From the sequence record SRR20825006_1064: a stretch of 60,663 nucleotides of DNA, one strand, 5' to 3'. Below, piece by piece: positions 1 to 60,663 of this stretch. Made by a program: the position numbers and the translations under genes. The notes under the pieces are model-generated. The model saw only the letters and a program-made list of their open reading frames with translations. It was not told where the DNA came from and did not search any database. Positions within the stretch are counted from its first letter, which is position 1, and every line of letters begins with the position of its first letter.

Positions 1-120
1 CTTGCCGATCACAGCGTTGCGCGTCACACCTTCGCCCAGTTCCTTCGCGATCTGGCTTGCGCTCAAGCCGTCGTCCCAAAGTTTCTTGAGCTGATCGATG
101 CGCTCGTCCGTCCATGCCAT
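1..120 (-). CDS. gcrA: Cell-cycle regulator GcrA, N-terminal part (runs off window edge)
   Basis: Not in the ORF track. Reverse complement of 1-120 reads MAWTDERIDQLKKLWDDGLSASQIAKELGEGVTRNAVIGK, the typical GcrA N-terminus; AAGGA RBS upstream; lies near argD/argF as in many Alphaproteobacteria. Confidence 0.95.
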   Translation of the reverse strand, partial: MAWTDERIDQLKKLWDDGLSASQIAKELGEGVTRNAVIGK

Positions 121-315
121 GATGTTATCCTTGTCTTTATCTGGGGGCGGGTGATCACACGCGCCCGAGTCTCTCCCCGCTTATATCGCCCATGGCACCC
201 TCTTGCCAAGGGAACAATCGACCCCATATGGTGAAGCCGGGTACTGCCTACCCATCTTTTTCTGATATAAGCCTGACCGAGTGCACCAAATCTGACCCTT
301 GAGGAGCCCTTATTT

Positions 316-1152
316 ATGTCCGCGACTTTGCATAAAAGCGATGAGCCTGATTTTCCGGTCCTTGGTGCCCGGACCATTGGCGCTGTAAACTGGGTTGGCC
401 TGTGGACCCTGTATCTGCGTGAAACCCGCCGTTTCATGAAGGTATGGGCGCAAACCCTGGCGGCACCGGCAGTAACCACCATCTTGTTCATGATCATTTT
501 CACACTGGCGCTTGGTGGCAGTGGGCGGCTGGTGGCGGATATGCCCTACGCACAGTTCCTGGCGCCGGGCCTTATCGTGATGGCCATGCTGCAAAACGCT
601 TTTGCCAATACGTCAAGCTCGATCCTGATCTCCAAGGTACAGGGCAACATTGTGGATACGCTCATGCCGCCGCTTTCGGCGCTTGAGCTCACTATTGGTT
701 TTGCACTTGGCGGTGTAACGCGCGGCCTTCTGGTTGGCCTGTCGGTCGGGCTTGCATTCACGGCGATGCCGGGCGTGCCCATGGTGATTGAGCATATCTG
801 GCCGATCCTGTATTTCTCGGTTGCGGCTTGCACCATGCTGTCGCTTATCGGGGTGCTCACAGGTGTATGGGCGGAGAAATTTGACCACGCCGCCGCCATC
901 ACCAATTTTGTGATTGCGCCGCTCAGCCTGCTTTCAGGCACCTTTTATTCCATTGAGCGGCTGTCAACCAGTTGGCAGGTCTTCTCGCACGTGAACCCGT
1001 TTTTCTATATGATCGACGGCTTCCGTTATGGGTTCATTGGCCGGGCAGACAGCGACCTCTGGGCTGGCTTTGCCTATACGCTCGCGATCAACCTTGTGCT
1101 CACGCTGGTTGTTTACCGGGTGTTTAAAACCGGGTACCGCTTGAAAGCCTGA
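316..1152 (+). CDS. ABC-2 type transporter permease (YadH-like)
   Basis: 278 aa, about 6 TM segments; WTLYLRETRRFMKV, FLAPGLIVM, NPFFYMIDGFRYGF motifs; GAGGAG RBS. Confidence 0.9.
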   Translation: MSATLHKSDEPDFPVLGARTIGAVNWVGLWTLYLRETRRFMKVWAQTLAAPAVTTILFMIIFTLALGGSGRLVADMPYAQFLAPGLIVMAMLQNAFANTSSSILISKVQGNIVDTLMPPLSALELTIGFALGGVTRGLLVGLSVGLAFTAMPGVPMVIEHIWPILYFSVAACTMLSLIGVLTGVWAEKFDHAAAITNFVIAPLSLLSGTFYSIERLSTSWQVFSHVNPFFYMIDGFRYGFIGRADSDLWAGFAYTLAINLVLTLVVYRVFKTGYRLKA

Positions 1153-1169
1153 TGCCTGACGAGATGTGA

Positions 1170-1595
1170 ATGACCTATCCGCAGGAATATCAACGCGCGA
1201 CGGACGAATTTAAGGCTTTCCTTGGTGATGTGATGAGCCACGGAAGCCTGCCGACCCGCAATGTGGCCTACACTATGGCGCAGGCGGTTTTGCAGGCGTT
1301 CAGGCGACGGCTTACGCTTGAGGAAGCAATCCTGTTTGCCGGTATTTTGCCGGGTGCGGTGCGGGGCTTTTTTGTCGCTGACTGGAACCCGAATGAGCCG
1401 CGCATAGCTTTTGATGCTCAGGCCGACATGATGGCCGAGATCAAGTCTCTCCGGCCTGACCATAATCTGTCCCAGCTTTCTGAAAACCCGGTGGCGGATG
1501 TGGCGTTTGCACTGAAGGCATGCGTTGGTGAAGAAACGTTTGAGCGCACGCTCAAGGCAATCTCGGATGACGCTGTCACCTTCTGGCAGCGCTGA
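1170..1595 (+). CDS. DUF2267-family protein
   Basis: 141 aa; AYTMAQAVLQAFRRRLT...FAGILPGAVRGFF...W and terminal FW pattern recalled for DUF2267. Confidence 0.7.
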   Translation: MTYPQEYQRATDEFKAFLGDVMSHGSLPTRNVAYTMAQAVLQAFRRRLTLEEAILFAGILPGAVRGFFVADWNPNEPRIAFDAQADMMAEIKSLRPDHNLSQLSENPVADVAFALKACVGEETFERTLKAISDDAVTFWQR

Positions 1596-1612
1596 ACCTG
1601 TGGGTTTGCAGC

Positions 1613-2959
1613 CTATTCCTGAGCAGCATTTTCGCTCAGCAGGTCATCATGACGGTCCTGTTTTCGCGCGGCCTCCACACGTTCCTCTACCGGGTCTTCC
1701 TCAGTGGCATGAGTCAGCTGGCTGGTAGACAGTGGCTCACTTGCCTCCTGTGCGGGTGTTATTTGGCTGGGCTCGGCTGTGTCGGGGGGGACGAGGCCCG
1801 GGATGCCTGGCAGCGTACTCTCGAGCTTGAGGCGGTATATCGGCTCAGGTAGTTCAAGCCCGCCTGCTTCCATTGCGTTTTTTGTCACTCTGATCGCCTC
1901 ACCGCGGGCGGCAAAAAAGTTGGTTTTGCGCTGGTCTATCCAACCACCAAACCAGATCACGATACTCGAATCGCCCACTTCCTCCACGCGCACCATGGGG
2001 GGCGGGTCCTGTAGCACAAAACTGAGTGTTTCAAGCGCCTGATGCCCCAGCTGGATCGCTTTCTGGATGTCTGCGTCTGCGTTAATGCCAAGCGTGAAAT
2101 CGAACCGGCGTTCCGGTGCGCGGGTATAATTGACAATCACCCCTTTAAAGACCTTGGCATTAGGGATGCGTACATGGTTGCCTTCCTGGGTCATCAATAT
2201 GGTGGCACGGGAGGTGAGGCGCATCACCCTGCCTTCAAATTCATCAATCAGCACCAGATCATTTGGCCTGAACGGTTGCCTGAGCGACAGCATGATACTG
2301 GCGATATAATTTTCAATCGTGTCCTGCACCGCGAAGCCGATGGCCAGACCAACAATGCCCGCCGCCCCAAGTATGGTACCCAGAAGAGCGGTCGCGCCCA
2401 TGATGTCGAGCGAAACAACCACAGCTATAATGGTGAAAAGAATGCGTATGAATTGACGCAAAAGGTTTTCGATAAAGGCGTTGGGCGCCAGCCTGTTGAA
2501 AGGCCAGTCAAACCGCGTGATAAAAAATCCGAAAAGAAGAATAGCCAAGAAAATCGCGGTGCCGACGGCCATGAGTGGCACAAACGCAAGTGTTTCGGTG
2601 ACACGGTCATCCAGCCGTTCAAGAGCCGGTTTAAGGCGGCGGCTTACAGAGGTATCGAGGGCTATAAGGTTGCGTACAGCGACCACCCCTTCGACTTTTG
2701 TGGTGAGAGCCTCGGCTTCATGGGTCCATTCGGTTTCAAGAACGGTGCCGCGTAACGTCACCACGCCCGCATCAGCCTCAACCGTTACAGTATTAAACCG
2801 TTCATAGTTTTCAAAAACAGCTTCAATTCGGGCAGTAATTTCTGAGTCCGGTGTGGTTTCTGCGCTTGTCACTTGAGAGGCGATGGTCGGTACCGCACAG
2901 AGCATCAATCCAAGCAGAAAGAGCATGGGAAAGGATGGCCAGCGTATGGTCAATTTCAT
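1613..2959 (-). CDS. Small-conductance mechanosensitive channel with N-terminal BON domain
   Basis: Signal peptide, BON-like GVVTLRGTV...VEGVVAVRN, MscS core GLAIGFAVQDTIENYIASIMLSLRQPFRPND; AGGAG RBS before the ATG at 2959. Confidence 0.9.
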   Translation of the reverse strand: MKLTIRWPSFPMLFLLGLMLCAVPTIASQVTSAETTPDSEITARIEAVFENYERFNTVTVEADAGVVTLRGTVLETEWTHEAEALTTKVEGVVAVRNLIALDTSVSRRLKPALERLDDRVTETLAFVPLMAVGTAIFLAILLFGFFITRFDWPFNRLAPNAFIENLLRQFIRILFTIIAVVVSLDIMGATALLGTILGAAGIVGLAIGFAVQDTIENYIASIMLSLRQPFRPNDLVLIDEFEGRVMRLTSRATILMTQEGNHVRIPNAKVFKGVIVNYTRAPERRFDFTLGINADADIQKAIQLGHQALETLSFVLQDPPPMVRVEEVGDSSIVIWFGGWIDQRKTNFFAARGEAIRVTKNAMEAGGLELPEPIYRLKLESTLPGIPGLVPPDTAEPSQITPAQEASEPLSTSQLTHATEEDPVEERVEAARKQDRHDDLLSENAAQE

Positions 2960-3052
2960 CAATGGCTCCTTATTTCGATGTGCTTGCCTGACAAGCGTAC
3001 CGCAAACCGAGCTTATCCCGCAAATTGGGCGAAAAAGTGGGGTTGTGCCCCA

Positions 3053-3081
3053 TTGACTTAAGCCATCCGTAGCGGCATCCT
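3053..3081 (+). promoter_or_regulatory. Candidate sigma70 promoter of argD-argF-hslO
   Basis: TTGACT (3053-3058), 17-bp spacer, CATCCT (3076-3081). Confidence 0.4.
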
Positions 3082-3172
3082 CACGACCTGTTGAGCCGGG
3101 CGCGAAATGCGGTCCGGCTAATGCCTTTTTTAGAGCTTGAGAAAAGCCAGCAAGGTCCCCAAGGAGAGAGAA

Positions 3173-4363
3173 GTGATTACGCCCCTGATGCCAGTTTACG
3201 CCCGGATTCCTGTCGCTTTTGAGCGCGGCGAGGGCATGTACCTCTATGATACCAACGGCAAGAAGTATCTCGATTTCTATTCAGGCATCGGTGTGATGTG
3301 CCTGGGCCATAGTCACCCGACGCTTGTGAAGGCGCTGCAGGATCAGGCTGCCAAGCTGTGGCACACCGCCAACACCTATGAAATCCCGCACGGCGCACGT
3401 CTGGCCGAACGGTTGTGTGGTGCGTCCTTCGCAGACACGGTGTTTTTCACCAACTCAGGCGCAGAGGCGATCGAATGCGCGATCAAGATGGTGCGCAAAT
3501 ATCATTATGACAAAGGCAACAAGGGCAAATATCGCCTGATTACTATGGCAAATGCCTTCCATGGCCGCACGCTTGCGGGTATCGCGGCGGCGGGCCAGGA
3601 AAAGCTCACCAAAGGGTTCGAGCCAATTCCTGATGGTTTCGATGTCGTGCCGTTTGGCGACATTGAAGCGGTGAAAGCAGCCATTGGCCCCGAGACGGGT
3701 GGCATCATGATTGAGCCCGTACAGGGAGAAGGCGGCATTCGGCCGCTGTCTGACGCGCAAATGCAGGCGCTTCGTGATCTTTGTGACGAAAATGGCCTCC
3801 TGATGGTTCTGGACGAAATTCAGTGCGGCATGGGTCGCACGGGCAAGCTGTTCGCGCACGAATGGTCAGGCGTGAAACCTGATATCGTAACCGCAGCCAA
3901 AGGTATCGGCGGTGGCTTCCCGCTGGGTGCCTGCCTCGCGACAGAAGAAGCAGCAAGCGGCATGACCGTGGGCACGCACGGCAGCACCTATGGTGGTAAC
4001 CCGCTGGGTATGGCTGTTGGTAACGCGGTACTTGATGAGATGCTCAAGCCTGAGTTCCTGCCGCGCGTGGCAGAAATGGGGGACCTGTTGCAGGCGCGCC
4101 TTGGTGCCTTGCAGCAACGCCACGGTGATTTCATCAAGGAAGTGCGCGGCGTTGGCCTTATGGCAGGCATCCGCATGCCGGACGTGCCAACCCGTGGCGC
4201 AGTTGTTGACATGATTGAGCGCGGCATGTGCCCGGCTGTGGCCGGTGACATGGTGCTGCGCATGCTGCCGCCACTGATTATTAATGAGGACCATATCGAT
4301 GAAGCGATGGAGCTTCTCGATAGCGCCATGAATGACTGGCGCGACAAGGGTGTGCCAGCGTAG
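3173..4363 (+). CDS. argD: Acetylornithine aminotransferase
   Basis: Class III PLP motifs FTNSGAEA, FHGRT, EPVQGEGG, DEIQCGMGRTG, AKGIGGG, HGSTYGGN; GTG start at 3173 after AAGGAG; directly upstream of argF. Confidence 0.95.
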   Translation: MITPLMPVYARIPVAFERGEGMYLYDTNGKKYLDFYSGIGVMCLGHSHPTLVKALQDQAAKLWHTANTYEIPHGARLAERLCGASFADTVFFTNSGAEAIECAIKMVRKYHYDKGNKGKYRLITMANAFHGRTLAGIAAAGQEKLTKGFEPIPDGFDVVPFGDIEAVKAAIGPETGGIMIEPVQGEGGIRPLSDAQMQALRDLCDENGLLMVLDEIQCGMGRTGKLFAHEWSGVKPDIVTAAKGIGGGFPLGACLATEEAASGMTVGTHGSTYGGNPLGMAVGNAVLDEMLKPEFLPRVAEMGDLLQARLGALQQRHGDFIKEVRGVGLMAGIRMPDVPTRGAVVDMIERGMCPAVAGDMVLRMLPPLIINEDHIDEAMELLDSAMNDWRDKGVPA

Positions 4364-4376
4364 GCGCTGGCATGGG

Positions 4377-4410
4377 AAGGCCCGGCGAGTGTCGGGCCTT
4401 TGTTAATTTT
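4377..4410 (+). terminator. Intergenic hairpin (terminator or stabiliser) between argD and argF
   Basis: AAGGCCCGGC-GAGT-GTCGGGCCTT followed by TGTTAATTTT. Confidence 0.45.
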
Positions 4411-4433
4411 GAAGTTTACAGGGATCTGACACC

Positions 4434-5375
4434 ATGACACTCGCGAAAAACAACAACCACTTTCTCGATTTGAAGGATGTTCCGGCAGCAACGCTTCGGC
4501 ACATCCTTGAAGTAGCGAAAGAGTGGAAAGAAGCGCGACGTGGCATGCCAAAAGGCACGGTGGACGTTGGTGCGCCGCTCGCGGGTTATACACTGGCGAT
4601 GATTTTTGAAAAATCGTCCACCCGTACTCGCATCAGCTTTGAAACCGCCGCGCATCAGCTTGGGGCAAAACCGCTGTTTTTGCACAGCGGCTCCATGCAG
4701 CTTGGCCGTGGTGAGACCATTGCCGATACCGCGAAGGTGATGAGCCGTTATGTGGATATCATCATGATACGTGCCAACACGCACGAAGCGGTGGTTGAGC
4801 TGGCGGAGGAGGGAGACGTTCCTGTGATCAATGCGCTCACAGACCGTTCGCACCCATGCCAGCTGATGGCGGATATCATGACAATTGAGGAACACCGTGG
4901 CCCGATCAAAGGCAAGAAGGTTGCCTGGCTTGGCGACGGCAACAATGTTGCTACCTCGCTGATCGAGGCGGCAGTGAAGTTCGACTTTTCCCTTGTGCTT
5001 GGGTGCCCTGAAGCTTTTGCACCCTATGACGATGTGCTGTCGTGGGCTGAGGCAGAAGGCGGTGATGTGCGCGTGGTAACAGATGCCGAGGAAGCAGTGT
5101 GGGACGCAGACGCTGTGATCACCGACACTTGGGTTTCCATGGGTGATGACCGCACCGGCAGCCGCGTGCGGGCGCTTGAGCCCTTCCAGGTGAACCGCGA
5201 CCTGATGGCCAAAGCGGCAGATGACGCGCTTTTCCTTCACTGTTTGCCTGCTCACCGGGGCGAAGAGGTCACCAATGCGGTGATCGATGGCCCACAGTCT
5301 GTGGTGTGGGACGAGGCGGAAAACCGCCTTCACGCGCAAAAAGCTATCCTTGCGTGGTGCGCCGGAAAGCTTTAA
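4434..5375 (+). CDS. argF: Ornithine carbamoyltransferase
   Basis: FEKSSTRTR, HPCQ, WVSMG, FLHCLP and EAENRLH motifs. Confidence 0.97.
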   Translation: MTLAKNNNHFLDLKDVPAATLRHILEVAKEWKEARRGMPKGTVDVGAPLAGYTLAMIFEKSSTRTRISFETAAHQLGAKPLFLHSGSMQLGRGETIADTAKVMSRYVDIIMIRANTHEAVVELAEEGDVPVINALTDRSHPCQLMADIMTIEEHRGPIKGKKVAWLGDGNNVATSLIEAAVKFDFSLVLGCPEAFAPYDDVLSWAEAEGGDVRVVTDAEEAVWDADAVITDTWVSMGDDRTGSRVRALEPFQVNRDLMAKAADDALFLHCLPAHRGEEVTNAVIDGPQSVVWDEAENRLHAQKAILAWCAGKL

Positions 5376-5420
5376 AACCCGCCGCAACCTGCCATTTTGT
5401 GAGTGAGTGTAAGCATAGCC

Positions 5421-6392
5421 ATGGTTAAAGCACCAAAAATTGAAGCGATCCAGCGACCCATCGTGATCCCGGACCCGGAAGGCAGCCGTGATAATGAAGT
5501 GCGCCCTTTTGCCATTGAAGGCATGGACGTGCGCGGTCGTGCTGTACGCCTCGGCACGGTGGCGGACCAGATACTCTCTGCTCACAATTACCCTGATCCT
5601 GTGGCGCGTATACTGGGCGAGATGCTTATACTTGCGGGGCTTCTTGGCTCCATGCTCAAATTCAAGGGCATTGTGACACTGCAGGCGAAATCCGGCGGTG
5701 CCATACCGATGGTCGTGGTGGATTATGAAGTGCGCGACGATGGCATTGGGCGGTTGCGTGGTTATGCACAAATCGATGAGGCCAAACTGGCGACTTATGG
5801 CAAAAACCCAAGCTTCAACGGCCTTATTGGCACTAAAAACGGCTACCTCGCGCTGACGATTGATCAGGGCGAGGATATGGACCGCTACCAGGGCATTGTT
5901 GACCTCAAAGGCGAAAACCTCGCCGAAGTGGCACGCAACTATTTCATGAATAGCGAGCAAACCCCGACCGAGCTACGCCTCACCTGTGAGCGTGACGCAG
6001 TGACCGGCAACTGGCGCGCGGGCGGCATTATGGTGCAGCATCTGGCGCGCGGCGAGACGGGCCGGGAACGGATTTTGGACCGTGAAACCAAAGAGCAATG
6101 GGAACGTGCTTCCATCCTGATGAGCAGTGTGAAGCCGATCGAGCTTCTCGACCCTGCGCTTGATCTCGACCAGCTTTTGTACCGGCTATATCATGAAGAC
6201 GGCGTGCGCGTGTTTGAAGCCGCGCACCTGATGAAGGGCTGCCGCTGTGACCGTGAGCGCCTGCTGGCGGTGCTGGCGCAGTTCAGCGAGGACGATATCG
6301 ACCATATGCTGGAAGACGGCAAGATCGGCGTGAACTGTCAGTTCTGTAACAAGACCTTTGATTTCACGCCGGAAGAAGCCCGCAACCAATAG
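5421..6392 (+). CDS. hslO: Hsp33 redox-regulated chaperone
   Basis: YQGIV, YFMNSEQTPT and C-terminal CRC...CQFC zinc motif; ATG at 5421 preferred over GTG 5403. Confidence 0.95.
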   Translation: MVKAPKIEAIQRPIVIPDPEGSRDNEVRPFAIEGMDVRGRAVRLGTVADQILSAHNYPDPVARILGEMLILAGLLGSMLKFKGIVTLQAKSGGAIPMVVVDYEVRDDGIGRLRGYAQIDEAKLATYGKNPSFNGLIGTKNGYLALTIDQGEDMDRYQGIVDLKGENLAEVARNYFMNSEQTPTELRLTCERDAVTGNWRAGGIMVQHLARGETGRERILDRETKEQWERASILMSSVKPIELLDPALDLDQLLYRLYHEDGVRVFEAAHLMKGCRCDRERLLAVLAQFSEDDIDHMLEDGKIGVNCQFCNKTFDFTPEEARNQ

Positions 6393-6395
6393 GCT

Positions 6396-7160
6396 TTACT
6401 GGCTGGGCGCTGTGTTATCCTGTTCCAGCCAGGCTTTCATGTCCCTCACGCGGTCTGGCACGCCAGCCTGCACTATCGCTTCAAGCACATGACGGTTTCT
6501 ATAGCTCCCGAGCACCAGAATGCGCTTTTGCGGGTTGGCCCGCGCTGTCTCAAGCGCGATATCGGCCATGTAGCCGTCCCACTCGGCCTGGTTTTCTGAT
6601 TGGGTGTGGTCAAAAAAGCTGAACTGAACACGTTTGTAGCCTTCCACAAGGTCTGCGGTGGCCTGATCATGGCTTTGTGCCGGGCTTTCCCAATGCGAGA
6701 CCAGCGCCGTTTCAAATGCTTTGCGGTAACGCCTGAGGAATGCAGCCCCGGCGGGGTTCTCTTGATTCAGGGCCTTAAACGCGGCTGCGGCCCGCCCTGT
6801 CATGCGGTCAAAGTCTTCCCCGCCCGGCTCCATCGCCACAGCCGCCCGGCCACCGGCTCTGAGCATTGGCCAGATGACTTCGGGATACTCTGGCCTGCCG
6901 CGCGTGTCTTTAAATTCGGCAAGTTCATCAGGCCGCACCTCAAGCACCATGATATCCGGGTTGAGCCGCGTGATGATGGCCCGCAGATCGTCATAGGTAA
7001 AGCTGTCTTCGCTTTCGTGCAGGCCGTGCAGGGCACCAAGGATATAAATACCGTCGTTGCCGGTATCCGGCTCTGCCATAAGGGGGAGCGACGTCAATAT
7101 GCTCAGGGCTGCAAAGCCCGCGTTTAACCAGTTGGATTGTCTCTTCATAAGTCTTGCCAT
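6396..7160 (-). CDS. Secreted hypothetical protein, possible TraB/GumN/ChaN-like metallohydrolase fold
   Basis: Signal peptide; YILGALH...NPDIMVLE...RILVLGSYRNRH pattern resembles that superfamily (by eye only). Confidence 0.55.
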   Translation of the reverse strand: MARLMKRQSNWLNAGFAALSILTSLPLMAEPDTGNDGIYILGALHGLHESEDSFTYDDLRAIITRLNPDIMVLEVRPDELAEFKDTRGRPEYPEVIWPMLRAGGRAAVAMEPGGEDFDRMTGRAAAAFKALNQENPAGAAFLRRYRKAFETALVSHWESPAQSHDQATADLVEGYKRVQFSFFDHTQSENQAEWDGYMADIALETARANPQKRILVLGSYRNRHVLEAIVQAGVPDRVRDMKAWLEQDNTAPSQ

Positions 7161-7239
7161 TGTGGGTCCTCGCTGTAGTGCCCCGGGGGCTTGGTCGCGA
7201 GCAGCTAATGCGGTGAGTGCATGCGCCGCCAGTCAGAAA

Positions 7240-7271
7240 TGACGAGCGGGACCGGTGGCGTGACCAGCGGG
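7240..7271 (-). promoter_or_regulatory. LytTR-type direct-repeat operator for the 7160-6396 gene
   Basis: Minus strand CCCGCTGGTCA and CCCGCTCGTCA with an exact 21-bp period (plus 7240-7250 and 7261-7271); resembles the AlgR-type CCGTTCGTC box; adjacent to a LytTR gene. Confidence 0.7.
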
Positions 7272-7280
7272 CGGGGTTGC

Positions 7281-8150
7281 CTATCGGCTGTCCTTGCCAA
7301 GAAGAGACGTGAGCGCTTCCCTGTAGCGGCGGCTGAGGCGTAACTCGGTACCGCCCTTGAGCATGACACGGGCGTCGCCCCGCCCAAGGCTCTTCACTTC
7401 ACTGATCGCTGCGGTGCGCACAAGGTGGCCCCGGTGAATGCGCGCGAAGCTGCTCGCAGGCAGCTGTGCCTGAAGAGCGCTGAGGCTATCGTCCGCGAGG
7501 AAGGCGCCGTTTGTTGTGTGCACCTCGGCGTAATTGCCTGCGGCCGCGATCCAGTTGATATCAGAGTGCGCGAGAAGGCGCACACTACCCTTGGTACGAA
7601 GGCTCAGGGTTGTGGGCTCAGCTTGCCGATCTGGTTTGCTTAGCTCACGAACTTTTAGTGCGTGCATGCCCACCCCGATCAGCACCAGCACGGCATAGAA
7701 AATCAGGTTTGTATGCAGGTTCTGTACAATCATGCGTTCGCCCATTTCCAGCCGGGTGGCGATGCGCCCGCCGTCGTTATAAAACGGCCAGTAAACCAGC
7801 ACAAAAAGCATCACATGCAGCGGGTTGATAATGGCGAGACCAAGCGTATAAAGGCTGGCACGGCTTATGGGCTTCAGGCCCTGTTTCTCAATAAGGCCTA
7901 TAAGCCTGAGCAGCAACGGGCTGATCAGCGCCCAGATGGAGAATATTGCCAGTGAATAACCAAAAGACGGCCACCATGGTTGCCCGCCACCACGGTATCG
8001 ACTGAGGATATAACCCTCAGCCGCAAACAAAAGTGCGAGCAAAAACCAGATGACGGCAGACAGCCCATAGGCACGGGCAAACCCCGATGGGCTGGCCATC
8101 TTGAGCCCCGGTTGCAGGGTCATCAGTTTTTCGCTTATCGGCTTAATCAT
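7281..8150 (-). CDS. Membrane-anchored LytTR-domain transcriptional regulator
   Basis: About 4 N-terminal TM helices, no receiver domain; C-terminal INWIAAAGNYAEVH...FARIHRGHLV...LSRRY LytTR domain. Confidence 0.9.
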   Translation of the reverse strand: MIKPISEKLMTLQPGLKMASPSGFARAYGLSAVIWFLLALLFAAEGYILSRYRGGGQPWWPSFGYSLAIFSIWALISPLLLRLIGLIEKQGLKPISRASLYTLGLAIINPLHVMLFVLVYWPFYNDGGRIATRLEMGERMIVQNLHTNLIFYAVLVLIGVGMHALKVRELSKPDRQAEPTTLSLRTKGSVRLLAHSDINWIAAAGNYAEVHTTNGAFLADDSLSALQAQLPASSFARIHRGHLVRTAAISEVKSLGRGDARVMLKGGTELRLSRRYREALTSLLGKDSR

Positions 8151-8362
8151 GTAGGTAGCCTAACCATAGCTTGGTGTGAAGATAAAGCCTCTTCTCGTTC
8201 GGGCCATCGTGCGGGTTTTTGCCAAAAAGCACGCTGTTCGGTATCCTGTCGCATCGAAGCCACGGGCTGCCGCAACACCCCTCCAAAAAGAGATCATAAA
8301 ACGCAAGGGTCGGCGCACGCCCATTACATATTGAATGCCACCAAATGTTAACGGAGGAAAAT

Positions 8363-8809
8363 ATGTTCAACCTTCCCCTCAAACGACTATCAATCGCCCT
8401 GTTGATCTCTGCCACCATCGGCCTCAGCGCACCCATGGTGCAGGCTAACGAGGCAACATCTGAAGGCCCGGTGCACCAGTTGCGCATCTACCAGATTTTC
8501 GAGAATAACAAACAGGCGTTTCATGACCGTTTTCGCGACCATGCGGACAGGATCATGAAAGAATACGGCTTTAATATCGTAGCGATGTGGGAAGCCAAAA
8601 CGGCTGAGAAAACAGAGTTTGTCTATCTGCTCAAGTGGCCCAGTGAAGCGGCGATGAAAGAAGCCTGGGCCGGCTTTATGGCCAATCAGGAGTGGAAAGA
8701 TATCAAGAAGCGCACGGGCGCCGTACACGGCAAGTTTGTAGGCGGCATTGAAGATCGCACGTTGCGTATGACCGACTATTCCCCCGATGACCTGCGGCTT
8801 GACAACTAG
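8363..8809 (+). CDS. Secreted NIPSNAP-family protein
   Basis: GGAGG RBS before ATG 8363; signal peptide; VHQLRIY...FVYLLKW...WAGFMANQEW...TDYSP. Confidence 0.85.
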   Translation: MFNLPLKRLSIALLISATIGLSAPMVQANEATSEGPVHQLRIYQIFENNKQAFHDRFRDHADRIMKEYGFNIVAMWEAKTAEKTEFVYLLKWPSEAAMKEAWAGFMANQEWKDIKKRTGAVHGKFVGGIEDRTLRMTDYSPDDLRLDN

Positions 8810-8818
8810 CTAAAGCTT

Positions 8819-8850
8819 TAAAAAAAGGGCGCCCCGCAGGGCGCCCAAAA
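8819..8850 (-). terminator. Rho-independent terminator between convergent NIPSNAP and TonB receptor genes
   Basis: GGGCGCCC-CGCA-GGGCGCCC with an A-run on the left (U-run on the minus strand). Confidence 0.75.
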
Positions 8851-8873
8851 CTCGAAACACAGGAGTGGTCGGA

Positions 8874-11861
8874 TCAGAACTTGAAACCGACATTAAGGCG
8901 GACCGAGCGCGGCTGAGCCGCTGTACGGACCGCGAGGAAGTCCTCGTTCGGGCCATCAAAGCTGTCCGTGATGATCTCATACAAGCGGAACGCCTTCTGG
9001 GTGTTCAGCACGTTGAAGACATCTAGACCGGCATAAAAATCGAACCCGTTGATCTGAGTTGTGTAGTCAAGGCTCAGGTCAAGGCGAACCTGCCAAGGCG
9101 TGGTGCCATATTGGCCGCGCTCGATATACTCAAACACACGGTCCTGGCTCGTCCAGATGCCATCGCCCGGGTCAAGGCAGTTATCAACGCAGAGATAGTT
9201 GCCTTCCTTACGGGTTTGGGTATTGAACGGGTTACCATAGGCCCGGGCGTTGATGGGTGCACCGGAAAGAATGGACATATTCGCACCCGCTGTCAGCTCA
9301 GGTGTGATGGCATAAGCGCCATACATCTTGAACTGGTGCCGGTGGTCGTTTGCCAACACGCCATAGTTGGAGTTGATGAACATCACATCATCGCCAGATT
9401 CGGTCCAGCCCGGGATATCGTTGCCGGTATCCGAGTTGACGCCGCCCTCATAGTTACCTGTGCTTTTTGACAGGGTGTAGGAGAAGCGAGCCATCCAGGT
9501 GTCATCCCAGTGGCGATTGGCGACAAACTCAAGTGCACTATATTTGCGGATCGGACGATCAGAGCCAATTGGGTCCGGGTTGCCGTCACCGTCAAGGTCG
9601 TAACCGAAGCTTTGCGCTTCACCGAGATCAACTGTCACGGTTTGAACACCGCCGGTGTCACAGTCGTGGTCGATGGTCAGTTCTTTACCAACGTTACCAA
9701 ACACCCACTTGGAGATGTTGCCACAACCGGCCACGTCTACATCAATGCGCATGTCTTCGATCGCGTCGTGGAATTCACGGTAGATACCGCGCACGCCGAA
9801 ATCCCAGTCGTCATTGACGGCCATCTCGAAGCCGAGGATGAACTCGTCCTGGTATGATGCATCAAGATCCTGGTCGACGACGAAGTTTTTGTCGTCACGG
9901 CCTTCACCGCTACCGAACTGAACCACCTGACCGATTTGAGCACCCAGCTGAGGCGTGATGTTGGTCAGGCCCGCGCTGGTTTCATTCTCTACCAAACCCT
10001 GAAGGGCGTAGTAGGTACGTGTATCGATCGTGCCACCACCCTCACGCGCGGCCAGGCCGTTGGCGATTGGGAAATAGTAGCGACCTGCGTTGGCATAAAG
10101 CTTCATGTTGCCGTCGCCCTTCACATCCCACGCGAGGCCGAAGCGAGGCGAGAACATGTTGGAGACTTTAATGAAGGAATTGCCTTCAGCGTCCTTGCTG
10201 TCAAACCGGTCCCAGCGTACGCCAAGCGTTGCTGTCAGATCGTCGGTTACGGACCAGATGTCTTCAAGATAAGCCGCTGATGTGTTGGCATCAAACGTAC
10301 CACCACGAATTTCCTGGCGCGCCAGCACATAGGCGCTCACACCGTCCGGCACGGTGGTGTCGTTCACGCTGTCACCCGGCTGGGTGTCATAGATGGTGAA
10401 GTTGGCCTGCTCTGGACCTACAGACGCCCGTTCCATGAAGGTTGTACGCTTCTCGTGGTCAAAGCCGAAACGGAGCAAATGGCGGTCAAGCTGCCATTCC
10501 ATATCAAGCCGCATGGCGTCGCGTGAGTTGATGCGGTTGTCGTTCCGGGTCTGTGTTGTACAGCCGATATGCTCGTCCACGCCGTCACGATCATCATACA
10601 CCCGGTTACACTCGGTTGAGATGTTTGTGTAGTCGTTGGAGTTCCGCTTGTTACGGCCATAAAGGGCCTTCACCGTGAAATTATCGGTGATCTGACCGGT
10701 GTATGTTGCCGCCCAGTTGATACCGCCGCGCTCGCTTGTTGCGGTTTCAGCGTAAGTGCCGCCCTGGAAGCGGTCTGTCACTTCCGTGTTCTCATCAGAG
10801 AAGACGAAAGCCTCAATGCTGTGGTTATCGGTGATGAACCAGTCAACCTTACCGCCCCAGAAGGAGGAGTTGTCGTCAAACTGGCTGAGCGACGACCCTG
10901 TTGTGTTGTAGAACGAACCGTCGTTGATACGCGGCTGGAACAAGGCATAGAAGAAGACCTTGTCTTTGATGATTGGCCCGCTCAGGTGCAGGTTGGCGCT
11001 GAAATTGTTGGTTTCATCGTCCGAGCGGTAGATGGTTTTGTCACCGTCGCGGTTATAGAAGTCATTTGCGTTGCCACGCAGGAACTGAGGCTCATAGAAA
11101 ACCTCGGCGCCGCCATGGAACTCGTTGGTGCCTGATTTCAGCACGGCGTTCACAACACCACCAGTCGTGCGACCAAATTCAACGGAATAACCGCCGGTCT
11201 TAACCTGGAATTCCTTGAACATGGAGAAAGGAACGTCAGAGAAACCAACCCCGGTTTCAACGTCGCTCACGTTCAGGCCGTTCACGAAGATGGAGTTTTC
11301 ACCAACCGATGCACCACCGAAGGAGATGCCACCAAAAGCAGGACCCTGTACAACGCCGGGTGCCAGAAGGGCGACCGCGTCGGCTGAGCGGCCGATCGGC
11401 AGGTCTTCAAGCATCGCCGCGCTGATGTTAAGCGCCGATTCGGTTGATGTCATGTTGATGCCGCTAAGCGATGAGGCAGAGACGATAATCTCTTCCATCG
11501 CCATGTCGCCAGCTGACAGCGCAACGTCCAGATCGGTTGAACCACCAATGGAAACGCGAACGTCTTCCACCAGCGTGCGTTCATAACCGTCTTTGGACAC
11601 CGTTACATTATAAGTGCCCACCGGCAGGCGGGCGAAACGGAACTGACCATCGCTGCCAGCAGTGACAGCCCGGCGGAATCCGTTTTCCGTGTTTGTAACC
11701 GTAATTGTAGCACCGGAGAGGGCGGTGTTGCTTTCGCTTGTCACCATACCCCGGATTGAGCCGTCGCTGTTGGCTGCGAAGGCTGAATTGACGGAGAGAG
11801 CGGCACAACTGACCCCCATCCCCAGTATCAATGATAATTTTCGCAAGTTCCGTGCGTTCAT
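8874..11861 (-). CDS. Oar-type TonB-dependent receptor with carboxypeptidase-regulatory-like N-domain
   Basis: Signal peptide from M at 11861 (alternative 11873); GSIRGMV...LPVGTYNVTVSKDGY; plug EFQVKTGGYSVEFGRTTGGVVN; FSPRFGLAWD; terminal VGFKF. Confidence 0.92.
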   Translation of the reverse strand: MNARNLRKLSLILGMGVSCAALSVNSAFAANSDGSIRGMVTSESNTALSGATITVTNTENGFRRAVTAGSDGQFRFARLPVGTYNVTVSKDGYERTLVEDVRVSIGGSTDLDVALSAGDMAMEEIIVSASSLSGINMTSTESALNISAAMLEDLPIGRSADAVALLAPGVVQGPAFGGISFGGASVGENSIFVNGLNVSDVETGVGFSDVPFSMFKEFQVKTGGYSVEFGRTTGGVVNAVLKSGTNEFHGGAEVFYEPQFLRGNANDFYNRDGDKTIYRSDDETNNFSANLHLSGPIIKDKVFFYALFQPRINDGSFYNTTGSSLSQFDDNSSFWGGKVDWFITDNHSIEAFVFSDENTEVTDRFQGGTYAETATSERGGINWAATYTGQITDNFTVKALYGRNKRNSNDYTNISTECNRVYDDRDGVDEHIGCTTQTRNDNRINSRDAMRLDMEWQLDRHLLRFGFDHEKRTTFMERASVGPEQANFTIYDTQPGDSVNDTTVPDGVSAYVLARQEIRGGTFDANTSAAYLEDIWSVTDDLTATLGVRWDRFDSKDAEGNSFIKVSNMFSPRFGLAWDVKGDGNMKLYANAGRYYFPIANGLAAREGGGTIDTRTYYALQGLVENETSAGLTNITPQLGAQIGQVVQFGSGEGRDDKNFVVDQDLDASYQDEFILGFEMAVNDDWDFGVRGIYREFHDAIEDMRIDVDVAGCGNISKWVFGNVGKELTIDHDCDTGGVQTVTVDLGEAQSFGYDLDGDGNPDPIGSDRPIRKYSALEFVANRHWDDTWMARFSYTLSKSTGNYEGGVNSDTGNDIPGWTESGDDVMFINSNYGVLANDHRHQFKMYGAYAITPELTAGANMSILSGAPINARAYGNPFNTQTRKEGNYLCVDNCLDPGDGIWTSQDRVFEYIERGQYGTTPWQVRLDLSLDYTTQINGFDFYAGLDVFNVLNTQKAFRLYEIITDSFDGPNEDFLAVRTAAQPRSVRLNVGFKF

Positions 11862-12048
11862 TTCCTCACCCATAAGCTTTCTGTTGGTGCAACGAAGCCC
11901 CTCCGCCTCGTCGCAAGAATACTTGACGAATAATTTATGCGATGAATTATTCCTTCTGTAAAGAATTTTTATTCCAAGCGACACAAAATTGCCGAAAAAA
12001 TAAGCTTCCCTGCTCCATTTCTATCTGGTAGAACCGGTTTGGGAAGAT

Positions 12049-12063
12049 GGAATAAATAATTCC
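12049..12063. promoter_or_regulatory. Palindromic operator GGAAT-N5-ATTCC (candidate MurR/RpiR site)
   Basis: GGAATAAATAATTCC in the divergent TonB receptor/DUF819 intergenic region; imperfect copies at 11928-11975. Confidence 0.65.
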
Positions 12064-12173
12064 GTTGTGGTTTTATGAGGCTTTTGGACCGGAAAAAGGC
12101 CTTAATGACAGACAACTTATATCTATGGGTATACCCAAAGGAATAAATTCGTTGGTCAGGGGAGAATAGGGCG

Positions 12174-13334
12174 GTGATTACAGACGGTTTCACGTATCTG
12201 GCGGTTTTGCTTCTGATCGGGGGCGCTATTCGCTTGCTTGAGACAGGAACAAACCACCGAATTTTCAACTATCTGCCCGGCGTTGTGGCGCTTTATATCA
12301 TTGTGATGATGCTCAGCACCTTCGGGCTGTGGCAACAAAGCGCCAGCGTGAACGCGACCTACGGCACGGTGAAGGGTAACATCCTGCCTGCGATGATTTT
12401 CCTGATGCTTTTGAAGGGTGACCTGCGCAAGATCGCGGCCCTTGGTCCGCGCATGTTGCTGGCTTTTGCCGCCGCGGCCATCAGTATCGGTGTTGGTTTT
12501 GTTATTACTTATACTGTGCTGAATACATGGTTACCAGCGGACGCCTGGAAGGCATTTGCGGCTCTTTCCGGCAGTTGGATGGGCGGCACCGGCAACATGG
12601 TGGCCATTCAGGGTGCCTTGAATGTGCCTGACAGCTCGATGGGCTATACGCTTCTGATGGATTCGATTGATTACGCCATCTGGGTTATCCTCCTGCTCGC
12701 TCTTGTACCGCACGCCAAGCTTTTCAACCGCTGGACCAAAAGCGACACCGGCATCATCGACCGGGTTGGTGAAAAACTGGATCTGGGAGAAGACGCGGAT
12801 AAGAGGATCGACTTCACAGCGCTTGTATTCCTGCTGGGCGCGGGCCTGGCTGCATCCGCGCTATCGCAAAACCTGGCTGGGCTGATGCCTGCCACCAGCT
12901 TTTTCACCGGCACCACATGGGCGGTGTTGATTGCCACCATTTTGGGCGTGAGTGCGGCGATGACACCGATGGGGCGCATGGCCGGTTCCAATGAGCTCGC
13001 GAATGTCATGCTCTATGCCATTATCGCGCTCATCGCATCGCGTGCAGACTTCGCAGGCCTCACGCAGGCACCGCTTTATGTGTTTGCAGGCCTGATGATC
13101 CTGATCATTCACGGCCTCTGCATGGTGGCGGCGGCAAAGGTATTCAAACTTGATCTGTTTTCCTGCGGTATCGCCTCACTTGCCAATATTGGCGGGGTGG
13201 CGTCTGCGCCTATCCTTGCGGCTGCTTATTCACAAATGCTGATCCCTATCGGGGTGCTGATGGCCATGCTTGGGTATATCATTGGCACCGGCGGTGGGTT
13301 GCTGGTCGGTAAAATATTGTCCCTGCTCTCTTGA
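12174..13334 (+). CDS. DUF819-family inner-membrane protein (putative transporter)
   Basis: 386 aa, about 10-11 TM; ALSGSWMGGTGNMVA and ASLANIGGVASAPILAAAY motifs typical of DUF819. Confidence 0.85.
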   Translation: MITDGFTYLAVLLLIGGAIRLLETGTNHRIFNYLPGVVALYIIVMMLSTFGLWQQSASVNATYGTVKGNILPAMIFLMLLKGDLRKIAALGPRMLLAFAAAAISIGVGFVITYTVLNTWLPADAWKAFAALSGSWMGGTGNMVAIQGALNVPDSSMGYTLLMDSIDYAIWVILLLALVPHAKLFNRWTKSDTGIIDRVGEKLDLGEDADKRIDFTALVFLLGAGLAASALSQNLAGLMPATSFFTGTTWAVLIATILGVSAAMTPMGRMAGSNELANVMLYAIIALIASRADFAGLTQAPLYVFAGLMILIIHGLCMVAAAKVFKLDLFSCGIASLANIGGVASAPILAAAYSQMLIPIGVLMAMLGYIIGTGGGLLVGKILSLLS

Positions 13335-13360
13335 GAGGCTGTACCCTTATGAGGAATGTG

Positions 13361-14788
13361 ATGAAAAATCCGGGTTCAAAACTACTGTTGTTGCTCGCGC
13401 TTGGCTTGGCCGCCTGCGGAAGCGAGGAAGAGAAACAAAACACGGTCACGCCGCCCAACGGGCTTGATGATGCGTTTGTCTCAGACGTTATTGAGGTCGA
13501 GGAAAAGCACCTGAGCGCAGACTATTGGGTTGACACGCTGCCGAGCGGGGCGGGTGATGTGATCCTCACCACTGATGAGATCAAGGCCATGAACGCTTCC
13601 AGCATCGACGGTGACCCGACGATGTTTGACCTCAAGAGCGTGCCCGATACGCTTCCGGGTGATGAGGTGCGCACGCGCCTTCGGTCCATCAGCAATGTGC
13701 CGTCTTACCCACGTGTTTATATGAACGGCAACCCGGTGCGCGAGGCTGATTTTGACGCCTATGAAGCCAGCCTCAATCTGGATGCTATCCCAGATGAAGT
13801 GCCGGTCCGCTTCGCACTTGCGGTCCGCCGCACACCGCTTCGTACCTATCCAACCATGGACAGGCTTTTCAGCGAAGGTGCGAGCAACACGGATATTGAC
13901 CGTTTTCAGGAATCGACCCTTTTCCCCACAGATATAATGGCAGTGCTGCATGAAAGTGCAGACGGCAACTGGGCGCTGGTGCAGACCTATAATTATATTG
14001 CCTGGGTGCAGCGAAAGGATATCGCCACTGGCGACCGTGAGGAGCTGTTTGCCTATAAGGACGCGGCCGATGTGCTGGTGATGACGGGGGCCAAGGTGCA
14101 CACCGTTTATAACCCGGTGGTCAAGACTGTGTCTGAATTGCAGCTGGATATGGGCGTGGCGGTGCCGCTGGACCGGCCGGAAGAGTTTGCAACCAACCTC
14201 TATGGCCAGAACCCCTATGTGCATCATATGGTCAAACTGCCTGTTCGTCTTGATGACGGCAGCCTGGCGTTCCGCCACGCGCTGATATCCCGCGCGGAAG
14301 ATGTACGGGTGGGATACCTGCCGTTCACACGTGCCAACATCATTCGGCAGGCTTTCAAGTTTCTGGGTGAACGTTACGGCTGGGGCCACAGTTATAATGG
14401 CCGGGACTGCACGGGTTTTGTCTCTGAAGTATACCGCAGCATGGGCATCTTGATGCCGCGTAACTCAGGCGACCAGGGCAAAAGCGTGATCGGCTCCAAC
14501 AGCCGCTTTGAGAAGGAAACACCGCGGGCTGAAAAAGAAGCGCTGTTGCGCACCTCGCTTGTGGGTGACCTTGTGTATATCCCCGGCCATGTGATGATGA
14601 TTTTGGGGCACGACGGCGACAAGCCGTTCGTGATCCATGATGTTACGGGCCTCGGGTATCTCGCGGATGACGGCAGCATCTATGATGGCACGCTCAACGG
14701 TGTTTCCATCACGCCGCTGCTGACGCTACAATCTTCGAAAACCCGCACCTATGTTGATGCGGTGTATAATGTCAAATCGATCAAATGA
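13361..14788 (+). CDS. SH3-NlpC/P60 lipoprotein, likely gamma-D-Glu-meso-DAP peptidase (YkfC-like)
   Basis: Lipobox LAAC; SH3-like middle (DIDRFQES, WALVQTYNYIAWV); catalytic YGWG...RDCTGF...PRNSGDQ...GHVMM...IHD; GAGGA RBS before ATG 13361. Confidence 0.88.
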   Translation: MKNPGSKLLLLLALGLAACGSEEEKQNTVTPPNGLDDAFVSDVIEVEEKHLSADYWVDTLPSGAGDVILTTDEIKAMNASSIDGDPTMFDLKSVPDTLPGDEVRTRLRSISNVPSYPRVYMNGNPVREADFDAYEASLNLDAIPDEVPVRFALAVRRTPLRTYPTMDRLFSEGASNTDIDRFQESTLFPTDIMAVLHESADGNWALVQTYNYIAWVQRKDIATGDREELFAYKDAADVLVMTGAKVHTVYNPVVKTVSELQLDMGVAVPLDRPEEFATNLYGQNPYVHHMVKLPVRLDDGSLAFRHALISRAEDVRVGYLPFTRANIIRQAFKFLGERYGWGHSYNGRDCTGFVSEVYRSMGILMPRNSGDQGKSVIGSNSRFEKETPRAEKEALLRTSLVGDLVYIPGHVMMILGHDGDKPFVIHDVTGLGYLADDGSIYDGTLNGVSITPLLTLQSSKTRTYVDAVYNVKSIK

Positions 14789-14809
14789 TCCAACAGGTAG
14801 AAGTGTTCC

Positions 14810-15907
14810 ATGAAAATTACCGGCTATAAACTTGGCATGTTGCGCGTGCCGCTGGTGACAGCGTTCAAGACCGCGCTGCGCACCGTTGATCATATCGAAG
14901 ACATTGTGCTCATCATCGAGACGGACACCGGCCATAAAGGTTATGGCGAAGCACCCGCGACGGCGGTGATCACCGGCGATACGCATGGCTCGATCCTTGA
15001 TGCCATCCGCACTTTCATCATGCCGCGCCTGATAGGTATGGAGATCACGTCGCTGAACGAGATCACCCAAATCATCCAAGGGGCGCTTGTGAACAACTTC
15101 TCCGCCAAGGCGGCGGTGGAGATCGCGGTTTATGACCTGTTCGCGCAATATTATGACGCACCGCTTTATAAAATTCTCGGCGGCGGGCAGCCGCGCCTCT
15201 CGACCGACCTGACCATCAGTGTCGACTATATCGACAAGATGGTGGCCGACAGCATCCGCGCCTGTGACGCGGGGTATGAGACGCTCAAGATCAAGGTCGG
15301 CAAGGACATCGGTGTTGATATCAAGCGGGTGAAGGCGATTTATGCGGCGGTGAAAGACCGCGCGCTTCTGCGCCTTGACGCCAACCAGGGCTGGTCGCCG
15401 CGCCAAACGGTGGCGGCGCTACATGAACTTGAAGAAGCGGGCATTGAGCTGGAGCTTATCGAGCAGCCCGTGAAGGGTGAAGACCTCAAGGGCATGAAAT
15501 ATATCACCGAGCGTGTGCGCACGCCGGTGATGGCCGATGAAAGCACCTTCGGCCCCCGTGAGGTAATCGAGCTTATCCAGATGCAGGCAGCGGACATCAT
15601 CAACATCAAGCTGATGAAAACCGGCGGTATTTCAAACGCCATCAAGATCGCGGATATCGCGTCTATCTATGGTGTGGAATGCATGATCGGCTGTATGCTG
15701 GAAAGCAGCATCAGCGTGACAGCTGCAGCCCATTTGGCAGTAGCCAAGCCAAATGTGATTACCAAGGCTGACCTTGATGGGCCTTCGCTTTGCCAGTTCA
15801 ACCCGGTTGACGGCGGGGCCACGTTTGACAGCTCAGAGATTACCCTGTCAGAAGATCCTGGTCTGGGCATCAAGTCGATCGAAAACCTCACGATGATCGA
15901 CGACTAG
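14810..15907 (+). CDS. L-Ala-D/L-Glu dipeptide epimerase (enolase superfamily)
   Basis: KIKVG, LDANQG, IEQP, ADES, INIKLMKTGG, GCMLES and DLDG motifs. Confidence 0.92.
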   Translation: MKITGYKLGMLRVPLVTAFKTALRTVDHIEDIVLIIETDTGHKGYGEAPATAVITGDTHGSILDAIRTFIMPRLIGMEITSLNEITQIIQGALVNNFSAKAAVEIAVYDLFAQYYDAPLYKILGGGQPRLSTDLTISVDYIDKMVADSIRACDAGYETLKIKVGKDIGVDIKRVKAIYAAVKDRALLRLDANQGWSPRQTVAALHELEEAGIELELIEQPVKGEDLKGMKYITERVRTPVMADESTFGPREVIELIQMQAADIINIKLMKTGGISNAIKIADIASIYGVECMIGCMLESSISVTAAAHLAVAKPNVITKADLDGPSLCQFNPVDGGATFDSSEITLSEDPGLGIKSIENLTMIDD

Positions 15908-15935
15908 GGCATCAGCCAGGACTGCATGAACAGAC

Positions 15936-15980
15936 AATAAAAAACCCCGGCCGCATATGGTGCGCCGGGGTTTTTTTATT
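15936..15980. terminator. Bidirectional rho-independent terminator
   Basis: AATAAAAAACCCCGG...CCGGGGTTTTTTTATT between convergent genes. Confidence 0.88.
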
Positions 15981-15992
15981 TGAGTTTACGGT

Positions 15993-17549
15993 CTAGTCCA
16001 GGCGTTTGAAATCAAGGTCCTGAAAGTCGAAGCTGAAATCTGTGTCAGGTGACACGGGCCGCATGGTGATGCCGATGGCTTTGCCACCGAAGTCGGTCTC
16101 GAATCGCACATAGGCGTCCGCGCCCATCATGCGGTTGTCCCAGCGCACGATGAAGGTGTTTTGCTCATAGGGCTCCAGCATGCCGGTAAGTTGTACCGAC
16201 TTTTTGGATGAGAAGCGCAGGCCGTCGCCGTCTCTCATTACCGTCGCTTCACCAAGCCATGCGTCGCGGTACGTGCCCATATAAGCATCAAGGCTGAGGA
16301 ACATCTGGCCCGAGCCTTGGCTTGCCACGTTTTCCTCTTCCGCCACGCGGGCGCGGTAGGCCAACTGGGCGTCGCGATAGTCTTTCACCCAGTCATGCTC
16401 AGGCTGGTCCATATAGGCTTTGATGATGGTATTGGTGACAGCCGTGCGGGCGCCGTAGTTTGAGCCGTTATTGAGCACGATAAGGCCAAGGTCCAGCTCC
16501 GGCACCAGTGTCAGGTAGGCTTGCATGCCCGAAAGCGTGCCGGTGTGGGAGATCACCTCATGCCCGTGCACATCTGCCTTGCGCCAGGCGAGGCCGTAGG
16601 TACGGAAATGCGTGTCGTCCTTCTCCCGCATGGATTTGGAGACGGGCAGGATGGTGTAGGACGCCCACATCTCATCGCGCCGATCCTCAGAGAAGATACG
16701 CACACCGTTTGGCCCCTCACCGCCGCGCAGCTGGGTGAGCATCCAGGTGCTCATACCGCGCGCGTTACAGACCATGCCGCCAGCGGCGGCCGAGACGGTG
16801 GCTTTGCCGCCAATCGCGTTCCGGGGGATGGTGACAAGCTTACCGTCCATCATGCCGTGGGGGGTGGCGACATTCGCAAGCGCACTATCCGGCACGTCGC
16901 CCGAATAACAGCCCATGCCCAGGGGGCCGAGGATGCGATTTTGCACAAAGTCTTCCCAACCCACGCCGCTCACGCTCTTCACCACTTCGCCCGCCACGAT
17001 ATACAGGAGATTATCGTAGGCATAGGCGCTGCGGAAGCTGGTCACCGGCTTCAGGTGGCGCAGGTTTTTGATAATCTCTTCACGGTTGAAACCAGAGGGT
17101 TCCGGCCACAGCATCAGGTCGCCCGCGCCGGAGCCGAGCCCGCTGTTATGTACCAGAAGGTCGCGCACCGTAAACTCGCGGGTCACCCAAGGGTCGAACA
17201 TACGGAAATCAGGCAGGTGGTCGATCACCTTGTCGTCCCAACTTAACTTGCCCTCATCAACAAGGATCGCAAGGGCTGAGGCCGTGAAAGCCTTGGTGGT
17301 GGACGCGATGCGGAAAAGGGTGTCGCCGTCCACCTTCTCTTTGCTGTAGATATCCCGGACACCAAAGCCTGAGAGATGCACAATCTCACCGTCTTTCACA
17401 ATCCCTACCGCCATGCCGGGGGTGTTGAAGGTCTCGAGCGCGTCTTCAACTACATTGCGGATCTCGGTGGGTGTAGGCGCATCGGCATGCAGCGGCGCGG
17501 CCAGCAGGAGCATTGCGGCGGAAAAAGCGGCGGAACGGAAAACGGACAT
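15993..17549 (-). CDS. Periplasmic beta-lactamase-fold serine hydrolase (with DUF3471-like C-domain)
   Basis: Signal peptide; FRIASTTK (SxxK), YAYDN, SHTG; C-terminal YMGTYRDAWLG domain. Confidence 0.9.
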   Translation of the reverse strand: MSVFRSAAFSAAMLLLAAPLHADAPTPTEIRNVVEDALETFNTPGMAVGIVKDGEIVHLSGFGVRDIYSKEKVDGDTLFRIASTTKAFTASALAILVDEGKLSWDDKVIDHLPDFRMFDPWVTREFTVRDLLVHNSGLGSGAGDLMLWPEPSGFNREEIIKNLRHLKPVTSFRSAYAYDNLLYIVAGEVVKSVSGVGWEDFVQNRILGPLGMGCYSGDVPDSALANVATPHGMMDGKLVTIPRNAIGGKATVSAAAGGMVCNARGMSTWMLTQLRGGEGPNGVRIFSEDRRDEMWASYTILPVSKSMREKDDTHFRTYGLAWRKADVHGHEVISHTGTLSGMQAYLTLVPELDLGLIVLNNGSNYGARTAVTNTIIKAYMDQPEHDWVKDYRDAQLAYRARVAEEENVASQGSGQMFLSLDAYMGTYRDAWLGEATVMRDGDGLRFSSKKSVQLTGMLEPYEQNTFIVRWDNRMMGADAYVRFETDFGGKAIGITMRPVSPDTDFSFDFQDLDFKRLD

Positions 17550-17578
17550 GGTCTGACTTTCGGTGTTAGAGGCAGTGT

Positions 17579-18979
17579 TTAGAGGAAAAAGGCGCCGGTG
17601 AGCAGGTAAAGCACGATGGTGATGCCGCCCGCTGTAAGCGCATACGGTAGCTGTGTGCGCACGTGATCAAGGAGGTCACAGCCCGCCGCCAGCGACGATA
17701 CCAGCGTGGTATCGGATATGGGCGAGCAGTGGTCACCAAACACGCCGCCGCCCAGCACAGCGGCCAGCAAAAAGGCGGGTGGCAGGTCAAACGCGCCCAC
17801 AAGCGGCATGGCCAGGGGGATCAGAATTGCAAACGTGCCCCATGATGTACCGGTAAAAAACGAGATCAAGCCGCCTGCGAGAAACAGCAGTGGCGCCACA
17901 AATATGGGGTGCAGGTTGCCGGAGACGATACCGGCGATAAACGACCCGGTGCCAAGCATCTTGAGGCTTGCGCCAAGGGCGATGGACAGCAGCAGCAGCA
18001 GCACAATGGGGAACAGCTCGTTCATGCCCTTGATGCCAATCTCAACAATATGTTTGTGGCTGAAATTCTTGTCTGAAATCAGCAGAAGATAGCCAACAAG
18101 GCAGGCAAGGGCCGTGGCATAAAGGATGGATTTTGGCCCGCTGCCGGAGGTGATATCACCGCCCCCGGTCCAGAGCATGAAACCCGCCATGCCAAAAATC
18201 ATGGTCAGAAGCGGCAGCACCATGAAGCGCGCGCGTGTGGCTTCAAACACTTCTTCCTGCACTTCAGACTGCTCAATCTCGCTGTCAGCCTTGTTTTCAG
18301 CAACGGCAAGCGGCCCATAAAAGCGCTGCGTTGTGGCGGAATAGAAAACGATGATGAGCGTCACGATGGCGTAGAAGTTGAAGATCACTGAGCCCCACAA
18401 CACTTCCGCCGCCGTTACCTCAAACTCGTAAGCGCTGAGAAGCGCCAGCACAAAGGCTCCCCAACCGTTGAGCAGAAGCAGAATGCACACGGGTGCGGAC
18501 GTACTGTCGACAAAATAGGCGAGCTTGGCGCGGCTCAGGCCGTAGCGGTCAAACAGCCCGCGCGAGACAAGGCCTGCGGTCAGCACGCTCAGGTTCGATT
18601 CCACAAACACCACCATACCGATGATGGCGGGGGTGAGGCTGGCCTGCCGTTTGGTTTTGACAAAACCCTTGCCGACGATGATATCGATCACCGCCGCAAC
18701 ACCGCCCGAGCGGTACATGAAAGCGAGCAGTGCGCCGATCATGAGCGCGAAGGTTAGCAGCCGTGCGTTGTCCGGGTCCGCGAATACGGCAACAATGCGG
18801 TCGATCATGGCAAGGCCACCCATGGGGATAGCGGCGCTGAGGGAAGACGTCGAACCGGGACCAAATTGCAGCAGCACTTCAGAGGCGAAAATCGCCAGAA
18901 TAAGCGCCAGCAGCACTTCCTTTCGCCACAGCACCACGGCGATCGCAATGATCGGCGGCAAAAGGGATACCCAGCCCAT
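17579..18979 (-). CDS. NhaC-family Na+/H+ antiporter-like transporter (possible amino-acid carrier)
   Basis: SRAKLAYFVDSTSAP, FFTGTSWGTF, FGDHCSPISDTT, HVRTQLPYA; GGAGGA RBS before ATG 18979. Confidence 0.88.
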   Translation of the reverse strand: MGWVSLLPPIIAIAVVLWRKEVLLALILAIFASEVLLQFGPGSTSSLSAAIPMGGLAMIDRIVAVFADPDNARLLTFALMIGALLAFMYRSGGVAAVIDIIVGKGFVKTKRQASLTPAIIGMVVFVESNLSVLTAGLVSRGLFDRYGLSRAKLAYFVDSTSAPVCILLLLNGWGAFVLALLSAYEFEVTAAEVLWGSVIFNFYAIVTLIIVFYSATTQRFYGPLAVAENKADSEIEQSEVQEEVFEATRARFMVLPLLTMIFGMAGFMLWTGGGDITSGSGPKSILYATALACLVGYLLLISDKNFSHKHIVEIGIKGMNELFPIVLLLLLSIALGASLKMLGTGSFIAGIVSGNLHPIFVAPLLFLAGGLISFFTGTSWGTFAILIPLAMPLVGAFDLPPAFLLAAVLGGGVFGDHCSPISDTTLVSSLAAGCDLLDHVRTQLPYALTAGGITIVLYLLTGAFFL

Positions 18980-19081
18980 GAAATGTCCTCCCGGAAAGAT
19001 AAAAGAGATCGAGCGCGCCACCCACTTGGCACACCTGATTAACCCTAATATGGGACCTTGCCGAAGATTTCTGTTGTCTTC

Positions 19082-19137
19082 AAGTCAATTATTCCATAAC
19101 GAATAATATATTCATGAATAAATCAACATTCTATTCC
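19082..19137. promoter_or_regulatory. GAAT-N5-ATTC operator cluster in the NhaC/lysA divergent promoter
   Basis: GAATAATATATTC at 19101-19113, plus ATTCC half-sites at 19091 and 19133. Confidence 0.6.
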
Positions 19138-19148
19138 AAAGGGAATTT

Positions 19149-20429
19149 TTGATCGTGGCACTCAGGTATGAAAACGGCGCACTGATGATGGAAGGGGTTT
19201 CCCTTACCACCATTGCGCAGGCCATTGGCACCCCGGTGTATTGTTATTCAAAGGCTGCAATTGCGGCGGCGTTTGACGCTTATAAAGCGGCTTTCTCGTG
19301 CTTTCCGGGGGTCATGGTCTGTTATGCGGTCAAGGCCAATACCAACCAGGCGGTGATTGGCACGTTGGCTGACCTTGGCGCCGGAGCCGATGTGGTTTCG
19401 GAAGGGGAGCTCAGGCGTGCCCTCAAGGCCCATATTCCCACGTCAAAAATTGTTTATTCCGGTGTGGCAAAACGCCCGGCGGAGATGGCCTTTGCGCTCA
19501 AGGCCGGTATTTTCCAGTTTAATGTGGAATCAGAGCCAGAGCTTTTCGCGCTCAGCAAGGTCGCAACGTCCCTCGGGCTTACCGCAAACATCGCACTTCG
19601 CGTCAACCCGGACGTGGACGCCAAAACCCACGCCAAAATTGCCACCGGCAAGGCGGAAAACAAGTTTGGCATCCCGTGGAAACGGGTGCGCGAGGTTTAT
19701 GCTGAAGCTGCGGGTTTGCCCGGTATTCGCATCCAGGGCATTGCCATGCATATCGGCTCCCAGCTTATGTCGCTTGAGCCTTATGATGCAGCTTACGCAA
19801 GGCTCAAAGAGATGGTCACCGCGCTCAAATCCGACGGCATCACGCTTGACACCATTGATATCGGTGGTGGGCTCGGCATCCCTTATGACGGCGGCGCGGC
19901 GCCTGATGTCTCGGCGCTTGCGGCACTCGCCTACAAATACCTTGGCCAGTTTGGCGCACGGCTGATGCTGGAGCCCGGCCGGTCGCTTGTGGGGCCATGC
20001 GGCGCGTTGCTATCCGAGGTGATTTATGTGAAGTCTGGCGAAAGCCGGGATTTCCTGATTGTTGACGCAGCGATGAACGACCTGATCCGCCCCGCCATGT
20101 ATGATGCCTACCACGGCATCAAACCCCTGAAGGCTGACGCCCGGCCAGATGCGGCGTATGATGTGGTTGGCCCGGTGTGTGAAACCGGTGATACCTTCGC
20201 GGTTGGGCGCACAATACCTGAGTTGCGTGCGGGCGAGCATATCGCTTTCACCCACACCGGCGCTTATGGCGCGGTGATGGCATCCACCTACAACACTCGC
20301 CTGCTGGTGCCTGAGGTGATGATCGACGGCGCGAATTTCGGCGTGATCCGCCCGCGCGGCAGTTATGACGAACTGATTGCCGCTGATACCCCGTGGCAAA
20401 ACGGCGAGGCGGTCAAAAAAGCCGGTTAG
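19149..20429 (+). CDS. lysA: Diaminopimelate decarboxylase
   Basis: YAVKAN (PLP lysine), RVNPDVDAKTHAKI, HIGSQ, EPGR, GPVCETGD, GAYGAVMASTYN; start TTG 19149 or GTG 19155. Confidence 0.95.
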   Translation: MIVALRYENGALMMEGVSLTTIAQAIGTPVYCYSKAAIAAAFDAYKAAFSCFPGVMVCYAVKANTNQAVIGTLADLGAGADVVSEGELRRALKAHIPTSKIVYSGVAKRPAEMAFALKAGIFQFNVESEPELFALSKVATSLGLTANIALRVNPDVDAKTHAKIATGKAENKFGIPWKRVREVYAEAAGLPGIRIQGIAMHIGSQLMSLEPYDAAYARLKEMVTALKSDGITLDTIDIGGGLGIPYDGGAAPDVSALAALAYKYLGQFGARLMLEPGRSLVGPCGALLSEVIYVKSGESRDFLIVDAAMNDLIRPAMYDAYHGIKPLKADARPDAAYDVVGPVCETGDTFAVGRTIPELRAGEHIAFTHTGAYGAVMASTYNTRLLVPEVMIDGANFGVIRPRGSYDELIAADTPWQNGEAVKKAG

Positions 20430-21283
20430 ATATCTTCAACAGCCTGTTGGCTCAGGGTCACAAGCTCACGCCCGTGGGTGTTGCGGCTTGAAAGCACAAG
20501 GTAAAGCGCATCAATGAGGTGCTGCAGCGCCACGCGCGCGATGATGTGTGGCGCGCTTGAAGCGGCGGCCGGGCCGGAGCGCTCATCAAAGGTGAACAGG
20601 CTATAGTCTGACATCAGGCTCAGCGGGTTCACGTCATATTTTGTGAGCGAGACGATGGTGACACCTGCTTCTTTTGCGGCTTCTGCCAGCTCGTTCACGT
20701 GGCTGTTCTGGCCTGAGACAGAAAGCGCGAACAATACATCCCCGCGCCGCATGGAGGCGAGATTGGCTTTCTGTACAAAGGGGTCACTTTCCGCGACGAC
20801 AGATTTGCCCATGATCATCAGCTTGAGCGCAAAATCCTTCACCACCAGCGAATAGCCGCCTGCGGCGACAAACTGGATACGGTTGGCTTTCTCGATGGTG
20901 CGCACCACGTCCAGCAGCGCTTCTTCGCCGTTCAGCTCCGCGATGCCGCGCACAACGTCGGCTTTGGTTTGCGCAAGTTCCTCAAACACGGTGCCAGCCT
21001 CGTGGTCGCCAGCGGGCTTTTGCATCTGGTTGAGATCAACCTGTGCGCTGCCTCGCGCCAGCTCTTCACTAACCGCAAGTTTGAGGGCGGGATAACCGCG
21101 GTAGCCCAGCTTCTGGCTGAACTTCACCACGCTTGATTGGCTCACGCCAACCGCTTCGGCGAGTTGCTGCGACGAATAATCCCTGAGAAGCGAGGCGTTG
21201 TTCAGGATAAATTCGGCAAGTTTCCGTTCGTTCGCAGACATTCCGTTAACTGCCCGCCGAATATTTGCCAAACAATCGTTCAT
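20426..21283 (-). CDS. MurR/RpiR-family transcriptional regulator
   Basis: HTH SSQQLAEAVGVSQSSVVKFSQKLGYRGYPALKLA closely resembles the MurR/YfhH subgroup; C-terminal SIS domain (LSVSGQN). Overlaps the lysA stop by 4 nt. Confidence 0.92.
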   Translation of the reverse strand: MNDCLANIRRAVNGMSANERKLAEFILNNASLLRDYSSQQLAEAVGVSQSSVVKFSQKLGYRGYPALKLAVSEELARGSAQVDLNQMQKPAGDHEAGTVFEELAQTKADVVRGIAELNGEEALLDVVRTIEKANRIQFVAAGGYSLVVKDFALKLMIMGKSVVAESDPFVQKANLASMRRGDVLFALSVSGQNSHVNELAEAAKEAGVTIVSLTKYDVNPLSLMSDYSLFTFDERSGPAAASSAPHIIARVALQHLIDALYLVLSSRNTHGRELVTLSQQAVEDI

Positions 21284-21418
21284 AGAACTTCTTCACCCCG
21301 TTTGCGTTTGCACTGTTGCCGGTGGCGCGTCTCCGCGCTCGCATCTGTGCCAAACTCCCTCTCCTTCATTTCGTTTAGGCCGAAAGCCGCCTGAACTCAA
21401 GCATTACGGTGATGTGGT

Positions 21419-22834
21419 TTAATTCTTGCTGCTTGCCGGGAACCAGTGCAGCCACCACCTGAGCACTTCATCCTCGGCCCGGTACATTGGCGTTACGCCG
21501 CTGCCCGGTGCCGGGTCATCCGCCGTGCCGGTAATCAGCGCAATGAGCGCATCACCATTTTCAAAATCGATCCAGAACTGACCCATAAGGCCGTAGGCGT
21601 CACCGAGGTGACCCGTGAGCGTACGGTCTTCCTCCAGGTTCCATTCGGGCAGATGCACAATATGGGTGGAAAGCCCATAAGCCTGCATCAGGCCCTTGGA
21701 TGGCCCGTCAGGGTTCGCGTCTTCGCCCGTGGTGTTGGCGTTCTCTGTGCCCGCGTCATAGCGCCAGAAGGGCGTGGCCATGGCCTTCACGCTCTCGGGG
21801 CGCAGAAGCCGTACACCGTCAACCTCGCCGCCACCCAGCAGGAGACGCGCGATTTTTGTGAGGTCCTTGGCAGATGCCCGCAAACCGCCCTGAGGCGAGA
21901 AAGCTGTGGGGTTTTCGCCGGGCACGTAGCCTTCCAGTACCGGGCCGGGTTGCTCCCCACGGCCAACAGGCTCCATGCCGTAGGTGCAGGAGAAACGTTT
22001 GCTATCAAGCTGGGGCTGCCAGTCACCGTCCGGGTGCCAGTTGCCGTCATCATCGCGTTTGCGGAACAGGGTGGCCATGCCGTCCGGGTTTACCGTCGTC
22101 ACATCACACACATTATAGCTGGCACCAAGGCCAAGCGGGAGCAGCACTTCCTCGCGCATATAGCGGTCGAAACGCTTGCCGCTCACCATCTCGATCACAC
22201 CGGCCATGATGCCGAAGTTGAGGTTGGAATAGGTGAAAAATTCGCCGGGCTGTTGGCCTTCGCCGCTTGCGAAATGCGCACCATCTTCATAGTGCGCGCC
22301 GCCGGGGCGGAAAAAGTCTTGAAACTTCTCACCGACCTTCAGCCAATAATAGCTTGCGTCACGGATCGATGAGCTGTGTGACAGCACCATGCGAAGCGTG
22401 ATTTTATCATTGGGGAAATTGGGGTTTCTGAGCGTGAAACCCAGATAGTCGGACACGTCCGCATCCAGGGCTACCTCACCCTTTTCCACCAGCTTCATAA
22501 GCCCGATGGTTGCCACCAGTTTGGAGATGGACGCAATGCGCATCTTGTGATCGAGAGTGAGGGGAATGTTCTCACCCGTATCAACGCGCGCAAGCCCGGT
22601 CGCATGCGTGAAAACCGGCTTGCCGTCCCTGATGACAACCATCTGCAGCCCACTGATCTCGGGTGAGCCCTGAACCTTACCTGTGACAATTGCGTCAAGC
22701 GCTTCATAGGCCTCGGGGGGAAGGCTGTCGTTTGCCGCAATCCCTCTCGTCACGCCAGTAAGGCCAAGAAACCCAAGCGTGGCACACATCACGGCAGCTC
22801 TGAAACTTGGGAGGAATTGTCGTGACACGTGCAT
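21419..22834 (-). CDS. Periplasmic beta-lactamase-fold serine hydrolase
   Basis: Signal peptide; MRIASISK, FTYSN, GHLGDAYG. Confidence 0.88.
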   Translation of the reverse strand: MHVSRQFLPSFRAAVMCATLGFLGLTGVTRGIAANDSLPPEAYEALDAIVTGKVQGSPEISGLQMVVIRDGKPVFTHATGLARVDTGENIPLTLDHKMRIASISKLVATIGLMKLVEKGEVALDADVSDYLGFTLRNPNFPNDKITLRMVLSHSSSIRDASYYWLKVGEKFQDFFRPGGAHYEDGAHFASGEGQQPGEFFTYSNLNFGIMAGVIEMVSGKRFDRYMREEVLLPLGLGASYNVCDVTTVNPDGMATLFRKRDDDGNWHPDGDWQPQLDSKRFSCTYGMEPVGRGEQPGPVLEGYVPGENPTAFSPQGGLRASAKDLTKIARLLLGGGEVDGVRLLRPESVKAMATPFWRYDAGTENANTTGEDANPDGPSKGLMQAYGLSTHIVHLPEWNLEEDRTLTGHLGDAYGLMGQFWIDFENGDALIALITGTADDPAPGSGVTPMYRAEDEVLRWWLHWFPASSKN

Positions 22835-22869
22835 GATACGGACCTGTGCATTAGGGTTCTGTGGATTTC

Positions 22870-22926
22870 GAATACATTATTCTAAATCGGGCGCAGGCCC
22901 GTACCCCAAATTGAATATATTATTCC
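22870..22926. promoter_or_regulatory. Two GAAT-N5-ATTC sites upstream of the hydrolase-murR pair
   Basis: GAATACATTATTC (22870-22882) and GAATATATTATTCC (22913-22926). Confidence 0.65.
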
Positions 22927-22969
22927 ATTAGAGTCAAGGCCTATTCGCGGCTTTTGGCACAGCAGTTTT

Positions 22970-23512
22970 TCAGGTTTTAGTCACCTCGTACCGGTTCATC
23001 ACCAATCCGGAGCCATAGCTTTGTGAACTGAGAAGTTTCAGGTCAACGTCACCCTCTATTTCGCCAAAAAGACGAATGCCTTTTCCAATGAGGATCGGGA
23101 TCAGCGTAAGCGTGATATCGTCGACAAGGCCCGCCCGCATGAATGATTGCACCAAACGCCCCCCGTCAACATAGGCCCGTTTCCAACCCTTTTCATCCAG
23201 GTAGTTCATCACCTTTGCCGGGTCGGTCTCGTTCGTGATCTCAACTTTGTCTTTCAACTCAACGGGAATGTCGTCAGGCCCCAAAGTGGCGCTCATGACG
23301 AGCACAGGTTTTGTGTAGATCCAGTTTTCAAAAGTTAATACGGTTTCATAGGAACCGCGCCCCATTACCAGCCCGTCTACACTGTCGATGAATTCATCAT
23401 AACCAAAGTCCTCGCCCTCGGTTTTCTGTTTCATCAACCAATCAAGCGTGTGGTCTTCTCGCGCGACAAAGCCATCAAGGCTGGTGGCGATATAAACATG
23501 GCCGGTCGTCAT
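22970..23512 (-). CDS. Dihydrofolate reductase/RibD C-terminal family protein
   Basis: YIATSLDGFVA, MGRGSY, YVDGG, PILIGKGIRLF. Confidence 0.88.
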   Translation of the reverse strand: MTTGHVYIATSLDGFVAREDHTLDWLMKQKTEGEDFGYDEFIDSVDGLVMGRGSYETVLTFENWIYTKPVLVMSATLGPDDIPVELKDKVEITNETDPAKVMNYLDEKGWKRAYVDGGRLVQSFMRAGLVDDITLTLIPILIGKGIRLFGEIEGDVDLKLLSSQSYGSGLVMNRYEVTKT

Positions 23513-23600
23513 ATTATGCTTCTCCTCCAGTGTGCCAGTGCAGTGCTCTTATCTGGCACGTGTGTCAGAAGAGGGGAAGACGCGATACAGGCTATTTTGA

Positions 23601-25109
23601 TCAGAGAGGCGAAGGCCGTCTCTCTAGTACCTGCCCTGAGCGGGCCTTCGTGGGACCGCCGACTTCAAACGCTGTTTTGCCGCCCACCAGCACCATGTCA
23701 AACCCGGTGGCGAGTTTGTGCGGGGTGGTGAAATTGGTCCTCTCTCGCACGTTTGCAGGCTCAAAGATAATGAGGTCTGCCGCCATGCCGGGGCTGATGA
23801 TGCCGCGGTCAGAAAGCTGCATGATCTCAGCCGGGAGCCCGGTGGCCTTATGAACAGCGGCTTCAAGGCTCATGAGGCTTTTATCCTGCACATAATATTC
23901 AATCAGCCGGGCATAGGTGCCGTACCCGCGCGGGTGGCGCATGGTGGGGCTGCCGTCGGTTGAAAGCGCCATCCCGGGTGCTGCAACCAGCCTGTCCACC
24001 AGTGTGCGGTCCATCACAAAATGCGCCGCGCTGCCGCCGGTGGGGCCAAGGTCTGCCATGAAATCAACCGGATCTTTGCCCGCGTCCCGCGCGGCTTCAG
24101 CCATGGTTTTGCCGGCATGGGGTGCTGTGCCAAACAATAGCGCTTCCGGCCCGCCGCGTTTTTCAATTCGTGCTTTCAGGTAGGCCTTCAGCTCGTCATC
24201 GCGGGTTTGGCGCAGGGCGTTATAATCGGTTGGTGGCAAGGCCCATTCGGGGAAGAGGATACCCACGCCGGTAAAGCTGGCGGCATAGGGGTAAACGTCT
24301 GCGCTCAGCCTCGCGCCGCTCACGCGTTTGCCTTCCATAAACGCCAGCAGCTCATCCGCCCGCGCGGTGCCTTTGCCGTAAACCACCTTGAGGTGGGAGA
24401 TATGCACCCGGCCCTTGGGTGCCATGCTGACAAGCTCGTCGATCGCGTCTTCCACATCCGCATTATCTTCGCTGCGCATATGGCTCATGATGATGGCGTT
24501 CTCAGCCTCAATCACTGCGCCCAGTGCTTTCATCTCAGCCTCTTCCGCATACACACCGGGCACATATTCAAGCCCGAGCGACAGGCCAAATGAACCAGCC
24601 GCCAGATCATCCTTCAAGGTTTGTTGCAGGGCTTTGATTTGCGGGGCAGAGAGCGCTCGGGTGCCGTCATCAATGCCAGCCTTGTGGCGTACCGTGCCGT
24701 GGCCCGACATGGGGATAACATTCAGCTCCAGCCCGTTTTTGGTCGCTTTTGTGCGCCATGCGTCAAGCCCGCTGCCTGTCAGGCTCTCGCTGCTGCCGTC
24801 CATGCCAAGGGTGACGGTTGTGACCCCTTGGGCGAGGAAGTTTTCAAATGAATGTTTGAGCGGATTGCCGTGGCTGTGAAGGTCGATAAAGCCCGGAGCG
24901 ACAACGCGGCCTTTGGCGTCTATCACGCGTTTGGCGGTTGTGGTCGCATTTGGTGCCAGCACTTCGCTGATCACGCCGTCTTCCACCACTATATGGCCGG
25001 GGTAGGCATCCGCCCCTGTGCCGTCCACAATCATGGCGTTCCGGATGATGAGGTCAGCGTCCGCGAAGGCGGCGGATGAAAAGAGCATAAGGCAGGCGAG
25101 CAGGCGCAT
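23601..25109 (-). CDS. Secreted N-acyl-D-amino-acid deacylase (amidohydrolase)
   Basis: APGFIDLHSH, SHMRSE, HISHLK, DVYPY, STDG...HPRGYGTY, MSLEAAVHKATGLPA. Confidence 0.88.
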   Translation of the reverse strand: MRLLACLMLFSSAAFADADLIIRNAMIVDGTGADAYPGHIVVEDGVISEVLAPNATTTAKRVIDAKGRVVAPGFIDLHSHGNPLKHSFENFLAQGVTTVTLGMDGSSESLTGSGLDAWRTKATKNGLELNVIPMSGHGTVRHKAGIDDGTRALSAPQIKALQQTLKDDLAAGSFGLSLGLEYVPGVYAEEAEMKALGAVIEAENAIIMSHMRSEDNADVEDAIDELVSMAPKGRVHISHLKVVYGKGTARADELLAFMEGKRVSGARLSADVYPYAASFTGVGILFPEWALPPTDYNALRQTRDDELKAYLKARIEKRGGPEALLFGTAPHAGKTMAEAARDAGKDPVDFMADLGPTGGSAAHFVMDRTLVDRLVAAPGMALSTDGSPTMRHPRGYGTYARLIEYYVQDKSLMSLEAAVHKATGLPAEIMQLSDRGIISPGMAADLIIFEPANVRERTNFTTPHKLATGFDMVLVGGKTAFEVGGPTKARSGQVLERRPSPL

Positions 25110-25118
25110 GGTGTGGTC

Positions 25119-26315
25119 CTATTTTTCTTCGGTCGTGGTGTTTTGGGCTGCGGGGAAAATGTGTTCGAACATATCTGCGCGAACACGTTCCCTCAGCCCA
25201 AAGGCATGGTCGCCCGCAGTGTTATTATTATAGATGGCGGCGGTGCCTGTCTTGGGGTCGATATAGACGAAGGCGGTAAAACCGGCTTGGTCCCCGGTGT
25301 GGCCAATATAGCGTGTGGGCGCAGCCGCGCCTTCCGGTGTGTTTTGAATAGTGAAAAACACCATGCCCATATATTCCTCAACGGACGTATCGTCGGTACG
25401 GCGAAGGGCCTGCCACATCTCATCAAAACTTTCCCGGCGCAGGATGGCGGGTGTGCTGTCGTCCAGCCCCAGCCACACATTCAGCCATTTCACCATGTCA
25501 CCTACCGGGGCGTTCAGGCCACCGTTGCCCACGGTGGCGCCGGTGTCGAAATCAGGCCCGAAGGCCGACACTTCACCGCCTTCAACCCAGTAGCTGTTCG
25601 AACGGTCGGCCAGCAGGTGATAAGGCGTGGTGTCAAAATAGCTTTTGCTCATGCCCAGCGGCATCAGGATATTTTTGGTAAGATATTCCTCGATACTGTC
25701 ACCGCTGATGATCTCAACCACCCGCCCGAGCATGGAAATGCCGGGGTTGGAATAGCTATACGCGCTGCCAGGCGGGAAATGCAGCCGGGTGTATGGCATC
25801 ATGGCCGCAACCTGTGACCAGGCTTTGGGCTCAAACGGGTGCCAGTCTTCTCCGCCACCCCACGGGAATGTGGGGGAGCGAAAGCCGGAGGAATGCGTGA
25901 TCAAATGACGGAGGGTGATGTCCTCCATGCCACCATAAGGGTTATGCACCGCTCCCACTTCCGGCAGATATTTTATGATCGGGTCATCAAGGCTCAACCG
26001 CCCGCGGTCACGCAGCTGCATCACGGCGGTGGCCGTCAGCGTTTTGGTGATCGACGCCCAGTGGAAGATGGTGCCCTCGTCAATCTGCCGCCCTGTTGCA
26101 TCGTCCGCCATGCCATAGTTATGCCGGGCGATGATTTTGCCGTCCCTGAGGAAACCGACGGTGGCACCGATGGTGCCCGCATCTGCCATCATGCTGTCAA
26201 AGCGGCGTTCGAAGGCTTGCCAGCGATCATCAATCGCATCCGCCGCCACACCAGTTGATGTGAGACATAAACATGCGATGAGCGAAAAAGCTTTGTGTTT
26301 AAAAATGTTTAGCAT
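25119..26315 (-). CDS. Periplasmic beta-lactamase-fold serine hydrolase
   Basis: Signal peptide from ATG 26315; FHWASITK, YSYSN, GHTG. Confidence 0.88.
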   Translation of the reverse strand: MLNIFKHKAFSLIACLCLTSTGVAADAIDDRWQAFERRFDSMMADAGTIGATVGFLRDGKIIARHNYGMADDATGRQIDEGTIFHWASITKTLTATAVMQLRDRGRLSLDDPIIKYLPEVGAVHNPYGGMEDITLRHLITHSSGFRSPTFPWGGGEDWHPFEPKAWSQVAAMMPYTRLHFPPGSAYSYSNPGISMLGRVVEIISGDSIEEYLTKNILMPLGMSKSYFDTTPYHLLADRSNSYWVEGGEVSAFGPDFDTGATVGNGGLNAPVGDMVKWLNVWLGLDDSTPAILRRESFDEMWQALRRTDDTSVEEYMGMVFFTIQNTPEGAAAPTRYIGHTGDQAGFTAFVYIDPKTGTAAIYNNNTAGDHAFGLRERVRADMFEHIFPAAQNTTTEEK

Positions 26316-26373
26316 GTCATGTCCCCCCACTAAATGCTATGGCAACACCGCCACACCCGCGCCGCAGAAACCG

Positions 26374-27510
26374 TCACACATTTGCCCACAAACGATCAGG
26401 TTTCAGCGCATTCTCAATCACCCCGAAGACCTTGAGCGCCGGGTCAGGCTCGCCCGTCAGGATAAGCCCGGCGGCGAAACGCGCAAGCGCTGGTGCTGTC
26501 TGGATACCGTAGCCCCCCTGACCCGCCAGCCAGAAAAAGCCTTCCGCGTCCTTATCGAACCCTGCAACCGGTGTGCGGTCTGCCACGAAGGACCTGAGGC
26601 CCGCCCAGCGGTGCTCAATGCGGCGCACATTGATGCTGGTGGCGGTCATCAGCCGGTCGGCGGCGATGGCAACGTCCAGCTCTTCCGCCTGCGCGTCACA
26701 GGCCGAGGTTTCCGTTTCATCACAAGGGGATACCAGCAGGTGTCCGGCATCGGGCTTGAAATAAAACTCTTCCCCGATATCCATCACCATCGGCCAGTTG
26801 GCCGGGTTATGTTCTGGCGGTGGTGCAACCAGAATGGCTGTGCGGCGCTTGGGTTTAAGCCCGATGGAGCGTGCACCTGCAAGCGTGCCAATCTCATCCG
26901 CCCAGGCGCCAGCGGCGTTCACCACCACCGGGGCGCTGTAGCAGCCCGCGCCCGTGGTAACACGCCAGTTGCCGCTTTGTTTTTTGATTTCGCTAACGGT
27001 TGTGCCTGTCTGGATATCCCCGCCCTTGCGGCGGATATCCTTGAGGTAGCCCTGATGCAGGCCATGCACGTCGATATCCGCCGAGCCGTCTTCATAAAGT
27101 GCACCAATGAGCGCATCTTCCTTGAGCACAGGGCAGTAAGACACAGCCTCTTTTGCGCTGATCCAACGGGTATGGGCGGCAACATCAGGCTGTGCTTTCA
27201 AGCCGTCAAGCGCTTCGGCCTGCAAGGGCGTGGCCACAAACATGGTGCCGCGTGGGTTCAGGAGTGGCGCTTCTGCAAAACCCTCAGGCGGGTTTTCAAA
27301 AAACGCTTTGCTGGCACGGGAAAGCGCGCGTACCGCCTTGCTGCCGTATATTTCCGAGAATAGCGCGGCCGAGCGCCCGGTTGAGTGGTAGCCCGGCTGC
27401 TCCTCGCGCTCAATCAGTAGTATGTTCCGATGGGCTGCCAGCTCAGCGCCCAGCGAAGCGCCAGCCATGCCTGCGCCAATGATGATGATATCGTATGATG
27501 TATCGGCCAT
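26374..27510 (-). CDS. FAD-dependent oxidoreductase, D-amino-acid dehydrogenase (DAO/DauA-like) family
   Basis: IIGAGMAGAS, GYHSTGRSAA, VNAAGAWAD, WAGLRSF, GQGGYGIQTAPA. Confidence 0.85.
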   Translation of the reverse strand: MADTSYDIIIIGAGMAGASLGAELAAHRNILLIEREEQPGYHSTGRSAALFSEIYGSKAVRALSRASKAFFENPPEGFAEAPLLNPRGTMFVATPLQAEALDGLKAQPDVAAHTRWISAKEAVSYCPVLKEDALIGALYEDGSADIDVHGLHQGYLKDIRRKGGDIQTGTTVSEIKKQSGNWRVTTGAGCYSAPVVVNAAGAWADEIGTLAGARSIGLKPKRRTAILVAPPPEHNPANWPMVMDIGEEFYFKPDAGHLLVSPCDETETSACDAQAEELDVAIAADRLMTATSINVRRIEHRWAGLRSFVADRTPVAGFDKDAEGFFWLAGQGGYGIQTAPALARFAAGLILTGEPDPALKVFGVIENALKPDRLWANV

Positions 27511-27547
27511 TTAATCCAAACTCCGGGCAGGTTGCCCAATTTCATTT

Positions 27548-27605
27548 GGAATAAATTATCGAATAATTCTGAAAATAGGAATAAAAAATTTCTAGCGCAT
27601 GGAAT
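27548..27605. promoter_or_regulatory. Imperfect GGAAT-N5-ATTCC-like sites upstream of the oxidoreductase operon
   Basis: GGAATAAATTATCG (27548), GGAATAAAAAATTT (27578), GGAATAA (27601). Confidence 0.45.
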
Positions 27606-27654
27606 AACCCCGAAATAGCGCAGAATACAGCGAATTTTTACGCGGTCAGACCGC

Positions 27655-28515
27655 TCAGGGTTGCGGTATTTCTCTGGCCACCACTTCACGCAGACCTCGC
27701 ATGATCATCTTCGTCAGCGTTTCGTCATGGTCTTCTGCATAAGCGATATACACCGGGTAGGTGAAGGTCGGGGCGCTTGTCACCTGCTCCAGCGCACCAC
27801 TTGCAAGGAAGGGTGCCGCAATACGCAGCGGGAAATAACCGGTGGCTTTATTCTCCAGCAGGAAGGAGATGCCCAGCGTGCCTACATTCAGGCTCATGTT
27901 CGGCGCTGGCGCATCGGGGAAATTAAGCGCATGGTCAGCCTCAAACTCCGGGCCCCAGTCCACATAAACATAGTTCTCGCCCAAGGGGCCGTTTGGCGCG
28001 TGCTCGCTGGTTACCAGTACCAGATGTTCCTCGAATATCTGTTTGATTACGATACCGGGCCGCGCCACGGGGCGGTACAGCACGGCAAAATCCAGGAGGC
28101 CATCTACCAGCTGGCGCATCAGCGCATTTGAGGCGGCGGTCATTTGCGCGCGGATGGCAATCTCCGGCGCGTGGGTATGCATCCACGGCAGCCAGCGGAG
28201 GAGAAAACCGTCCCACAGGCTGGGCTGGCCCCCAACCACAAGCATGCGTTTTTGCCCCTCCGGCACCGCAAGTGTCAGTTTGGCCTGGTCCCACATGCGC
28301 ACAATGGCGATGGCATGGCGGGCAAATTCCTGCCCAACCTTGGTGGGAGTGGCGCCTGATTTGTTGCGCACAAACAGCTCCTGCCCCAGCTGGTCTTCCA
28401 GCGCTTTTATGCGGGTGCTGACAGTGGATTGCGCCACATTCACCTTTTCTGCGGCATGCAAAAAGGACCCGGTTTCAACAACCGCAAGGAAGGTGCGAGC
28501 CTGTGCTATATCCAT
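27655..28515 (-). CDS. LysR-family transcriptional regulator
   Basis: N-terminal HTH FLAVVETGSFLHAAEKVNVAQSTVSTRIKALE; 286 aa. Confidence 0.95.
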   Translation of the reverse strand: MDIAQARTFLAVVETGSFLHAAEKVNVAQSTVSTRIKALEDQLGQELFVRNKSGATPTKVGQEFARHAIAIVRMWDQAKLTLAVPEGQKRMLVVGGQPSLWDGFLLRWLPWMHTHAPEIAIRAQMTAASNALMRQLVDGLLDFAVLYRPVARPGIVIKQIFEEHLVLVTSEHAPNGPLGENYVYVDWGPEFEADHALNFPDAPAPNMSLNVGTLGISFLLENKATGYFPLRIAAPFLASGALEQVTSAPTFTYPVYIAYAEDHDETLTKMIMRGLREVVAREIPQP

Positions 28516-28528
28516 GAAATTCTTCTTT

Positions 28529-28545
28529 TATCGAATATTCCGATA
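28529..28545. promoter_or_regulatory. LysR recognition box (T-N11-A)
   Basis: TATCG-AATATTC-CGATA inverted repeat just upstream of lysR in the divergent promoter. Confidence 0.7.
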
Positions 28546-28628
28546 TTATCTATCAAATATATCCGCTTTTCAAATAGTATCCATGAGCGCAGAACAAAAG
28601 GACCAGTGTAACTTTTGAGGATTAGAGC

Positions 28629-28841
28629 GTGCGCCGTCCCGAGCTTTATGTTGATCGTCCCGTTTATGGCTATGGTGAAAACCCGTGCCAGCATTTCAAT
28701 CTGTCCTGGCCGATCAGCGAAGTCATGCTCAACGCCGAGATGAGCTGCGAGCAATCTGTTCAGGATATCGCCAGCAAATATCAGGTCTCTGTGGCAGAAG
28801 TGCTTCAGCTTCGTGAGAGCTACGAGCTCGACTTTGGATAA
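28629..28841 (+). CDS. Small hypothetical protein with HTH-like C-terminus
   Basis: 70 aa; GAGGA RBS; fills the gap between the LysR promoter and the oxygenase (5-nt gap); SVQDIASKYQVSVAEVLQLR is HTH-like. Confidence 0.6.
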   Translation: MRRPELYVDRPVYGYGENPCQHFNLSWPISEVMLNAEMSCEQSVQDIASKYQVSVAEVLQLRESYELDFG

Positions 28842-28846
28842 GACCC

Positions 28847-29476
28847 ATGTCCCCCAGGGGTGATGCAGCTTTTCTGCCCTCTGGCCATTTACCGTCACCG
28901 GCAAAGCAATCACACCCACTCTCTAAACCTTATATCCGTGAAGGTTTCCTGAGCACTCATGAGTGTGCGGGCCTTCGCAGACTTGCATGCGAGCGAGCCA
29001 TCCACCAAGGCCGTCTGGCCGGTGGTGTAAAGGCAGACAGTGTGCGCTCGGTCGGTGCGACATGGCTGGATGATGGTGACGCGCCGTGGCTTTCTATAAA
29101 GCTTGCCCGTGCACTGTCGCAGATATGCGCAGACGCTTTCCCCTTTGATATTGACGGGTTTGATGAAGGTTTCCAGCTACTGCGCTATGAAGGGGGTGCG
29201 GGCAAGGCGGGTGATTTTTACGACTGGCATGTGGATATCGGCCGCGCGGGTTCCACAAAACGCCGCAAGCTCAGCTTTGTATTGCAGCTTAGCGACCCAT
29301 TAGCCTATGAGGGCGGTGAGCTGATGCTGAACGCGGGCGGCAACCCCGTCGTCGCACCTAAGGATGAAGGCTCGCTGATTGTTTTCCCAAGTTTTGTCTT
29401 GCATCAGGTAACGCCGCTTATAGCGGGTGAGCGGGTGTCTCTGGCGGCGTGGGCGCATGGCCCAGCATTTCGTTAA
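28847..29476 (+). CDS. 2OG-Fe(II) oxygenase (PKHD/prolyl-hydroxylase-like)
   Basis: YDWHVD (HxD), RKLSFVLQLS, YEGGEL, FPSFVLHQV, RVSLAAW. Confidence 0.9.
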   Translation: MSPRGDAAFLPSGHLPSPAKQSHPLSKPYIREGFLSTHECAGLRRLACERAIHQGRLAGGVKADSVRSVGATWLDDGDAPWLSIKLARALSQICADAFPFDIDGFDEGFQLLRYEGGAGKAGDFYDWHVDIGRAGSTKRRKLSFVLQLSDPLAYEGGELMLNAGGNPVVAPKDEGSLIVFPSFVLHQVTPLIAGERVSLAAWAHGPAFR

Positions 29477-29487
29477 GCAGCGTTTGG

Positions 29488-30765
29488 TTAAGCCGCACGC
29501 GGCCCAATCAGTATCGCGCGAAAATCGTTCACATTGGTGCGGGTTGGCCCGGTGCTGATAAGGCCGCCAGTGGCTTCAAAAAACATATAACTGTTGTTCT
29601 CATCCAGCGCCTTTTTGGCATCATGCCCCTTTTTGGCGGCACGGCTGAGCGTGATGTTGTCCATATAAGCACCGGCCGCGTCTTCGCTGCCGTCAATGCC
29701 GTCCGTATCGCATGCCAGCGCCGATATACCGGATGCGCCGCCCAGCCTTAAGGCCAGCGACAAGGCATAGGTCATGTTGCACCCGCCACGCCCCGCTGCG
29801 TTAGTCACCTTCACTGATGTCTCCCCGCCTGACAGCAGGATCACGCGCTTGCCTTCCGCCTGAAGTTTGAGCGCGAGGGTCGCATGCTCTGCGCCCAGGC
29901 TGGCCGCGTCACCTTCAAGGTCAGCGCCCAGGTTGACCACATCATACCCTGAAGCAACTGCGGCCTGCTCGGCGGCTTTGAGGCAGTCATGCCCGGTGGC
30001 AATCAGCCTTGTGTGCCATGTGGGCGGCGCTGTTTTAACGGTTTCATTCGGTGCGTTATTCAGAAGTGCCTCCATGAGCGCCCGGTCTGGCGCGCGGTAG
30101 CGCGTGAGGATATCCGCGGCATGCTCAAGCGTGGTGGGGTCCGCCACCGTGGGGCCGGAGGCTACATCATGGGCGGTGTCATGCGGCACGTCCGAGATCA
30201 CATAGGTCAGCACCTCGGCCTGCCCTGCTGCAAGCGCGAGCCTGCCGCCCTTGATCGCAGACAGATGTTTGCGCACACAATTGATTTGGGAAATGGTGGC
30301 GCCTGAATGCAGCAGGTGTTTCATCAGGCCTTGTTTGGCCATAAACGGCAAACCGGGTGCGGGCAGGGACATGAGCGACGAGCCCCCGCCGGACGCGAGA
30401 AAAACCAGCCGGTCGCCCTTGGTGAGGCCGCCCGCGAGCTTGAGCATGCGCTGTGCTGCCTGTTGGCTCATATCGTCCGGCACCGGGTGGCTGGCTTCCA
30501 GCACCTCAATGCCGGGTATAGTGCGCCCAATACCGTGCCCATAGCGCGTCACAACAAGCCCCTCAAACGGCCCACTGTATGTGCGTGCAAAAGCATCAGC
30601 CATCGCGGCGGCTGCCTTGCCTGCGCCCAGCACCAGCGTGCGGCCGCCTGTCTGCGGTTCCGGCACATGCGGGGGCAGGCAAACATCAGGCGCCACGCGC
30701 TTGAGCCCCGCTTCAAATAGAGAAAGCAACAGCGTGCGCTCCGGTGTGTTTGTCTCTCTGCTCAC
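29488..30765 (-). CDS. Glycerate kinase type 2 (TtuD/MOFRL family)
   Basis: GAGKAA, HPVPD, SGGGSSL, RKHLSAIKGGRL, SGGET, TDGIDG, TGPTRTNVND. Confidence 0.92.
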   Translation of the reverse strand: MSRETNTPERTLLLSLFEAGLKRVAPDVCLPPHVPEPQTGGRTLVLGAGKAAAAMADAFARTYSGPFEGLVVTRYGHGIGRTIPGIEVLEASHPVPDDMSQQAAQRMLKLAGGLTKGDRLVFLASGGGSSLMSLPAPGLPFMAKQGLMKHLLHSGATISQINCVRKHLSAIKGGRLALAAGQAEVLTYVISDVPHDTAHDVASGPTVADPTTLEHAADILTRYRAPDRALMEALLNNAPNETVKTAPPTWHTRLIATGHDCLKAAEQAAVASGYDVVNLGADLEGDAASLGAEHATLALKLQAEGKRVILLSGGETSVKVTNAAGRGGCNMTYALSLALRLGGASGISALACDTDGIDGSEDAAGAYMDNITLSRAAKKGHDAKKALDENNSYMFFEATGGLISTGPTRTNVNDFRAILIGPRAA

Positions 30766-30845
30766 AAGGGTTTCCTGTGCGGTTTAATCCAGCCGTGTAT
30801 TTTCATGGCAGGGCTGCTAGTTTATGGCAAGACACAAGACGTAAG

Positions 30846-31226
30846 GTGCAAGACGGGGAGGCATCTATTTCAACGGGCACAGACTATAAGCTCAAGCTGC
30901 GCATAATAGTGGGCGATGAGATTGCCATGGGCCCCGGCAAGGCCGACCTTCTGGACAATATCATCAAAACCGGCTCCATCGCGGCGGCCGGGCGCGCCAT
31001 GGGCATGAGCTATAAACGCGCGTGGGATCTGGTTGAGCAGATGAACCGCTCGTTCAAAGAAAAGATGGTTGAAACCTCCAAGGGCGGTGCAGGGCGCGGC
31101 GGTGCGGTTGTCACCTCCTTTGGGGAGGATGTGCTTAAAGGCTACCGCGTGGCAGTGGCGCGGGCTATGAGGGCGGTGGAGGAAGACGCCACTAAAATCC
31201 TTGCGCTGACCAAAGCTGAAACCTAA
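30846..31226 (+). CDS. modE: ModE-family winged-helix regulator (short form)
   Basis: MGPGKADLL...TGSIAAAGRAMGMSYKRAW...GGAGRGGA; probable GTG start at 30846; upstream of modA. Confidence 0.85.
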   Translation: MQDGEASISTGTDYKLKLRIIVGDEIAMGPGKADLLDNIIKTGSIAAAGRAMGMSYKRAWDLVEQMNRSFKEKMVETSKGGAGRGGAVVTSFGEDVLKGYRVAVARAMRAVEEDATKILALTKAET

Positions 31227-31284
31227 CCCGGCGACAAATCCGGCCACAAATGAGATTGACAGGGCGGTCGCCTCGCATCACATT

Positions 31285-31308
31285 CGATATATTCTTGAAA
31301 ATATATCG
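31285..31308. promoter_or_regulatory. ModE box
   Basis: CGATATATT-N6-AATATATCG palindrome directly upstream of modA; fits the CGNTATATA-N6-TATATANCG type consensus. Confidence 0.85.
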
Positions 31309-31317
31309 GTATCTCCT

Positions 31318-32085
31318 ATGCGTTTTATAGCCCTCAGGCTTTGTTTCCTATTTGCTCTGGTCATCGCAGGTGCGCCAATAGCGAGCGCAGATGAAGCGCG
31401 GGTGGCGGTGGCGTCAAACTTCAGCAAAGCGGCGCGGGTGCTGGCGGCAGCTTATGAACAATCAAGCGGGCACACCATCAACCTGAGCTTCGGCTCAACC
31501 GGGCTATTGTATGCCCAAATCTCTCAAGGCGCGCCGTTTGATGTGTTCCTCGCGGCAGACCAGGCGCGGCCAAAGCGCGCGGTGGATGACGGATTGGCTG
31601 TCGAAGGCACCACCCTCACCTATGCGGTGGGGCGGCTTGTCCTGCTGAGCTTTGATGAGGACGTGCCGATAAGCGCAAGCGTGCTCGGGGACCCTCGCGT
31701 CAGCCGCCTGGCCATCGCCAACCCCGCCACAGCGCCCTATGGTGCAGCGGCAATCGAGGCTCTTACGGCGCTTGATATGCAGGCAGCAGTCGCGCCCAAA
31801 CTGGTGCGAGGCGCCAATGTGGCGCAGGCTTACCAGTTTGTGTTCTCCGGCAGCGCGGAGGTTGGATTTGTCGCGCTGTCTCAGGTGATGGACGAGGCGG
31901 ATGGCAACTGGTGGCTGGTGCCGCAAGCACTGCATGCACCCATCGCGCAAGACGCGGTGCTTCTCACGCGCGGCGCGGATAATATAGTGGCTGTCGGCTT
32001 CCTTGAGTTCCTCAAAACAGATGCGGCGCGGTCGATTATCGCCGCGCATGGCTACCCGGCAGACGCGCCGGATGCACAACCATAA
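31318..32085 (+). CDS. modA: Molybdate ABC transporter periplasmic binding protein
   Basis: VAVASNF, FGSTGLLYAQISQGAPFDVFLAAD, IANPATAPYG. Confidence 0.93.
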   Translation: MRFIALRLCFLFALVIAGAPIASADEARVAVASNFSKAARVLAAAYEQSSGHTINLSFGSTGLLYAQISQGAPFDVFLAADQARPKRAVDDGLAVEGTTLTYAVGRLVLLSFDEDVPISASVLGDPRVSRLAIANPATAPYGAAAIEALTALDMQAAVAPKLVRGANVAQAYQFVFSGSAEVGFVALSQVMDEADGNWWLVPQALHAPIAQDAVLLTRGADNIVAVGFLEFLKTDAARSIIAAHGYPADAPDAQP

Positions 32086-32104
32086 AACAGCGGGGATTTA
32101 GCGA

Positions 32105-32599
32105 ATGACTTTGGCGATATCGGTAGCATGTTCTGCGCTCATACTCGGTGTGGGTGCCACAATTTTCATGGACCTCTGGGCCTTGTTCCGTGCCCGTGTG
32201 CTGGGCATCGCCTCGCTTAACTACGCGCTGGTGGGGCGCTGGGTTGGGCATATGGCGCGGGGCAAGTTTGCCCACACCAGCATCGCGGCGGCCGCGCCCG
32301 TGAAGGGGGAGCTTATGCTTGGCTGGTTTGTGCACTATCTCACCGGTGTTGTTTTTGCGGCTGTCTTTCTGGTGATCATGAGCCTTGGCTGGCTTGAGGC
32401 GCCAACACTGTTGCCCGCGCTTGTCTTTGGTGTGCTCACCGTTGTTTTACCGTTTTTCATCATGCAGCCCGCGCTTGGGTTTGGTGTTGCTGCGGCCAAA
32501 ACACCAAACCCAAGCGTGGCGCGCCAGCGCAGCCTGATCACCCATGCAAGCTTTGGCGTTGGGCTCTACCTCACCGGTCTTGTGATGCAGGTGTTTTAA
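32105..32599 (+). CDS. DUF2938-family membrane protein
   Basis: GATIFMDLW, NYALVGRWVGH, GWFVHY, PFFIMQPALGFG. Confidence 0.85.
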   Translation: MTLAISVACSALILGVGATIFMDLWALFRARVLGIASLNYALVGRWVGHMARGKFAHTSIAAAAPVKGELMLGWFVHYLTGVVFAAVFLVIMSLGWLEAPTLLPALVFGVLTVVLPFFIMQPALGFGVAAAKTPNPSVARQRSLITHASFGVGLYLTGLVMQVF

Positions 32600-32770
32600 A
32601 AGGAAAGGCCCGAACGAGCGAGGCCATCCGGGCTTTCACCGCAGTGCGGCGCGCCATAGGCTAACTGGCGCCAAAACCCCCCGGCAGCAGGCTTTTCGCG
32701 CAACTATTGTTCCATAGACCGCCTGTCCTTCTCGCTGTATTTGTTACTAAGTAACGGGAGGGCAATGATC

Positions 32771-34996
32771 ATGCAGTTGACGAGAAGAGCATTCTTTAAA
32801 TCGAGCCTTGTGGCGGGCGGTGGCCTTATGCTCACACTCTCGCTGCCGCTCACCGCTGAGGAGGAGACGGAAGAGGCGGGCTTTCAGGCGAACATCTACC
32901 TGCGCTTCAACCGAGACGGCACCATCGTTTACCGCGACACTAAACCAGAGATGGGGCAAGGCGTGTCTACCGGTCTGGCTATGGTGATCTGTGATGAACT
33001 TGGTGCGGACTGGGACCGGTTTATTATCGAGCGGCCACCCCTCACCTATCAGATGGAAATTCGCCATTCCCTCGAATCCTCCGCGGGCAGCAATGGCATG
33101 CTGGCGGCTTATACGCCCCTTCGGCAGGCGGCGGCGGGTTTGCGTCAGCTCTTCATTGAAAGCGCGAGCGAGCAGTGGGGTTGCCCGCAAGATGATTGCA
33201 GGGTTGCCATGAGCCTGGTGCATCGGCGCTCAACCAAAGAGACCTTGCCTTTCAGTGCCCTCTTTACTGCTGTCGCGCAAAAACAGGTGCCGGAAGAGGC
33301 GCGATTGAAAGATGAGGCGGATCTGCGCCTCGTTGGCACGCCCCTATCCATCCGCGAAAACCGCGCGATTGTGACCGGCGCACAGCAATACTCGATCGAT
33401 GTTGATCTTGAGGGCATGGTGTATGCGGTTATTGAGCGCAGCCCAACCACGGACGGCCACCTCGTCTCGGTAGACGATACAGAATGTCTCAAGCTTGAAG
33501 GCGTTACCGGGACCATCCAGATGCCTGCTTTTCCCTATCAAACCGACGCGAACAACAAGTGGCAGGAAAAATACCGGGGCACCAAAAGCGGGGTCGCGGT
33601 TATCGCACGCTCAACCTGGCATGCCATGAAGGGGCGGGAGGCGCTGAAACCGGTATGGGCTGAAAGCCGATATCGAGGCCATGACGACCAGCGTATCAGG
33701 GAAGAGATGCTGGCGGTCGGTGGTGATAACATCCGGGATGTAGCAAGCTTTGGCGCCACCAGTGAAGAGGTTGCCAATGCGGCTCCAGCTAATGTCTTCC
33801 GCAGCCGGTATTTCAACCCCTATCAGGAAAATGCCCAGATGGAGCCGCTCAATGCGGTGGCGAGTTATGATGGCGACACCCTGACCCTGTGGGCTGGCAG
33901 CCAGTCCCCCACCTTGGCCATCGCCTATGTGGCTGAGGTCACCGGTGTGCCGACCGAGAAAATCGTCATTCACTCCATGCGGTCTGGCGGCGGGTTTGGC
34001 CGCCGGTACTTCTATGATTTCATCGCTGAGGCCGGGTATCTGGCAGTGCAGTTGCGGCAGCCGGTGAAAGTGACATGGTCGCGGGAGGATTGCATCAGGC
34101 ATGGGCGATATCATCTGGCGCGCTGTGATGAACATACCCTTGTGCTTGATGATGCAAACAACCCGGTTGCCTGGGAGAGCCTGACCAGAAGCGGGTCAAA
34201 CTACGGATGGCTTGGCCGCAATATCATGCTGGATTATTACGCGGGCGCCACGCCGCACCGGGCGACCCGGCACGCGGAGGGGGATAGCCTTGTGCTCTTT
34301 CCCGGCTCATGGCGCAGTGTGGATGCCCATCCGGTTGCGCTCGCGCGTGAGGGTTTTATCGACGAGGTCGCTGCAACACTGAAAATAGACCCCATTGAGC
34401 TTCGGCAGCAATGGCTGAAGGAAACGGCTGTTCTTCATGCGGGGGAAAACAGGCTCGATGAAAATGCCCTACGGCAGCGCCGGGAAAGACAAAAGGGCCT
34501 TTGGTCCCTGCTTGAGATTGCCAAAACCGCAACCGGCTGGGGCGAGCCGCCGGTGCGTGGGCGAGGAAAAGGTGTATCGCTCAGTTATTTTTACGGCACT
34601 TATGTTTGCCAGATCGCCTATGTGAGCCTCGGGCGAAGCCGCATCCATATCGACAAGATCGTTTGTTTTTTTGATTGCGGTAAAGTCGTTAACCCTCAGC
34701 TCGTGAAAGCGCAAATTGAGGGCAGTATCGTTTGGTCGCTCTCCGCGGTGGTCAACCCGGCTATATCTGTGGAAGACGGTAAGGTTACCCAGACCAATTT
34801 TGACGACTATCCCGTTATTCGGGGCGACAGCCTGCCTGATATTGAAATCCATCTGGTGGAAAGCGCGCGCCCGCCCAACCGGGTTGGTGAGGCGGCGGTG
34901 CCAGACACAGCACCTGCGATCCTGAACGCGATCTTTGATCTCACTGGTGAGAGAATAAAGGAACTGCCTGCCCGGCTTGAAAGAGCGGTTTCCTAA
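32771..34996 (+). CDS. Tat-exported xanthine-dehydrogenase-family molybdopterin subunit (IorB/aldehyde oxidoreductase type)
   Basis: Tat motif TRRAFFK; EMGQG, QMEPLN, GGGFGRR, WRSV, DCGKVVNP, GEAAVP. Start ATG 32765 or 32771. Confidence 0.9.
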   Translation: MQLTRRAFFKSSLVAGGGLMLTLSLPLTAEEETEEAGFQANIYLRFNRDGTIVYRDTKPEMGQGVSTGLAMVICDELGADWDRFIIERPPLTYQMEIRHSLESSAGSNGMLAAYTPLRQAAAGLRQLFIESASEQWGCPQDDCRVAMSLVHRRSTKETLPFSALFTAVAQKQVPEEARLKDEADLRLVGTPLSIRENRAIVTGAQQYSIDVDLEGMVYAVIERSPTTDGHLVSVDDTECLKLEGVTGTIQMPAFPYQTDANNKWQEKYRGTKSGVAVIARSTWHAMKGREALKPVWAESRYRGHDDQRIREEMLAVGGDNIRDVASFGATSEEVANAAPANVFRSRYFNPYQENAQMEPLNAVASYDGDTLTLWAGSQSPTLAIAYVAEVTGVPTEKIVIHSMRSGGGFGRRYFYDFIAEAGYLAVQLRQPVKVTWSREDCIRHGRYHLARCDEHTLVLDDANNPVAWESLTRSGSNYGWLGRNIMLDYYAGATPHRATRHAEGDSLVLFPGSWRSVDAHPVALAREGFIDEVAATLKIDPIELRQQWLKETAVLHAGENRLDENALRQRRERQKGLWSLLEIAKTATGWGEPPVRGRGKGVSLSYFYGTYVCQIAYVSLGRSRIHIDKIVCFFDCGKVVNPQLVKAQIEGSIVWSLSAVVNPAISVEDGKVTQTNFDDYPVIRGDSLPDIEIHLVESARPPNRVGEAAVPDTAPAILNAIFDLTGERIKELPARLERAVS

Positions 34997-35092
34997 GTCC
35001 TACCGAGCACTCTTTTGTAATCACCCGCAACATGCGGGCGGTGCTATCCGCTCGCGCCCATACTCCTGCCTGCCCTTCGGGATTGCAAAAAA

Positions 35093-35110
35093 TATTTATT
35101 CGACTATAAA
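35093..35110. promoter_or_regulatory. Candidate TetR operator 1
   Basis: TATTTATTCGACTATAAA; 15/18 to the palindrome TTTATAGTCGACTATAAA; second copy at 35805. Confidence 0.6.
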
Positions 35111-35155
35111 AATATCACTGAATAAAAAAATTAAACGGGTCGAGAGGGAAGAAGT

Positions 35156-35776
35156 ATGACGGGTTTGAGGGCGCGCCAGAAAGCGCAGCGTCGCGTGCTG
35201 ATTGAAAAAGCCGCCAGCGAGCTTTTTGTCGAAAAGGGTTTTGCAGACACCACGATCGAGGAGATCGCAGCCCGCGCCGTTGTGTCTGCGCCCACCGTCT
35301 ATAACTATTATGGCACCAAGGGTGACCTGTTGCTCGCGCTTGTGGCGCGCGGCGAGGAAGGCATCGAGGAAGCGCTTAGCGACTTCAGCAAACAGGCGGC
35401 GAACCACACACCGGTTGAACTGGTTGCCAAAGTGATTCGTTCCAACGTCAACGATACCCTGTCGGCGCTGTCGCGCGAGCTCTGGGGCCATGTGGTGGCT
35501 TTTGTTGCCACATCAAGCGACCCGGAGGTTGCGCCCCGTTACCTCGCCACCATCGCGGGCGGTCTTGGTGCCGCGATTCGGTCGGTACTTGAAGCCTATC
35601 AGCAGATGGGATCGATCGATCCGAGCCTCGACGCGCATGAGCTTGCCACCCTGCTCACCCGCATGGAGCGTATCCACTTCCTAAACTATGTGTATTTGAA
35701 GGCCATGACGGTTGAAGACCTGCACGGCGCCATCGCGCGTGATGTGGAGATTATCGTCGGCCCTTATGTGCGCTAA
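35156..35776 (+). CDS. TetR/AcrR-family regulator
   Basis: GLRARQK...GFADTTIEEIAARAVVSAPTVYNYYGTKGDLL. Confidence 0.95.
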   Translation: MTGLRARQKAQRRVLIEKAASELFVEKGFADTTIEEIAARAVVSAPTVYNYYGTKGDLLLALVARGEEGIEEALSDFSKQAANHTPVELVAKVIRSNVNDTLSALSRELWGHVVAFVATSSDPEVAPRYLATIAGGLGAAIRSVLEAYQQMGSIDPSLDAHELATLLTRMERIHFLNYVYLKAMTVEDLHGAIARDVEIIVGPYVR

Positions 35777-35804
35777 ACGTGATTTAACGTTAGTCACGAA
35801 TATT

Positions 35805-35822
35805 ATTTTAGTTGACTATAAA
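35805..35822. promoter_or_regulatory. Candidate TetR operator 2, upstream of the TonB receptor operon
   Basis: ATTTTAGTTGACTATAAA; 15/18 to the same palindrome as operator 1. Confidence 0.6.
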
Positions 35823-35873
35823 AAAATAGCCTGCCATATTTTTTCAAACGACATAAATATGGGAGGAGTAGCC

Positions 35874-38240
35874 ATGTCGGCTATCGGGAAACTGTCCACA
35901 CTGACACTCATGTCTTCAACCGCGCTGACGGGGCTTCTGGCCATGCCAGTGCTGGCGCAGGACGCTGAGACGGGTGGTGATATCACTTTGGAAGAGATTG
36001 TGGTGACCGCCAGCCGCCGGGCTGAGCGTATCCAGGATATCCCCTATAATATCTCTGCCGTCTCGGGCGCGCGCATTGAAGACGCCAAGATGCTTGATGC
36101 GGCTGAGCTGCTGCGCTCAGTCTCCGGTGTTGCAATTGTGGACCGGGGGCCACGGAATGCAGGTGCGGTGAACAGCATTCGCATTCGTGGCCTTAACGTT
36201 GACGGCTCTGCCCTCGGTGATTATGCCACCTCTGCCGCCGCGACCGTATCCACCTATATCAACGACACACCGATGTTCGCGAACATGCTCATCAAAGATC
36301 TTGAGCGGGTAGAAGTTTTGCGCGGGCCACAGGGTACACTTTATGGCTCCGGTGCGCTGGGCGGCACGGTGCGTTACATCACCCAGAAGCCACAGTTTGA
36401 CGAATTTTCCGGCAAGGTTTCGGGCTCCCTCAGCAGCGTGAAGGGCTCTGAAAGCATGGGCTGGGCTGGTGATATTGTGCTCAACGCACCGCTTGGCGAT
36501 ACCCTTGCCTTTCGTTTTGCCGGTACCCGGATGGATTACCCCGGCCTGACCGATTATGTGAATGTATATGAGCTGGATGCAAACGGCATTCCGGTCGCAC
36601 CAAATGGTGTGCTGGATGACGCGGCGTCTTACAAGAGTGTTGAAGACGCAGACACCTATGATGTGTGGTTTGGCCGCGCGAGCCTGCGCTGGCAACCAAG
36701 CGACAAGGTTGACCTGACAGCAACCTACACCCGCCAGTCTGACAATATGGGCGGGCGGCGTGCGCAAACCGTAGGTAAAGACGGTTTTGGCAACGAGTAT
36801 GAGAAATATGAAGTTGGCTCCATCCAGCTTGAGCCAGCGGAAAGCGATGTTGAAATGGGCTCGCTTGAGGCGACCTTCGACCTCGGTTTTGCCACGCTGA
36901 CCTCCTCCACCTCCTACTATGACCATCAGGGCGAAAGCATCAGCGAGAACACCGGCTTTTATGCGCAGAACGGTTGGCTGGCCTGGTATTATAACTTCCC
37001 GCGCCCTATGGCGACGGCGGCCCGTACCTATGAAGACAAAGCCTTCATTGAAGAAGTGCGGCTGGTGTCGAACTCGGATGGCCCGCTCCAGTATGTTGTG
37101 GGGCTTTATTATCAGGATCAGGACCGCCAGGCCACGCAGGAAAGCTATCTTTACGGTGCCAATGCCTATGTGGACGAGTTGTTTGGTTTTGATGTGCCGT
37201 GGATTTCTGGTGACCAGGATTTCCACTATGTGCTTGATGAAACCTTCAAGCAGAAAGCCGTGTATGGCGAGCTGACCTATGCGTTCTCAGACAAGGTTGA
37301 TGTCACCATCGGCGGCCGGTATTTCAAAAACACCAGCAAGTCAGACACCTTTATGGCGCTGCCGTTCTGGACCGACCTGTTCCCTGAGCTGACATCGACC
37401 TTCGAGAATGAAGAGGACAAGATGCTCTTCAAGGCGAATGTGACCTATCACCTTGATGACGACAACTTGCTTTATGGTACATGGTCGCAGGGCTATCGCC
37501 GGGGTGGTGCAAACGGGGTGCCCACAAGCGGCTATTATGCTGAAAATGAAGCATGGCTGACCTATGAGGCCGACAAGGTTGATAACTTCGAACTTGGCAT
37601 CAAGGGCACCAAGGGCAACACGCGTTATACCGTCAGCGCCTTTTATGTAGACTGGTCTGATCCGCAGCTGAATACCTCTACGCCTGCGTGGGGTTTCTTC
37701 GCGGTGCAGAACGGCTCGAAAGCCAGCACCAAAGGTATTGAGGTTGAGCTTGATGGCAACCTGTCTGCCGACTTGCATTATACCCTTGGCTACGCTTATG
37801 CCGACGCGAAACTTGGTGACGATTTCTTCTCGCCCACAGGTACGCTGATCGCCGCCGACGGTGCGCGGCTGCCGGGTGCGCCCAAGCATATGTTCAACAT
37901 CGCGCTTGATCACCGCTATGACCTGAGCGAGAGCATGACGCTCGTTTCCCGCATTGACGGTTATGTGCAATCGTCTACCCGCAATGCGATCGGTACATCC
38001 GCGAAGTTTGACCGCACCCTGCCTTCCTATGGTATCTGGAACGGCTCATTGTCGCTTGTATACGGCAACATGGACTTCACACTTTGGGTGAAAAACATGT
38101 TTAACGCCGAAGGTGTCAGCGCTGTGTTCAAGAAGCAATATATGGGCACACGCCCAAGCGAAGGTTATTACGGCAACGGCTCCAAGGAGCAGATTGCCCT
38201 GCCGCGAACCTTCGGGCTTTCCGCAACCTATCGCTTCTAG
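35874..38240 (+). CDS. TonB-dependent receptor
   Basis: GGAGGAG RBS, signal peptide, TonB box EEIVVTA, ERVEVLRGPQGTLYG, terminal PRTFGLSATYRF. Confidence 0.95.
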   Translation: MSAIGKLSTLTLMSSTALTGLLAMPVLAQDAETGGDITLEEIVVTASRRAERIQDIPYNISAVSGARIEDAKMLDAAELLRSVSGVAIVDRGPRNAGAVNSIRIRGLNVDGSALGDYATSAAATVSTYINDTPMFANMLIKDLERVEVLRGPQGTLYGSGALGGTVRYITQKPQFDEFSGKVSGSLSSVKGSESMGWAGDIVLNAPLGDTLAFRFAGTRMDYPGLTDYVNVYELDANGIPVAPNGVLDDAASYKSVEDADTYDVWFGRASLRWQPSDKVDLTATYTRQSDNMGGRRAQTVGKDGFGNEYEKYEVGSIQLEPAESDVEMGSLEATFDLGFATLTSSTSYYDHQGESISENTGFYAQNGWLAWYYNFPRPMATAARTYEDKAFIEEVRLVSNSDGPLQYVVGLYYQDQDRQATQESYLYGANAYVDELFGFDVPWISGDQDFHYVLDETFKQKAVYGELTYAFSDKVDVTIGGRYFKNTSKSDTFMALPFWTDLFPELTSTFENEEDKMLFKANVTYHLDDDNLLYGTWSQGYRRGGANGVPTSGYYAENEAWLTYEADKVDNFELGIKGTKGNTRYTVSAFYVDWSDPQLNTSTPAWGFFAVQNGSKASTKGIEVELDGNLSADLHYTLGYAYADAKLGDDFFSPTGTLIAADGARLPGAPKHMFNIALDHRYDLSESMTLVSRIDGYVQSSTRNAIGTSAKFDRTLPSYGIWNGSLSLVYGNMDFTLWVKNMFNAEGVSAVFKKQYMGTRPSEGYYGNGSKEQIALPRTFGLSATYRF

Positions 38241-38278
38241 CCTGAAAACTTGGCACAGTAAGATACAGACTGAAACAG

Positions 38279-38299
38279 CGGGGCGGTACTGCCGCCCCG
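38279..38299 (+). terminator. GC-rich hairpin after the receptor gene (likely mRNA stabiliser, no U-tract)
   Basis: CGGGGCGG-TACTG-CCGCCCCG. Confidence 0.4.
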
Positions 38300-38334
38300 A
38301 ACCGCCGGATGATGTTCAACAGAAGATATAGAGA

Positions 38335-39759
38335 ATGCCTTCACCTTTGCCAGATATAGACCGTGCGATCGCAGAAGGGCATATCGCCCGGGCGCGCAGT
38401 CTGTTGGGTGCGGCTGAAGGTGGGCCTTTTGGACAGGCTGGCGATATTGTGTTGCTGCAGGGCCTGGCGGAACGTTATATCCAGCTCGGTTTGTTTCGAG
38501 AAGCCGATGGGCTTTACCAGAAGGCGCTCAAGCTCGCGCCAAATGATGCAGGCCTGCTATACAATGCGGCGACGGCCGCCGTTGCCCTTGGCAAGATGAA
38601 AGAGGCCGAGCTTTGGCTCGATAAGGTCATCACGGCGAGGCCCGGTGATTATGACGCCTATTATAACCGCGCGACGCTCAGACGCTGGGGCGAAGACGAT
38701 AACCATATCGAGGCGATGGAGCAGCTCCTCAAGGCGGGCATCCCGGACCATAAAGGTGCGGTGCAGTTATTTTATGCGCTGGCCAAAGAATATGAAGATC
38801 TGGGCAAACCCGAACAATCGTTCGGGCATTTGCAGCGCGGTGCGAACCTGCGGGCATCGATGATGCGATATGACGTGCGGCAGGACGTGGAAACCATGGC
38901 AAAGATCGCGGAGGTTTTTGCGCCGCACTCACGCCACATACCCGCCACAGATTCCGGGATTTATGACACGGATTCCGCCACACTTTCGACCACAAATGCC
39001 ACACCGGAAAACCGGACAAAACCGGTGTTTATTGTCGGGTTGCCGCGCACAGGCACAACGCTGGTGGACCGTATCTTAAGCTCCCACTCCGAGGTGGGAA
39101 GCCTTGGTGAAATCAGTGATCTGGCTAGCGCTATCGTGCGGCTGGCGGGGCCAGTACAAAACCGCATGGAACTGATTGAAAAATCAGCGGAAATTAATAT
39201 TGTTTCGTTATCGAAACAATATGCAAAAAGCACGTCAGAGCGCGGCCTTGATGCCCCTGTTCTGATAGACAAAACCCCGGCGAACTTTCTCTATCTCGGC
39301 ATCATTGCCCGCGCAATGCCGGACGCGCGTATTGTCCACCTGAAGCGCCACCCGCTTGATGCCTGTTATGCCATCTATAAAACCCTGTTCCGTATGGGTT
39401 ATCCCTACAGCTACCGGCTTGACCAGCTCGCGGATTATTATATCGCCTACGAGAAACTGATGACGCACTGGCATGAGGTGATGCCGGGCCAAATCCTTGA
39501 TCTGCAATATGAAAATCTGGTTCAGGACACGGAGGCTGAGGCCCGGAAGCTGCTCGCGCATTGCGGTCTCAAGTGGGAAGACGGTGTGCTGGCCTTCCAT
39601 GAAAATACCAGCCCAAGCGCAACCGCTTCTGCCGCCCAGGTGCGTCGCCCTGTTTATAGCTCGTCCGTCGGACGCTGGCGCGACCATGCGGCTGGCCTTG
39701 AGCCGCTTATTGAGCGGCTTGCTACTGCAGGCATCGCGCTCGATGAGGTGGCAGCATGA
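38335..39759 (+). CDS. TPR-containing sulfotransferase-family protein
   Basis: N-terminal TPRs; FIVGLPRTGTTL (5'-PSB), DKTPANF, RHPLD, TASAAQVRRP. Confidence 0.92.
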   Translation: MPSPLPDIDRAIAEGHIARARSLLGAAEGGPFGQAGDIVLLQGLAERYIQLGLFREADGLYQKALKLAPNDAGLLYNAATAAVALGKMKEAELWLDKVITARPGDYDAYYNRATLRRWGEDDNHIEAMEQLLKAGIPDHKGAVQLFYALAKEYEDLGKPEQSFGHLQRGANLRASMMRYDVRQDVETMAKIAEVFAPHSRHIPATDSGIYDTDSATLSTTNATPENRTKPVFIVGLPRTGTTLVDRILSSHSEVGSLGEISDLASAIVRLAGPVQNRMELIEKSAEINIVSLSKQYAKSTSERGLDAPVLIDKTPANFLYLGIIARAMPDARIVHLKRHPLDACYAIYKTLFRMGYPYSYRLDQLADYYIAYEKLMTHWHEVMPGQILDLQYENLVQDTEAEARKLLAHCGLKWEDGVLAFHENTSPSATASAAQVRRPVYSSSVGRWRDHAAGLEPLIERLATAGIALDEVAA

Positions 39760-41441
39760 TCAAGGCTTTGATTTTACTATCTCTTTTGACCATAACATCC
39801 ACGGCATATGCCGACACCGCAAAGCGTGATGCCGTGCTGGCGGGCGACAAAAAATTCGATCTCGCCCTCCGGTTTGAAGACTTTACCCCGCGTGGGGCGA
39901 CGGGCGAGGCCCAGCCGGTTGAGGGTCAGCTTCGTCTTGATATGACCGCGCTCAGCGGTGGTTTCCAGCTTATTCTCGATAGCTATGGCACGGCCCAAAA
40001 CCCTCAGGCTCAGGTACGGGTGATGCCGCAGGTTGATATCTCCCTGATACAAGACGGTGATTATATTATTCCTATATATCAGGGTATTACCGAAACAAAG
40101 CATCCCTATTTTGATATCATTTACACGCCGGGCAGGACATGGGCTGAGCCTGATGGCAGGCGGTTCATCTCTCTGCCCTTTGCGCTGATGGAGAAGAATG
40201 CCAACTGTATCCACAACGGTGCGCTTCTGGTGGCAATCTCGCCGGACGGGCAGGCGTCCCACGCGCTCATGCAGGTGGGCAGCGAAACCTGCGCCTATTT
40301 CCAGTTCAATTTCTGGGCGGTGTTTGATGCTGAGTGGCAGGCCCGCAACATAGCTGGCGCGGCTGACGCTCGTGCTTCTTATAGGGATAACAAGGCCGCG
40401 CGGCTACCGATACGCACCATGGTTGACCTTCCAGAAGGCTTTAATGCAAAAGAATTTTCGCAAGACGTTGAGATTGCGCCGGCTTTCATGAGTACCTATG
40501 GCCTGGTGCTGGATGGCGTGCATTATCATAGTGGCTGCGATACGCGCCTCGGCCTCTACCCGCATTGCGAAACCATGGTGCTGCCCTCCTATTCTCTGGC
40601 AAAGTCGCTCGCTGGTGGCCTTGGTCTGATGCGGCTTGACGCGCTCTATGGAGATACTTCGTCCCAGACCGTTGCGTCCCTCATTCCTGACTGCGCGGAT
40701 TGGGGCAATGTGACGCTTTCTCATCTGCTCAATATGACAACCGGACGTTATGCGAGCCGCACCCCGCATGCCGATGAAGCGTCTGCCGGGTACCTACCGT
40801 TTTTCACGCTCACAAACGGCACTGAGAAAACAGCCTTCGCCTGCAATTATTTCGATTCCGAAACAGATGAGGGAAAACAATGGGTTTATCATACATCTGA
40901 CACCTATCTTCTGGGTGTTGCCATGAACTCTTTCCTCAAAGCGCATGGTGATGGTGACTTCTACCGTGACCATCTGGTGCCGATCTGGGAAGCGCTGGAT
41001 TTGAGCCCCCTGATGGCGGATATCCGCCGTACGCGCGGCGCGGGCGCTGTTCCCTTCACCGGTTACGGCATGATTTTTACTGCGGACGATATCGCCCGCG
41101 TGGCGTCCGCGCTTGCGTCTAGCGACACGCGCCTTACAGGTCAACTGGCGCAGGCACCGTTTGAGGCCGCCATGCAGCGCACGCCTAGTGACCGTGGTAT
41201 GCGGGCTGGATCTGATAACCTCAGGTATAAAAACGGCTTTTGGGCATGGAATGCACGCGAAAGCCTTGGCTGCGAGGCGGATACATGGTTGCCCTTCTTC
41301 TCGGGGTTTGGGGGCATCACCGTTGTGCTGCTGCCCGGCGGTAACGTTTATTATTATTTCAGTGACAGCGGTGTGCATGTGTTCGCCGAGCCCATCAAGG
41401 CCTTATCAGCCGTCACCCCCATTTGCGGAGTATCATCATGA
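39756..41441 (+). CDS. Secreted beta-lactamase-fold serine hydrolase (divergent, NylB-like motifs)
   Basis: Signal peptide; YSLAK (SxxK), LLNMTTG, WVYHTSD, FSGFGG; ATGA overlap with the upstream gene. Confidence 0.72.
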   Translation: MIKALILLSLLTITSTAYADTAKRDAVLAGDKKFDLALRFEDFTPRGATGEAQPVEGQLRLDMTALSGGFQLILDSYGTAQNPQAQVRVMPQVDISLIQDGDYIIPIYQGITETKHPYFDIIYTPGRTWAEPDGRRFISLPFALMEKNANCIHNGALLVAISPDGQASHALMQVGSETCAYFQFNFWAVFDAEWQARNIAGAADARASYRDNKAARLPIRTMVDLPEGFNAKEFSQDVEIAPAFMSTYGLVLDGVHYHSGCDTRLGLYPHCETMVLPSYSLAKSLAGGLGLMRLDALYGDTSSQTVASLIPDCADWGNVTLSHLLNMTTGRYASRTPHADEASAGYLPFFTLTNGTEKTAFACNYFDSETDEGKQWVYHTSDTYLLGVAMNSFLKAHGDGDFYRDHLVPIWEALDLSPLMADIRRTRGAGAVPFTGYGMIFTADDIARVASALASSDTRLTGQLAQAPFEAAMQRTPSDRGMRAGSDNLRYKNGFWAWNARESLGCEADTWLPFFSGFGGITVVLLPGGNVYYYFSDSGVHVFAEPIKALSAVTPICGVSS

Positions 41442-42679
41442 CAGGCGAAAACATCACCCCGGCCAGCGGGCCTAGGGTCGCATCTCCCACAGGGCATATA
41501 GCGCCGGTTTTGCTGGCGTTTCTCACCACGGCAGGGCTGTTTTACGTCAACATCATGCCTGCGCTTGTGAGCGGCCTCGTTGAAGGGCTGGGCTTCTCAA
41601 AATCAACCGCCGGATATGTCGCTTCCGCCAACGTGTATGGTGCATCGCTCGGCGCACTGGTGGCTGTTTTTGCCGTTCGGTACCTGAACTGGAAAAAGGC
41701 CGCCGCTGCCGCGCTTGTTGGGCTTATCTTGGTCGATATCGTGTCCACCGTGCAAACAGACGGCAATGTGCTTATTGCCATCCGCTTCCTTCATGGTTCT
41801 ATCGGCGGTTTTCTCGTAGGCATCGGCTTTTCGGTTATCGCGCGCACGCCTGCGCCGGACAAAACCTTTGGCATGCTGCTTGTGGTGCAATACGGCCTCG
41901 GCGGTGTTGGGCTGATGACATTGCCAAAACTGGTGCCGCTTTATGGCACATCGGTGCTTTTCATTGCACTCATGGCCTTCAGCCTTGTCACCCTGTTTAT
42001 GCTGCCGTTTCTTGCACCCTATCCGCCGAAGGATAAAACCGTGATGGAGGCCGAGAAGGGCGGCACAGGCCCGTATTTCAAGCCGCTCGTGCTTGCGCTT
42101 CTCGCGGTGTTTTGTTTTCAGGCAGCCAATATGGGGCTGGCGGCCTATGTTATTGAGCTAGGCAAAAACGCAGGCCTCACCACAGACAGCATCAGCACCA
42201 CGCTCGGTTTCGCAAACTGGATTTCCGTCGCGGGGGCCGTGTTCGTTTATGTTATCGGCCTCAAAAACGGCCGTTTGAAGCCGCTTCTGCTTGGGCTTGT
42301 TGTCACACTTGTGGGCATGTTTATGTTCCGCTTTTCTGAAAATGCCACGCTCTTTTTCATCGCCAATGTGATCACCGGTATCACCTGGGCCTTTCTTATC
42401 CCTTATCTCCTTGGCATGTGCGCCGCGTTTGACGGCAAGGGGCAGATGGCGGCGCTCTCCGGCTTTTTCTCAAAAATGGGGCTTGCGTCAGGGCCTTTTG
42501 TTGCGGCGCTTGTTATTGGCGAAAGCAATTATGCCCTGCTGATCAATCTGGCGATCATGGGCATCGTGCTTTGCCTTGTGGCCGCCTTTATGCCCGCCCG
42601 CCTTCTGGATCAGAAAGCAGGTAGGGGGCCAGATACCAAGCCCATACCACCCCAAACCGCCCAGGAAGTGACCGAGTAG
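41438..42679 (+). CDS. MFS transporter
   Basis: 12 TM segments; ATG 41438 overlaps the upstream TGA. Confidence 0.9.
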   Translation: MTGENITPASGPRVASPTGHIAPVLLAFLTTAGLFYVNIMPALVSGLVEGLGFSKSTAGYVASANVYGASLGALVAVFAVRYLNWKKAAAAALVGLILVDIVSTVQTDGNVLIAIRFLHGSIGGFLVGIGFSVIARTPAPDKTFGMLLVVQYGLGGVGLMTLPKLVPLYGTSVLFIALMAFSLVTLFMLPFLAPYPPKDKTVMEAEKGGTGPYFKPLVLALLAVFCFQAANMGLAAYVIELGKNAGLTTDSISTTLGFANWISVAGAVFVYVIGLKNGRLKPLLLGLVVTLVGMFMFRFSENATLFFIANVITGITWAFLIPYLLGMCAAFDGKGQMAALSGFFSKMGLASGPFVAALVIGESNYALLINLAIMGIVLCLVAAFMPARLLDQKAGRGPDTKPIPPQTAQEVTE

Positions 42680-42693
42680 GGAAGGACGAATTC

Positions 42694-43545
42694 ATGAAAC
42701 CTTTTGCAATAGCAGGCTTGCAGCTCGCACTTCCGCACAGCGGTAATCTGGAGCTTGTGATCAAGAAAATCAGGCAGGCAACACTAAGGTACCCCTGGGT
42801 GCAGATGGTGGTGCTGTCCGAGCTGGCCATATGCGGTGCCGTGATCGGTACGGCAGAACCACTGCCCTCCAAGGCTGAGGATCGGCTTAGGGCGCTGGCG
42901 AAAGAGCTGGGTATCTGGCTGGTGAACGGCTCGCTCTATGAGAAGAAAGACGGCAAGGTTTATAACACCACCAGCGTGATCTCAGACCTCGGTGACGTGG
43001 TCACACGGTACCGCAAAATGTACCCGTTTCTGCCCTATGAAAAAGGCGTGGCGGAAGGCACAGAATTTTGCGTGTTTGACGTGCCGGGTGTGGGGCGGTT
43101 TGGTGTCTCCATCTGCTACGATATGTGGTTCCCCGAGACCAGCCGTGCATTGGCCACAATGGGGGCGGAGGTGATCATTCACCCTACGCTCACCAATTCG
43201 ATCGACCGGGAAGTGGAATGCGCCATGGTGCGGGCAACGGCTGCGCAGCAGCAGTGTTTTGTGGTTGATATCAATGGGGCGGGCGAGCAGGCCAATGGCC
43301 GATCTGTCATTGCCGGGCCGGATGGTGACATATTGCATCAGGCCGGTGAGATGGAAGAGATCATCGCGCTTGAGATTGATGTTGACCGTGTGGCGCGTGT
43401 TCGCGAACGCGGGCTTCTGGGTCTCGGGCAGCCGCTTAAAAGCTTCCGTAACGCTGGTCATAGCTTCCCGCAGGATGGCCTCGCAAACCGGGCAGATTAC
43501 CTCGATACCTTAGGCCCGCTCGAGATACCCAAACGGGGCGGTTAA
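42694..43545 (+). CDS. Carbon-nitrogen hydrolase (nitrilase superfamily amidase)
   Basis: Catalytic triad motifs LSEL (E), YRKMYP (K), ICYDMWFPE (C). Confidence 0.92.
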   Translation: MKPFAIAGLQLALPHSGNLELVIKKIRQATLRYPWVQMVVLSELAICGAVIGTAEPLPSKAEDRLRALAKELGIWLVNGSLYEKKDGKVYNTTSVISDLGDVVTRYRKMYPFLPYEKGVAEGTEFCVFDVPGVGRFGVSICYDMWFPETSRALATMGAEVIIHPTLTNSIDREVECAMVRATAAQQQCFVVDINGAGEQANGRSVIAGPDGDILHQAGEMEEIIALEIDVDRVARVRERGLLGLGQPLKSFRNAGHSFPQDGLANRADYLDTLGPLEIPKRGG

Positions 43546-43580
43546 GCCCCAATAATACCCTCCTAAAAAGGATAGTTTTG

Positions 43581-45008
43581 ATGACCCAACATTTCCCGTT
43601 GGTAAAAGATTTTGCGGCCAAAATGCCCGGTCTTGAGGTGCTGGACCCGGCCTCAGGCGCACGTCTGATGACAGTGGCCGATATGACAACAGCTGAGGTT
43701 GCGGGTTATATCGAAGCGGCAGAACAGGCGTTTCATGCCTGGTCAAAACGCACAGCGAAAGAGCGCGCGAGCCTTATGATGGCGTGGCACAGGCTTATAT
43801 TGGCCCACGCTGATGAGCTGGCCGAGATCATCACGGCTGAGTGCGGTAAACCCCTCACCGAAGCACGGGGCGAGGTGCTGTATGGGGCCAGCTTTATCGA
43901 ATGGTTCGCGGAAGAGGGCAAACGTGCTTATGGCGATATAATCCCGAGCTTCGCGGCGGGCAAACGTATCATGGTGCTCAAGCAGCCTGTGGGTGTGGTG
44001 GCAGCGATCACGCCGTGGAACTTTCCGCTGGCCATGATCACACGCAAGGTGGCGCCTGCGCTGGCAGCGGGTTGCAGCGCGGTTGTGAAACCGGCGGAAG
44101 CAACGCCGCTGACCGCTCTTGCGCTTGAGAGGCTGGCGCTGGATGCGGGTTTGCCGGCAGGCCTTTTCAAAGTTGTCACCACCACCAAGCCTTCTGAGAT
44201 TGGCAAGGTGCTGACGACGCATCCGACCGTGCGCAAATTTTCGTTCACCGGTTCAACCGCTGTGGGTCGGATACTGATGGCGCAGTGCGCGTCCACGATC
44301 AAGAAGGTCAGCCTTGAGCTTGGCGGCAACGCGCCCTTTATCGTGTTTGACGATGCAGATATTGATGCGGCGGTTGTGGGTGCCATGGCATCCAAATACC
44401 GGAACGCCGGGCAAACCTGTGTGTGCGCCAACCGGTTTTTTGTGCATGAAGCCGTACATGATGAATTTGTCTCCAAGCTGAGAGCCGCAGTCGCAAACCT
44501 GAAGGTCGGGCACGGGGCGGATGCTGGCACGACGGTGGGGCCGCTTATCAACAAGGCAGGCTGCGACAAGGTTGAAGGCCTGGTGGATGCGGCGGTCGCA
44601 CAAGGCGCGACAGTAGTGATCGGCGGCAGCAGGTATGGCGCAGGTGAAAGTTTTTATGCACCAACCATTCTGACAGGGGTAACCCCGGATATGAAGATCG
44701 CACAGGCAGAGGTGTTTGGCCCCGTGGCGCCCGTGTTCAAATTTAAGGATGAAGCCGAGGTGATCCGCCTTGCAAACGACACGCCTTATGGTCTTGCTTC
44801 CTATTTTTATGCCCGTGATCTGGGCCGTGTGTTCCGCGTGGCGGAGGCCCTTGAGTATGGTATGATAGGCATCAACGAAGGCATCATTTCAACGGAAGTG
44901 GCCCCGTTCGGTGGGGTCAAACAATCGGGCCTCGGCCGTGAAGGTTCGAAATACGGTATCGACGATTATCTGGAATCCAAATATTGCCTCCTGGGAGGGC
45001 TGGACTGA
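43581..45008 (+). CDS. gabD: NAD(P)-dependent succinate-semialdehyde dehydrogenase
   Basis: ITPWNFP, FTGST, LELGGNAP, RNAGQTCVC, EVFGP, PFGGVKQSGLGREGS. Confidence 0.9.
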   Translation: MTQHFPLVKDFAAKMPGLEVLDPASGARLMTVADMTTAEVAGYIEAAEQAFHAWSKRTAKERASLMMAWHRLILAHADELAEIITAECGKPLTEARGEVLYGASFIEWFAEEGKRAYGDIIPSFAAGKRIMVLKQPVGVVAAITPWNFPLAMITRKVAPALAAGCSAVVKPAEATPLTALALERLALDAGLPAGLFKVVTTTKPSEIGKVLTTHPTVRKFSFTGSTAVGRILMAQCASTIKKVSLELGGNAPFIVFDDADIDAAVVGAMASKYRNAGQTCVCANRFFVHEAVHDEFVSKLRAAVANLKVGHGADAGTTVGPLINKAGCDKVEGLVDAAVAQGATVVIGGSRYGAGESFYAPTILTGVTPDMKIAQAEVFGPVAPVFKFKDEAEVIRLANDTPYGLASYFYARDLGRVFRVAEALEYGMIGINEGIISTEVAPFGGVKQSGLGREGSKYGIDDYLESKYCLLGGLD

Positions 45009-46312
45009 TGCTGAAGAAACTAAAATCCACCAATACAGAAACGCTTAAAAACAAGGACTTATGGTCCCGGCGTGAAAATGCTGTGCCGCGCGGCGTGGGC
45101 AGCATGCACCAGCGTTTCTCGGCCTTCGCGAAAAACGCCGAGGTATGGGATGTGGAAGGCAAACGCTATGTGGATTTTGCCACCGGCATTGCGGTCACCA
45201 ACACCGGCCACGGCGACCCGCGCATCATTGAGGCGGTGAAGGCGCAGATCGACAATTTCTCGCACACCTGTTTTCAGGTAACACCCTATGAGAGCTATAT
45301 AGCGCTTGCGGAAAAGCTGAATGCGCTTGCGCCGGGCGACACACCAAAAAAGACCATCTTTCTTACCACGGGTGCCGAGGCGGTAGAAAACGCGGTCAAG
45401 ATCGCGCGCGCCGCCACTGGCCGCCCGGGTGTGATCGCCTTCAAGGGTGGTTTCCATGGCCGCACCATGATGGGCATGGCGCTTACGGGTAAGGTCGCGC
45501 CTTATAAGGTTGGTTTTGGGCCATTCCCGCAGGGCATCTATCATGTGCCTTACCCTGTGCCTTATCACGGCGTGACGGAAGAAATGGCGCTTGAAGCTGT
45601 GGCAGACCTTTTTAAAGCCGACATCGCACCCGAAGATGTCGCGGCGATCATCCTTGAACCTGTACAGGGTGAGGGTGGTTTCTATGCAGCGTCGCCCAAG
45701 TTCATGCAGGCGCTGCGTGCGCTATGCGATGCCCACGGCATGCTATTGATATGTGATGAAATCCAGACGGGATTTGCGCGCACGGGCCGTGTTTTTGCGA
45801 CCGAACATGCGGGCATTGAGCCTGACCTTATCACTGTCGCCAAAGCCATGGCGGGTGGTTTCCCGATCTCGGGTGTGATTGGCAAGGCAGCGGTGATGGA
45901 CGCGGCCGCACCCGGCGGTCTTGGTGGCACCTATGGCGGTTCACCGCTTGGCTGTGTTGCGGGGCTCAAGGTTCTCGATATCATTGAGGACGACAGGCTC
46001 TGTGAGCGGGCTGATGAGATTGGTGCGCTGTTCACCAGTCGCCTTAGCGCCATGCGCGACAGTGGCTTGACCGAGATTGGCGATATTCGTGCGCTTGGTG
46101 CCATGATCGCGATTGAAATCGTGAAGGACGGTGTTGCCGATGCGCCCGACCCTGTACGCACGGCTGAGATCGTCAAAGCTGCAGCCGAAGCTGGGCTTAT
46201 CCTCTTGTCTTGCGGTATCAGGGGGAACGTGATCCGTTTCCTGCCTGCGCTGACAGCACCTGATGAGATACTGAACGAAGGCCTTGATATCCTCGACGCC
46301 GTGATGCGGTAG
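45008..46312 (+). CDS. gabT: 4-aminobutyrate--2-oxoglutarate transaminase
   Basis: ATG 45008 overlaps the gabD stop; SHTCFQV, TTGAEAVEN, FHGRTMMG, EPVQGEGG, DEIQTGFARTG, GGTYGG. Confidence 0.9.
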   Translation: MLKKLKSTNTETLKNKDLWSRRENAVPRGVGSMHQRFSAFAKNAEVWDVEGKRYVDFATGIAVTNTGHGDPRIIEAVKAQIDNFSHTCFQVTPYESYIALAEKLNALAPGDTPKKTIFLTTGAEAVENAVKIARAATGRPGVIAFKGGFHGRTMMGMALTGKVAPYKVGFGPFPQGIYHVPYPVPYHGVTEEMALEAVADLFKADIAPEDVAAIILEPVQGEGGFYAASPKFMQALRALCDAHGMLLICDEIQTGFARTGRVFATEHAGIEPDLITVAKAMAGGFPISGVIGKAAVMDAAAPGGLGGTYGGSPLGCVAGLKVLDIIEDDRLCERADEIGALFTSRLSAMRDSGLTEIGDIRALGAMIAIEIVKDGVADAPDPVRTAEIVKAAAEAGLILLSCGIRGNVIRFLPALTAPDEILNEGLDILDAVMR

Positions 46313-46337
46313 AATTATCCGACGAGCAAAAAGTGTG

Positions 46338-46373
46338 GCGGCTACGTGGCAGGTGAGGTCACGTAGCCGTTTC
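46338..46373 (+). terminator. Terminator-like hairpin after gabT
   Basis: GCGGCTACGTGGC...GTCACGTAGCCGT followed by a short TTC. Confidence 0.6.
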
Positions 46374-46380
46374 GCATGAC

Positions 46381-46468
46381 GACCCATAAAATGAGGTCAT
46401 CCGCCACCGCTGTTTTTCACTGTGAAGCCAGGTATCTCAAATCTTTCAGCGAGTGCTTCAAAATCACC
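46381..46468 (+). repeat. Degenerate direct repeat, copy A (left of ars cassette)
   Basis: Ungapped manual alignment to 49553-49640 gives 66/88 identities. Confidence 0.85.
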
Positions 46469-46556
46469 GAACACTGACACACGTGCAACTCCTTGAACCT
46501 GCCTGTATGGAAACGGCCTGCGTGGTTCGTAGTTCAAAATATTCTTGTCATTTTTT

Positions 46557-46592
46557 CAATATATCAATATTTCTACGATTATAGATATATTG
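46557..46592. promoter_or_regulatory. Candidate ArsR operator
   Basis: CAATATATCAATA-N10-TATAGATATATTG inverted repeat (12/13) about 30 nt before the GAPDH start. Confidence 0.6.
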
Positions 46593-46622
46593 CCTGTTGA
46601 GGCTGATACGATAGGAACGACA

Positions 46623-47639
46623 ATGACGATACGAGTTGCCATCAACGGATTTGGTCGCATGGGGCGGCTTTTTCTGAGGGCCATGTGGGGAAACCCGAAC
46701 CTGAAACTGGTTGCCATCAATGAACCCAAAGGCGGGATCGAGACCGCGGCGCACCTGTTAGAGTTTGACAGCGTGCACGGTCGTTGGGACCATTCTGTCG
46801 CTGTTACAGGCGCTCAACTGGTTATTGACGGTGCTGCGGTGCGCTTTTCGGAAGCTGTTATCCCTGAGGATACTGGCTGGACCGGTGCGGATGTGGATCT
46901 GGTGATCGAATGCTCGGGCAAGTTCAAGTCGCGCGACAGTTTGCTGTCTTACTATAGAAACGGTGTTCGCAAGGTGCTGGTATCGGCGCCGGTGAAAGAA
47001 GAAGGTGCCATCAATCTGGTGATGGGCGTCAATCAGCATCTCTATCAGCCGGACGTGCATGATCTGGTCACAGCGGCCTCTTGTACCACCAACTGTCTCG
47101 CGCCTGTGGTCAAGGTGGTGCACGAGAAGCTGGGAATACGCCATGGCTCCATCACCACCATCCATGACGTTACGAACACTCAAGTGATCGTGGACGCACC
47201 CCACAAAGACCTGCGCCGGGCACGCTCCTGTCTTAATTCGTTGATACCGACGACCACGGGGTCTGCGACCGCCATTTCGCTGATCTATCCTGAATTGAAG
47301 GGACGTTTGAATGGCCACGCGGTGCGCGTGCCACTTCTGAATGCTTCGCTGACTGACTGTGTGTTTGAACTTGAGCGCACAACAACTGTTGAGGAAGTGA
47401 ACGGCCTGTTCCGCGAAGCAGCGGACAGCTATCTGAAGGGTATCCTCGGCTATGAAGGGCGGCCTCTTGTGTCGTCGGACTATCTCAATGACCCGCGTTC
47501 CAGCATCATTGATGCGCTCTCTACCATGGTGGTGAACGGTACCCAGCTCAAGGTGTACGCCTGGTATGACAACGAATGGGGTTACGTTAACAGGATGGCG
47601 GAACTGGCCGACATGATCGCACGCTCGTTACAGGAATAG
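46623..47639 (+). CDS. ArsJ-associated glyceraldehyde-3-phosphate dehydrogenase
   Basis: [39 protein letters not shown]; directly upstream of arsJ. Confidence 0.92.
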
Positions 47640-47646
47640 GTGCGCT

Positions 47647-48894
47647 TTGGCTGATATGAAGAACTATGCTGTCGTTACAGCCTCCTATTGGGGCTTCACG
47701 ATCACGGACGGCGCGCTCAGGATGCTGGTGCTGTTGCATTTCCACGCGCTGGGGTATCAGCCACTTGATCTGGCCTTCCTGTTTCTTCTTTATGAAGCCA
47801 TGGGAATTGTCACTAACTTTTTCGGGGGCTGGATCGGTGCGCGTTTCGGCCTGCGCTCCACCTTGTTTGCCGGGCTTTCCATTCAGATAGTGGCCCTTCT
47901 TATCCTGGCTGGGTTGCCTGAAGGCCTAACTTTGGCACTTTCCGCAGCTTACGTAATGGCGGCGCAAGCGCTGTCCGGTGTTGCCAAGGACCTTACCAAA
48001 ATGAGTAGCAAGTCAGCGGTGAAGTTGGTGGTTCCGGATACTGGTCAAGGTTTGCTGTTCAAATGGGTAGCCATGTTGACCGGTTCCAAAAACGCTTTGA
48101 AGGGTGTCGGTTTCTTTGTGGGTGGCTATCTTCTCTACAGGATCGGTTTTAGCGGTGCGATTGTCGCCATGGCGTCAGCGCTAGCCGTGATCCTGGTAGC
48201 CTCTGCGCTCTATTTAAAGGCTGGCCTTGGTAAGGCCAAAAGCAAGATACGCGGCAAGGACCTTTTTTCCAAAAGCCGGGAAGTCAATTTGCTGTCGGCG
48301 GCCCGCATTTTTCTGTTCGCCAGCCGGGATGTCTGGTTTGTGGTGGGAGTACCCGTGTTTCTGGCGGAAGTGGTCGGGTGGAACTTTGACGAAATCGGTA
48401 GTTTCATGGCGCTCTGGGTCATTGGCTACGGCATCGTGCAAGCCTTTGTGCCTAAGCTGTTGCGCCGGACCAAAAGTAGCGCAAGCGCTGCTACAGCCGC
48501 GAAACACTGGGGGCTGATCCTTGCCTTGTCACCGGCGCTCATTGCCTTTGGGGTGTCCGATTATGGCAGCCAAATATTCATGCAGGCCTTCGGTGGTTTT
48601 GATACTGCGACCTTTCTGGTTCGTGGATTGATCCTGTTCGGTGTGCTCTTTGCCATCAACTCTGCACTGCATTCCTACCTGATTGTGGCTTATTCGGATG
48701 TGGACAAAGTGTCACTCAACGTGGGCTTTTACTATATGGCCAATGCGGTCGGTCGTTTGGCGGGAACCCTCCTGTCCGGGCTTGTCTACCAATATTATGG
48801 CCTGGTGGTTTGCTTGCTGGTCTCAAGCGTGATGGTGGCTTTGGCGGTATTATTCACAATGCCGCTTGGGGGTAGGAGTGTACGGACAGAATGA
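47647..48894 (+). CDS. arsJ: Organoarsenical efflux MFS transporter ArsJ
   Basis: YWGFTITDGALRMLVL, KDLTKMSSKSAVK, LTGSKNALKG, RDVWFVVG, VGFYYMANA. Confidence 0.92.
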   Translation: MADMKNYAVVTASYWGFTITDGALRMLVLLHFHALGYQPLDLAFLFLLYEAMGIVTNFFGGWIGARFGLRSTLFAGLSIQIVALLILAGLPEGLTLALSAAYVMAAQALSGVAKDLTKMSSKSAVKLVVPDTGQGLLFKWVAMLTGSKNALKGVGFFVGGYLLYRIGFSGAIVAMASALAVILVASALYLKAGLGKAKSKIRGKDLFSKSREVNLLSAARIFLFASRDVWFVVGVPVFLAEVVGWNFDEIGSFMALWVIGYGIVQAFVPKLLRRTKSSASAATAAKHWGLILALSPALIAFGVSDYGSQIFMQAFGGFDTATFLVRGLILFGVLFAINSALHSYLIVAYSDVDKVSLNVGFYYMANAVGRLAGTLLSGLVYQYYGLVVCLLVSSVMVALAVLFTMPLGGRSVRTE

Positions 48895-48961
48895 CGATTT
48901 TATACTTGTCGCATTGGACGCGCATTATGGAGAGAGTTGATAAATTGAGCACGGCAAAGCC

Positions 48962-49294
48962 ATGAACGACGATAAAGCAATTGGCATGTTGTCTGCGCTT
49001 GCACAACAAACCCGGTTCAGCGTGTTCCGTATGCTGATGCGTTCGGGCGAAGCTGGTATGCCTGCGGGCAAGATAGCGGCGAGGCTGGACATCCCGCAGA
49101 ATACGCTTTCGGCACACCTGAGTGTTCTATCGAATGCTGGTTTGGTTGGTGCACGGCGGGAAGGGCGTAGCCTGATCTATTCTGTACGGCTCAATGACAC
49201 CAGGGATTTCATGGGGTATCTCGTCAATGACTGTTGCAATGGTCATCCTGAAATCTGCGCCATTTCAATGACTGAAAGCAAATGCTCAGCCTGA
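48962..49294 (+). CDS. arsR: ArsR/SmtB regulator with C-terminal CC-x-C As(III) site
   Basis: ALAQQTRFSVFR...NTLSAHLSVL...NDCCNGHPEIC. Confidence 0.88.
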   Translation: MNDDKAIGMLSALAQQTRFSVFRMLMRSGEAGMPAGKIAARLDIPQNTLSAHLSVLSNAGLVGARREGRSLIYSVRLNDTRDFMGYLVNDCCNGHPEICAISMTESKCSA

Positions 49295-49552
49295 GAGGAC
49301 TACAGAGAAGGTCACTTTCAATAGTGGTGGCTCGACCCCGTGTCTGTTCGCCAATAGCGCCGCCTGCGTCGTCTGCTTCCCGAAGCCCGGTGAACATGCC
49401 TTCAGTTTTTAGGGGGATATCAGTTTACCGATCGAATTTTATCGCTTGAAAGACGTTGCTTGAGCAATCAGCGAAGCGTGGTTGCTCTCGCCACAGGAGG
49501 CCCGATAAACCAAGTGTAGCAACTTCGCGTGGCGGATTGCAGGTTAATTTGC

Positions 49553-49640
49553 GACACATAAAATGAGATTATCTGTCACGACTGCTTTTCACTTTGAAGC
49601 CAGACATATCAAATCTCTTGGCGGATGTCCCAAATTCGCC
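49553..49640 (+). repeat. Degenerate direct repeat, copy B (right of ars cassette)
   Basis: 66/88 identical to 46381-46468. Confidence 0.85.
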
Positions 49641-49861
49641 AGAAGTAGTAGAGGTTGAAATTGATGCTCCGTATTCACTGTTCTGCCGATGGAAATTAGC
49701 GGGTCACCTAGTGTGTGCAGTGGGCGCGTGTTTGTCACGCCACGGGGGAAAGGCTCTGCCATACAAGGTAGCCATTACCTGTATCCAAGGCAGCAGCCAT
49801 GTATTGTATCGACATGCCGGGAACCTCTGCCCGGTGAACTGGATTGGCTGGCAGCAACATG

Positions 49862-49906
49862 AAAATGGGGAGGGGCAAGGCAGGGACATGAGAGCCCGCC
49901 CCTCCC
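49862..49906 (-). terminator. Terminator after the DUF1611 gene
   Basis: Minus strand GGGAGGGGCGGG...CTTGCCCCTCCC then CATTTTC. Confidence 0.6.
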
Positions 49907-49911
49907 GCCTT

Positions 49912-50964
49912 CTACCAGTTTTCGGATTGAATTCGGTCGACAATAGCGCCTGTTCCGGTAATCAAGGGGTCTACGACAGGCAGGCCGGATTCAGCCGAAC
50001 ATTTCTGGAAGAAGGAAGTTCTCTCACTCTCGGTCATGGTGCTTGAATTGATTGCCACACCTACAAAACGCGCTTTCGGGTTCACTCGTTGTGCCATGAG
50101 AAGGTTGGTGCTGATGGCTTCTGAGATGGATACAAGCCCATACGTGGTGGAACCAAGGTGATACTTGCGGTGGGGGTCATGGCATAGCACCAGCGCATCT
50201 GGTTGTGAGCCGTGCAGTAGGCCGAGGCTCACCCCGGCGTAGCTAGGGTTCGTAAGCGCGCCTTGCCCTTCGATTAAGTCCCAGTGATCGTCACTGTTGG
50301 CGACGGGAGAGATTATTTCAGCAGCACCTGAGATAAAATCTGCTATGACAGAATCAACAGGAATGCCTTGGCCAGCAATCATAATACCGGTTTGGCCTGT
50401 TGCGCGAAAATCAGCGGCTATGCCTCGTGCCGACATTTCCTTTTCAAGTGCTAAGGCCGTGTATTTTTTCCCAACGGCACAGTCCGTGCCGACGGTAAGA
50501 AGGCGTTTACCACGCCGCTTGATACCGGTGCCAATGGGCAGGTCGGCAGGTGGTACACGGATATCGATCAGCCGCGCGCCGGATTGTTCTGCCGCTGTGA
50601 CGAGATCGGGGAATTTGGTAAGTTTTTCGTGCATGCCGGAGACGATGTCGATGCCGCGTGCTGCGGCCTCTGTTAAATCTTTCAACCAGCTTGCAGACAG
50701 GCGTCCCCCGCTTGGTGCAACGCCAATAATGATGGAGCCTGCACCGGCTTCTGCGGCCTCGGCGATAGTTACGTCTTCGATGCCTAGGCTGGTGCAGTCC
50801 GAACTGTGGCGCAGTTGACCAAAACACATATCACGCCGCCACTCCACAAGGCCAAGGCCAGTTTTGGCATAGGCAACATCCTTAACATCGCCTATATAAA
50901 TTACATATGGCTGGCGTAGTTCGATCTGGACGAACGGCGCTGGGTCTACGATCCGATTTGCCAT
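49912..50964 (-). CDS. dgcN: DUF1611 protein, N-acetyltransferase DgcN-like (D-glutamate catabolism)
   Basis: AKTGLGL, GMHEKL, RLLTVGTDCAVGKKYTAL, ATGQTG, EGQGAL, LLHGSQPDALVLCH; ATG 50964 after AAAGGA. Confidence 0.8.
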   Translation of the reverse strand: MANRIVDPAPFVQIELRQPYVIYIGDVKDVAYAKTGLGLVEWRRDMCFGQLRHSSDCTSLGIEDVTIAEAAEAGAGSIIIGVAPSGGRLSASWLKDLTEAAARGIDIVSGMHEKLTKFPDLVTAAEQSGARLIDIRVPPADLPIGTGIKRRGKRLLTVGTDCAVGKKYTALALEKEMSARGIAADFRATGQTGIMIAGQGIPVDSVIADFISGAAEIISPVANSDDHWDLIEGQGALTNPSYAGVSLGLLHGSQPDALVLCHDPHRKYHLGSTTYGLVSISEAISTNLLMAQRVNPKARFVGVAINSSTMTESERTSFFQKCSAESGLPVVDPLITGTGAIVDRIQSENW

Positions 50965-51043
50965 GATAGAAATCCTTTCAAAAATACCTTCAAGCACTGG
51001 TTTGGGCGCGAGAGAACTCGAGCCCTGTCCTTTTTCTGTAGTT

Positions 51044-52819
51044 CTATTTTTCTGATTTGTTATTCGCGCGATAGCCTGGCCCCTTAACAAAGCGACCGGG
51101 TGTAGCGCCTGTGTGTTCTCCGTTTCGGACTACTGGTTCTCCGTTGACCAGGACGTGTGCTATCCCTGTTGAAAGCTGATGCGGTTTTACAAAGGTCGCA
51201 TGGTCTTGAATGTGTGCAGGGTCAAAGACCACCACGTCAGCGAGATAGCCGTCTCTGAGAAGACCTCGATCCTCGATCTTGAGATTGTTTGCGGGCAGGG
51301 AGGTCAGGCGACGGATGGCCTCCTCAAGCGGAATGACCTTCTCGTCCCTGACATATTTACCCAGAAGTCGCGCGAATGTGCCGTAGGCGCGTGGATGTAC
51401 GCTTTGTTCAAGGAAGGGCTCTTCAGGGGCCATGGTTGGCGCGTCCGACTGGAAGCTGACCCAGTCCTGCTGCATCTGCTTTTTCACATTTTCTTCGCTC
51501 ATCATGAAGTAGACGGCCTCAACTCTGCTGCCGTCTTCCACCACGAGATCAATGATCGCTTCGGCTGGTTTCTGACCTCGAAGCTTGGCTGCTTCAGCCA
51601 GGGTCTTGCCGGTAAGATGTTGCAACTCGGGGTTCTTAAAGCCGATCAGGATGACATTCTCCGCACCACCTGCGGCGAGATAGATATTCTCCCAGTCTTT
51701 GCCAGGGCTATTGATCTCTTGTACGATACGGTCCCGCAGCGTCGGGTCTTGCAGGCGCTTCATCCAAGCTTCAACGCCGCCTTCCTGAAGCCATGGCGGC
51801 ATAGAGGCGCTGAGTCCAGTGCTGCCGGCGGTATAGGTGTACATGTTAGCGCGGATATCAACACCGCGTGCGCGGGCTATGTTGATCTCGTTAATTACCT
51901 TGTCCATCTTGGGCCAGTTGGCTTTGCCAGCGGCTTTAAGGTGGTATATTTCCACGGCCATATTTGCTGTTTCCGCGATGCGGATCATGCCGTTCACACT
52001 CTCTTCAAGCCTATCTCCTTCTGAGCGCATATGCGCCTGATAGGACCCGCCATACCGGCCTGCAACCGCAGCAAGCGCGGTCAGTTCTTCATCTGTTGCG
52101 AAAGAGCCAGGTGGATAGATAAGTGCGGCACCAAGGCCCATGGCGCCTTCTTCCATTGCTCGCGCTACGGTCCGTTCCATCGCCGTAAGTTCTTCCGGGG
52201 TGGGCGCGCGGTCTTCGGGGCCAAGGTGCATTACGCGCACCGTTGCTGCTCCTACATAGGAAGCAATGTTTGGCGATACACCCCGATCTTCAAGATAAGA
52301 AAGAAATTCACCCAAGGTGTTCCACTCAACATCGTATTTGATATTGGTTTGACGGGCGCGCACTATGTTTTTCATCGGTTCGGTCAAGGGGCCCATGGAC
52401 CATCCTTCGCCGAAAACCTCGAGGGTTACACCCTGCGCCACATCCGACAAACTACGCCCGTCATGGAGGAGAGCATCGGCCCCCCAACTCAACATATTGA
52501 TGAAGCCGGGGGATACCGCCATACCGTTGGCGTCGATTACATTCGTTGCGCTTTCTGGCTCGAATTGTCCGACCGCCACGATACGGTCGCCTTTAATCGC
52601 TACGTCAGCGGCGATGGGTGTGCTGCCGCTGCCATCATAGACCATACCGCCGTCGATCAGAATGTCGTAGGTTTTGGGTATTGCTGCTGTGCCACCGGTT
52701 CCGTCTGTTTGGCCTGCCTCGTTGGTCCCGCAAGCTATCAGTGCACTGCATACACATCCCAAGAACAGGGTTTTTATAGTAAAACGCCCGGCTTGGCGTT
52801 GGTGTAGATATACTGCCAT
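51044..52819 (-). CDS. D-aminoacylase-family amidohydrolase, lipoprotein
   Basis: Lipobox LIAC; SPGFINMLSW, AHMRSE, IYHLK, HPRAYGTFARLLGKYVRD, LEEAIRRLTSLPA. Confidence 0.88.
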   Translation of the reverse strand: MAVYLHQRQAGRFTIKTLFLGCVCSALIACGTNEAGQTDGTGGTAAIPKTYDILIDGGMVYDGSGSTPIAADVAIKGDRIVAVGQFEPESATNVIDANGMAVSPGFINMLSWGADALLHDGRSLSDVAQGVTLEVFGEGWSMGPLTEPMKNIVRARQTNIKYDVEWNTLGEFLSYLEDRGVSPNIASYVGAATVRVMHLGPEDRAPTPEELTAMERTVARAMEEGAMGLGAALIYPPGSFATDEELTALAAVAGRYGGSYQAHMRSEGDRLEESVNGMIRIAETANMAVEIYHLKAAGKANWPKMDKVINEINIARARGVDIRANMYTYTAGSTGLSASMPPWLQEGGVEAWMKRLQDPTLRDRIVQEINSPGKDWENIYLAAGGAENVILIGFKNPELQHLTGKTLAEAAKLRGQKPAEAIIDLVVEDGSRVEAVYFMMSEENVKKQMQQDWVSFQSDAPTMAPEEPFLEQSVHPRAYGTFARLLGKYVRDEKVIPLEEAIRRLTSLPANNLKIEDRGLLRDGYLADVVVFDPAHIQDHATFVKPHQLSTGIAHVLVNGEPVVRNGEHTGATPGRFVKGPGYRANNKSEK

Positions 52820-52929
52820 CTTTCGTCCCTTCTTCCCTTATGCACCAATGTGGACGCACTTTCCCTGTTCCGCGCGGTCACGCAGGTGTTAAATGTTCAA
52901 ATCGGTGTTTTGCGCGGAGTTTGACGCGT

Positions 52930-54495
52930 TCACTGCGGCGGTTTGTGTTCCCTCACCGGCTCAAACCGAATGCCATCGGTTGATGGCCCTGGCATTTGCA
53001 GTAAAATGGACGACACCTTGCCAGATTTTTCAAATGCCACGCTCAGGTTCAACGGTGCGGGCGAAGCGTCAGCGCGGGTTTGATCTTCTGGAGTAATATC
53101 GAAAGTATAGCCGCGGTGCGGTGACAACGTGCCCTTGAAAGCCGTGCCATAAAGGGTATGTAATATGCCATCCTTCACCGTGATCGCCAGCTTGCCATAG
53201 ATTGGGTTCTCATAGGTGCCGGCAAGCGTATAGGCATCTACAGCCAGAGCGGTGGAGGGGGCATGTGTGGCAGCATGGATCTGTGTTGCTCCTGCGTTGC
53301 GTCCGCGCCGTTCTGCAAGTTTTGCATTAAAATCAGCCAAATAGTTGGTGCGTGGGACATCCAGCAGGTGATCCATCACCCAGTCTGATAGAAATTGCCG
53401 CACACCAGAACCGCTTTCCCCGTTTGTGAGCACAGCAACACAAAGCCGAGCGTCTGGCACAAAGGAAATGAGTGAGGCCATGCCCTGAATGGCGCCGCCG
53501 TGGGAGTAGACTACGTGACCGTCGCTGTAGTTCATCCGTTCGAGCCCCATGGCGTAGGTTTTGTGCAGGGTGCCAATGTGGCCCTTTGTAGCGTCTGCGT
53601 GTTCCATGAAGGTGAGGGGGGTGCGCACGGCCTCAAGCGCACTTTCCGGCACTACCTGCACATCCCCGTGTTTGCCGTTTGAGAGTTGCATTTTGCACCA
53701 CGCGGCCATGTCGCGTGCGGTAGAATTGACAGACCCCGCAGGCCCCATGTGGGCAAGGTCGAAGTATTCGGTCGGTACAGCGCGGTCAGGCTTGAGATAA
53801 TGCGGCGTAGCGATATTATCCATGCCCTGAAGCGAGGTAAGGTTGGTTGTTGTGCGGTTCATGCCCAGCGGGCGGAACAGATGTTCCGTCAGATAATCGT
53901 CCCATGATAGCCCAGTGACGGCAGGGATCACTTCGCCAGCCGCTAAATACATAAAGTTATTGTAGAGATAGCTGTCCCGGAACGGTGCCACACGGGGGAT
54001 GGTTTGTATTCGGGAAATCATGTCCGCGCGTGTGGCGCCCTTGCGGGCGAACCAGATAAGGTCTGCCCGGTCAAGACCGGTGCGGTGCGAAAGCGCATCG
54101 CGTAAGACCAGGTGTTCGTTAAGATAAGGGTCGGAGAAAGAAAGCCCATCTACATAGCCGGTTAGAGGAGTATCCCAAGTGGCCTTGCCGCTTGCCACCA
54201 ACTTGCCGAGCGCGGTGGCGGTCATGTTCTTGCTCATGGAGCCGATGGCAAAGACCGTATCGCCGTCCACAGCGTCGGCACCACCGACGGTGCGGACCCC
54301 GTAGCCCTTGATCGTGACCTTATCTGCCTCGACAATTGTGAGCGCGACCCCCGGTACATGCGAGAGCGACCTCAATTGGTCAACATAGGCGTCGAGACCA
54401 TCGAGGCGATCGTCTGCAACGCTGGTGGAAGCAAGCATGGCAGCAAGGCTGAGCGACACTAGTGGATGGTATTTGACTGTCCTGTGGTTTGTCAT
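52930..54495 (-). CDS. Periplasmic beta-lactamase-fold serine hydrolase (DUF3471-like C-domain)
   Basis: AAGGAGG RBS; FAIGSMSK, YLYNN, SHGG, AGTYENPIYG. Confidence 0.88.
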   Translation of the reverse strand: MTNHRTVKYHPLVSLSLAAMLASTSVADDRLDGLDAYVDQLRSLSHVPGVALTIVEADKVTIKGYGVRTVGGADAVDGDTVFAIGSMSKNMTATALGKLVASGKATWDTPLTGYVDGLSFSDPYLNEHLVLRDALSHRTGLDRADLIWFARKGATRADMISRIQTIPRVAPFRDSYLYNNFMYLAAGEVIPAVTGLSWDDYLTEHLFRPLGMNRTTTNLTSLQGMDNIATPHYLKPDRAVPTEYFDLAHMGPAGSVNSTARDMAAWCKMQLSNGKHGDVQVVPESALEAVRTPLTFMEHADATKGHIGTLHKTYAMGLERMNYSDGHVVYSHGGAIQGMASLISFVPDARLCVAVLTNGESGSGVRQFLSDWVMDHLLDVPRTNYLADFNAKLAERRGRNAGATQIHAATHAPSTALAVDAYTLAGTYENPIYGKLAITVKDGILHTLYGTAFKGTLSPHRGYTFDITPEDQTRADASPAPLNLSVAFEKSGKVSSILLQMPGPSTDGIRFEPVREHKPPQ

Positions 54496-54523
54496 GTGGG
54501 TGGCCTCCTTGTTTTTCCGAGCT

Positions 54524-55525
54524 TTACCGGTTCTTCCCGAACAGTTCGCGCAGGCCGCGTGCAAAAGTCACCGGTATGACATCGATATGGCCGAGCCCAT
54601 TGTGAAGTTCGCTCTTGAGCGTTAATCCCTTATAGTCGCGCTTCATCAGCACACCGCCAAAGTGTGCCTGTCCGCTCACTACCTGCCCAACACCTTCGAT
54701 ATAGGGGTGGGTTATCTCGAGGGAACCAGAGGACATGTAGACTCCAGCCTTCAGGCTTTTGTGCTTGCGGGCATAGTCTTCTTCCACGCGGAAAATCTCT
54801 CCGTTCCCATAGGCCATAGCGGGGCTTGAGATAATGTAATTCCGGAAGGGGCTCTGCTTCTGGAACATGGCCCAAGACGCGAAATAACCTCCAGCTGAAG
54901 CGCCACCAAGTGTGAGGTTATCCAGATTGATGCGTATGCCGCGCGCAAGACCCGGGAGAAGCTCCCTTGATAGGAATTTCAGGAATTTGGGAGCGCCGCC
55001 AGTGCAGCCGTTCAGATCGACACCCGCTTGCCGACACGTATCTGCCACCGATTGGCCAAATTCATCCTTCAAATTCCAGCCTTCAGGTGAAAATTCGTGT
55101 ATTCTGCGCACGTTATAGGCCATAGGCCCTTCTTCAAACGGGGTACCAACAGCGACAATGATCATGGGTTCTTCGAGTTCGGCCTCTACCGCCATTAGCG
55201 CCGCTGCAACGCCGCCAAAGAACCGATTACCATCGGTAATAACAAGGGTAGGGAACTTGCGGTCAGGCTCTTGCATATAAGCCATGGGGAAACGCACGAT
55301 AACGTCATAGGTGCGGTTCATTACACCGGATTGAAAGCTAAAGGCCTGCATGCCAAGTGTTGGGAAGTCTCGGGGTTGCATCTTGCCGCCACGCTGGCCT
55401 TGATCTGGCTGCTTCTTCGCGCTGGCTTCTAGCACATCCTGTTTTTGCCCTGTTTTTGCATCTGTGGCGGCGCTTGCCGGTGTGAACATCATCGCAGCGG
55501 CCACCAAGGGTAAAATCTGTTTCAT
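54524..55525 (-). CDS. Periplasmic alpha/beta hydrolase, IroE/BesA-like esterase
   Basis: Signal peptide; TDGN, GGAPKFLKFL, nucleophile GASAGG, ISSPA, terminal His. Confidence 0.82.
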   Translation of the reverse strand: MKQILPLVAAAMMFTPASAATDAKTGQKQDVLEASAKKQPDQGQRGGKMQPRDFPTLGMQAFSFQSGVMNRTYDVIVRFPMAYMQEPDRKFPTLVITDGNRFFGGVAAALMAVEAELEEPMIIVAVGTPFEEGPMAYNVRRIHEFSPEGWNLKDEFGQSVADTCRQAGVDLNGCTGGAPKFLKFLSRELLPGLARGIRINLDNLTLGGASAGGYFASWAMFQKQSPFRNYIISSPAMAYGNGEIFRVEEDYARKHKSLKAGVYMSSGSLEITHPYIEGVGQVVSGQAHFGGVLMKRDYKGLTLKSELHNGLGHIDVIPVTFARGLRELFGKNR

Positions 55526-55696
55526 ACTGCCGTTTCCTCGATCTGTTTTTTATTTAAACGAGGGCACATCTGATGCCGTTCTCGCATGGTTGTTGTTATT
55601 AGACCGGTGAGGGCCGGTATTCCGCAGGTTCCTCGTGCATTTTTTTTGATGAAGCTGAAGGTGAACCGTTGGCATACTGCGGCGGGGAGAAACGAG

Positions 55697-55729
55697 CATG
55701 AGGGCGCCTTTGAGAAAGACGCCCTCATG
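55697..55729 (-). terminator. Strong hairpin downstream of the TonB receptor
   Basis: Minus strand CATGAGGGCGTCTTT-CTC-AAAGGCGCCCTCATG followed by CTCGTTTCT. Confidence 0.55.
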
Positions 55730-55785
55730 AGCCGAATACCGGTCCGTGGGAAACCAGTTGTTCGGCAGTTGGGAGATAGGGAATC

Positions 55786-58350
55786 TTAGAAATTATATCC
55801 GAGTTGAACACCATAGGTGCGGGGGCGTAGACGCCAACCGCGATCCAGGAAGAAGCTGATAGTGACATCATCTTCGTTGGTGATGTTGGAGGCATAGACC
55901 TTGAGATCAAAATCCCCGAGAGTTACACCAGCGTTGAGGTCAAGTGTGACATAGCCGCCCGATACTGTCGGGATGGTGTTGCCGGTATTAAACTCTCCCA
56001 CATAGGTCAGATCCGCCCGCAGGAAGGATGGATTATCGGCGACCGCGAAGTCATATTGGAGGCCCATATAGCCGTTATATTTGGGCGACATTGGCAGTTG
56101 GTCGCCTTCGGCACCCAAAAGATTGTTACGGAACACGGCGTCAGTATAGGAGCCTGAAAGCTGGACGGTGAAATTGTCAGTGAGGATAAGACGCGCTTCA
56201 ACCTCAATACCTTGCGAGCGGGCTTCACCGCCATTCACCGTGGCACTACATACCGGGTTGGCACCGAGTACGCCAACAGGAATATCCTTCCAGTTGATCC
56301 GGTAAGCAGCGGTGTTGAGCTGCACGCGGTTACCTGCCATGCTGAACTTTCCACCGACCTCGAAGTTTTCGGTGGTGTCTGATTTCAGTTGGGCATCGCC
56401 AAGTGAACTTTGTGTACCGTCAAGAAGGCCATCACCGTTGGTATCGCAGATGTCAGGCGATGCTGTCGCGGCGCCAAGCCCAAGACGGAAGCCTTGTGAC
56501 CACAGGCCGTAAATCAGTGTGTCATCATTGGGTTTCAGGTCAATGCCAGCCTTGAAGCTGGTACCAGATTCCGAACTCTTCAATACCGTTGGTAGCGCAG
56601 CCAATGGCCCGCTTTCGTCAATGTCATCTTCGCGGGTGTAGTCGAACCAGCGTGCCCCGAGGGTGAAGGAGAGCCAATCAGCTGCCTCATAGGTCGCCTC
56701 TCCAAAAACAGCTTTCTGTTCAATGGTAGAAAGGGTGTTGATAATCCTCATGTCGCGGGCCCCAAAGGGGTTTAGCGAATTATCCTCCCCAGTCCAGCGC
56801 CAACAACATTCCTCATAGGATTCGAAATCTTCGTAATAGAGGCCGCTTGTAAACTCGAACGGACCACCGAAGTCCGAGGTGAAGCGAAGTTCTTCCACGA
56901 AGCCTTTCTTCTCAAGGTCGCTGAAACCTACCGCCGCCCAAGGGATCACCCGGCCAAGGTCTGATGAATCTCCTTCTTCGCCCTTTACGTATGATGTAGA
57001 GGAGGTAAGCGTACCAACACCCACATCATAATTCATCACAAGGTTATAGAGCTCAATATTGTCGCGCTTGTATTCCTTGCCGGTGTTCAGTGCTGTCGCT
57101 TCATAGCCTCCGCGGGAAATTTGCACGTCGTTGCGGCCATGTTCGTCTAGTTCCTGGAAAGCCACCGTCAGCGTGGCATCAAACTTATCGTTTGGGCGCC
57201 AAAGGGCAGAGGCTCGCATGCCTGCATATTTATTGCCTCCCATGCCTTCTTTTATGGCCACAGGAGCACCGGTCGCGGTCGCGCGAGCTTCCATCAAGCC
57301 GGTAGATACAAGGTCAACATAACCGGAATTTTCAAAGTGATAGGCGACAACGCGCATCGCCAATTCACCTTCAATCAGCGGTACGTTCACAACGCCTGTC
57401 ACGTTGCCGTTGCCGCCAGAGGCTTGGTCTGTGTTTGAATATTCTACACTTACCCGGCCTTCAACTTCCTCCAGGTTTGGGGCATTAGGAATATTTCTTA
57501 CCGCGCCACTCATGGCACCGCCGCCATAAAGGGTGCCCTGTGGCCCGCGCAGTATTTCAATGCGCTGCATATCCACCAGTTTCATGTCTGATGAGGTGGA
57601 AATGATAGGGTTGGAAAGCGGCGTTTCACCGAAATAGGCACCAACAGTGGCACGTTCAGCGAAGCCAAGCCCGATACCCCGGATAACAATCTGGTTTTCA
57701 CCGACACCACGATCAACATAGTTTACGCTTGGCACAGCGTTAAGGTAATCGCTCATGTCCACGAGCGACTTGTTGGAGATTTCTTCACCGCCGAGCGCAG
57801 AGATGCTTGCGGCAGTATCCTGAAGCGAGGTGGCGCGCTTCGTGGCGGTCACAACGATGGTCTCGATCACAAGTCCTTCGTCTTTTTCATCAGTCGCTGC
57901 GTCTTGTGCACTGGCACTGGTGCCAAATACGGCAGCAGCAACGCTCGCAAGTAGTGATTGTTTCAGTCTGGTTTTCTTCATGGGGCCCTCCCGCCTTCTT
58001 GAAAGATTGTCCGAGACCGTGACAGTCCCGTTCTTTGTAAGGCCGGCGGAGAACCGCGTATTGTGGAACATAATTTCAAGGGCTTCCTTGACGGTATAGT
58101 TCCCCCGCACCGGGTTCAGTCCCTTTTCATCTGCCAAATTGTAAGGATAGAGAAGCTGTACGCCGGTGGTGTTCACCAGATCGTCCACAGCAGCACCTAG
58201 CGAAGTAACTTCTATGTTGAAGTTATAGCGCGTTTCAGTGTCTGCCGCGAATGTATGGCCATTCGTCACCAAAATGGCGAATATCAGCGAACAGAAAAGC
58301 TGCATAAGCTGCCACTGCATCGCGCTTCGTTTTCCTCTTCTTTGGCTCAA
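55786..58350 (-). CDS. TonB-dependent transducer (STN signalling domain plus receptor) with internal second start at 57981
   Basis: First signal peptide (start 58350/58320), STN-like YNFNIEVTSLGAAV...VRGNYTVKEALE; then GGGAGGG-N4-ATG KKTRLKQSLLASVAAAVFGTSASA-QD; TonB box ETIVVTA; RIEILRGPQGTLYG; terminal PRTYGVQLGYNF. Confidence 0.92.
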   Translation of the reverse strand: MSQRRGKRSAMQWQLMQLFCSLIFAILVTNGHTFAADTETRYNFNIEVTSLGAAVDDLVNTTGVQLLYPYNLADEKGLNPVRGNYTVKEALEIMFHNTRFSAGLTKNGTVTVSDNLSRRREGPMKKTRLKQSLLASVAAAVFGTSASAQDAATDEKDEGLVIETIVVTATKRATSLQDTAASISALGGEEISNKSLVDMSDYLNAVPSVNYVDRGVGENQIVIRGIGLGFAERATVGAYFGETPLSNPIISTSSDMKLVDMQRIEILRGPQGTLYGGGAMSGAVRNIPNAPNLEEVEGRVSVEYSNTDQASGGNGNVTGVVNVPLIEGELAMRVVAYHFENSGYVDLVSTGLMEARATATGAPVAIKEGMGGNKYAGMRASALWRPNDKFDATLTVAFQELDEHGRNDVQISRGGYEATALNTGKEYKRDNIELYNLVMNYDVGVGTLTSSTSYVKGEEGDSSDLGRVIPWAAVGFSDLEKKGFVEELRFTSDFGGPFEFTSGLYYEDFESYEECCWRWTGEDNSLNPFGARDMRIINTLSTIEQKAVFGEATYEAADWLSFTLGARWFDYTREDDIDESGPLAALPTVLKSSESGTSFKAGIDLKPNDDTLIYGLWSQGFRLGLGAATASPDICDTNGDGLLDGTQSSLGDAQLKSDTTENFEVGGKFSMAGNRVQLNTAAYRINWKDIPVGVLGANPVCSATVNGGEARSQGIEVEARLILTDNFTVQLSGSYTDAVFRNNLLGAEGDQLPMSPKYNGYMGLQYDFAVADNPSFLRADLTYVGEFNTGNTIPTVSGGYVTLDLNAGVTLGDFDLKVYASNITNEDDVTISFFLDRGWRLRPRTYGVQLGYNF

Positions 58351-58492
58351 TGATTACTGGTCCACTCAAGTTTTCTCATCGGCCTAGAAATGAGACCAAT
58401 GAAAGGCAAAAAACCACAACAAGATTGGAAAAATAATTTCACGAAGGTGTGGTGCGAAGAGGGAAAATCAGGGTGTAACAACAAACGAAGCC

Positions 58493-59545
58493 TCAGGATT
58501 CCTGCGTGATACGGACGTGTTTGTCGCCCACCCATTCAGAGCGCACACCAAAGGTGGTTTCCAGCGCCTCAAGAAGGCCATCAAGGTCGCCAACCTTAAA
58601 GTATCCCCCTATGGGCAGGGCCGCAATATGGGCATCCGTGATATCTACTCGCACGTCTGTATAGCGAGACACTTGTTCTAAAACGTCGGACAGTGGCTCG
58701 CCTGCAAATGCCAGCATGCCGCTTCGCCACGATAGCTTGCGATTGATGGCAATCTCCGACAACGGCTCAAGGCGTTTGAGTGTGTCATCCGCTATGACCG
58801 CTTGATCGCCAGCTGCAATAACGCGCAATAGTATAGGTTCTGGCCGGTTTTCGAGATTGGCACCTTCTAGTGTTTGGCTAGCGCTGTTGGCCATCAGTTC
58901 CACCCGGCCTTCGGAAACAGTTACTTCTATGTCTCTTTCTTTGAGATAGACAGAAAAAGCAGTGCCAATTGCTTTTACGAGTCCCTGGCCAGCATAGACC
59001 GTGAAGGGGCGGGAGGCATCTTTTGCGACGGCAAAATGCGCCTCGCCTTTGATAAGAGTGAGGCGACGTTCATCGTTGGCCATTGCCACCTCAACTACTG
59101 TATCGGTGTTTAGTGTCAGTGTGGAGCCGTCCCGGAGCGTGACTGTTTCGACCTCTCCAAAAGCGGTATTAAAGGTTGCGAACTGTTCCATGTCAGTGCT
59201 CGAGTTCAGACTCATGTAGGTGACAATACTGACCAGGATTAGGGCAGCCGTAGTACCTGCATACCGCAGCCATTGCTGATGCGTGGCGAGGGCAGTTCGC
59301 GCCGGCACAGCGTCGGCGTTATCGAGATAGTTTAGGTCGTCGAGAATATCCAAATCGTCCCAAAGCGCACTCAGGCGGCGAAATTCCTCCCTGTGGACGG
59401 AGCTTTTGTTCAGCCATGCCTGCAGATCCGCCACCATGGCGTGGGTGTCGTCACGAGATTCTAGGCGGGCGATCCAGAGAGAAGCTTCTTCCCGGACTGC
59501 CTGTCGGTCAGGTAGGTCGACTATTTTGTTGTCGTTGTCTGCCAT
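58493..59545 (-). CDS. FecR-family anti-sigma/transmembrane sensor
   Basis: EASLWIARL, one TM helix, TLRDGSTLTLNTDT, KGEAHFAVAKD, AIGTAFSV, SWRSGML. Confidence 0.93.
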   Translation of the reverse strand: MADNDNKIVDLPDRQAVREEASLWIARLESRDDTHAMVADLQAWLNKSSVHREEFRRLSALWDDLDILDDLNYLDNADAVPARTALATHQQWLRYAGTTAALILVSIVTYMSLNSSTDMEQFATFNTAFGEVETVTLRDGSTLTLNTDTVVEVAMANDERRLTLIKGEAHFAVAKDASRPFTVYAGQGLVKAIGTAFSVYLKERDIEVTVSEGRVELMANSASQTLEGANLENRPEPILLRVIAAGDQAVIADDTLKRLEPLSEIAINRKLSWRSGMLAFAGEPLSDVLEQVSRYTDVRVDITDAHIAALPIGGYFKVGDLDGLLEALETTFGVRSEWVGDKHVRITQES

Positions 59546-60173
59546 TCTTTTGTTTCGGACCCGCCATTCTCAATACGTTGCTGCTGGCCCTGCCTCTGCG
59601 CGCTAAACGACCAAAATCCTCAGGGGCGTATCCCCGTTCGGCTAGGTAGTCGCTGCATTTCAGCAAACCAGTAGCCAGATGCTTCTCAACAGAGCTTACC
59701 GTGATATCAAGGCGTACGGCAATTTCTTTGATTGGCAATCCGTCAATCTTCCTCATGAGAAACACACGCCTGCACTGTGGAGGCAGGTGACCAACGGCCT
59801 CAGAGAATAACGCAAGTTTTTCGCGCCCCTCGAGCATTTCATCGGCAGGGACCTGTTTCTCATCACATAGGACCGATGTCCCTTCGAAATCCGCAAGTTG
59901 ATCGGTTGTTTTATTTGCTTTTTTTGTTAGCTCTGAAAGCGCTAGGTTGCGGGCCGTTGTAAAGAGAAAAGACTTGGGCGCGGTGATCTCCTGACGAGCT
60001 TCTGCAGCAAATGCCCTTAGAAAAGCACCTTGTGCCACATCATCCACGTCTTCGGGGCGGGAAAGGTATTTCCCCAGCAGTCGCTTGAGCGCTGCTCCGT
60101 GTCCCAGATATGCCTTGACGATTGGGCTCATTCCCTGCTTACTTTCGGCCTCAGGTTTTTGGCACAATTGCAT
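59508..60173 (-). CDS. ECF RNA polymerase sigma factor (FecI-like)
   Basis: DVDDVAQGAF, FLFTTARNLA, LPPQCRRVFLMRKIDGLPIKEIA...SVEKHL; start uncertain (60218/60173/60131); overlaps the fecR start. Confidence 0.9.
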   Translation of the reverse strand: MQLCQKPEAESKQGMSPIVKAYLGHGAALKRLLGKYLSRPEDVDDVAQGAFLRAFAAEARQEITAPKSFLFTTARNLALSELTKKANKTTDQLADFEGTSVLCDEKQVPADEMLEGREKLALFSEAVGHLPPQCRRVFLMRKIDGLPIKEIAVRLDITVSSVEKHLATGLLKCSDYLAERGYAPEDFGRLARRGRASSNVLRMAGPKQKNGRQRQQNSRPT

Positions 60174-60340
60174 GTTTTGACTGGTGCCAGCTTGCACTTT
60201 TCTTATTGCAACGGCCACAGACTCAGTATCGTTGCCAAAACCATTAAAGCAGCTTTAAATTTATTTTCAATGATTTTTGACAGCCGTAATTTATATTTTT
60301 AATATTTAAGGCCGACAAAATTGACGGAAAATGGTCAAAT

Positions 60341-60634
60341 AGTGTTGTCAGAAGAAAATCACTTGAAGCGAGAATCCCGCTGCTCTAGCCAGCGCAGCAT
60401 GAAGAATCCATTCCGTTATTTCAAATACTCGCCTGAGGTTATTTGCCTTGCGGTGATGCTTTATGTTCGGTTTCCCCTGTCGCTCAGGTAAGTCGAAGAT
60501 TTGCTTCATGAAGGCGGCATTGATGTCAGCCATGAGACAGTCCGCTATTGGTGGAACAAATTTGGGCCACTGGTGGCTGCCGCCGTCAGGAAAAAGCGAC
60601 TACACCGTTGTCTAACCATTCAAACTGGCGTTGG
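60341..60634 (+). mobile_element. Degraded IS6-family element
   Basis: Transposase relic plus a possible decayed left end AGTGTTGTCAGAA at 60341; end position uncertain. Confidence 0.65.
60399..60634 (+). pseudogene. IS6-family transposase fragment (premature stop, frameshift, truncated)
   Basis: MKNPFRYFKYSPEVICLAVMLYVRFPLSLR*VEDLLHEGGIDVSHETVRYWWNKFGP with TAA at 60489-60491; NHSNWRW continues in a shifted frame to 60634, where similarity stops. Confidence 0.9.
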
Positions 60635-60663
60635 GGTAATACCCCCAATAATAGAGGGCTTCA

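Follow-up and report, generated by a model that had tools for sequence, protein, structure and literature searches.

The Bacillus subtilis ykfABCD and Escherichia coli mpaA/ycjG genes serve the recycling of murein peptides. For MurNAc, a scavenging gene set of NamZ, MurK, MurQ, and MurT is reportedly used by Tannerella forsythia and B. subtilis. The γ-D-Glu-diamino-acid endopeptidases DvLysin of Desulfovibrio vulgaris (PDB 3M1U) and the YkfC enzymes BcYkfC (3H41), BoYkfC (3NPF), and BT_1314 were described by Xu et al. (2015; PMC4600125); the same paper states the equivalence of MpaA and proposes a periplasmic recycling route in Bacteroides thetaiotaomicron (BT1087-BT1314-BT1313-BT1086). Loci led by a TonB receptor include the SusC/SusD PULs of Bacteroidota and, the GlcNAc clusters of Caulobacter and Xanthomonas (PMC13046382). 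In the literature searched, in which subscription journals are thinly covered, we found no prior description of the gene kit reported here.

The stretch of DNA analyzed (60,663 nucleotides of record SRR20825006_1064, hereafter the window) comes from a marine Kordiimonas-like bacterium and carries, at 8874-27620, a gene cluster that is optional within the genus. All genes that an earlier note had named in this interval are present (ORF list, Pfam, and NCBIfam). We propose, with a probability of roughly 0.6, that the locus is an accessory system for the uptake and catabolism of free stem peptides (L-Ala-γ-D-Glu-mDAP-D-Ala and relatives). Its features are as follows:

8874..11861, minus strand: Oar-type TonB-dependent receptor (TBDRw); the ORF extends to 11984
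11928..12063, no strand assigned: divergent promoter region with candidate operator elements (sequence and conservation)
11928-11953: candidate operator GAATAAT-N11-ATTATTCC
12049-12063: candidate operator GGAATAAATAATTCC
12174..13334, plus strand: DUF819 membrane carrier (PF05684, 325 bits)
13331..14788, plus strand: SH3b1 + NlpC/P60 lipoprotein (SH3_6 and NLPC_P60)
14810..15907, plus strand: predicted YkfB-type L-Ala-D/L-Glu epimerase, enolase superfamily (MR_MLE_N/C)
15993..17549, minus strand: Bla1, S12/PBP-type serine hydrolase (PF00144 and C-terminal DUF3471, PF11954)
17579..19021, minus strand: NhaC-family carrier (PF03553)
19088..19107: candidate operator palindrome ATTATTCC-N4-(C/G)GAATAAT, between the NhaC gene and lysA
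19149..20429, plus strand: lysA, diaminopimelate decarboxylase (TIGR01048, 449 bits; cut-off 297.9)
20426..21283, minus strand: RpiR/MurR-family regulator (HTH_6 and SIS, Pfam)
21419..22834, minus strand: Bla2, S12/PBP-type hydrolase (PF00144)
22970..23512, minus strand: RibD_C gene, unmentioned in the earlier note
23601..25109, minus strand: Amidohydro_3, D-aminoacylase-type amidohydrolase (PF07969)
25119..26330, minus strand: Bla3, S12/PBP-type hydrolase (PF00144, 218 bits)
26374..27510, minus strand: DAO-family FAD D-amino-acid dehydrogenase, DauA-like (PF01266)
27655..28515, minus strand: LysR-family regulator (PF00126 and PF03466)

The S12 proteins score under the NCBIfam equivalog cut-offs, as do the epimerase, the amidohydrolase, and the RpiR regulator. 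The RibD_C gene is a lineage-specific insertion, shared in the synteny comparison by the window and its closest relative alone. Representatives of MurQ, NamZ, GH3, Amidase_2, SSF, and BadF-kinase have no match within the window (E ≤ 1e-5).

The DUF819 gene opens an operon, its stop codon overlapping the NlpC/P60 start. The carrier has at least nine hydrophobic segments and would import L-Ala-D-Glu. Its subfamily (≥41% identity) adjoins NlpC/P60; among 22 places with distant DUF819 proteins (26%-32% identity), none has this neighbor. The NlpC/P60 protein has an L-A-A-C lipobox and a C360/H420/H436 triad that is invariant in 18 of 18 sequences. Although the earlier note had assigned it to the YkfC type, 3M1U is both its closest sequence match (E = 1.6e-25) and the top fold match of its predicted model (TMt 0.79; 19% identity in the fold alignment), and it retains the lysin-type Asn378 where YkfC enzymes have Asp. 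We therefore predict a DvLysin-type γ-D-Glu-mDAP endopeptidase, with a YkfC-type Tyr222 at the gate position. The alignment places Y222, with high confidence, opposite DvLysin A211 and places N378 opposite N351 (DvLysin numbering from PMC4600125); the DvLysin A211Y mutant is inactive on peptidoglycan, TCT, and MurNAc-tetrapeptide, and still cleaves the free tetrapeptide (PMC4600125). By analogy, Tyr222 should limit the predicted endopeptidase to peptides with a free N terminus, an argument that, with Asn378 kept, is drawn from one mutant of a 19%-identity protein. The epimerase matches B. subtilis YkfB (1JPM/1TKK) over residues 1-355 (E = 4.4e-98), conserves R24, KxK, and DxD, and has no signal peptide visible in its N terminus, as predicted for a cytoplasmic enzyme of the YkfB type.

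Each of the three S12 proteins has an N-terminal signal-like sequence together with SxxK and YxN motifs: S83-T-T-K, Y178-D-N, and H335-T-G in Bla1; S102-I-S-K and Y202-S-N in Bla2, where a regex search found no third motif; and S93-I-T-K, Y193-S-N, and H344-T-G in Bla3. The best solved relatives of Bla1 are Pab87 (2QMI), alkaline D-peptidase (4Y7P), and the R61 DD-peptidase; its gene sits downstream of that for the NhaC-family inner-membrane carrier, which has ∼13 hydrophobic segments and may import mDAP or D-Ala. Bla2 is syntenic within the genus and its family recurs in three Maricaulales-like loci, and Bla3 occurs in three of the four other species (genome G009 lacks it), with only 28%-32% identity outside the genus. 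The amidohydrolase has a signal peptide and, judging from its solved relatives (9G5M; 3GIP, an N-acyl-D-Glu deacylase; and 1M7J, a D-aminoacylase), may be an exported L-Xaa-D-Xaa or acyl-D-amino-acid hydrolase; homologs immediately follow NlpC/P60 at seven of nine Maricaulales-like loci. The DAO flavoprotein matches Pseudomonas aeruginosa D-arginine dehydrogenase DauA (3NYC) over its full length (E = 4.6e-107), and recurs outside the genus once, as a 46% homolog in the gammaproteobacterial locus L121. Bla3 and DAO thus fall outside the core conserved across classes. Elsewhere in the window, a second receptor-led operon (51044-58350) shares two enzyme families with the D-stereospecific set of the locus.

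The locus block is syntenic in each of the four other species compared within the genus. Beyond it, a conserved co-occurrence of these genes, the absence of which the earlier note had named as grounds for rejection, is found in both Alpha- and Gammaproteobacteria, where the NhaC-S12 pair, RpiR, and a second lysA recur together with the DUF819-NlpC/P60-epimerase operon; the same kit is present in many marine and soil Proteobacteria. We compared the 80 closest NlpC/P60-anchored loci among at least 587 relatives; many are kin, so the counts are not independent events. Among these 80, the epimerase is found at 67, RpiR at 40, Bla1 at 33, NhaC at 31 (the Bla1-NhaC pair likewise at 31), DUF819 at 25, and LysA at 14. 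The gene order Bla1-NhaC/LysA-RpiR is common to Kordiimonas, Woeseiaceae, and other lineages. In other genomes the core forms part of bigger peptidoglycan loci that add NamZ, MurQ, amidase, and receptors of a second family; its neighbors there are unmistakable wall enzymes: Amidase_2, NamZ, a MurQ-like SIS etherase, S66 LD-carboxypeptidase, M15 D-Ala-D-Ala dipeptidase, M19 dipeptidase, alanine racemase, YkuD, and a fused Amidase_2 + PG_binding_1 + Beta-lactamase protein. Since most relatives add amidase, NamZ, MurQ, kinase, and a sugar carrier, the peptide specificity claimed in the earlier note does not extend to the wider family, which is not peptide-only. It does hold for this lineage: none of the five locus-bearing Kordiimonas genomes has NamZ, or MurQ above the cut-off, and the version here is therefore peptide-only.

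The receptor has CarboxypepD_reg, Plug, TonB_dep_Rec_b-barrel, and OMP_b-brl_4 domains (Pfam), as in the Oar type. Its true start is likely near 11861, which gives 995 aa, in line with homologs of 974-1023 aa, and is followed by a signal peptide ending in SAFA. With three TonB receptors per 60 kb, adjacency in the window alone is a weak argument, and the receptor's substrate is not readable from sequence. Among its homologs in 401 Pseudomonadota genomes, the five best outside the genus (41%-43% identity) are all divergent from adjoining NlpC/P60 and epimerase genes, at loci that also hold Bla1, M15, RpiR, and YkuD, and in one case DUF819, LysA, M19, and DAO as well; in contrast, no locus genes lie beside weaker homologs (30%-37% identity) at any of 13 places fetched. 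This speaks for the interpretation given in the earlier note. The second Oar-like family, TBDR2, is present at 38 of the 80 closest loci, its alpha-gamma pairs having a median identity of 48% across 98% of their length. Among five genomes whose NlpC/P60 clusters have no adjoining receptor, four lack an ortholog at E ≤ 1e-150, and the fifth, Pseudidiomarina, has one ∼100 kb from the cluster. A further point against an uptake role is that at 38 of the 80 closest loci, and at 23 of the 58 that are full-length, no receptor of either family is present within 10 kb. The locus receptor is most likely an outer-membrane importer for short D-amino-acid peptides from the cell walls of other bacteria.

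The candidate operators are also conserved. Both elements in 11928..12063 are kept in intergenic regions of four other Kordiimonas loci while their flanks diverge. GGAATAAT has four copies in the window (1.48 expected), and the intergenic regions of the locus account for three; the palindrome at 19088..19107 has one match in the window at three or fewer mismatches (0.15 expected), with a perfect 8-4-8 palindrome at the same NhaC-lysA position in two other species (L008 and L018). Conserved candidate palindromes are thus common to two divergent promoter regions. The LysR gene heads the minus-strand gene string and is syntenic with the locus in all four other species.

The following route can be proposed, each step of it on the basis of homology, gene context, and predicted location. 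Peptides would cross the outer membrane through the Oar-type receptor. In the periplasm, the three S12/PBP-type hydrolases and the amidohydrolase would remove terminal D-Ala residues and cleave D-Ala-mDAP cross-links, and the lipoprotein, restricted by Tyr222 to free-N-terminus peptides, would cut the γ-D-Glu-mDAP bond. L-Ala-D-Glu would enter the cytoplasm by the co-transcribed DUF819 carrier, and mDAP and/or D-Ala by the NhaC-family carrier. There the epimerase would yield L-Ala-L-Glu, a substrate of general dipeptidases, the extra LysA would convert mDAP to lysine, and the DauA-like dehydrogenase would oxidize D-amino acids. Control may lie with an RpiR-family repressor on the ATTATTCC/GGAATAAT palindromes, plus the LysR regulator. 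The predicted compartments (lipobox on the endopeptidase; signal peptides on four hydrolases and none on epimerase, LysA, or DAO; two polytopic carriers) agree with this order of steps and so support the route. It stops short of the complete dismantling envisaged in the earlier note, since MurNAc-L-Ala amidase, S66-type LD-carboxypeptidase, and L-Ala-L-Glu dipeptidase are not encoded in the locus.

Salvage of the cell's own wall turnover, with a receptor that recaptures lost fragments or is unrelated, is an unlikely alternative. The closest characterized systems (B. subtilis ykf, E. coli MpaA/YcjG, and the proposed Bacteroides BT1313-1314) are described as recycling (PMC4600125), AnmK is present in five of five locus-bearing genomes, and, as noted, 38 of the 80 closest loci have no receptor nearby. 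However, the locus is optional, the epimerase occurring in only five of 25 genomes of the genus (E ≤ 1e-40), and lysA is doubled only where the locus is present: Locus-bearing genomes have two lysA-grade genes, and two genomes without the locus have one. The locus lysA is thus predicted to be a second, locus-specific diaminopimelate decarboxylase (mDAP to L-Lys), which together with a catabolic D-amino-acid dehydrogenase would burn the products rather than re-use them. Pfam and NCBIfam scans found no Mpl-type ligase in the locus, and two specific receptor families accompany these genes across classes.

A broader island for D-amino-acid peptides or acyl-D-amino acids, in which wall peptides would be one substrate among non-ribosomal peptides, lipopeptides, and D-residue organic matter, is about equally unlikely. 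The S12, D-aminoacylase-type, and DauA-type families have wide D-stereospecific ranges (at the family level), two enzyme families recur in the second receptor-led operon, and Tang et al. (2012; PMC3400609) inferred N-acyl-D-amino-acid uptake where a receptor adjoins a D-aminoacylase. Yet the cross-class core of γ-D-Glu-mDAP endopeptidase, L-Ala-D/L-Glu epimerase, and LysA jointly fits only an mDAP-type stem peptide, and its neighbors elsewhere are muramidase, etherase, and muramoyl-alanine amidase.

It is improbable that the receptor imports glycan-bearing muropeptides, or acts in export, while free peptides enter through porins. General porins could admit tri- and tetrapeptides, which have masses of about 370-460 Da, and the Oar family takes its name from a secretion-linked protein, Myxococcus Oar reportedly acting in export. 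The RpiR regulator belongs to a phosphosugar-sensing family and retains the phosphate-binding serines, an odd fit for a peptide-only system; it keeps three (K159, S190, and S192) of the six MurNAc-6-P contacts of E. coli MurR (PMC9177960). Against this, NamZ and MurQ are absent from the locus-bearing genomes, no amidase for glycan-bearing fragments is encoded in the locus, and the receptor orthologs keep peptide-only neighbors in five of five genomes. Chance juxtaposition, which the high receptor density of the window might suggest, is very improbable, because synteny in four of four other species and recurrence of the core in two classes exceed chance and both controls are negative (0/13 weaker receptor homologs and 0/22 distant DUF819 places). 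Stem-peptide utilization is therefore the reading that comparative genomics, purely in silico, supports.

Compared with known systems, the predicted endopeptidase shares with DvLysin and the YkfC enzymes the Cys-His-His γ-D-Glu-diamino-acid endopeptidase type and the SH3b1-NlpC/P60 core (PMC4600125), with DvLysin the four-domain fold (predicted model), and with YkfC the Tyr at the SH3b1 gate. It would thus be a natural hybrid of DvLysin architecture and Asn378 with the YkfC-type Tyr; it also differs from both in being a lipoprotein whose gene stands with those of a TonB receptor and a DUF819 carrier. MurNAc scavenging is approached by related gammaproteobacterial and Maricaulales-like loci, in which the peptide genes are accompanied by NamZ, a MurQ-like etherase, and a BadF-type kinase, whereas the window and its genus (five locus-bearing genomes) have the peptide arm only. 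Like PULs and the GlcNAc clusters, the locus combines a TonB receptor with hydrolases in the periplasm, carriers in the inner membrane, enzymes in the cytoplasm, and a local regulator; its substrate would be a D-amino-acid peptide rather than a glycan, and the SusD family has no Pfam match among the 14 locus proteins scanned. The B. thetaiotaomicron route resembles it in periplasmic trimming, γ-D-Glu-mDAP cleavage, L-Ala-D-Glu epimerization, and a dedicated permease, but begins at anhydro-muropeptide with the AmiA amidase, names no TonB receptor, and uses proteins that, the epimerase family excepted, are not orthologous. With ykfABCD and mpaA/ycjG, finally, the locus shares the pairing of an endopeptidase or amidase that frees L-Ala-D-Glu with an L-Ala-D/L-Glu epimerase. 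It differs from them in a predicted periplasmic endopeptidase and an added outer-membrane TonB receptor, in DUF819 and NhaC carriers instead of Opp/Dpp-type ABC uptake, and in an extra LysA, three S12 hydrolases, and a D-amino-acid dehydrogenase, all as an optional set within its genus.

The block at 8874-27620 contains every gene that the earlier note had named by eye, as an ORF listing and profile searches confirm. The receptor gene diverges from a plus-strand operon of three genes (DUF819, NlpC/P60, and epimerase). A minus-strand pair follows, with the NhaC gene first and the Beta-lactamase + DUF3471 gene second; beyond lysA lies a minus-strand string in the order LysR, DAO (FAD D-amino-acid dehydrogenase), Bla3, Amidohydro_3, RibD_C, Bla2, and RpiR, where Bla1 to Bla3 denote the three Beta-lactamase-fold proteins.

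Genes of the locus (coordinates, strand, product)
8874-11984, minus, Oar-type TonB-dependent receptor (CarboxypepD_reg, Plug, and barrel domains)
12174-13334, plus, DUF819 carrier (stop overlaps the start of the NlpC/P60 gene)
13331-14788, plus, SH3b1-NlpC/P60 lipoprotein (lipobox LAAC)
14810-15907, plus, enolase-superfamily dipeptide epimerase (PF02746 + PF13378)
15993-17549, minus, Beta-lactamase + DUF3471 protein (Bla1)
17579-19021, minus, NhaC-family carrier
19149-20429, plus, lysA (above the TIGR01048 cut-off)
20426-21283, minus, RpiR regulator (HTH_6 + SIS)
21419-22834, minus, second Beta-lactamase-fold protein (Bla2)
22970-23512, minus, RibD_C gene (between the Bla2 and amidohydrolase genes)
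23601-25109, minus, Amidohydro_3 protein (PF07969)
25119-26330, minus, third Beta-lactamase-fold protein (Bla3)
26374-27510, minus, DAO-family flavoprotein
27655-28515, minus, LysR (heads the minus-strand string)

The true start of the receptor gene is probably near 11861, since its homologues are 974-1023 amino acids long. The protein has the N-terminal CarboxypepD_reg domain, Plug, and 22-strand barrel of an Oar-like TonB-dependent transporter (PF13620, PF07715, PF00593, PF25183). Inspection of N-termini found signal-like sequences on the three Beta-lactamase-fold proteins and the amidohydrolase, and none on the epimerase, LysA, or the flavoprotein. The DUF819 and NhaC carriers have about nine and about 13 hydrophobic segments, respectively. 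Short exact contigs from four public runs guessed to be RNA (two studies, at most three samples) fall on the receptor gene only (9209-11895); these contigs show neither level nor strand, and the missing cover over 12064-17549 carries no weight. The letters at one contig end resemble a SMART cDNA adapter.

The names of its homologues place the window putatively in or next to Kordiimonas (Alphaproteobacteria), and 84% of sampled words are common to the window and the nearest genome compared (G001). Of 25 genomes in the genus, five have the epimerase; of 16 from other genera of the order, none does (E ≤ 1e-40). The whole block is syntenic in four other locus-bearing species, from the gene before the receptor to DAO, LysR, and a 2OG oxygenase; Bla3 is missing in one of the four. 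This conserved synteny, together with the patchy presence in the genus, indicates that the locus is a real, optional unit. Only the window and G013, its nearest relative, have the RibD_C gene, which is therefore an insertion, not part of the locus. For the island borders, flank synteny was tried, and the GlyK flank is syntenic in G001 and G013 only. The epimerase is 92%-98% identical between species of the genus (window against genomes G013, G014, G019, and G009; neighborhoods L086-L093), and its neighbors are 66%-81% identical in three more distant species, except the receptor and RpiR (85%-89%), with NlpC/P60 at 72%-74%. The high epimerase identity may be due to exceptionally strong constraint or to a recent exchange of that single gene.

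The endopeptidase had been read in the earlier note as YkfC-type, the type that recycles stem peptides; by sequence and fold, it is instead of the type of DvLysin, the Desulfovibrio vulgaris endopeptidase. Its Cys-His-His triad (C360/H420/H436) is unchanged in all 18 aligned members of the family, and the best solved relative by sequence is DvLysin itself (3M1U; E = 1.6e-15 alone, 1.6e-25 with the family profile), the match to Bacillus cereus YkfC being confined to the catalytic core. The top Foldseek match of an AlphaFold (AF2) model (pLDDT 85, pTM 0.82) is also 3M1U (TMt 0.79 over 440 columns), followed by Photobacterium PnpA (6SQX), and YkfC structures reach no further than the three C-terminal domains of the model (TMq 0.43). 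The predicted architecture is thus the four-domain one of DvLysin (N-terminal helical c-clip, SH3b1, SH3b2, NlpC/P60).

Two residues set the enzyme types apart, according to Xu et al. (2015; PMC4600125). Stem-peptide-specific enzymes have Tyr in SH3b1 and Asp in the catalytic domain (PRDS motif), a YkfC-type pair that binds the free N-terminal L-Ala; DvLysin has Ala211 and Asn351 instead. In that paper, the single change A211Y in DvLysin abolishes peptidoglycan activity; with TCT as substrate, activity drops from 5500 to 90, with MurNAc-tetrapeptide it drops from 5400 to 60, and activity on free tetrapeptide is retained (6100 vs. 4900). In both HMMER alignments, Ala211 (chain index 181; chain Cys303 corresponds to Cys333, which sets the offset at 30) is aligned to Tyr222 of the window protein and Asn351 to Asn378, which lies within a PRNS motif; neither residue varies among the 18 family members. 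The family therefore has neither standard pair: Asn378 is lysin-like, with Tyr222 in place of Ala, and Tyr222 is YkfC-like, with Asn378 in place of Asp. This match to the A211Y mutant, a single mutant of a distant relative, suggests that the enzyme may prefer peptides with a free N-terminus.

The epimerase aligns end to end with the Bacillus subtilis L-Ala-D/L-Glu epimerase YkfB (1JPM/1TKK; E = 4.4e-98) and keeps R24, the catalytic Lys pair in K-I-K (KxK) and K-L-M-K (KxxK), and D-L-D (DxD). Arg24 is presumably the residue for the Glu side chain. The protein scores below two NCBIfam equivalog cut-offs (NF041118, 241.5 vs. 500; NF011708, 105.9 vs. 343), models built for Thermotoga and enteric forms. 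LysA exceeds its equivalog cut-off (TIGR01048, 449 bits vs. 297.9). Genes of this grade number two in each of three locus-bearing genomes (about 500 and about 449 bits) and one in each of two genomes without the locus. The locus lysA is a second copy; that it might be the housekeeping one was rejected on the extra lysA in locus-bearing genomes. The flavoprotein aligns end to end with the Pseudomonas aeruginosa D-arginine dehydrogenase DauA (E = 4.6e-107). Among solved structures, the amidohydrolase is closest to D-aminoacylases and a Bordetella N-acyl-D-glutamate deacylase (3GIP, E = 8.8e-51; 1M7J, E = 3e-48), and it reaches only 170 against the NF006560 cut-off of 340. The D-aminoacylase subgroup of amidohydrolases also cleaves L-Xaa-D-Xaa dipeptides.

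SxxK and YxN motifs occur in each of Bla1, Bla2, and Bla3. The third motif, (H/K)(T/S)G, is present in Bla1 and Bla3, and a regular-expression search found none in Bla2. The nearest solved relatives of Bla1 are D-stereospecific peptidases and PBP-like proteins. A role in antibiotic resistance was rejected on scores far under the class C cut-off (NCBIfam bla_class_C equivalog; 79.5, 29.5, and 84.7 bits vs. 415).

At every step from sequence, we infer a route with a probability of roughly 0.6. The receptor would import stem peptides, which would be trimmed in the periplasm before cleavage of gamma-D-Glu-mDAP; the carriers would then take up the products, and epimerisation, decarboxylation, and D-amino-acid oxidation would follow in the cytoplasm. 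The DauA-like flavoprotein and the D-aminoacylase-type amidohydrolase would also suit a broader D-peptide island, a reading that we consider improbable beside the endopeptidase, the YkfB-like epimerase, and the second lysA.

The gene-neighborhood check proposed in the earlier note finds these genes conserved together. Run against contigs that represent each species by one genome, a profile from 18 NlpC/P60 homologues gave at least 587 confirmed places, of which we took the best 80 with 10 kb on each side (58 with full flanks); ORFs were clustered at ≥30% identity and ≥60% coverage, and recurrent families were annotated by Pfam. The epimerase is found in 67, RpiR in 40, and DUF819 in 25 of the 80 NlpC/P60-anchored loci; these counts, like those tabulated, describe the query's closest relatives, many of them kin, and are not independent events.

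Further gene families recurring in the 80 loci (number of loci)
Sodium:solute symporter (SSF), 39
TBDR2 (second Oar-like receptor family, about 1000 aa), 38
Beta-lactamase + DUF3471 protein, 33
NhaC, 31
BadF-type kinase, 31
NamZ exo-muramidase, 26
MurQ-like SIS etherase, 25
YkuD-like, 23
Alanine racemase, 19
Amidase_2, 18
LysA, 14
GH3, 14
S66 LD-carboxypeptidase with TAT signal, 13
Fused Amidase_2 + PG_binding_1 + Beta-lactamase protein, 13
D-aminoacylase-type amidohydrolase, 9
M19 dipeptidase, 8
M15 D-Ala-D-Ala dipeptidase, 7
Window's receptor family, 7

Typical gene orders among these loci
Pseudomonadota MAG: SSF- TBDR2- Amidase2+ DUF819+ NlpC+ Epim+ Alr- Bla1- NhaC- LysA+ RpiR-
Woeseiaceae: NamZ+ SSF- TBDR2- Amidase2+ NlpC+ Epim+ Alr- Bla1- NhaC- LysA+ RpiR-
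Pseudoalteromonas: NlpC+ Epim+ YkuD+ SSF+ BadF+ MurQ+ NamZ+ TBDR2-

This gene company is unambiguously that of peptidoglycan catabolism. One or the other receptor family lies within 10 kb in 42 of the 80 loci (35 of the 58 with full flanks). Alpha- and gammaproteobacterial members of TBDR2 have a median identity of 48% over 98% of their length and therefore form one orthologous family, not random receptors. Sugar and amidase genes are both absent from 16 of the 58 loci with full flanks.

Several further features recur in these loci. The 822-aa protein that joins Amidase_2, PG_binding_1, and a Beta-lactamase-fold domain in one chain (neighborhood L054, 1105-3573, minus strand, and 12 further loci) links the S12-type domain to a muramoyl-alanine amidase. 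In 19 of the 80 loci, all gammaproteobacterial, NlpC/P60 or DUF819 is immediately preceded by the gene of a lipoprotein of about 450 aa that matches no Pfam family (e.g., L041, 5301-6671, plus strand). Rheinheimera loci (L064, L053, and others) have a minimal TBDR2-NlpC/P60-epimerase-RpiR set followed by a conserved gene block, whose N-termini resemble, by eye only, those of cell-division/wall-synthesis (dcw) genes.

For Kordiimonas, the description of the locus as peptide-specific stands. Neither MurQ nor NamZ is found above cut-off in the locus-bearing genomes (0/5 each), AnmK is present in 5/5, far from the locus, and the window has no match to representatives of the sugar, amidase, racemase, S66, M15, M19, or YkuD families. 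The window therefore represents the peptide arm of a peptidoglycan-utilisation kit that is wider and mosaic in makeup. Recycling of the cell's own wall, for which an endopeptidase-epimerase pair would also serve, has in our estimation a small probability beside an optional block that opens with an outer-membrane receptor and carries a lysA of its own.

AT-rich inverted repeats on ATTATTCC/GGAATAAT are common to two divergent promoter regions, as a candidate operator:

11928-11953 and 12049-12063, candidate operator repeats between receptor and DUF819
19088-19107, candidate operator repeat between the NhaC gene and lysA

The repeats are kept in four other species where the flanking bases have diverged, with a perfect 8-4-8 palindrome in two species, and the half-site is also found upstream of the second hydrolase gene (Bla2). 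The full palindrome occurs once in the window, and half-site statistics are weak (four matches are reached in seven of 100 shuffles), so the putative operator rests mainly on conservation between species. RpiR has HTH_6 and SIS domains and scores 126 against the PRK15482 cut-off of 408. Of the MurNAc-6-P contacts that PMC9177960 gives for Escherichia coli MurR (S146, K159, H171, S190, S192, K195), it keeps three, K159 and both phosphate-binding serines (S190 and S192), and has Tyr, Phe, and Asn at S146, H171, and K195. A phosphosugar-type sensor, as this would appear to be, is odd for a peptide-only locus.

A search outward from the receptor covered 401 evenly drawn Pseudomonadota genomes and gave 25 places in 17 of them (E ≤ 1e-100). 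Of the 24 places that lie beyond the nearest genome, 18 were examined with 20 kb of surrounding sequence, six weaker ones being left out. The five best homologues (41%-43% identity) belong to two families of another class. In each of the five, the receptor gene diverges from NlpC/P60 and the epimerase and is accompanied by a Bla1-type hydrolase, M15 dipeptidase, RpiR, and YkuD. One of them adds DUF819, LysA, M19 dipeptidase, and a 46% DAO homologue; none of the five has sugar genes. The peptide arm in the window is headed by a receptor family with peptide-only neighbors. The 13 weaker places examined (30%-37% identity) have none of these neighbor genes. Source names of similar proteins include Lysobacter, Stenotrophomonas, Luteimonas, Microbulbifer, Pseudidiomarina, Bowmanella, and Gimibacter.

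Strict linkage of receptor and NlpC/P60 is counted against by five genomes that have NlpC/P60 clusters and no adjacent receptor: Four lack a receptor orthologue (E ≤ 1e-150), and the fifth, Pseudidiomarina sediminum, has a 56% orthologue about 100 kb away, between a Transglut_core protein and an M23 peptidase. That the receptor has another role is, we believe, left with a slim chance by the company of the five best homologues. A reverse search with DUF819 (E ≤ 1e-30) gave 24 places in 21 of the 401 genomes, of which only the two at ≥41% identity adjoin NlpC/P60 and the 22 at 26%-32% do not. That the genes stand together by chance is, given their synteny across species, extremely improbable.

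A Transglut_core protein of about 444-518 aa adjoins the window-type receptor gene in other organisms (neighborhoods with Transglut_core include L120, 8056-9588, minus; L121, 10363-11919, plus; L138, 8417-9751, minus; L075; and L085). Its gene is directly upstream on the same strand in the five gammaproteobacterial loci and divergent in Pseudidiomarina, where the receptor is followed by the M23 peptidase. Microbulbifer NlpC/P60 loci also contain the Transglut_core gene, and Kordiimonas lacks it. An ORF at 8350-9585 (plus) of L120, with no Pfam match, was rejected as spurious, the real gene being Transglut_core on the opposite strand. Elsewhere in the window, a second receptor-led string (51044-58350, minus) comprises a TonB receptor (55786-58350), an esterase (54524-55525), a Beta-lactamase + DUF3471 protein (52930-54564), and an Amidohydro_3 protein (51044-52819), thus the same two enzyme families as the locus with a different receptor. 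A third TonB receptor (35712-38240, plus) is followed by a TPR + Sulfotransfer_3 protein (38335-39759), and a TPR-sulfotransferase family is also found beside NhaC and Bla2 in six related loci (e.g., L016, 17751-19313; Maricaulales-like examples).

Peptidoglycan peptides are a large, D-amino-acid-rich share of bacterial necromass and marine dissolved organic nitrogen. To our knowledge, Gram-negative uptake of external peptidoglycan peptides is not established, and few Oar-type TonB receptors have known substrates. We tentatively suggest, at rather less than even odds, that the window's receptor family is the first TonB transporter dedicated to free stem peptides, TBDR2 a second family serving glycan-bearing fragments, the NlpC/P60-linked DUF819 the missing L-Ala-D-Glu importer, and NhaC with the extra LysA an mDAP-in/lysine-out pair, together a self-contained peptide utilisation locus for wall-debris consumption by marine Proteobacteria. 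If this is true, it would give a substrate to an Oar-type TonB receptor family and a function to a DUF819 subfamily and to S12 + DUF3471 hydrolases. It would also offer a tractable wall-debris feeding system, in which species of the genus with and without the locus can be compared; locus-bearing species include the cultured K. aestuarii and K. gwangyangensis. The same kit is present in Lysobacter- and Stenotrophomonas-like genomes and therefore may matter in soil and in bacterial predation too.

The kinds of enzymes are already known, as is the pairing of endopeptidase and epimerase for murein peptides in B. subtilis, E. coli, and Bacteroides. Dedicated TonB receptor families coupled to this pair, to DUF819 and NhaC carriers, and to an extra LysA appear to be new, as does the split into peptide-only and sugar-plus-peptide versions: The literature searched, in which subscription journals were thinly covered, yielded no description, for Proteobacteria, of a TonB-linked locus for the use of stem peptides or peptidoglycan. 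The closest reports are Xu et al. (2015) and Tang et al. (2012; PMC3400609), the latter having guessed, from gene context in other taxa, at receptors for peptidoglycan and N-acyl-D-amino acids. A SusC/SusD polysaccharide utilisation locus has a SusD-like lipoprotein beside its receptor; Pfam finds no SusD family member among the 14 locus proteins scanned, and the likeness is functional only. The window endopeptidase, with the same Tyr at the gate position, would be a natural counterpart of the engineered protein DvLysin A211Y.
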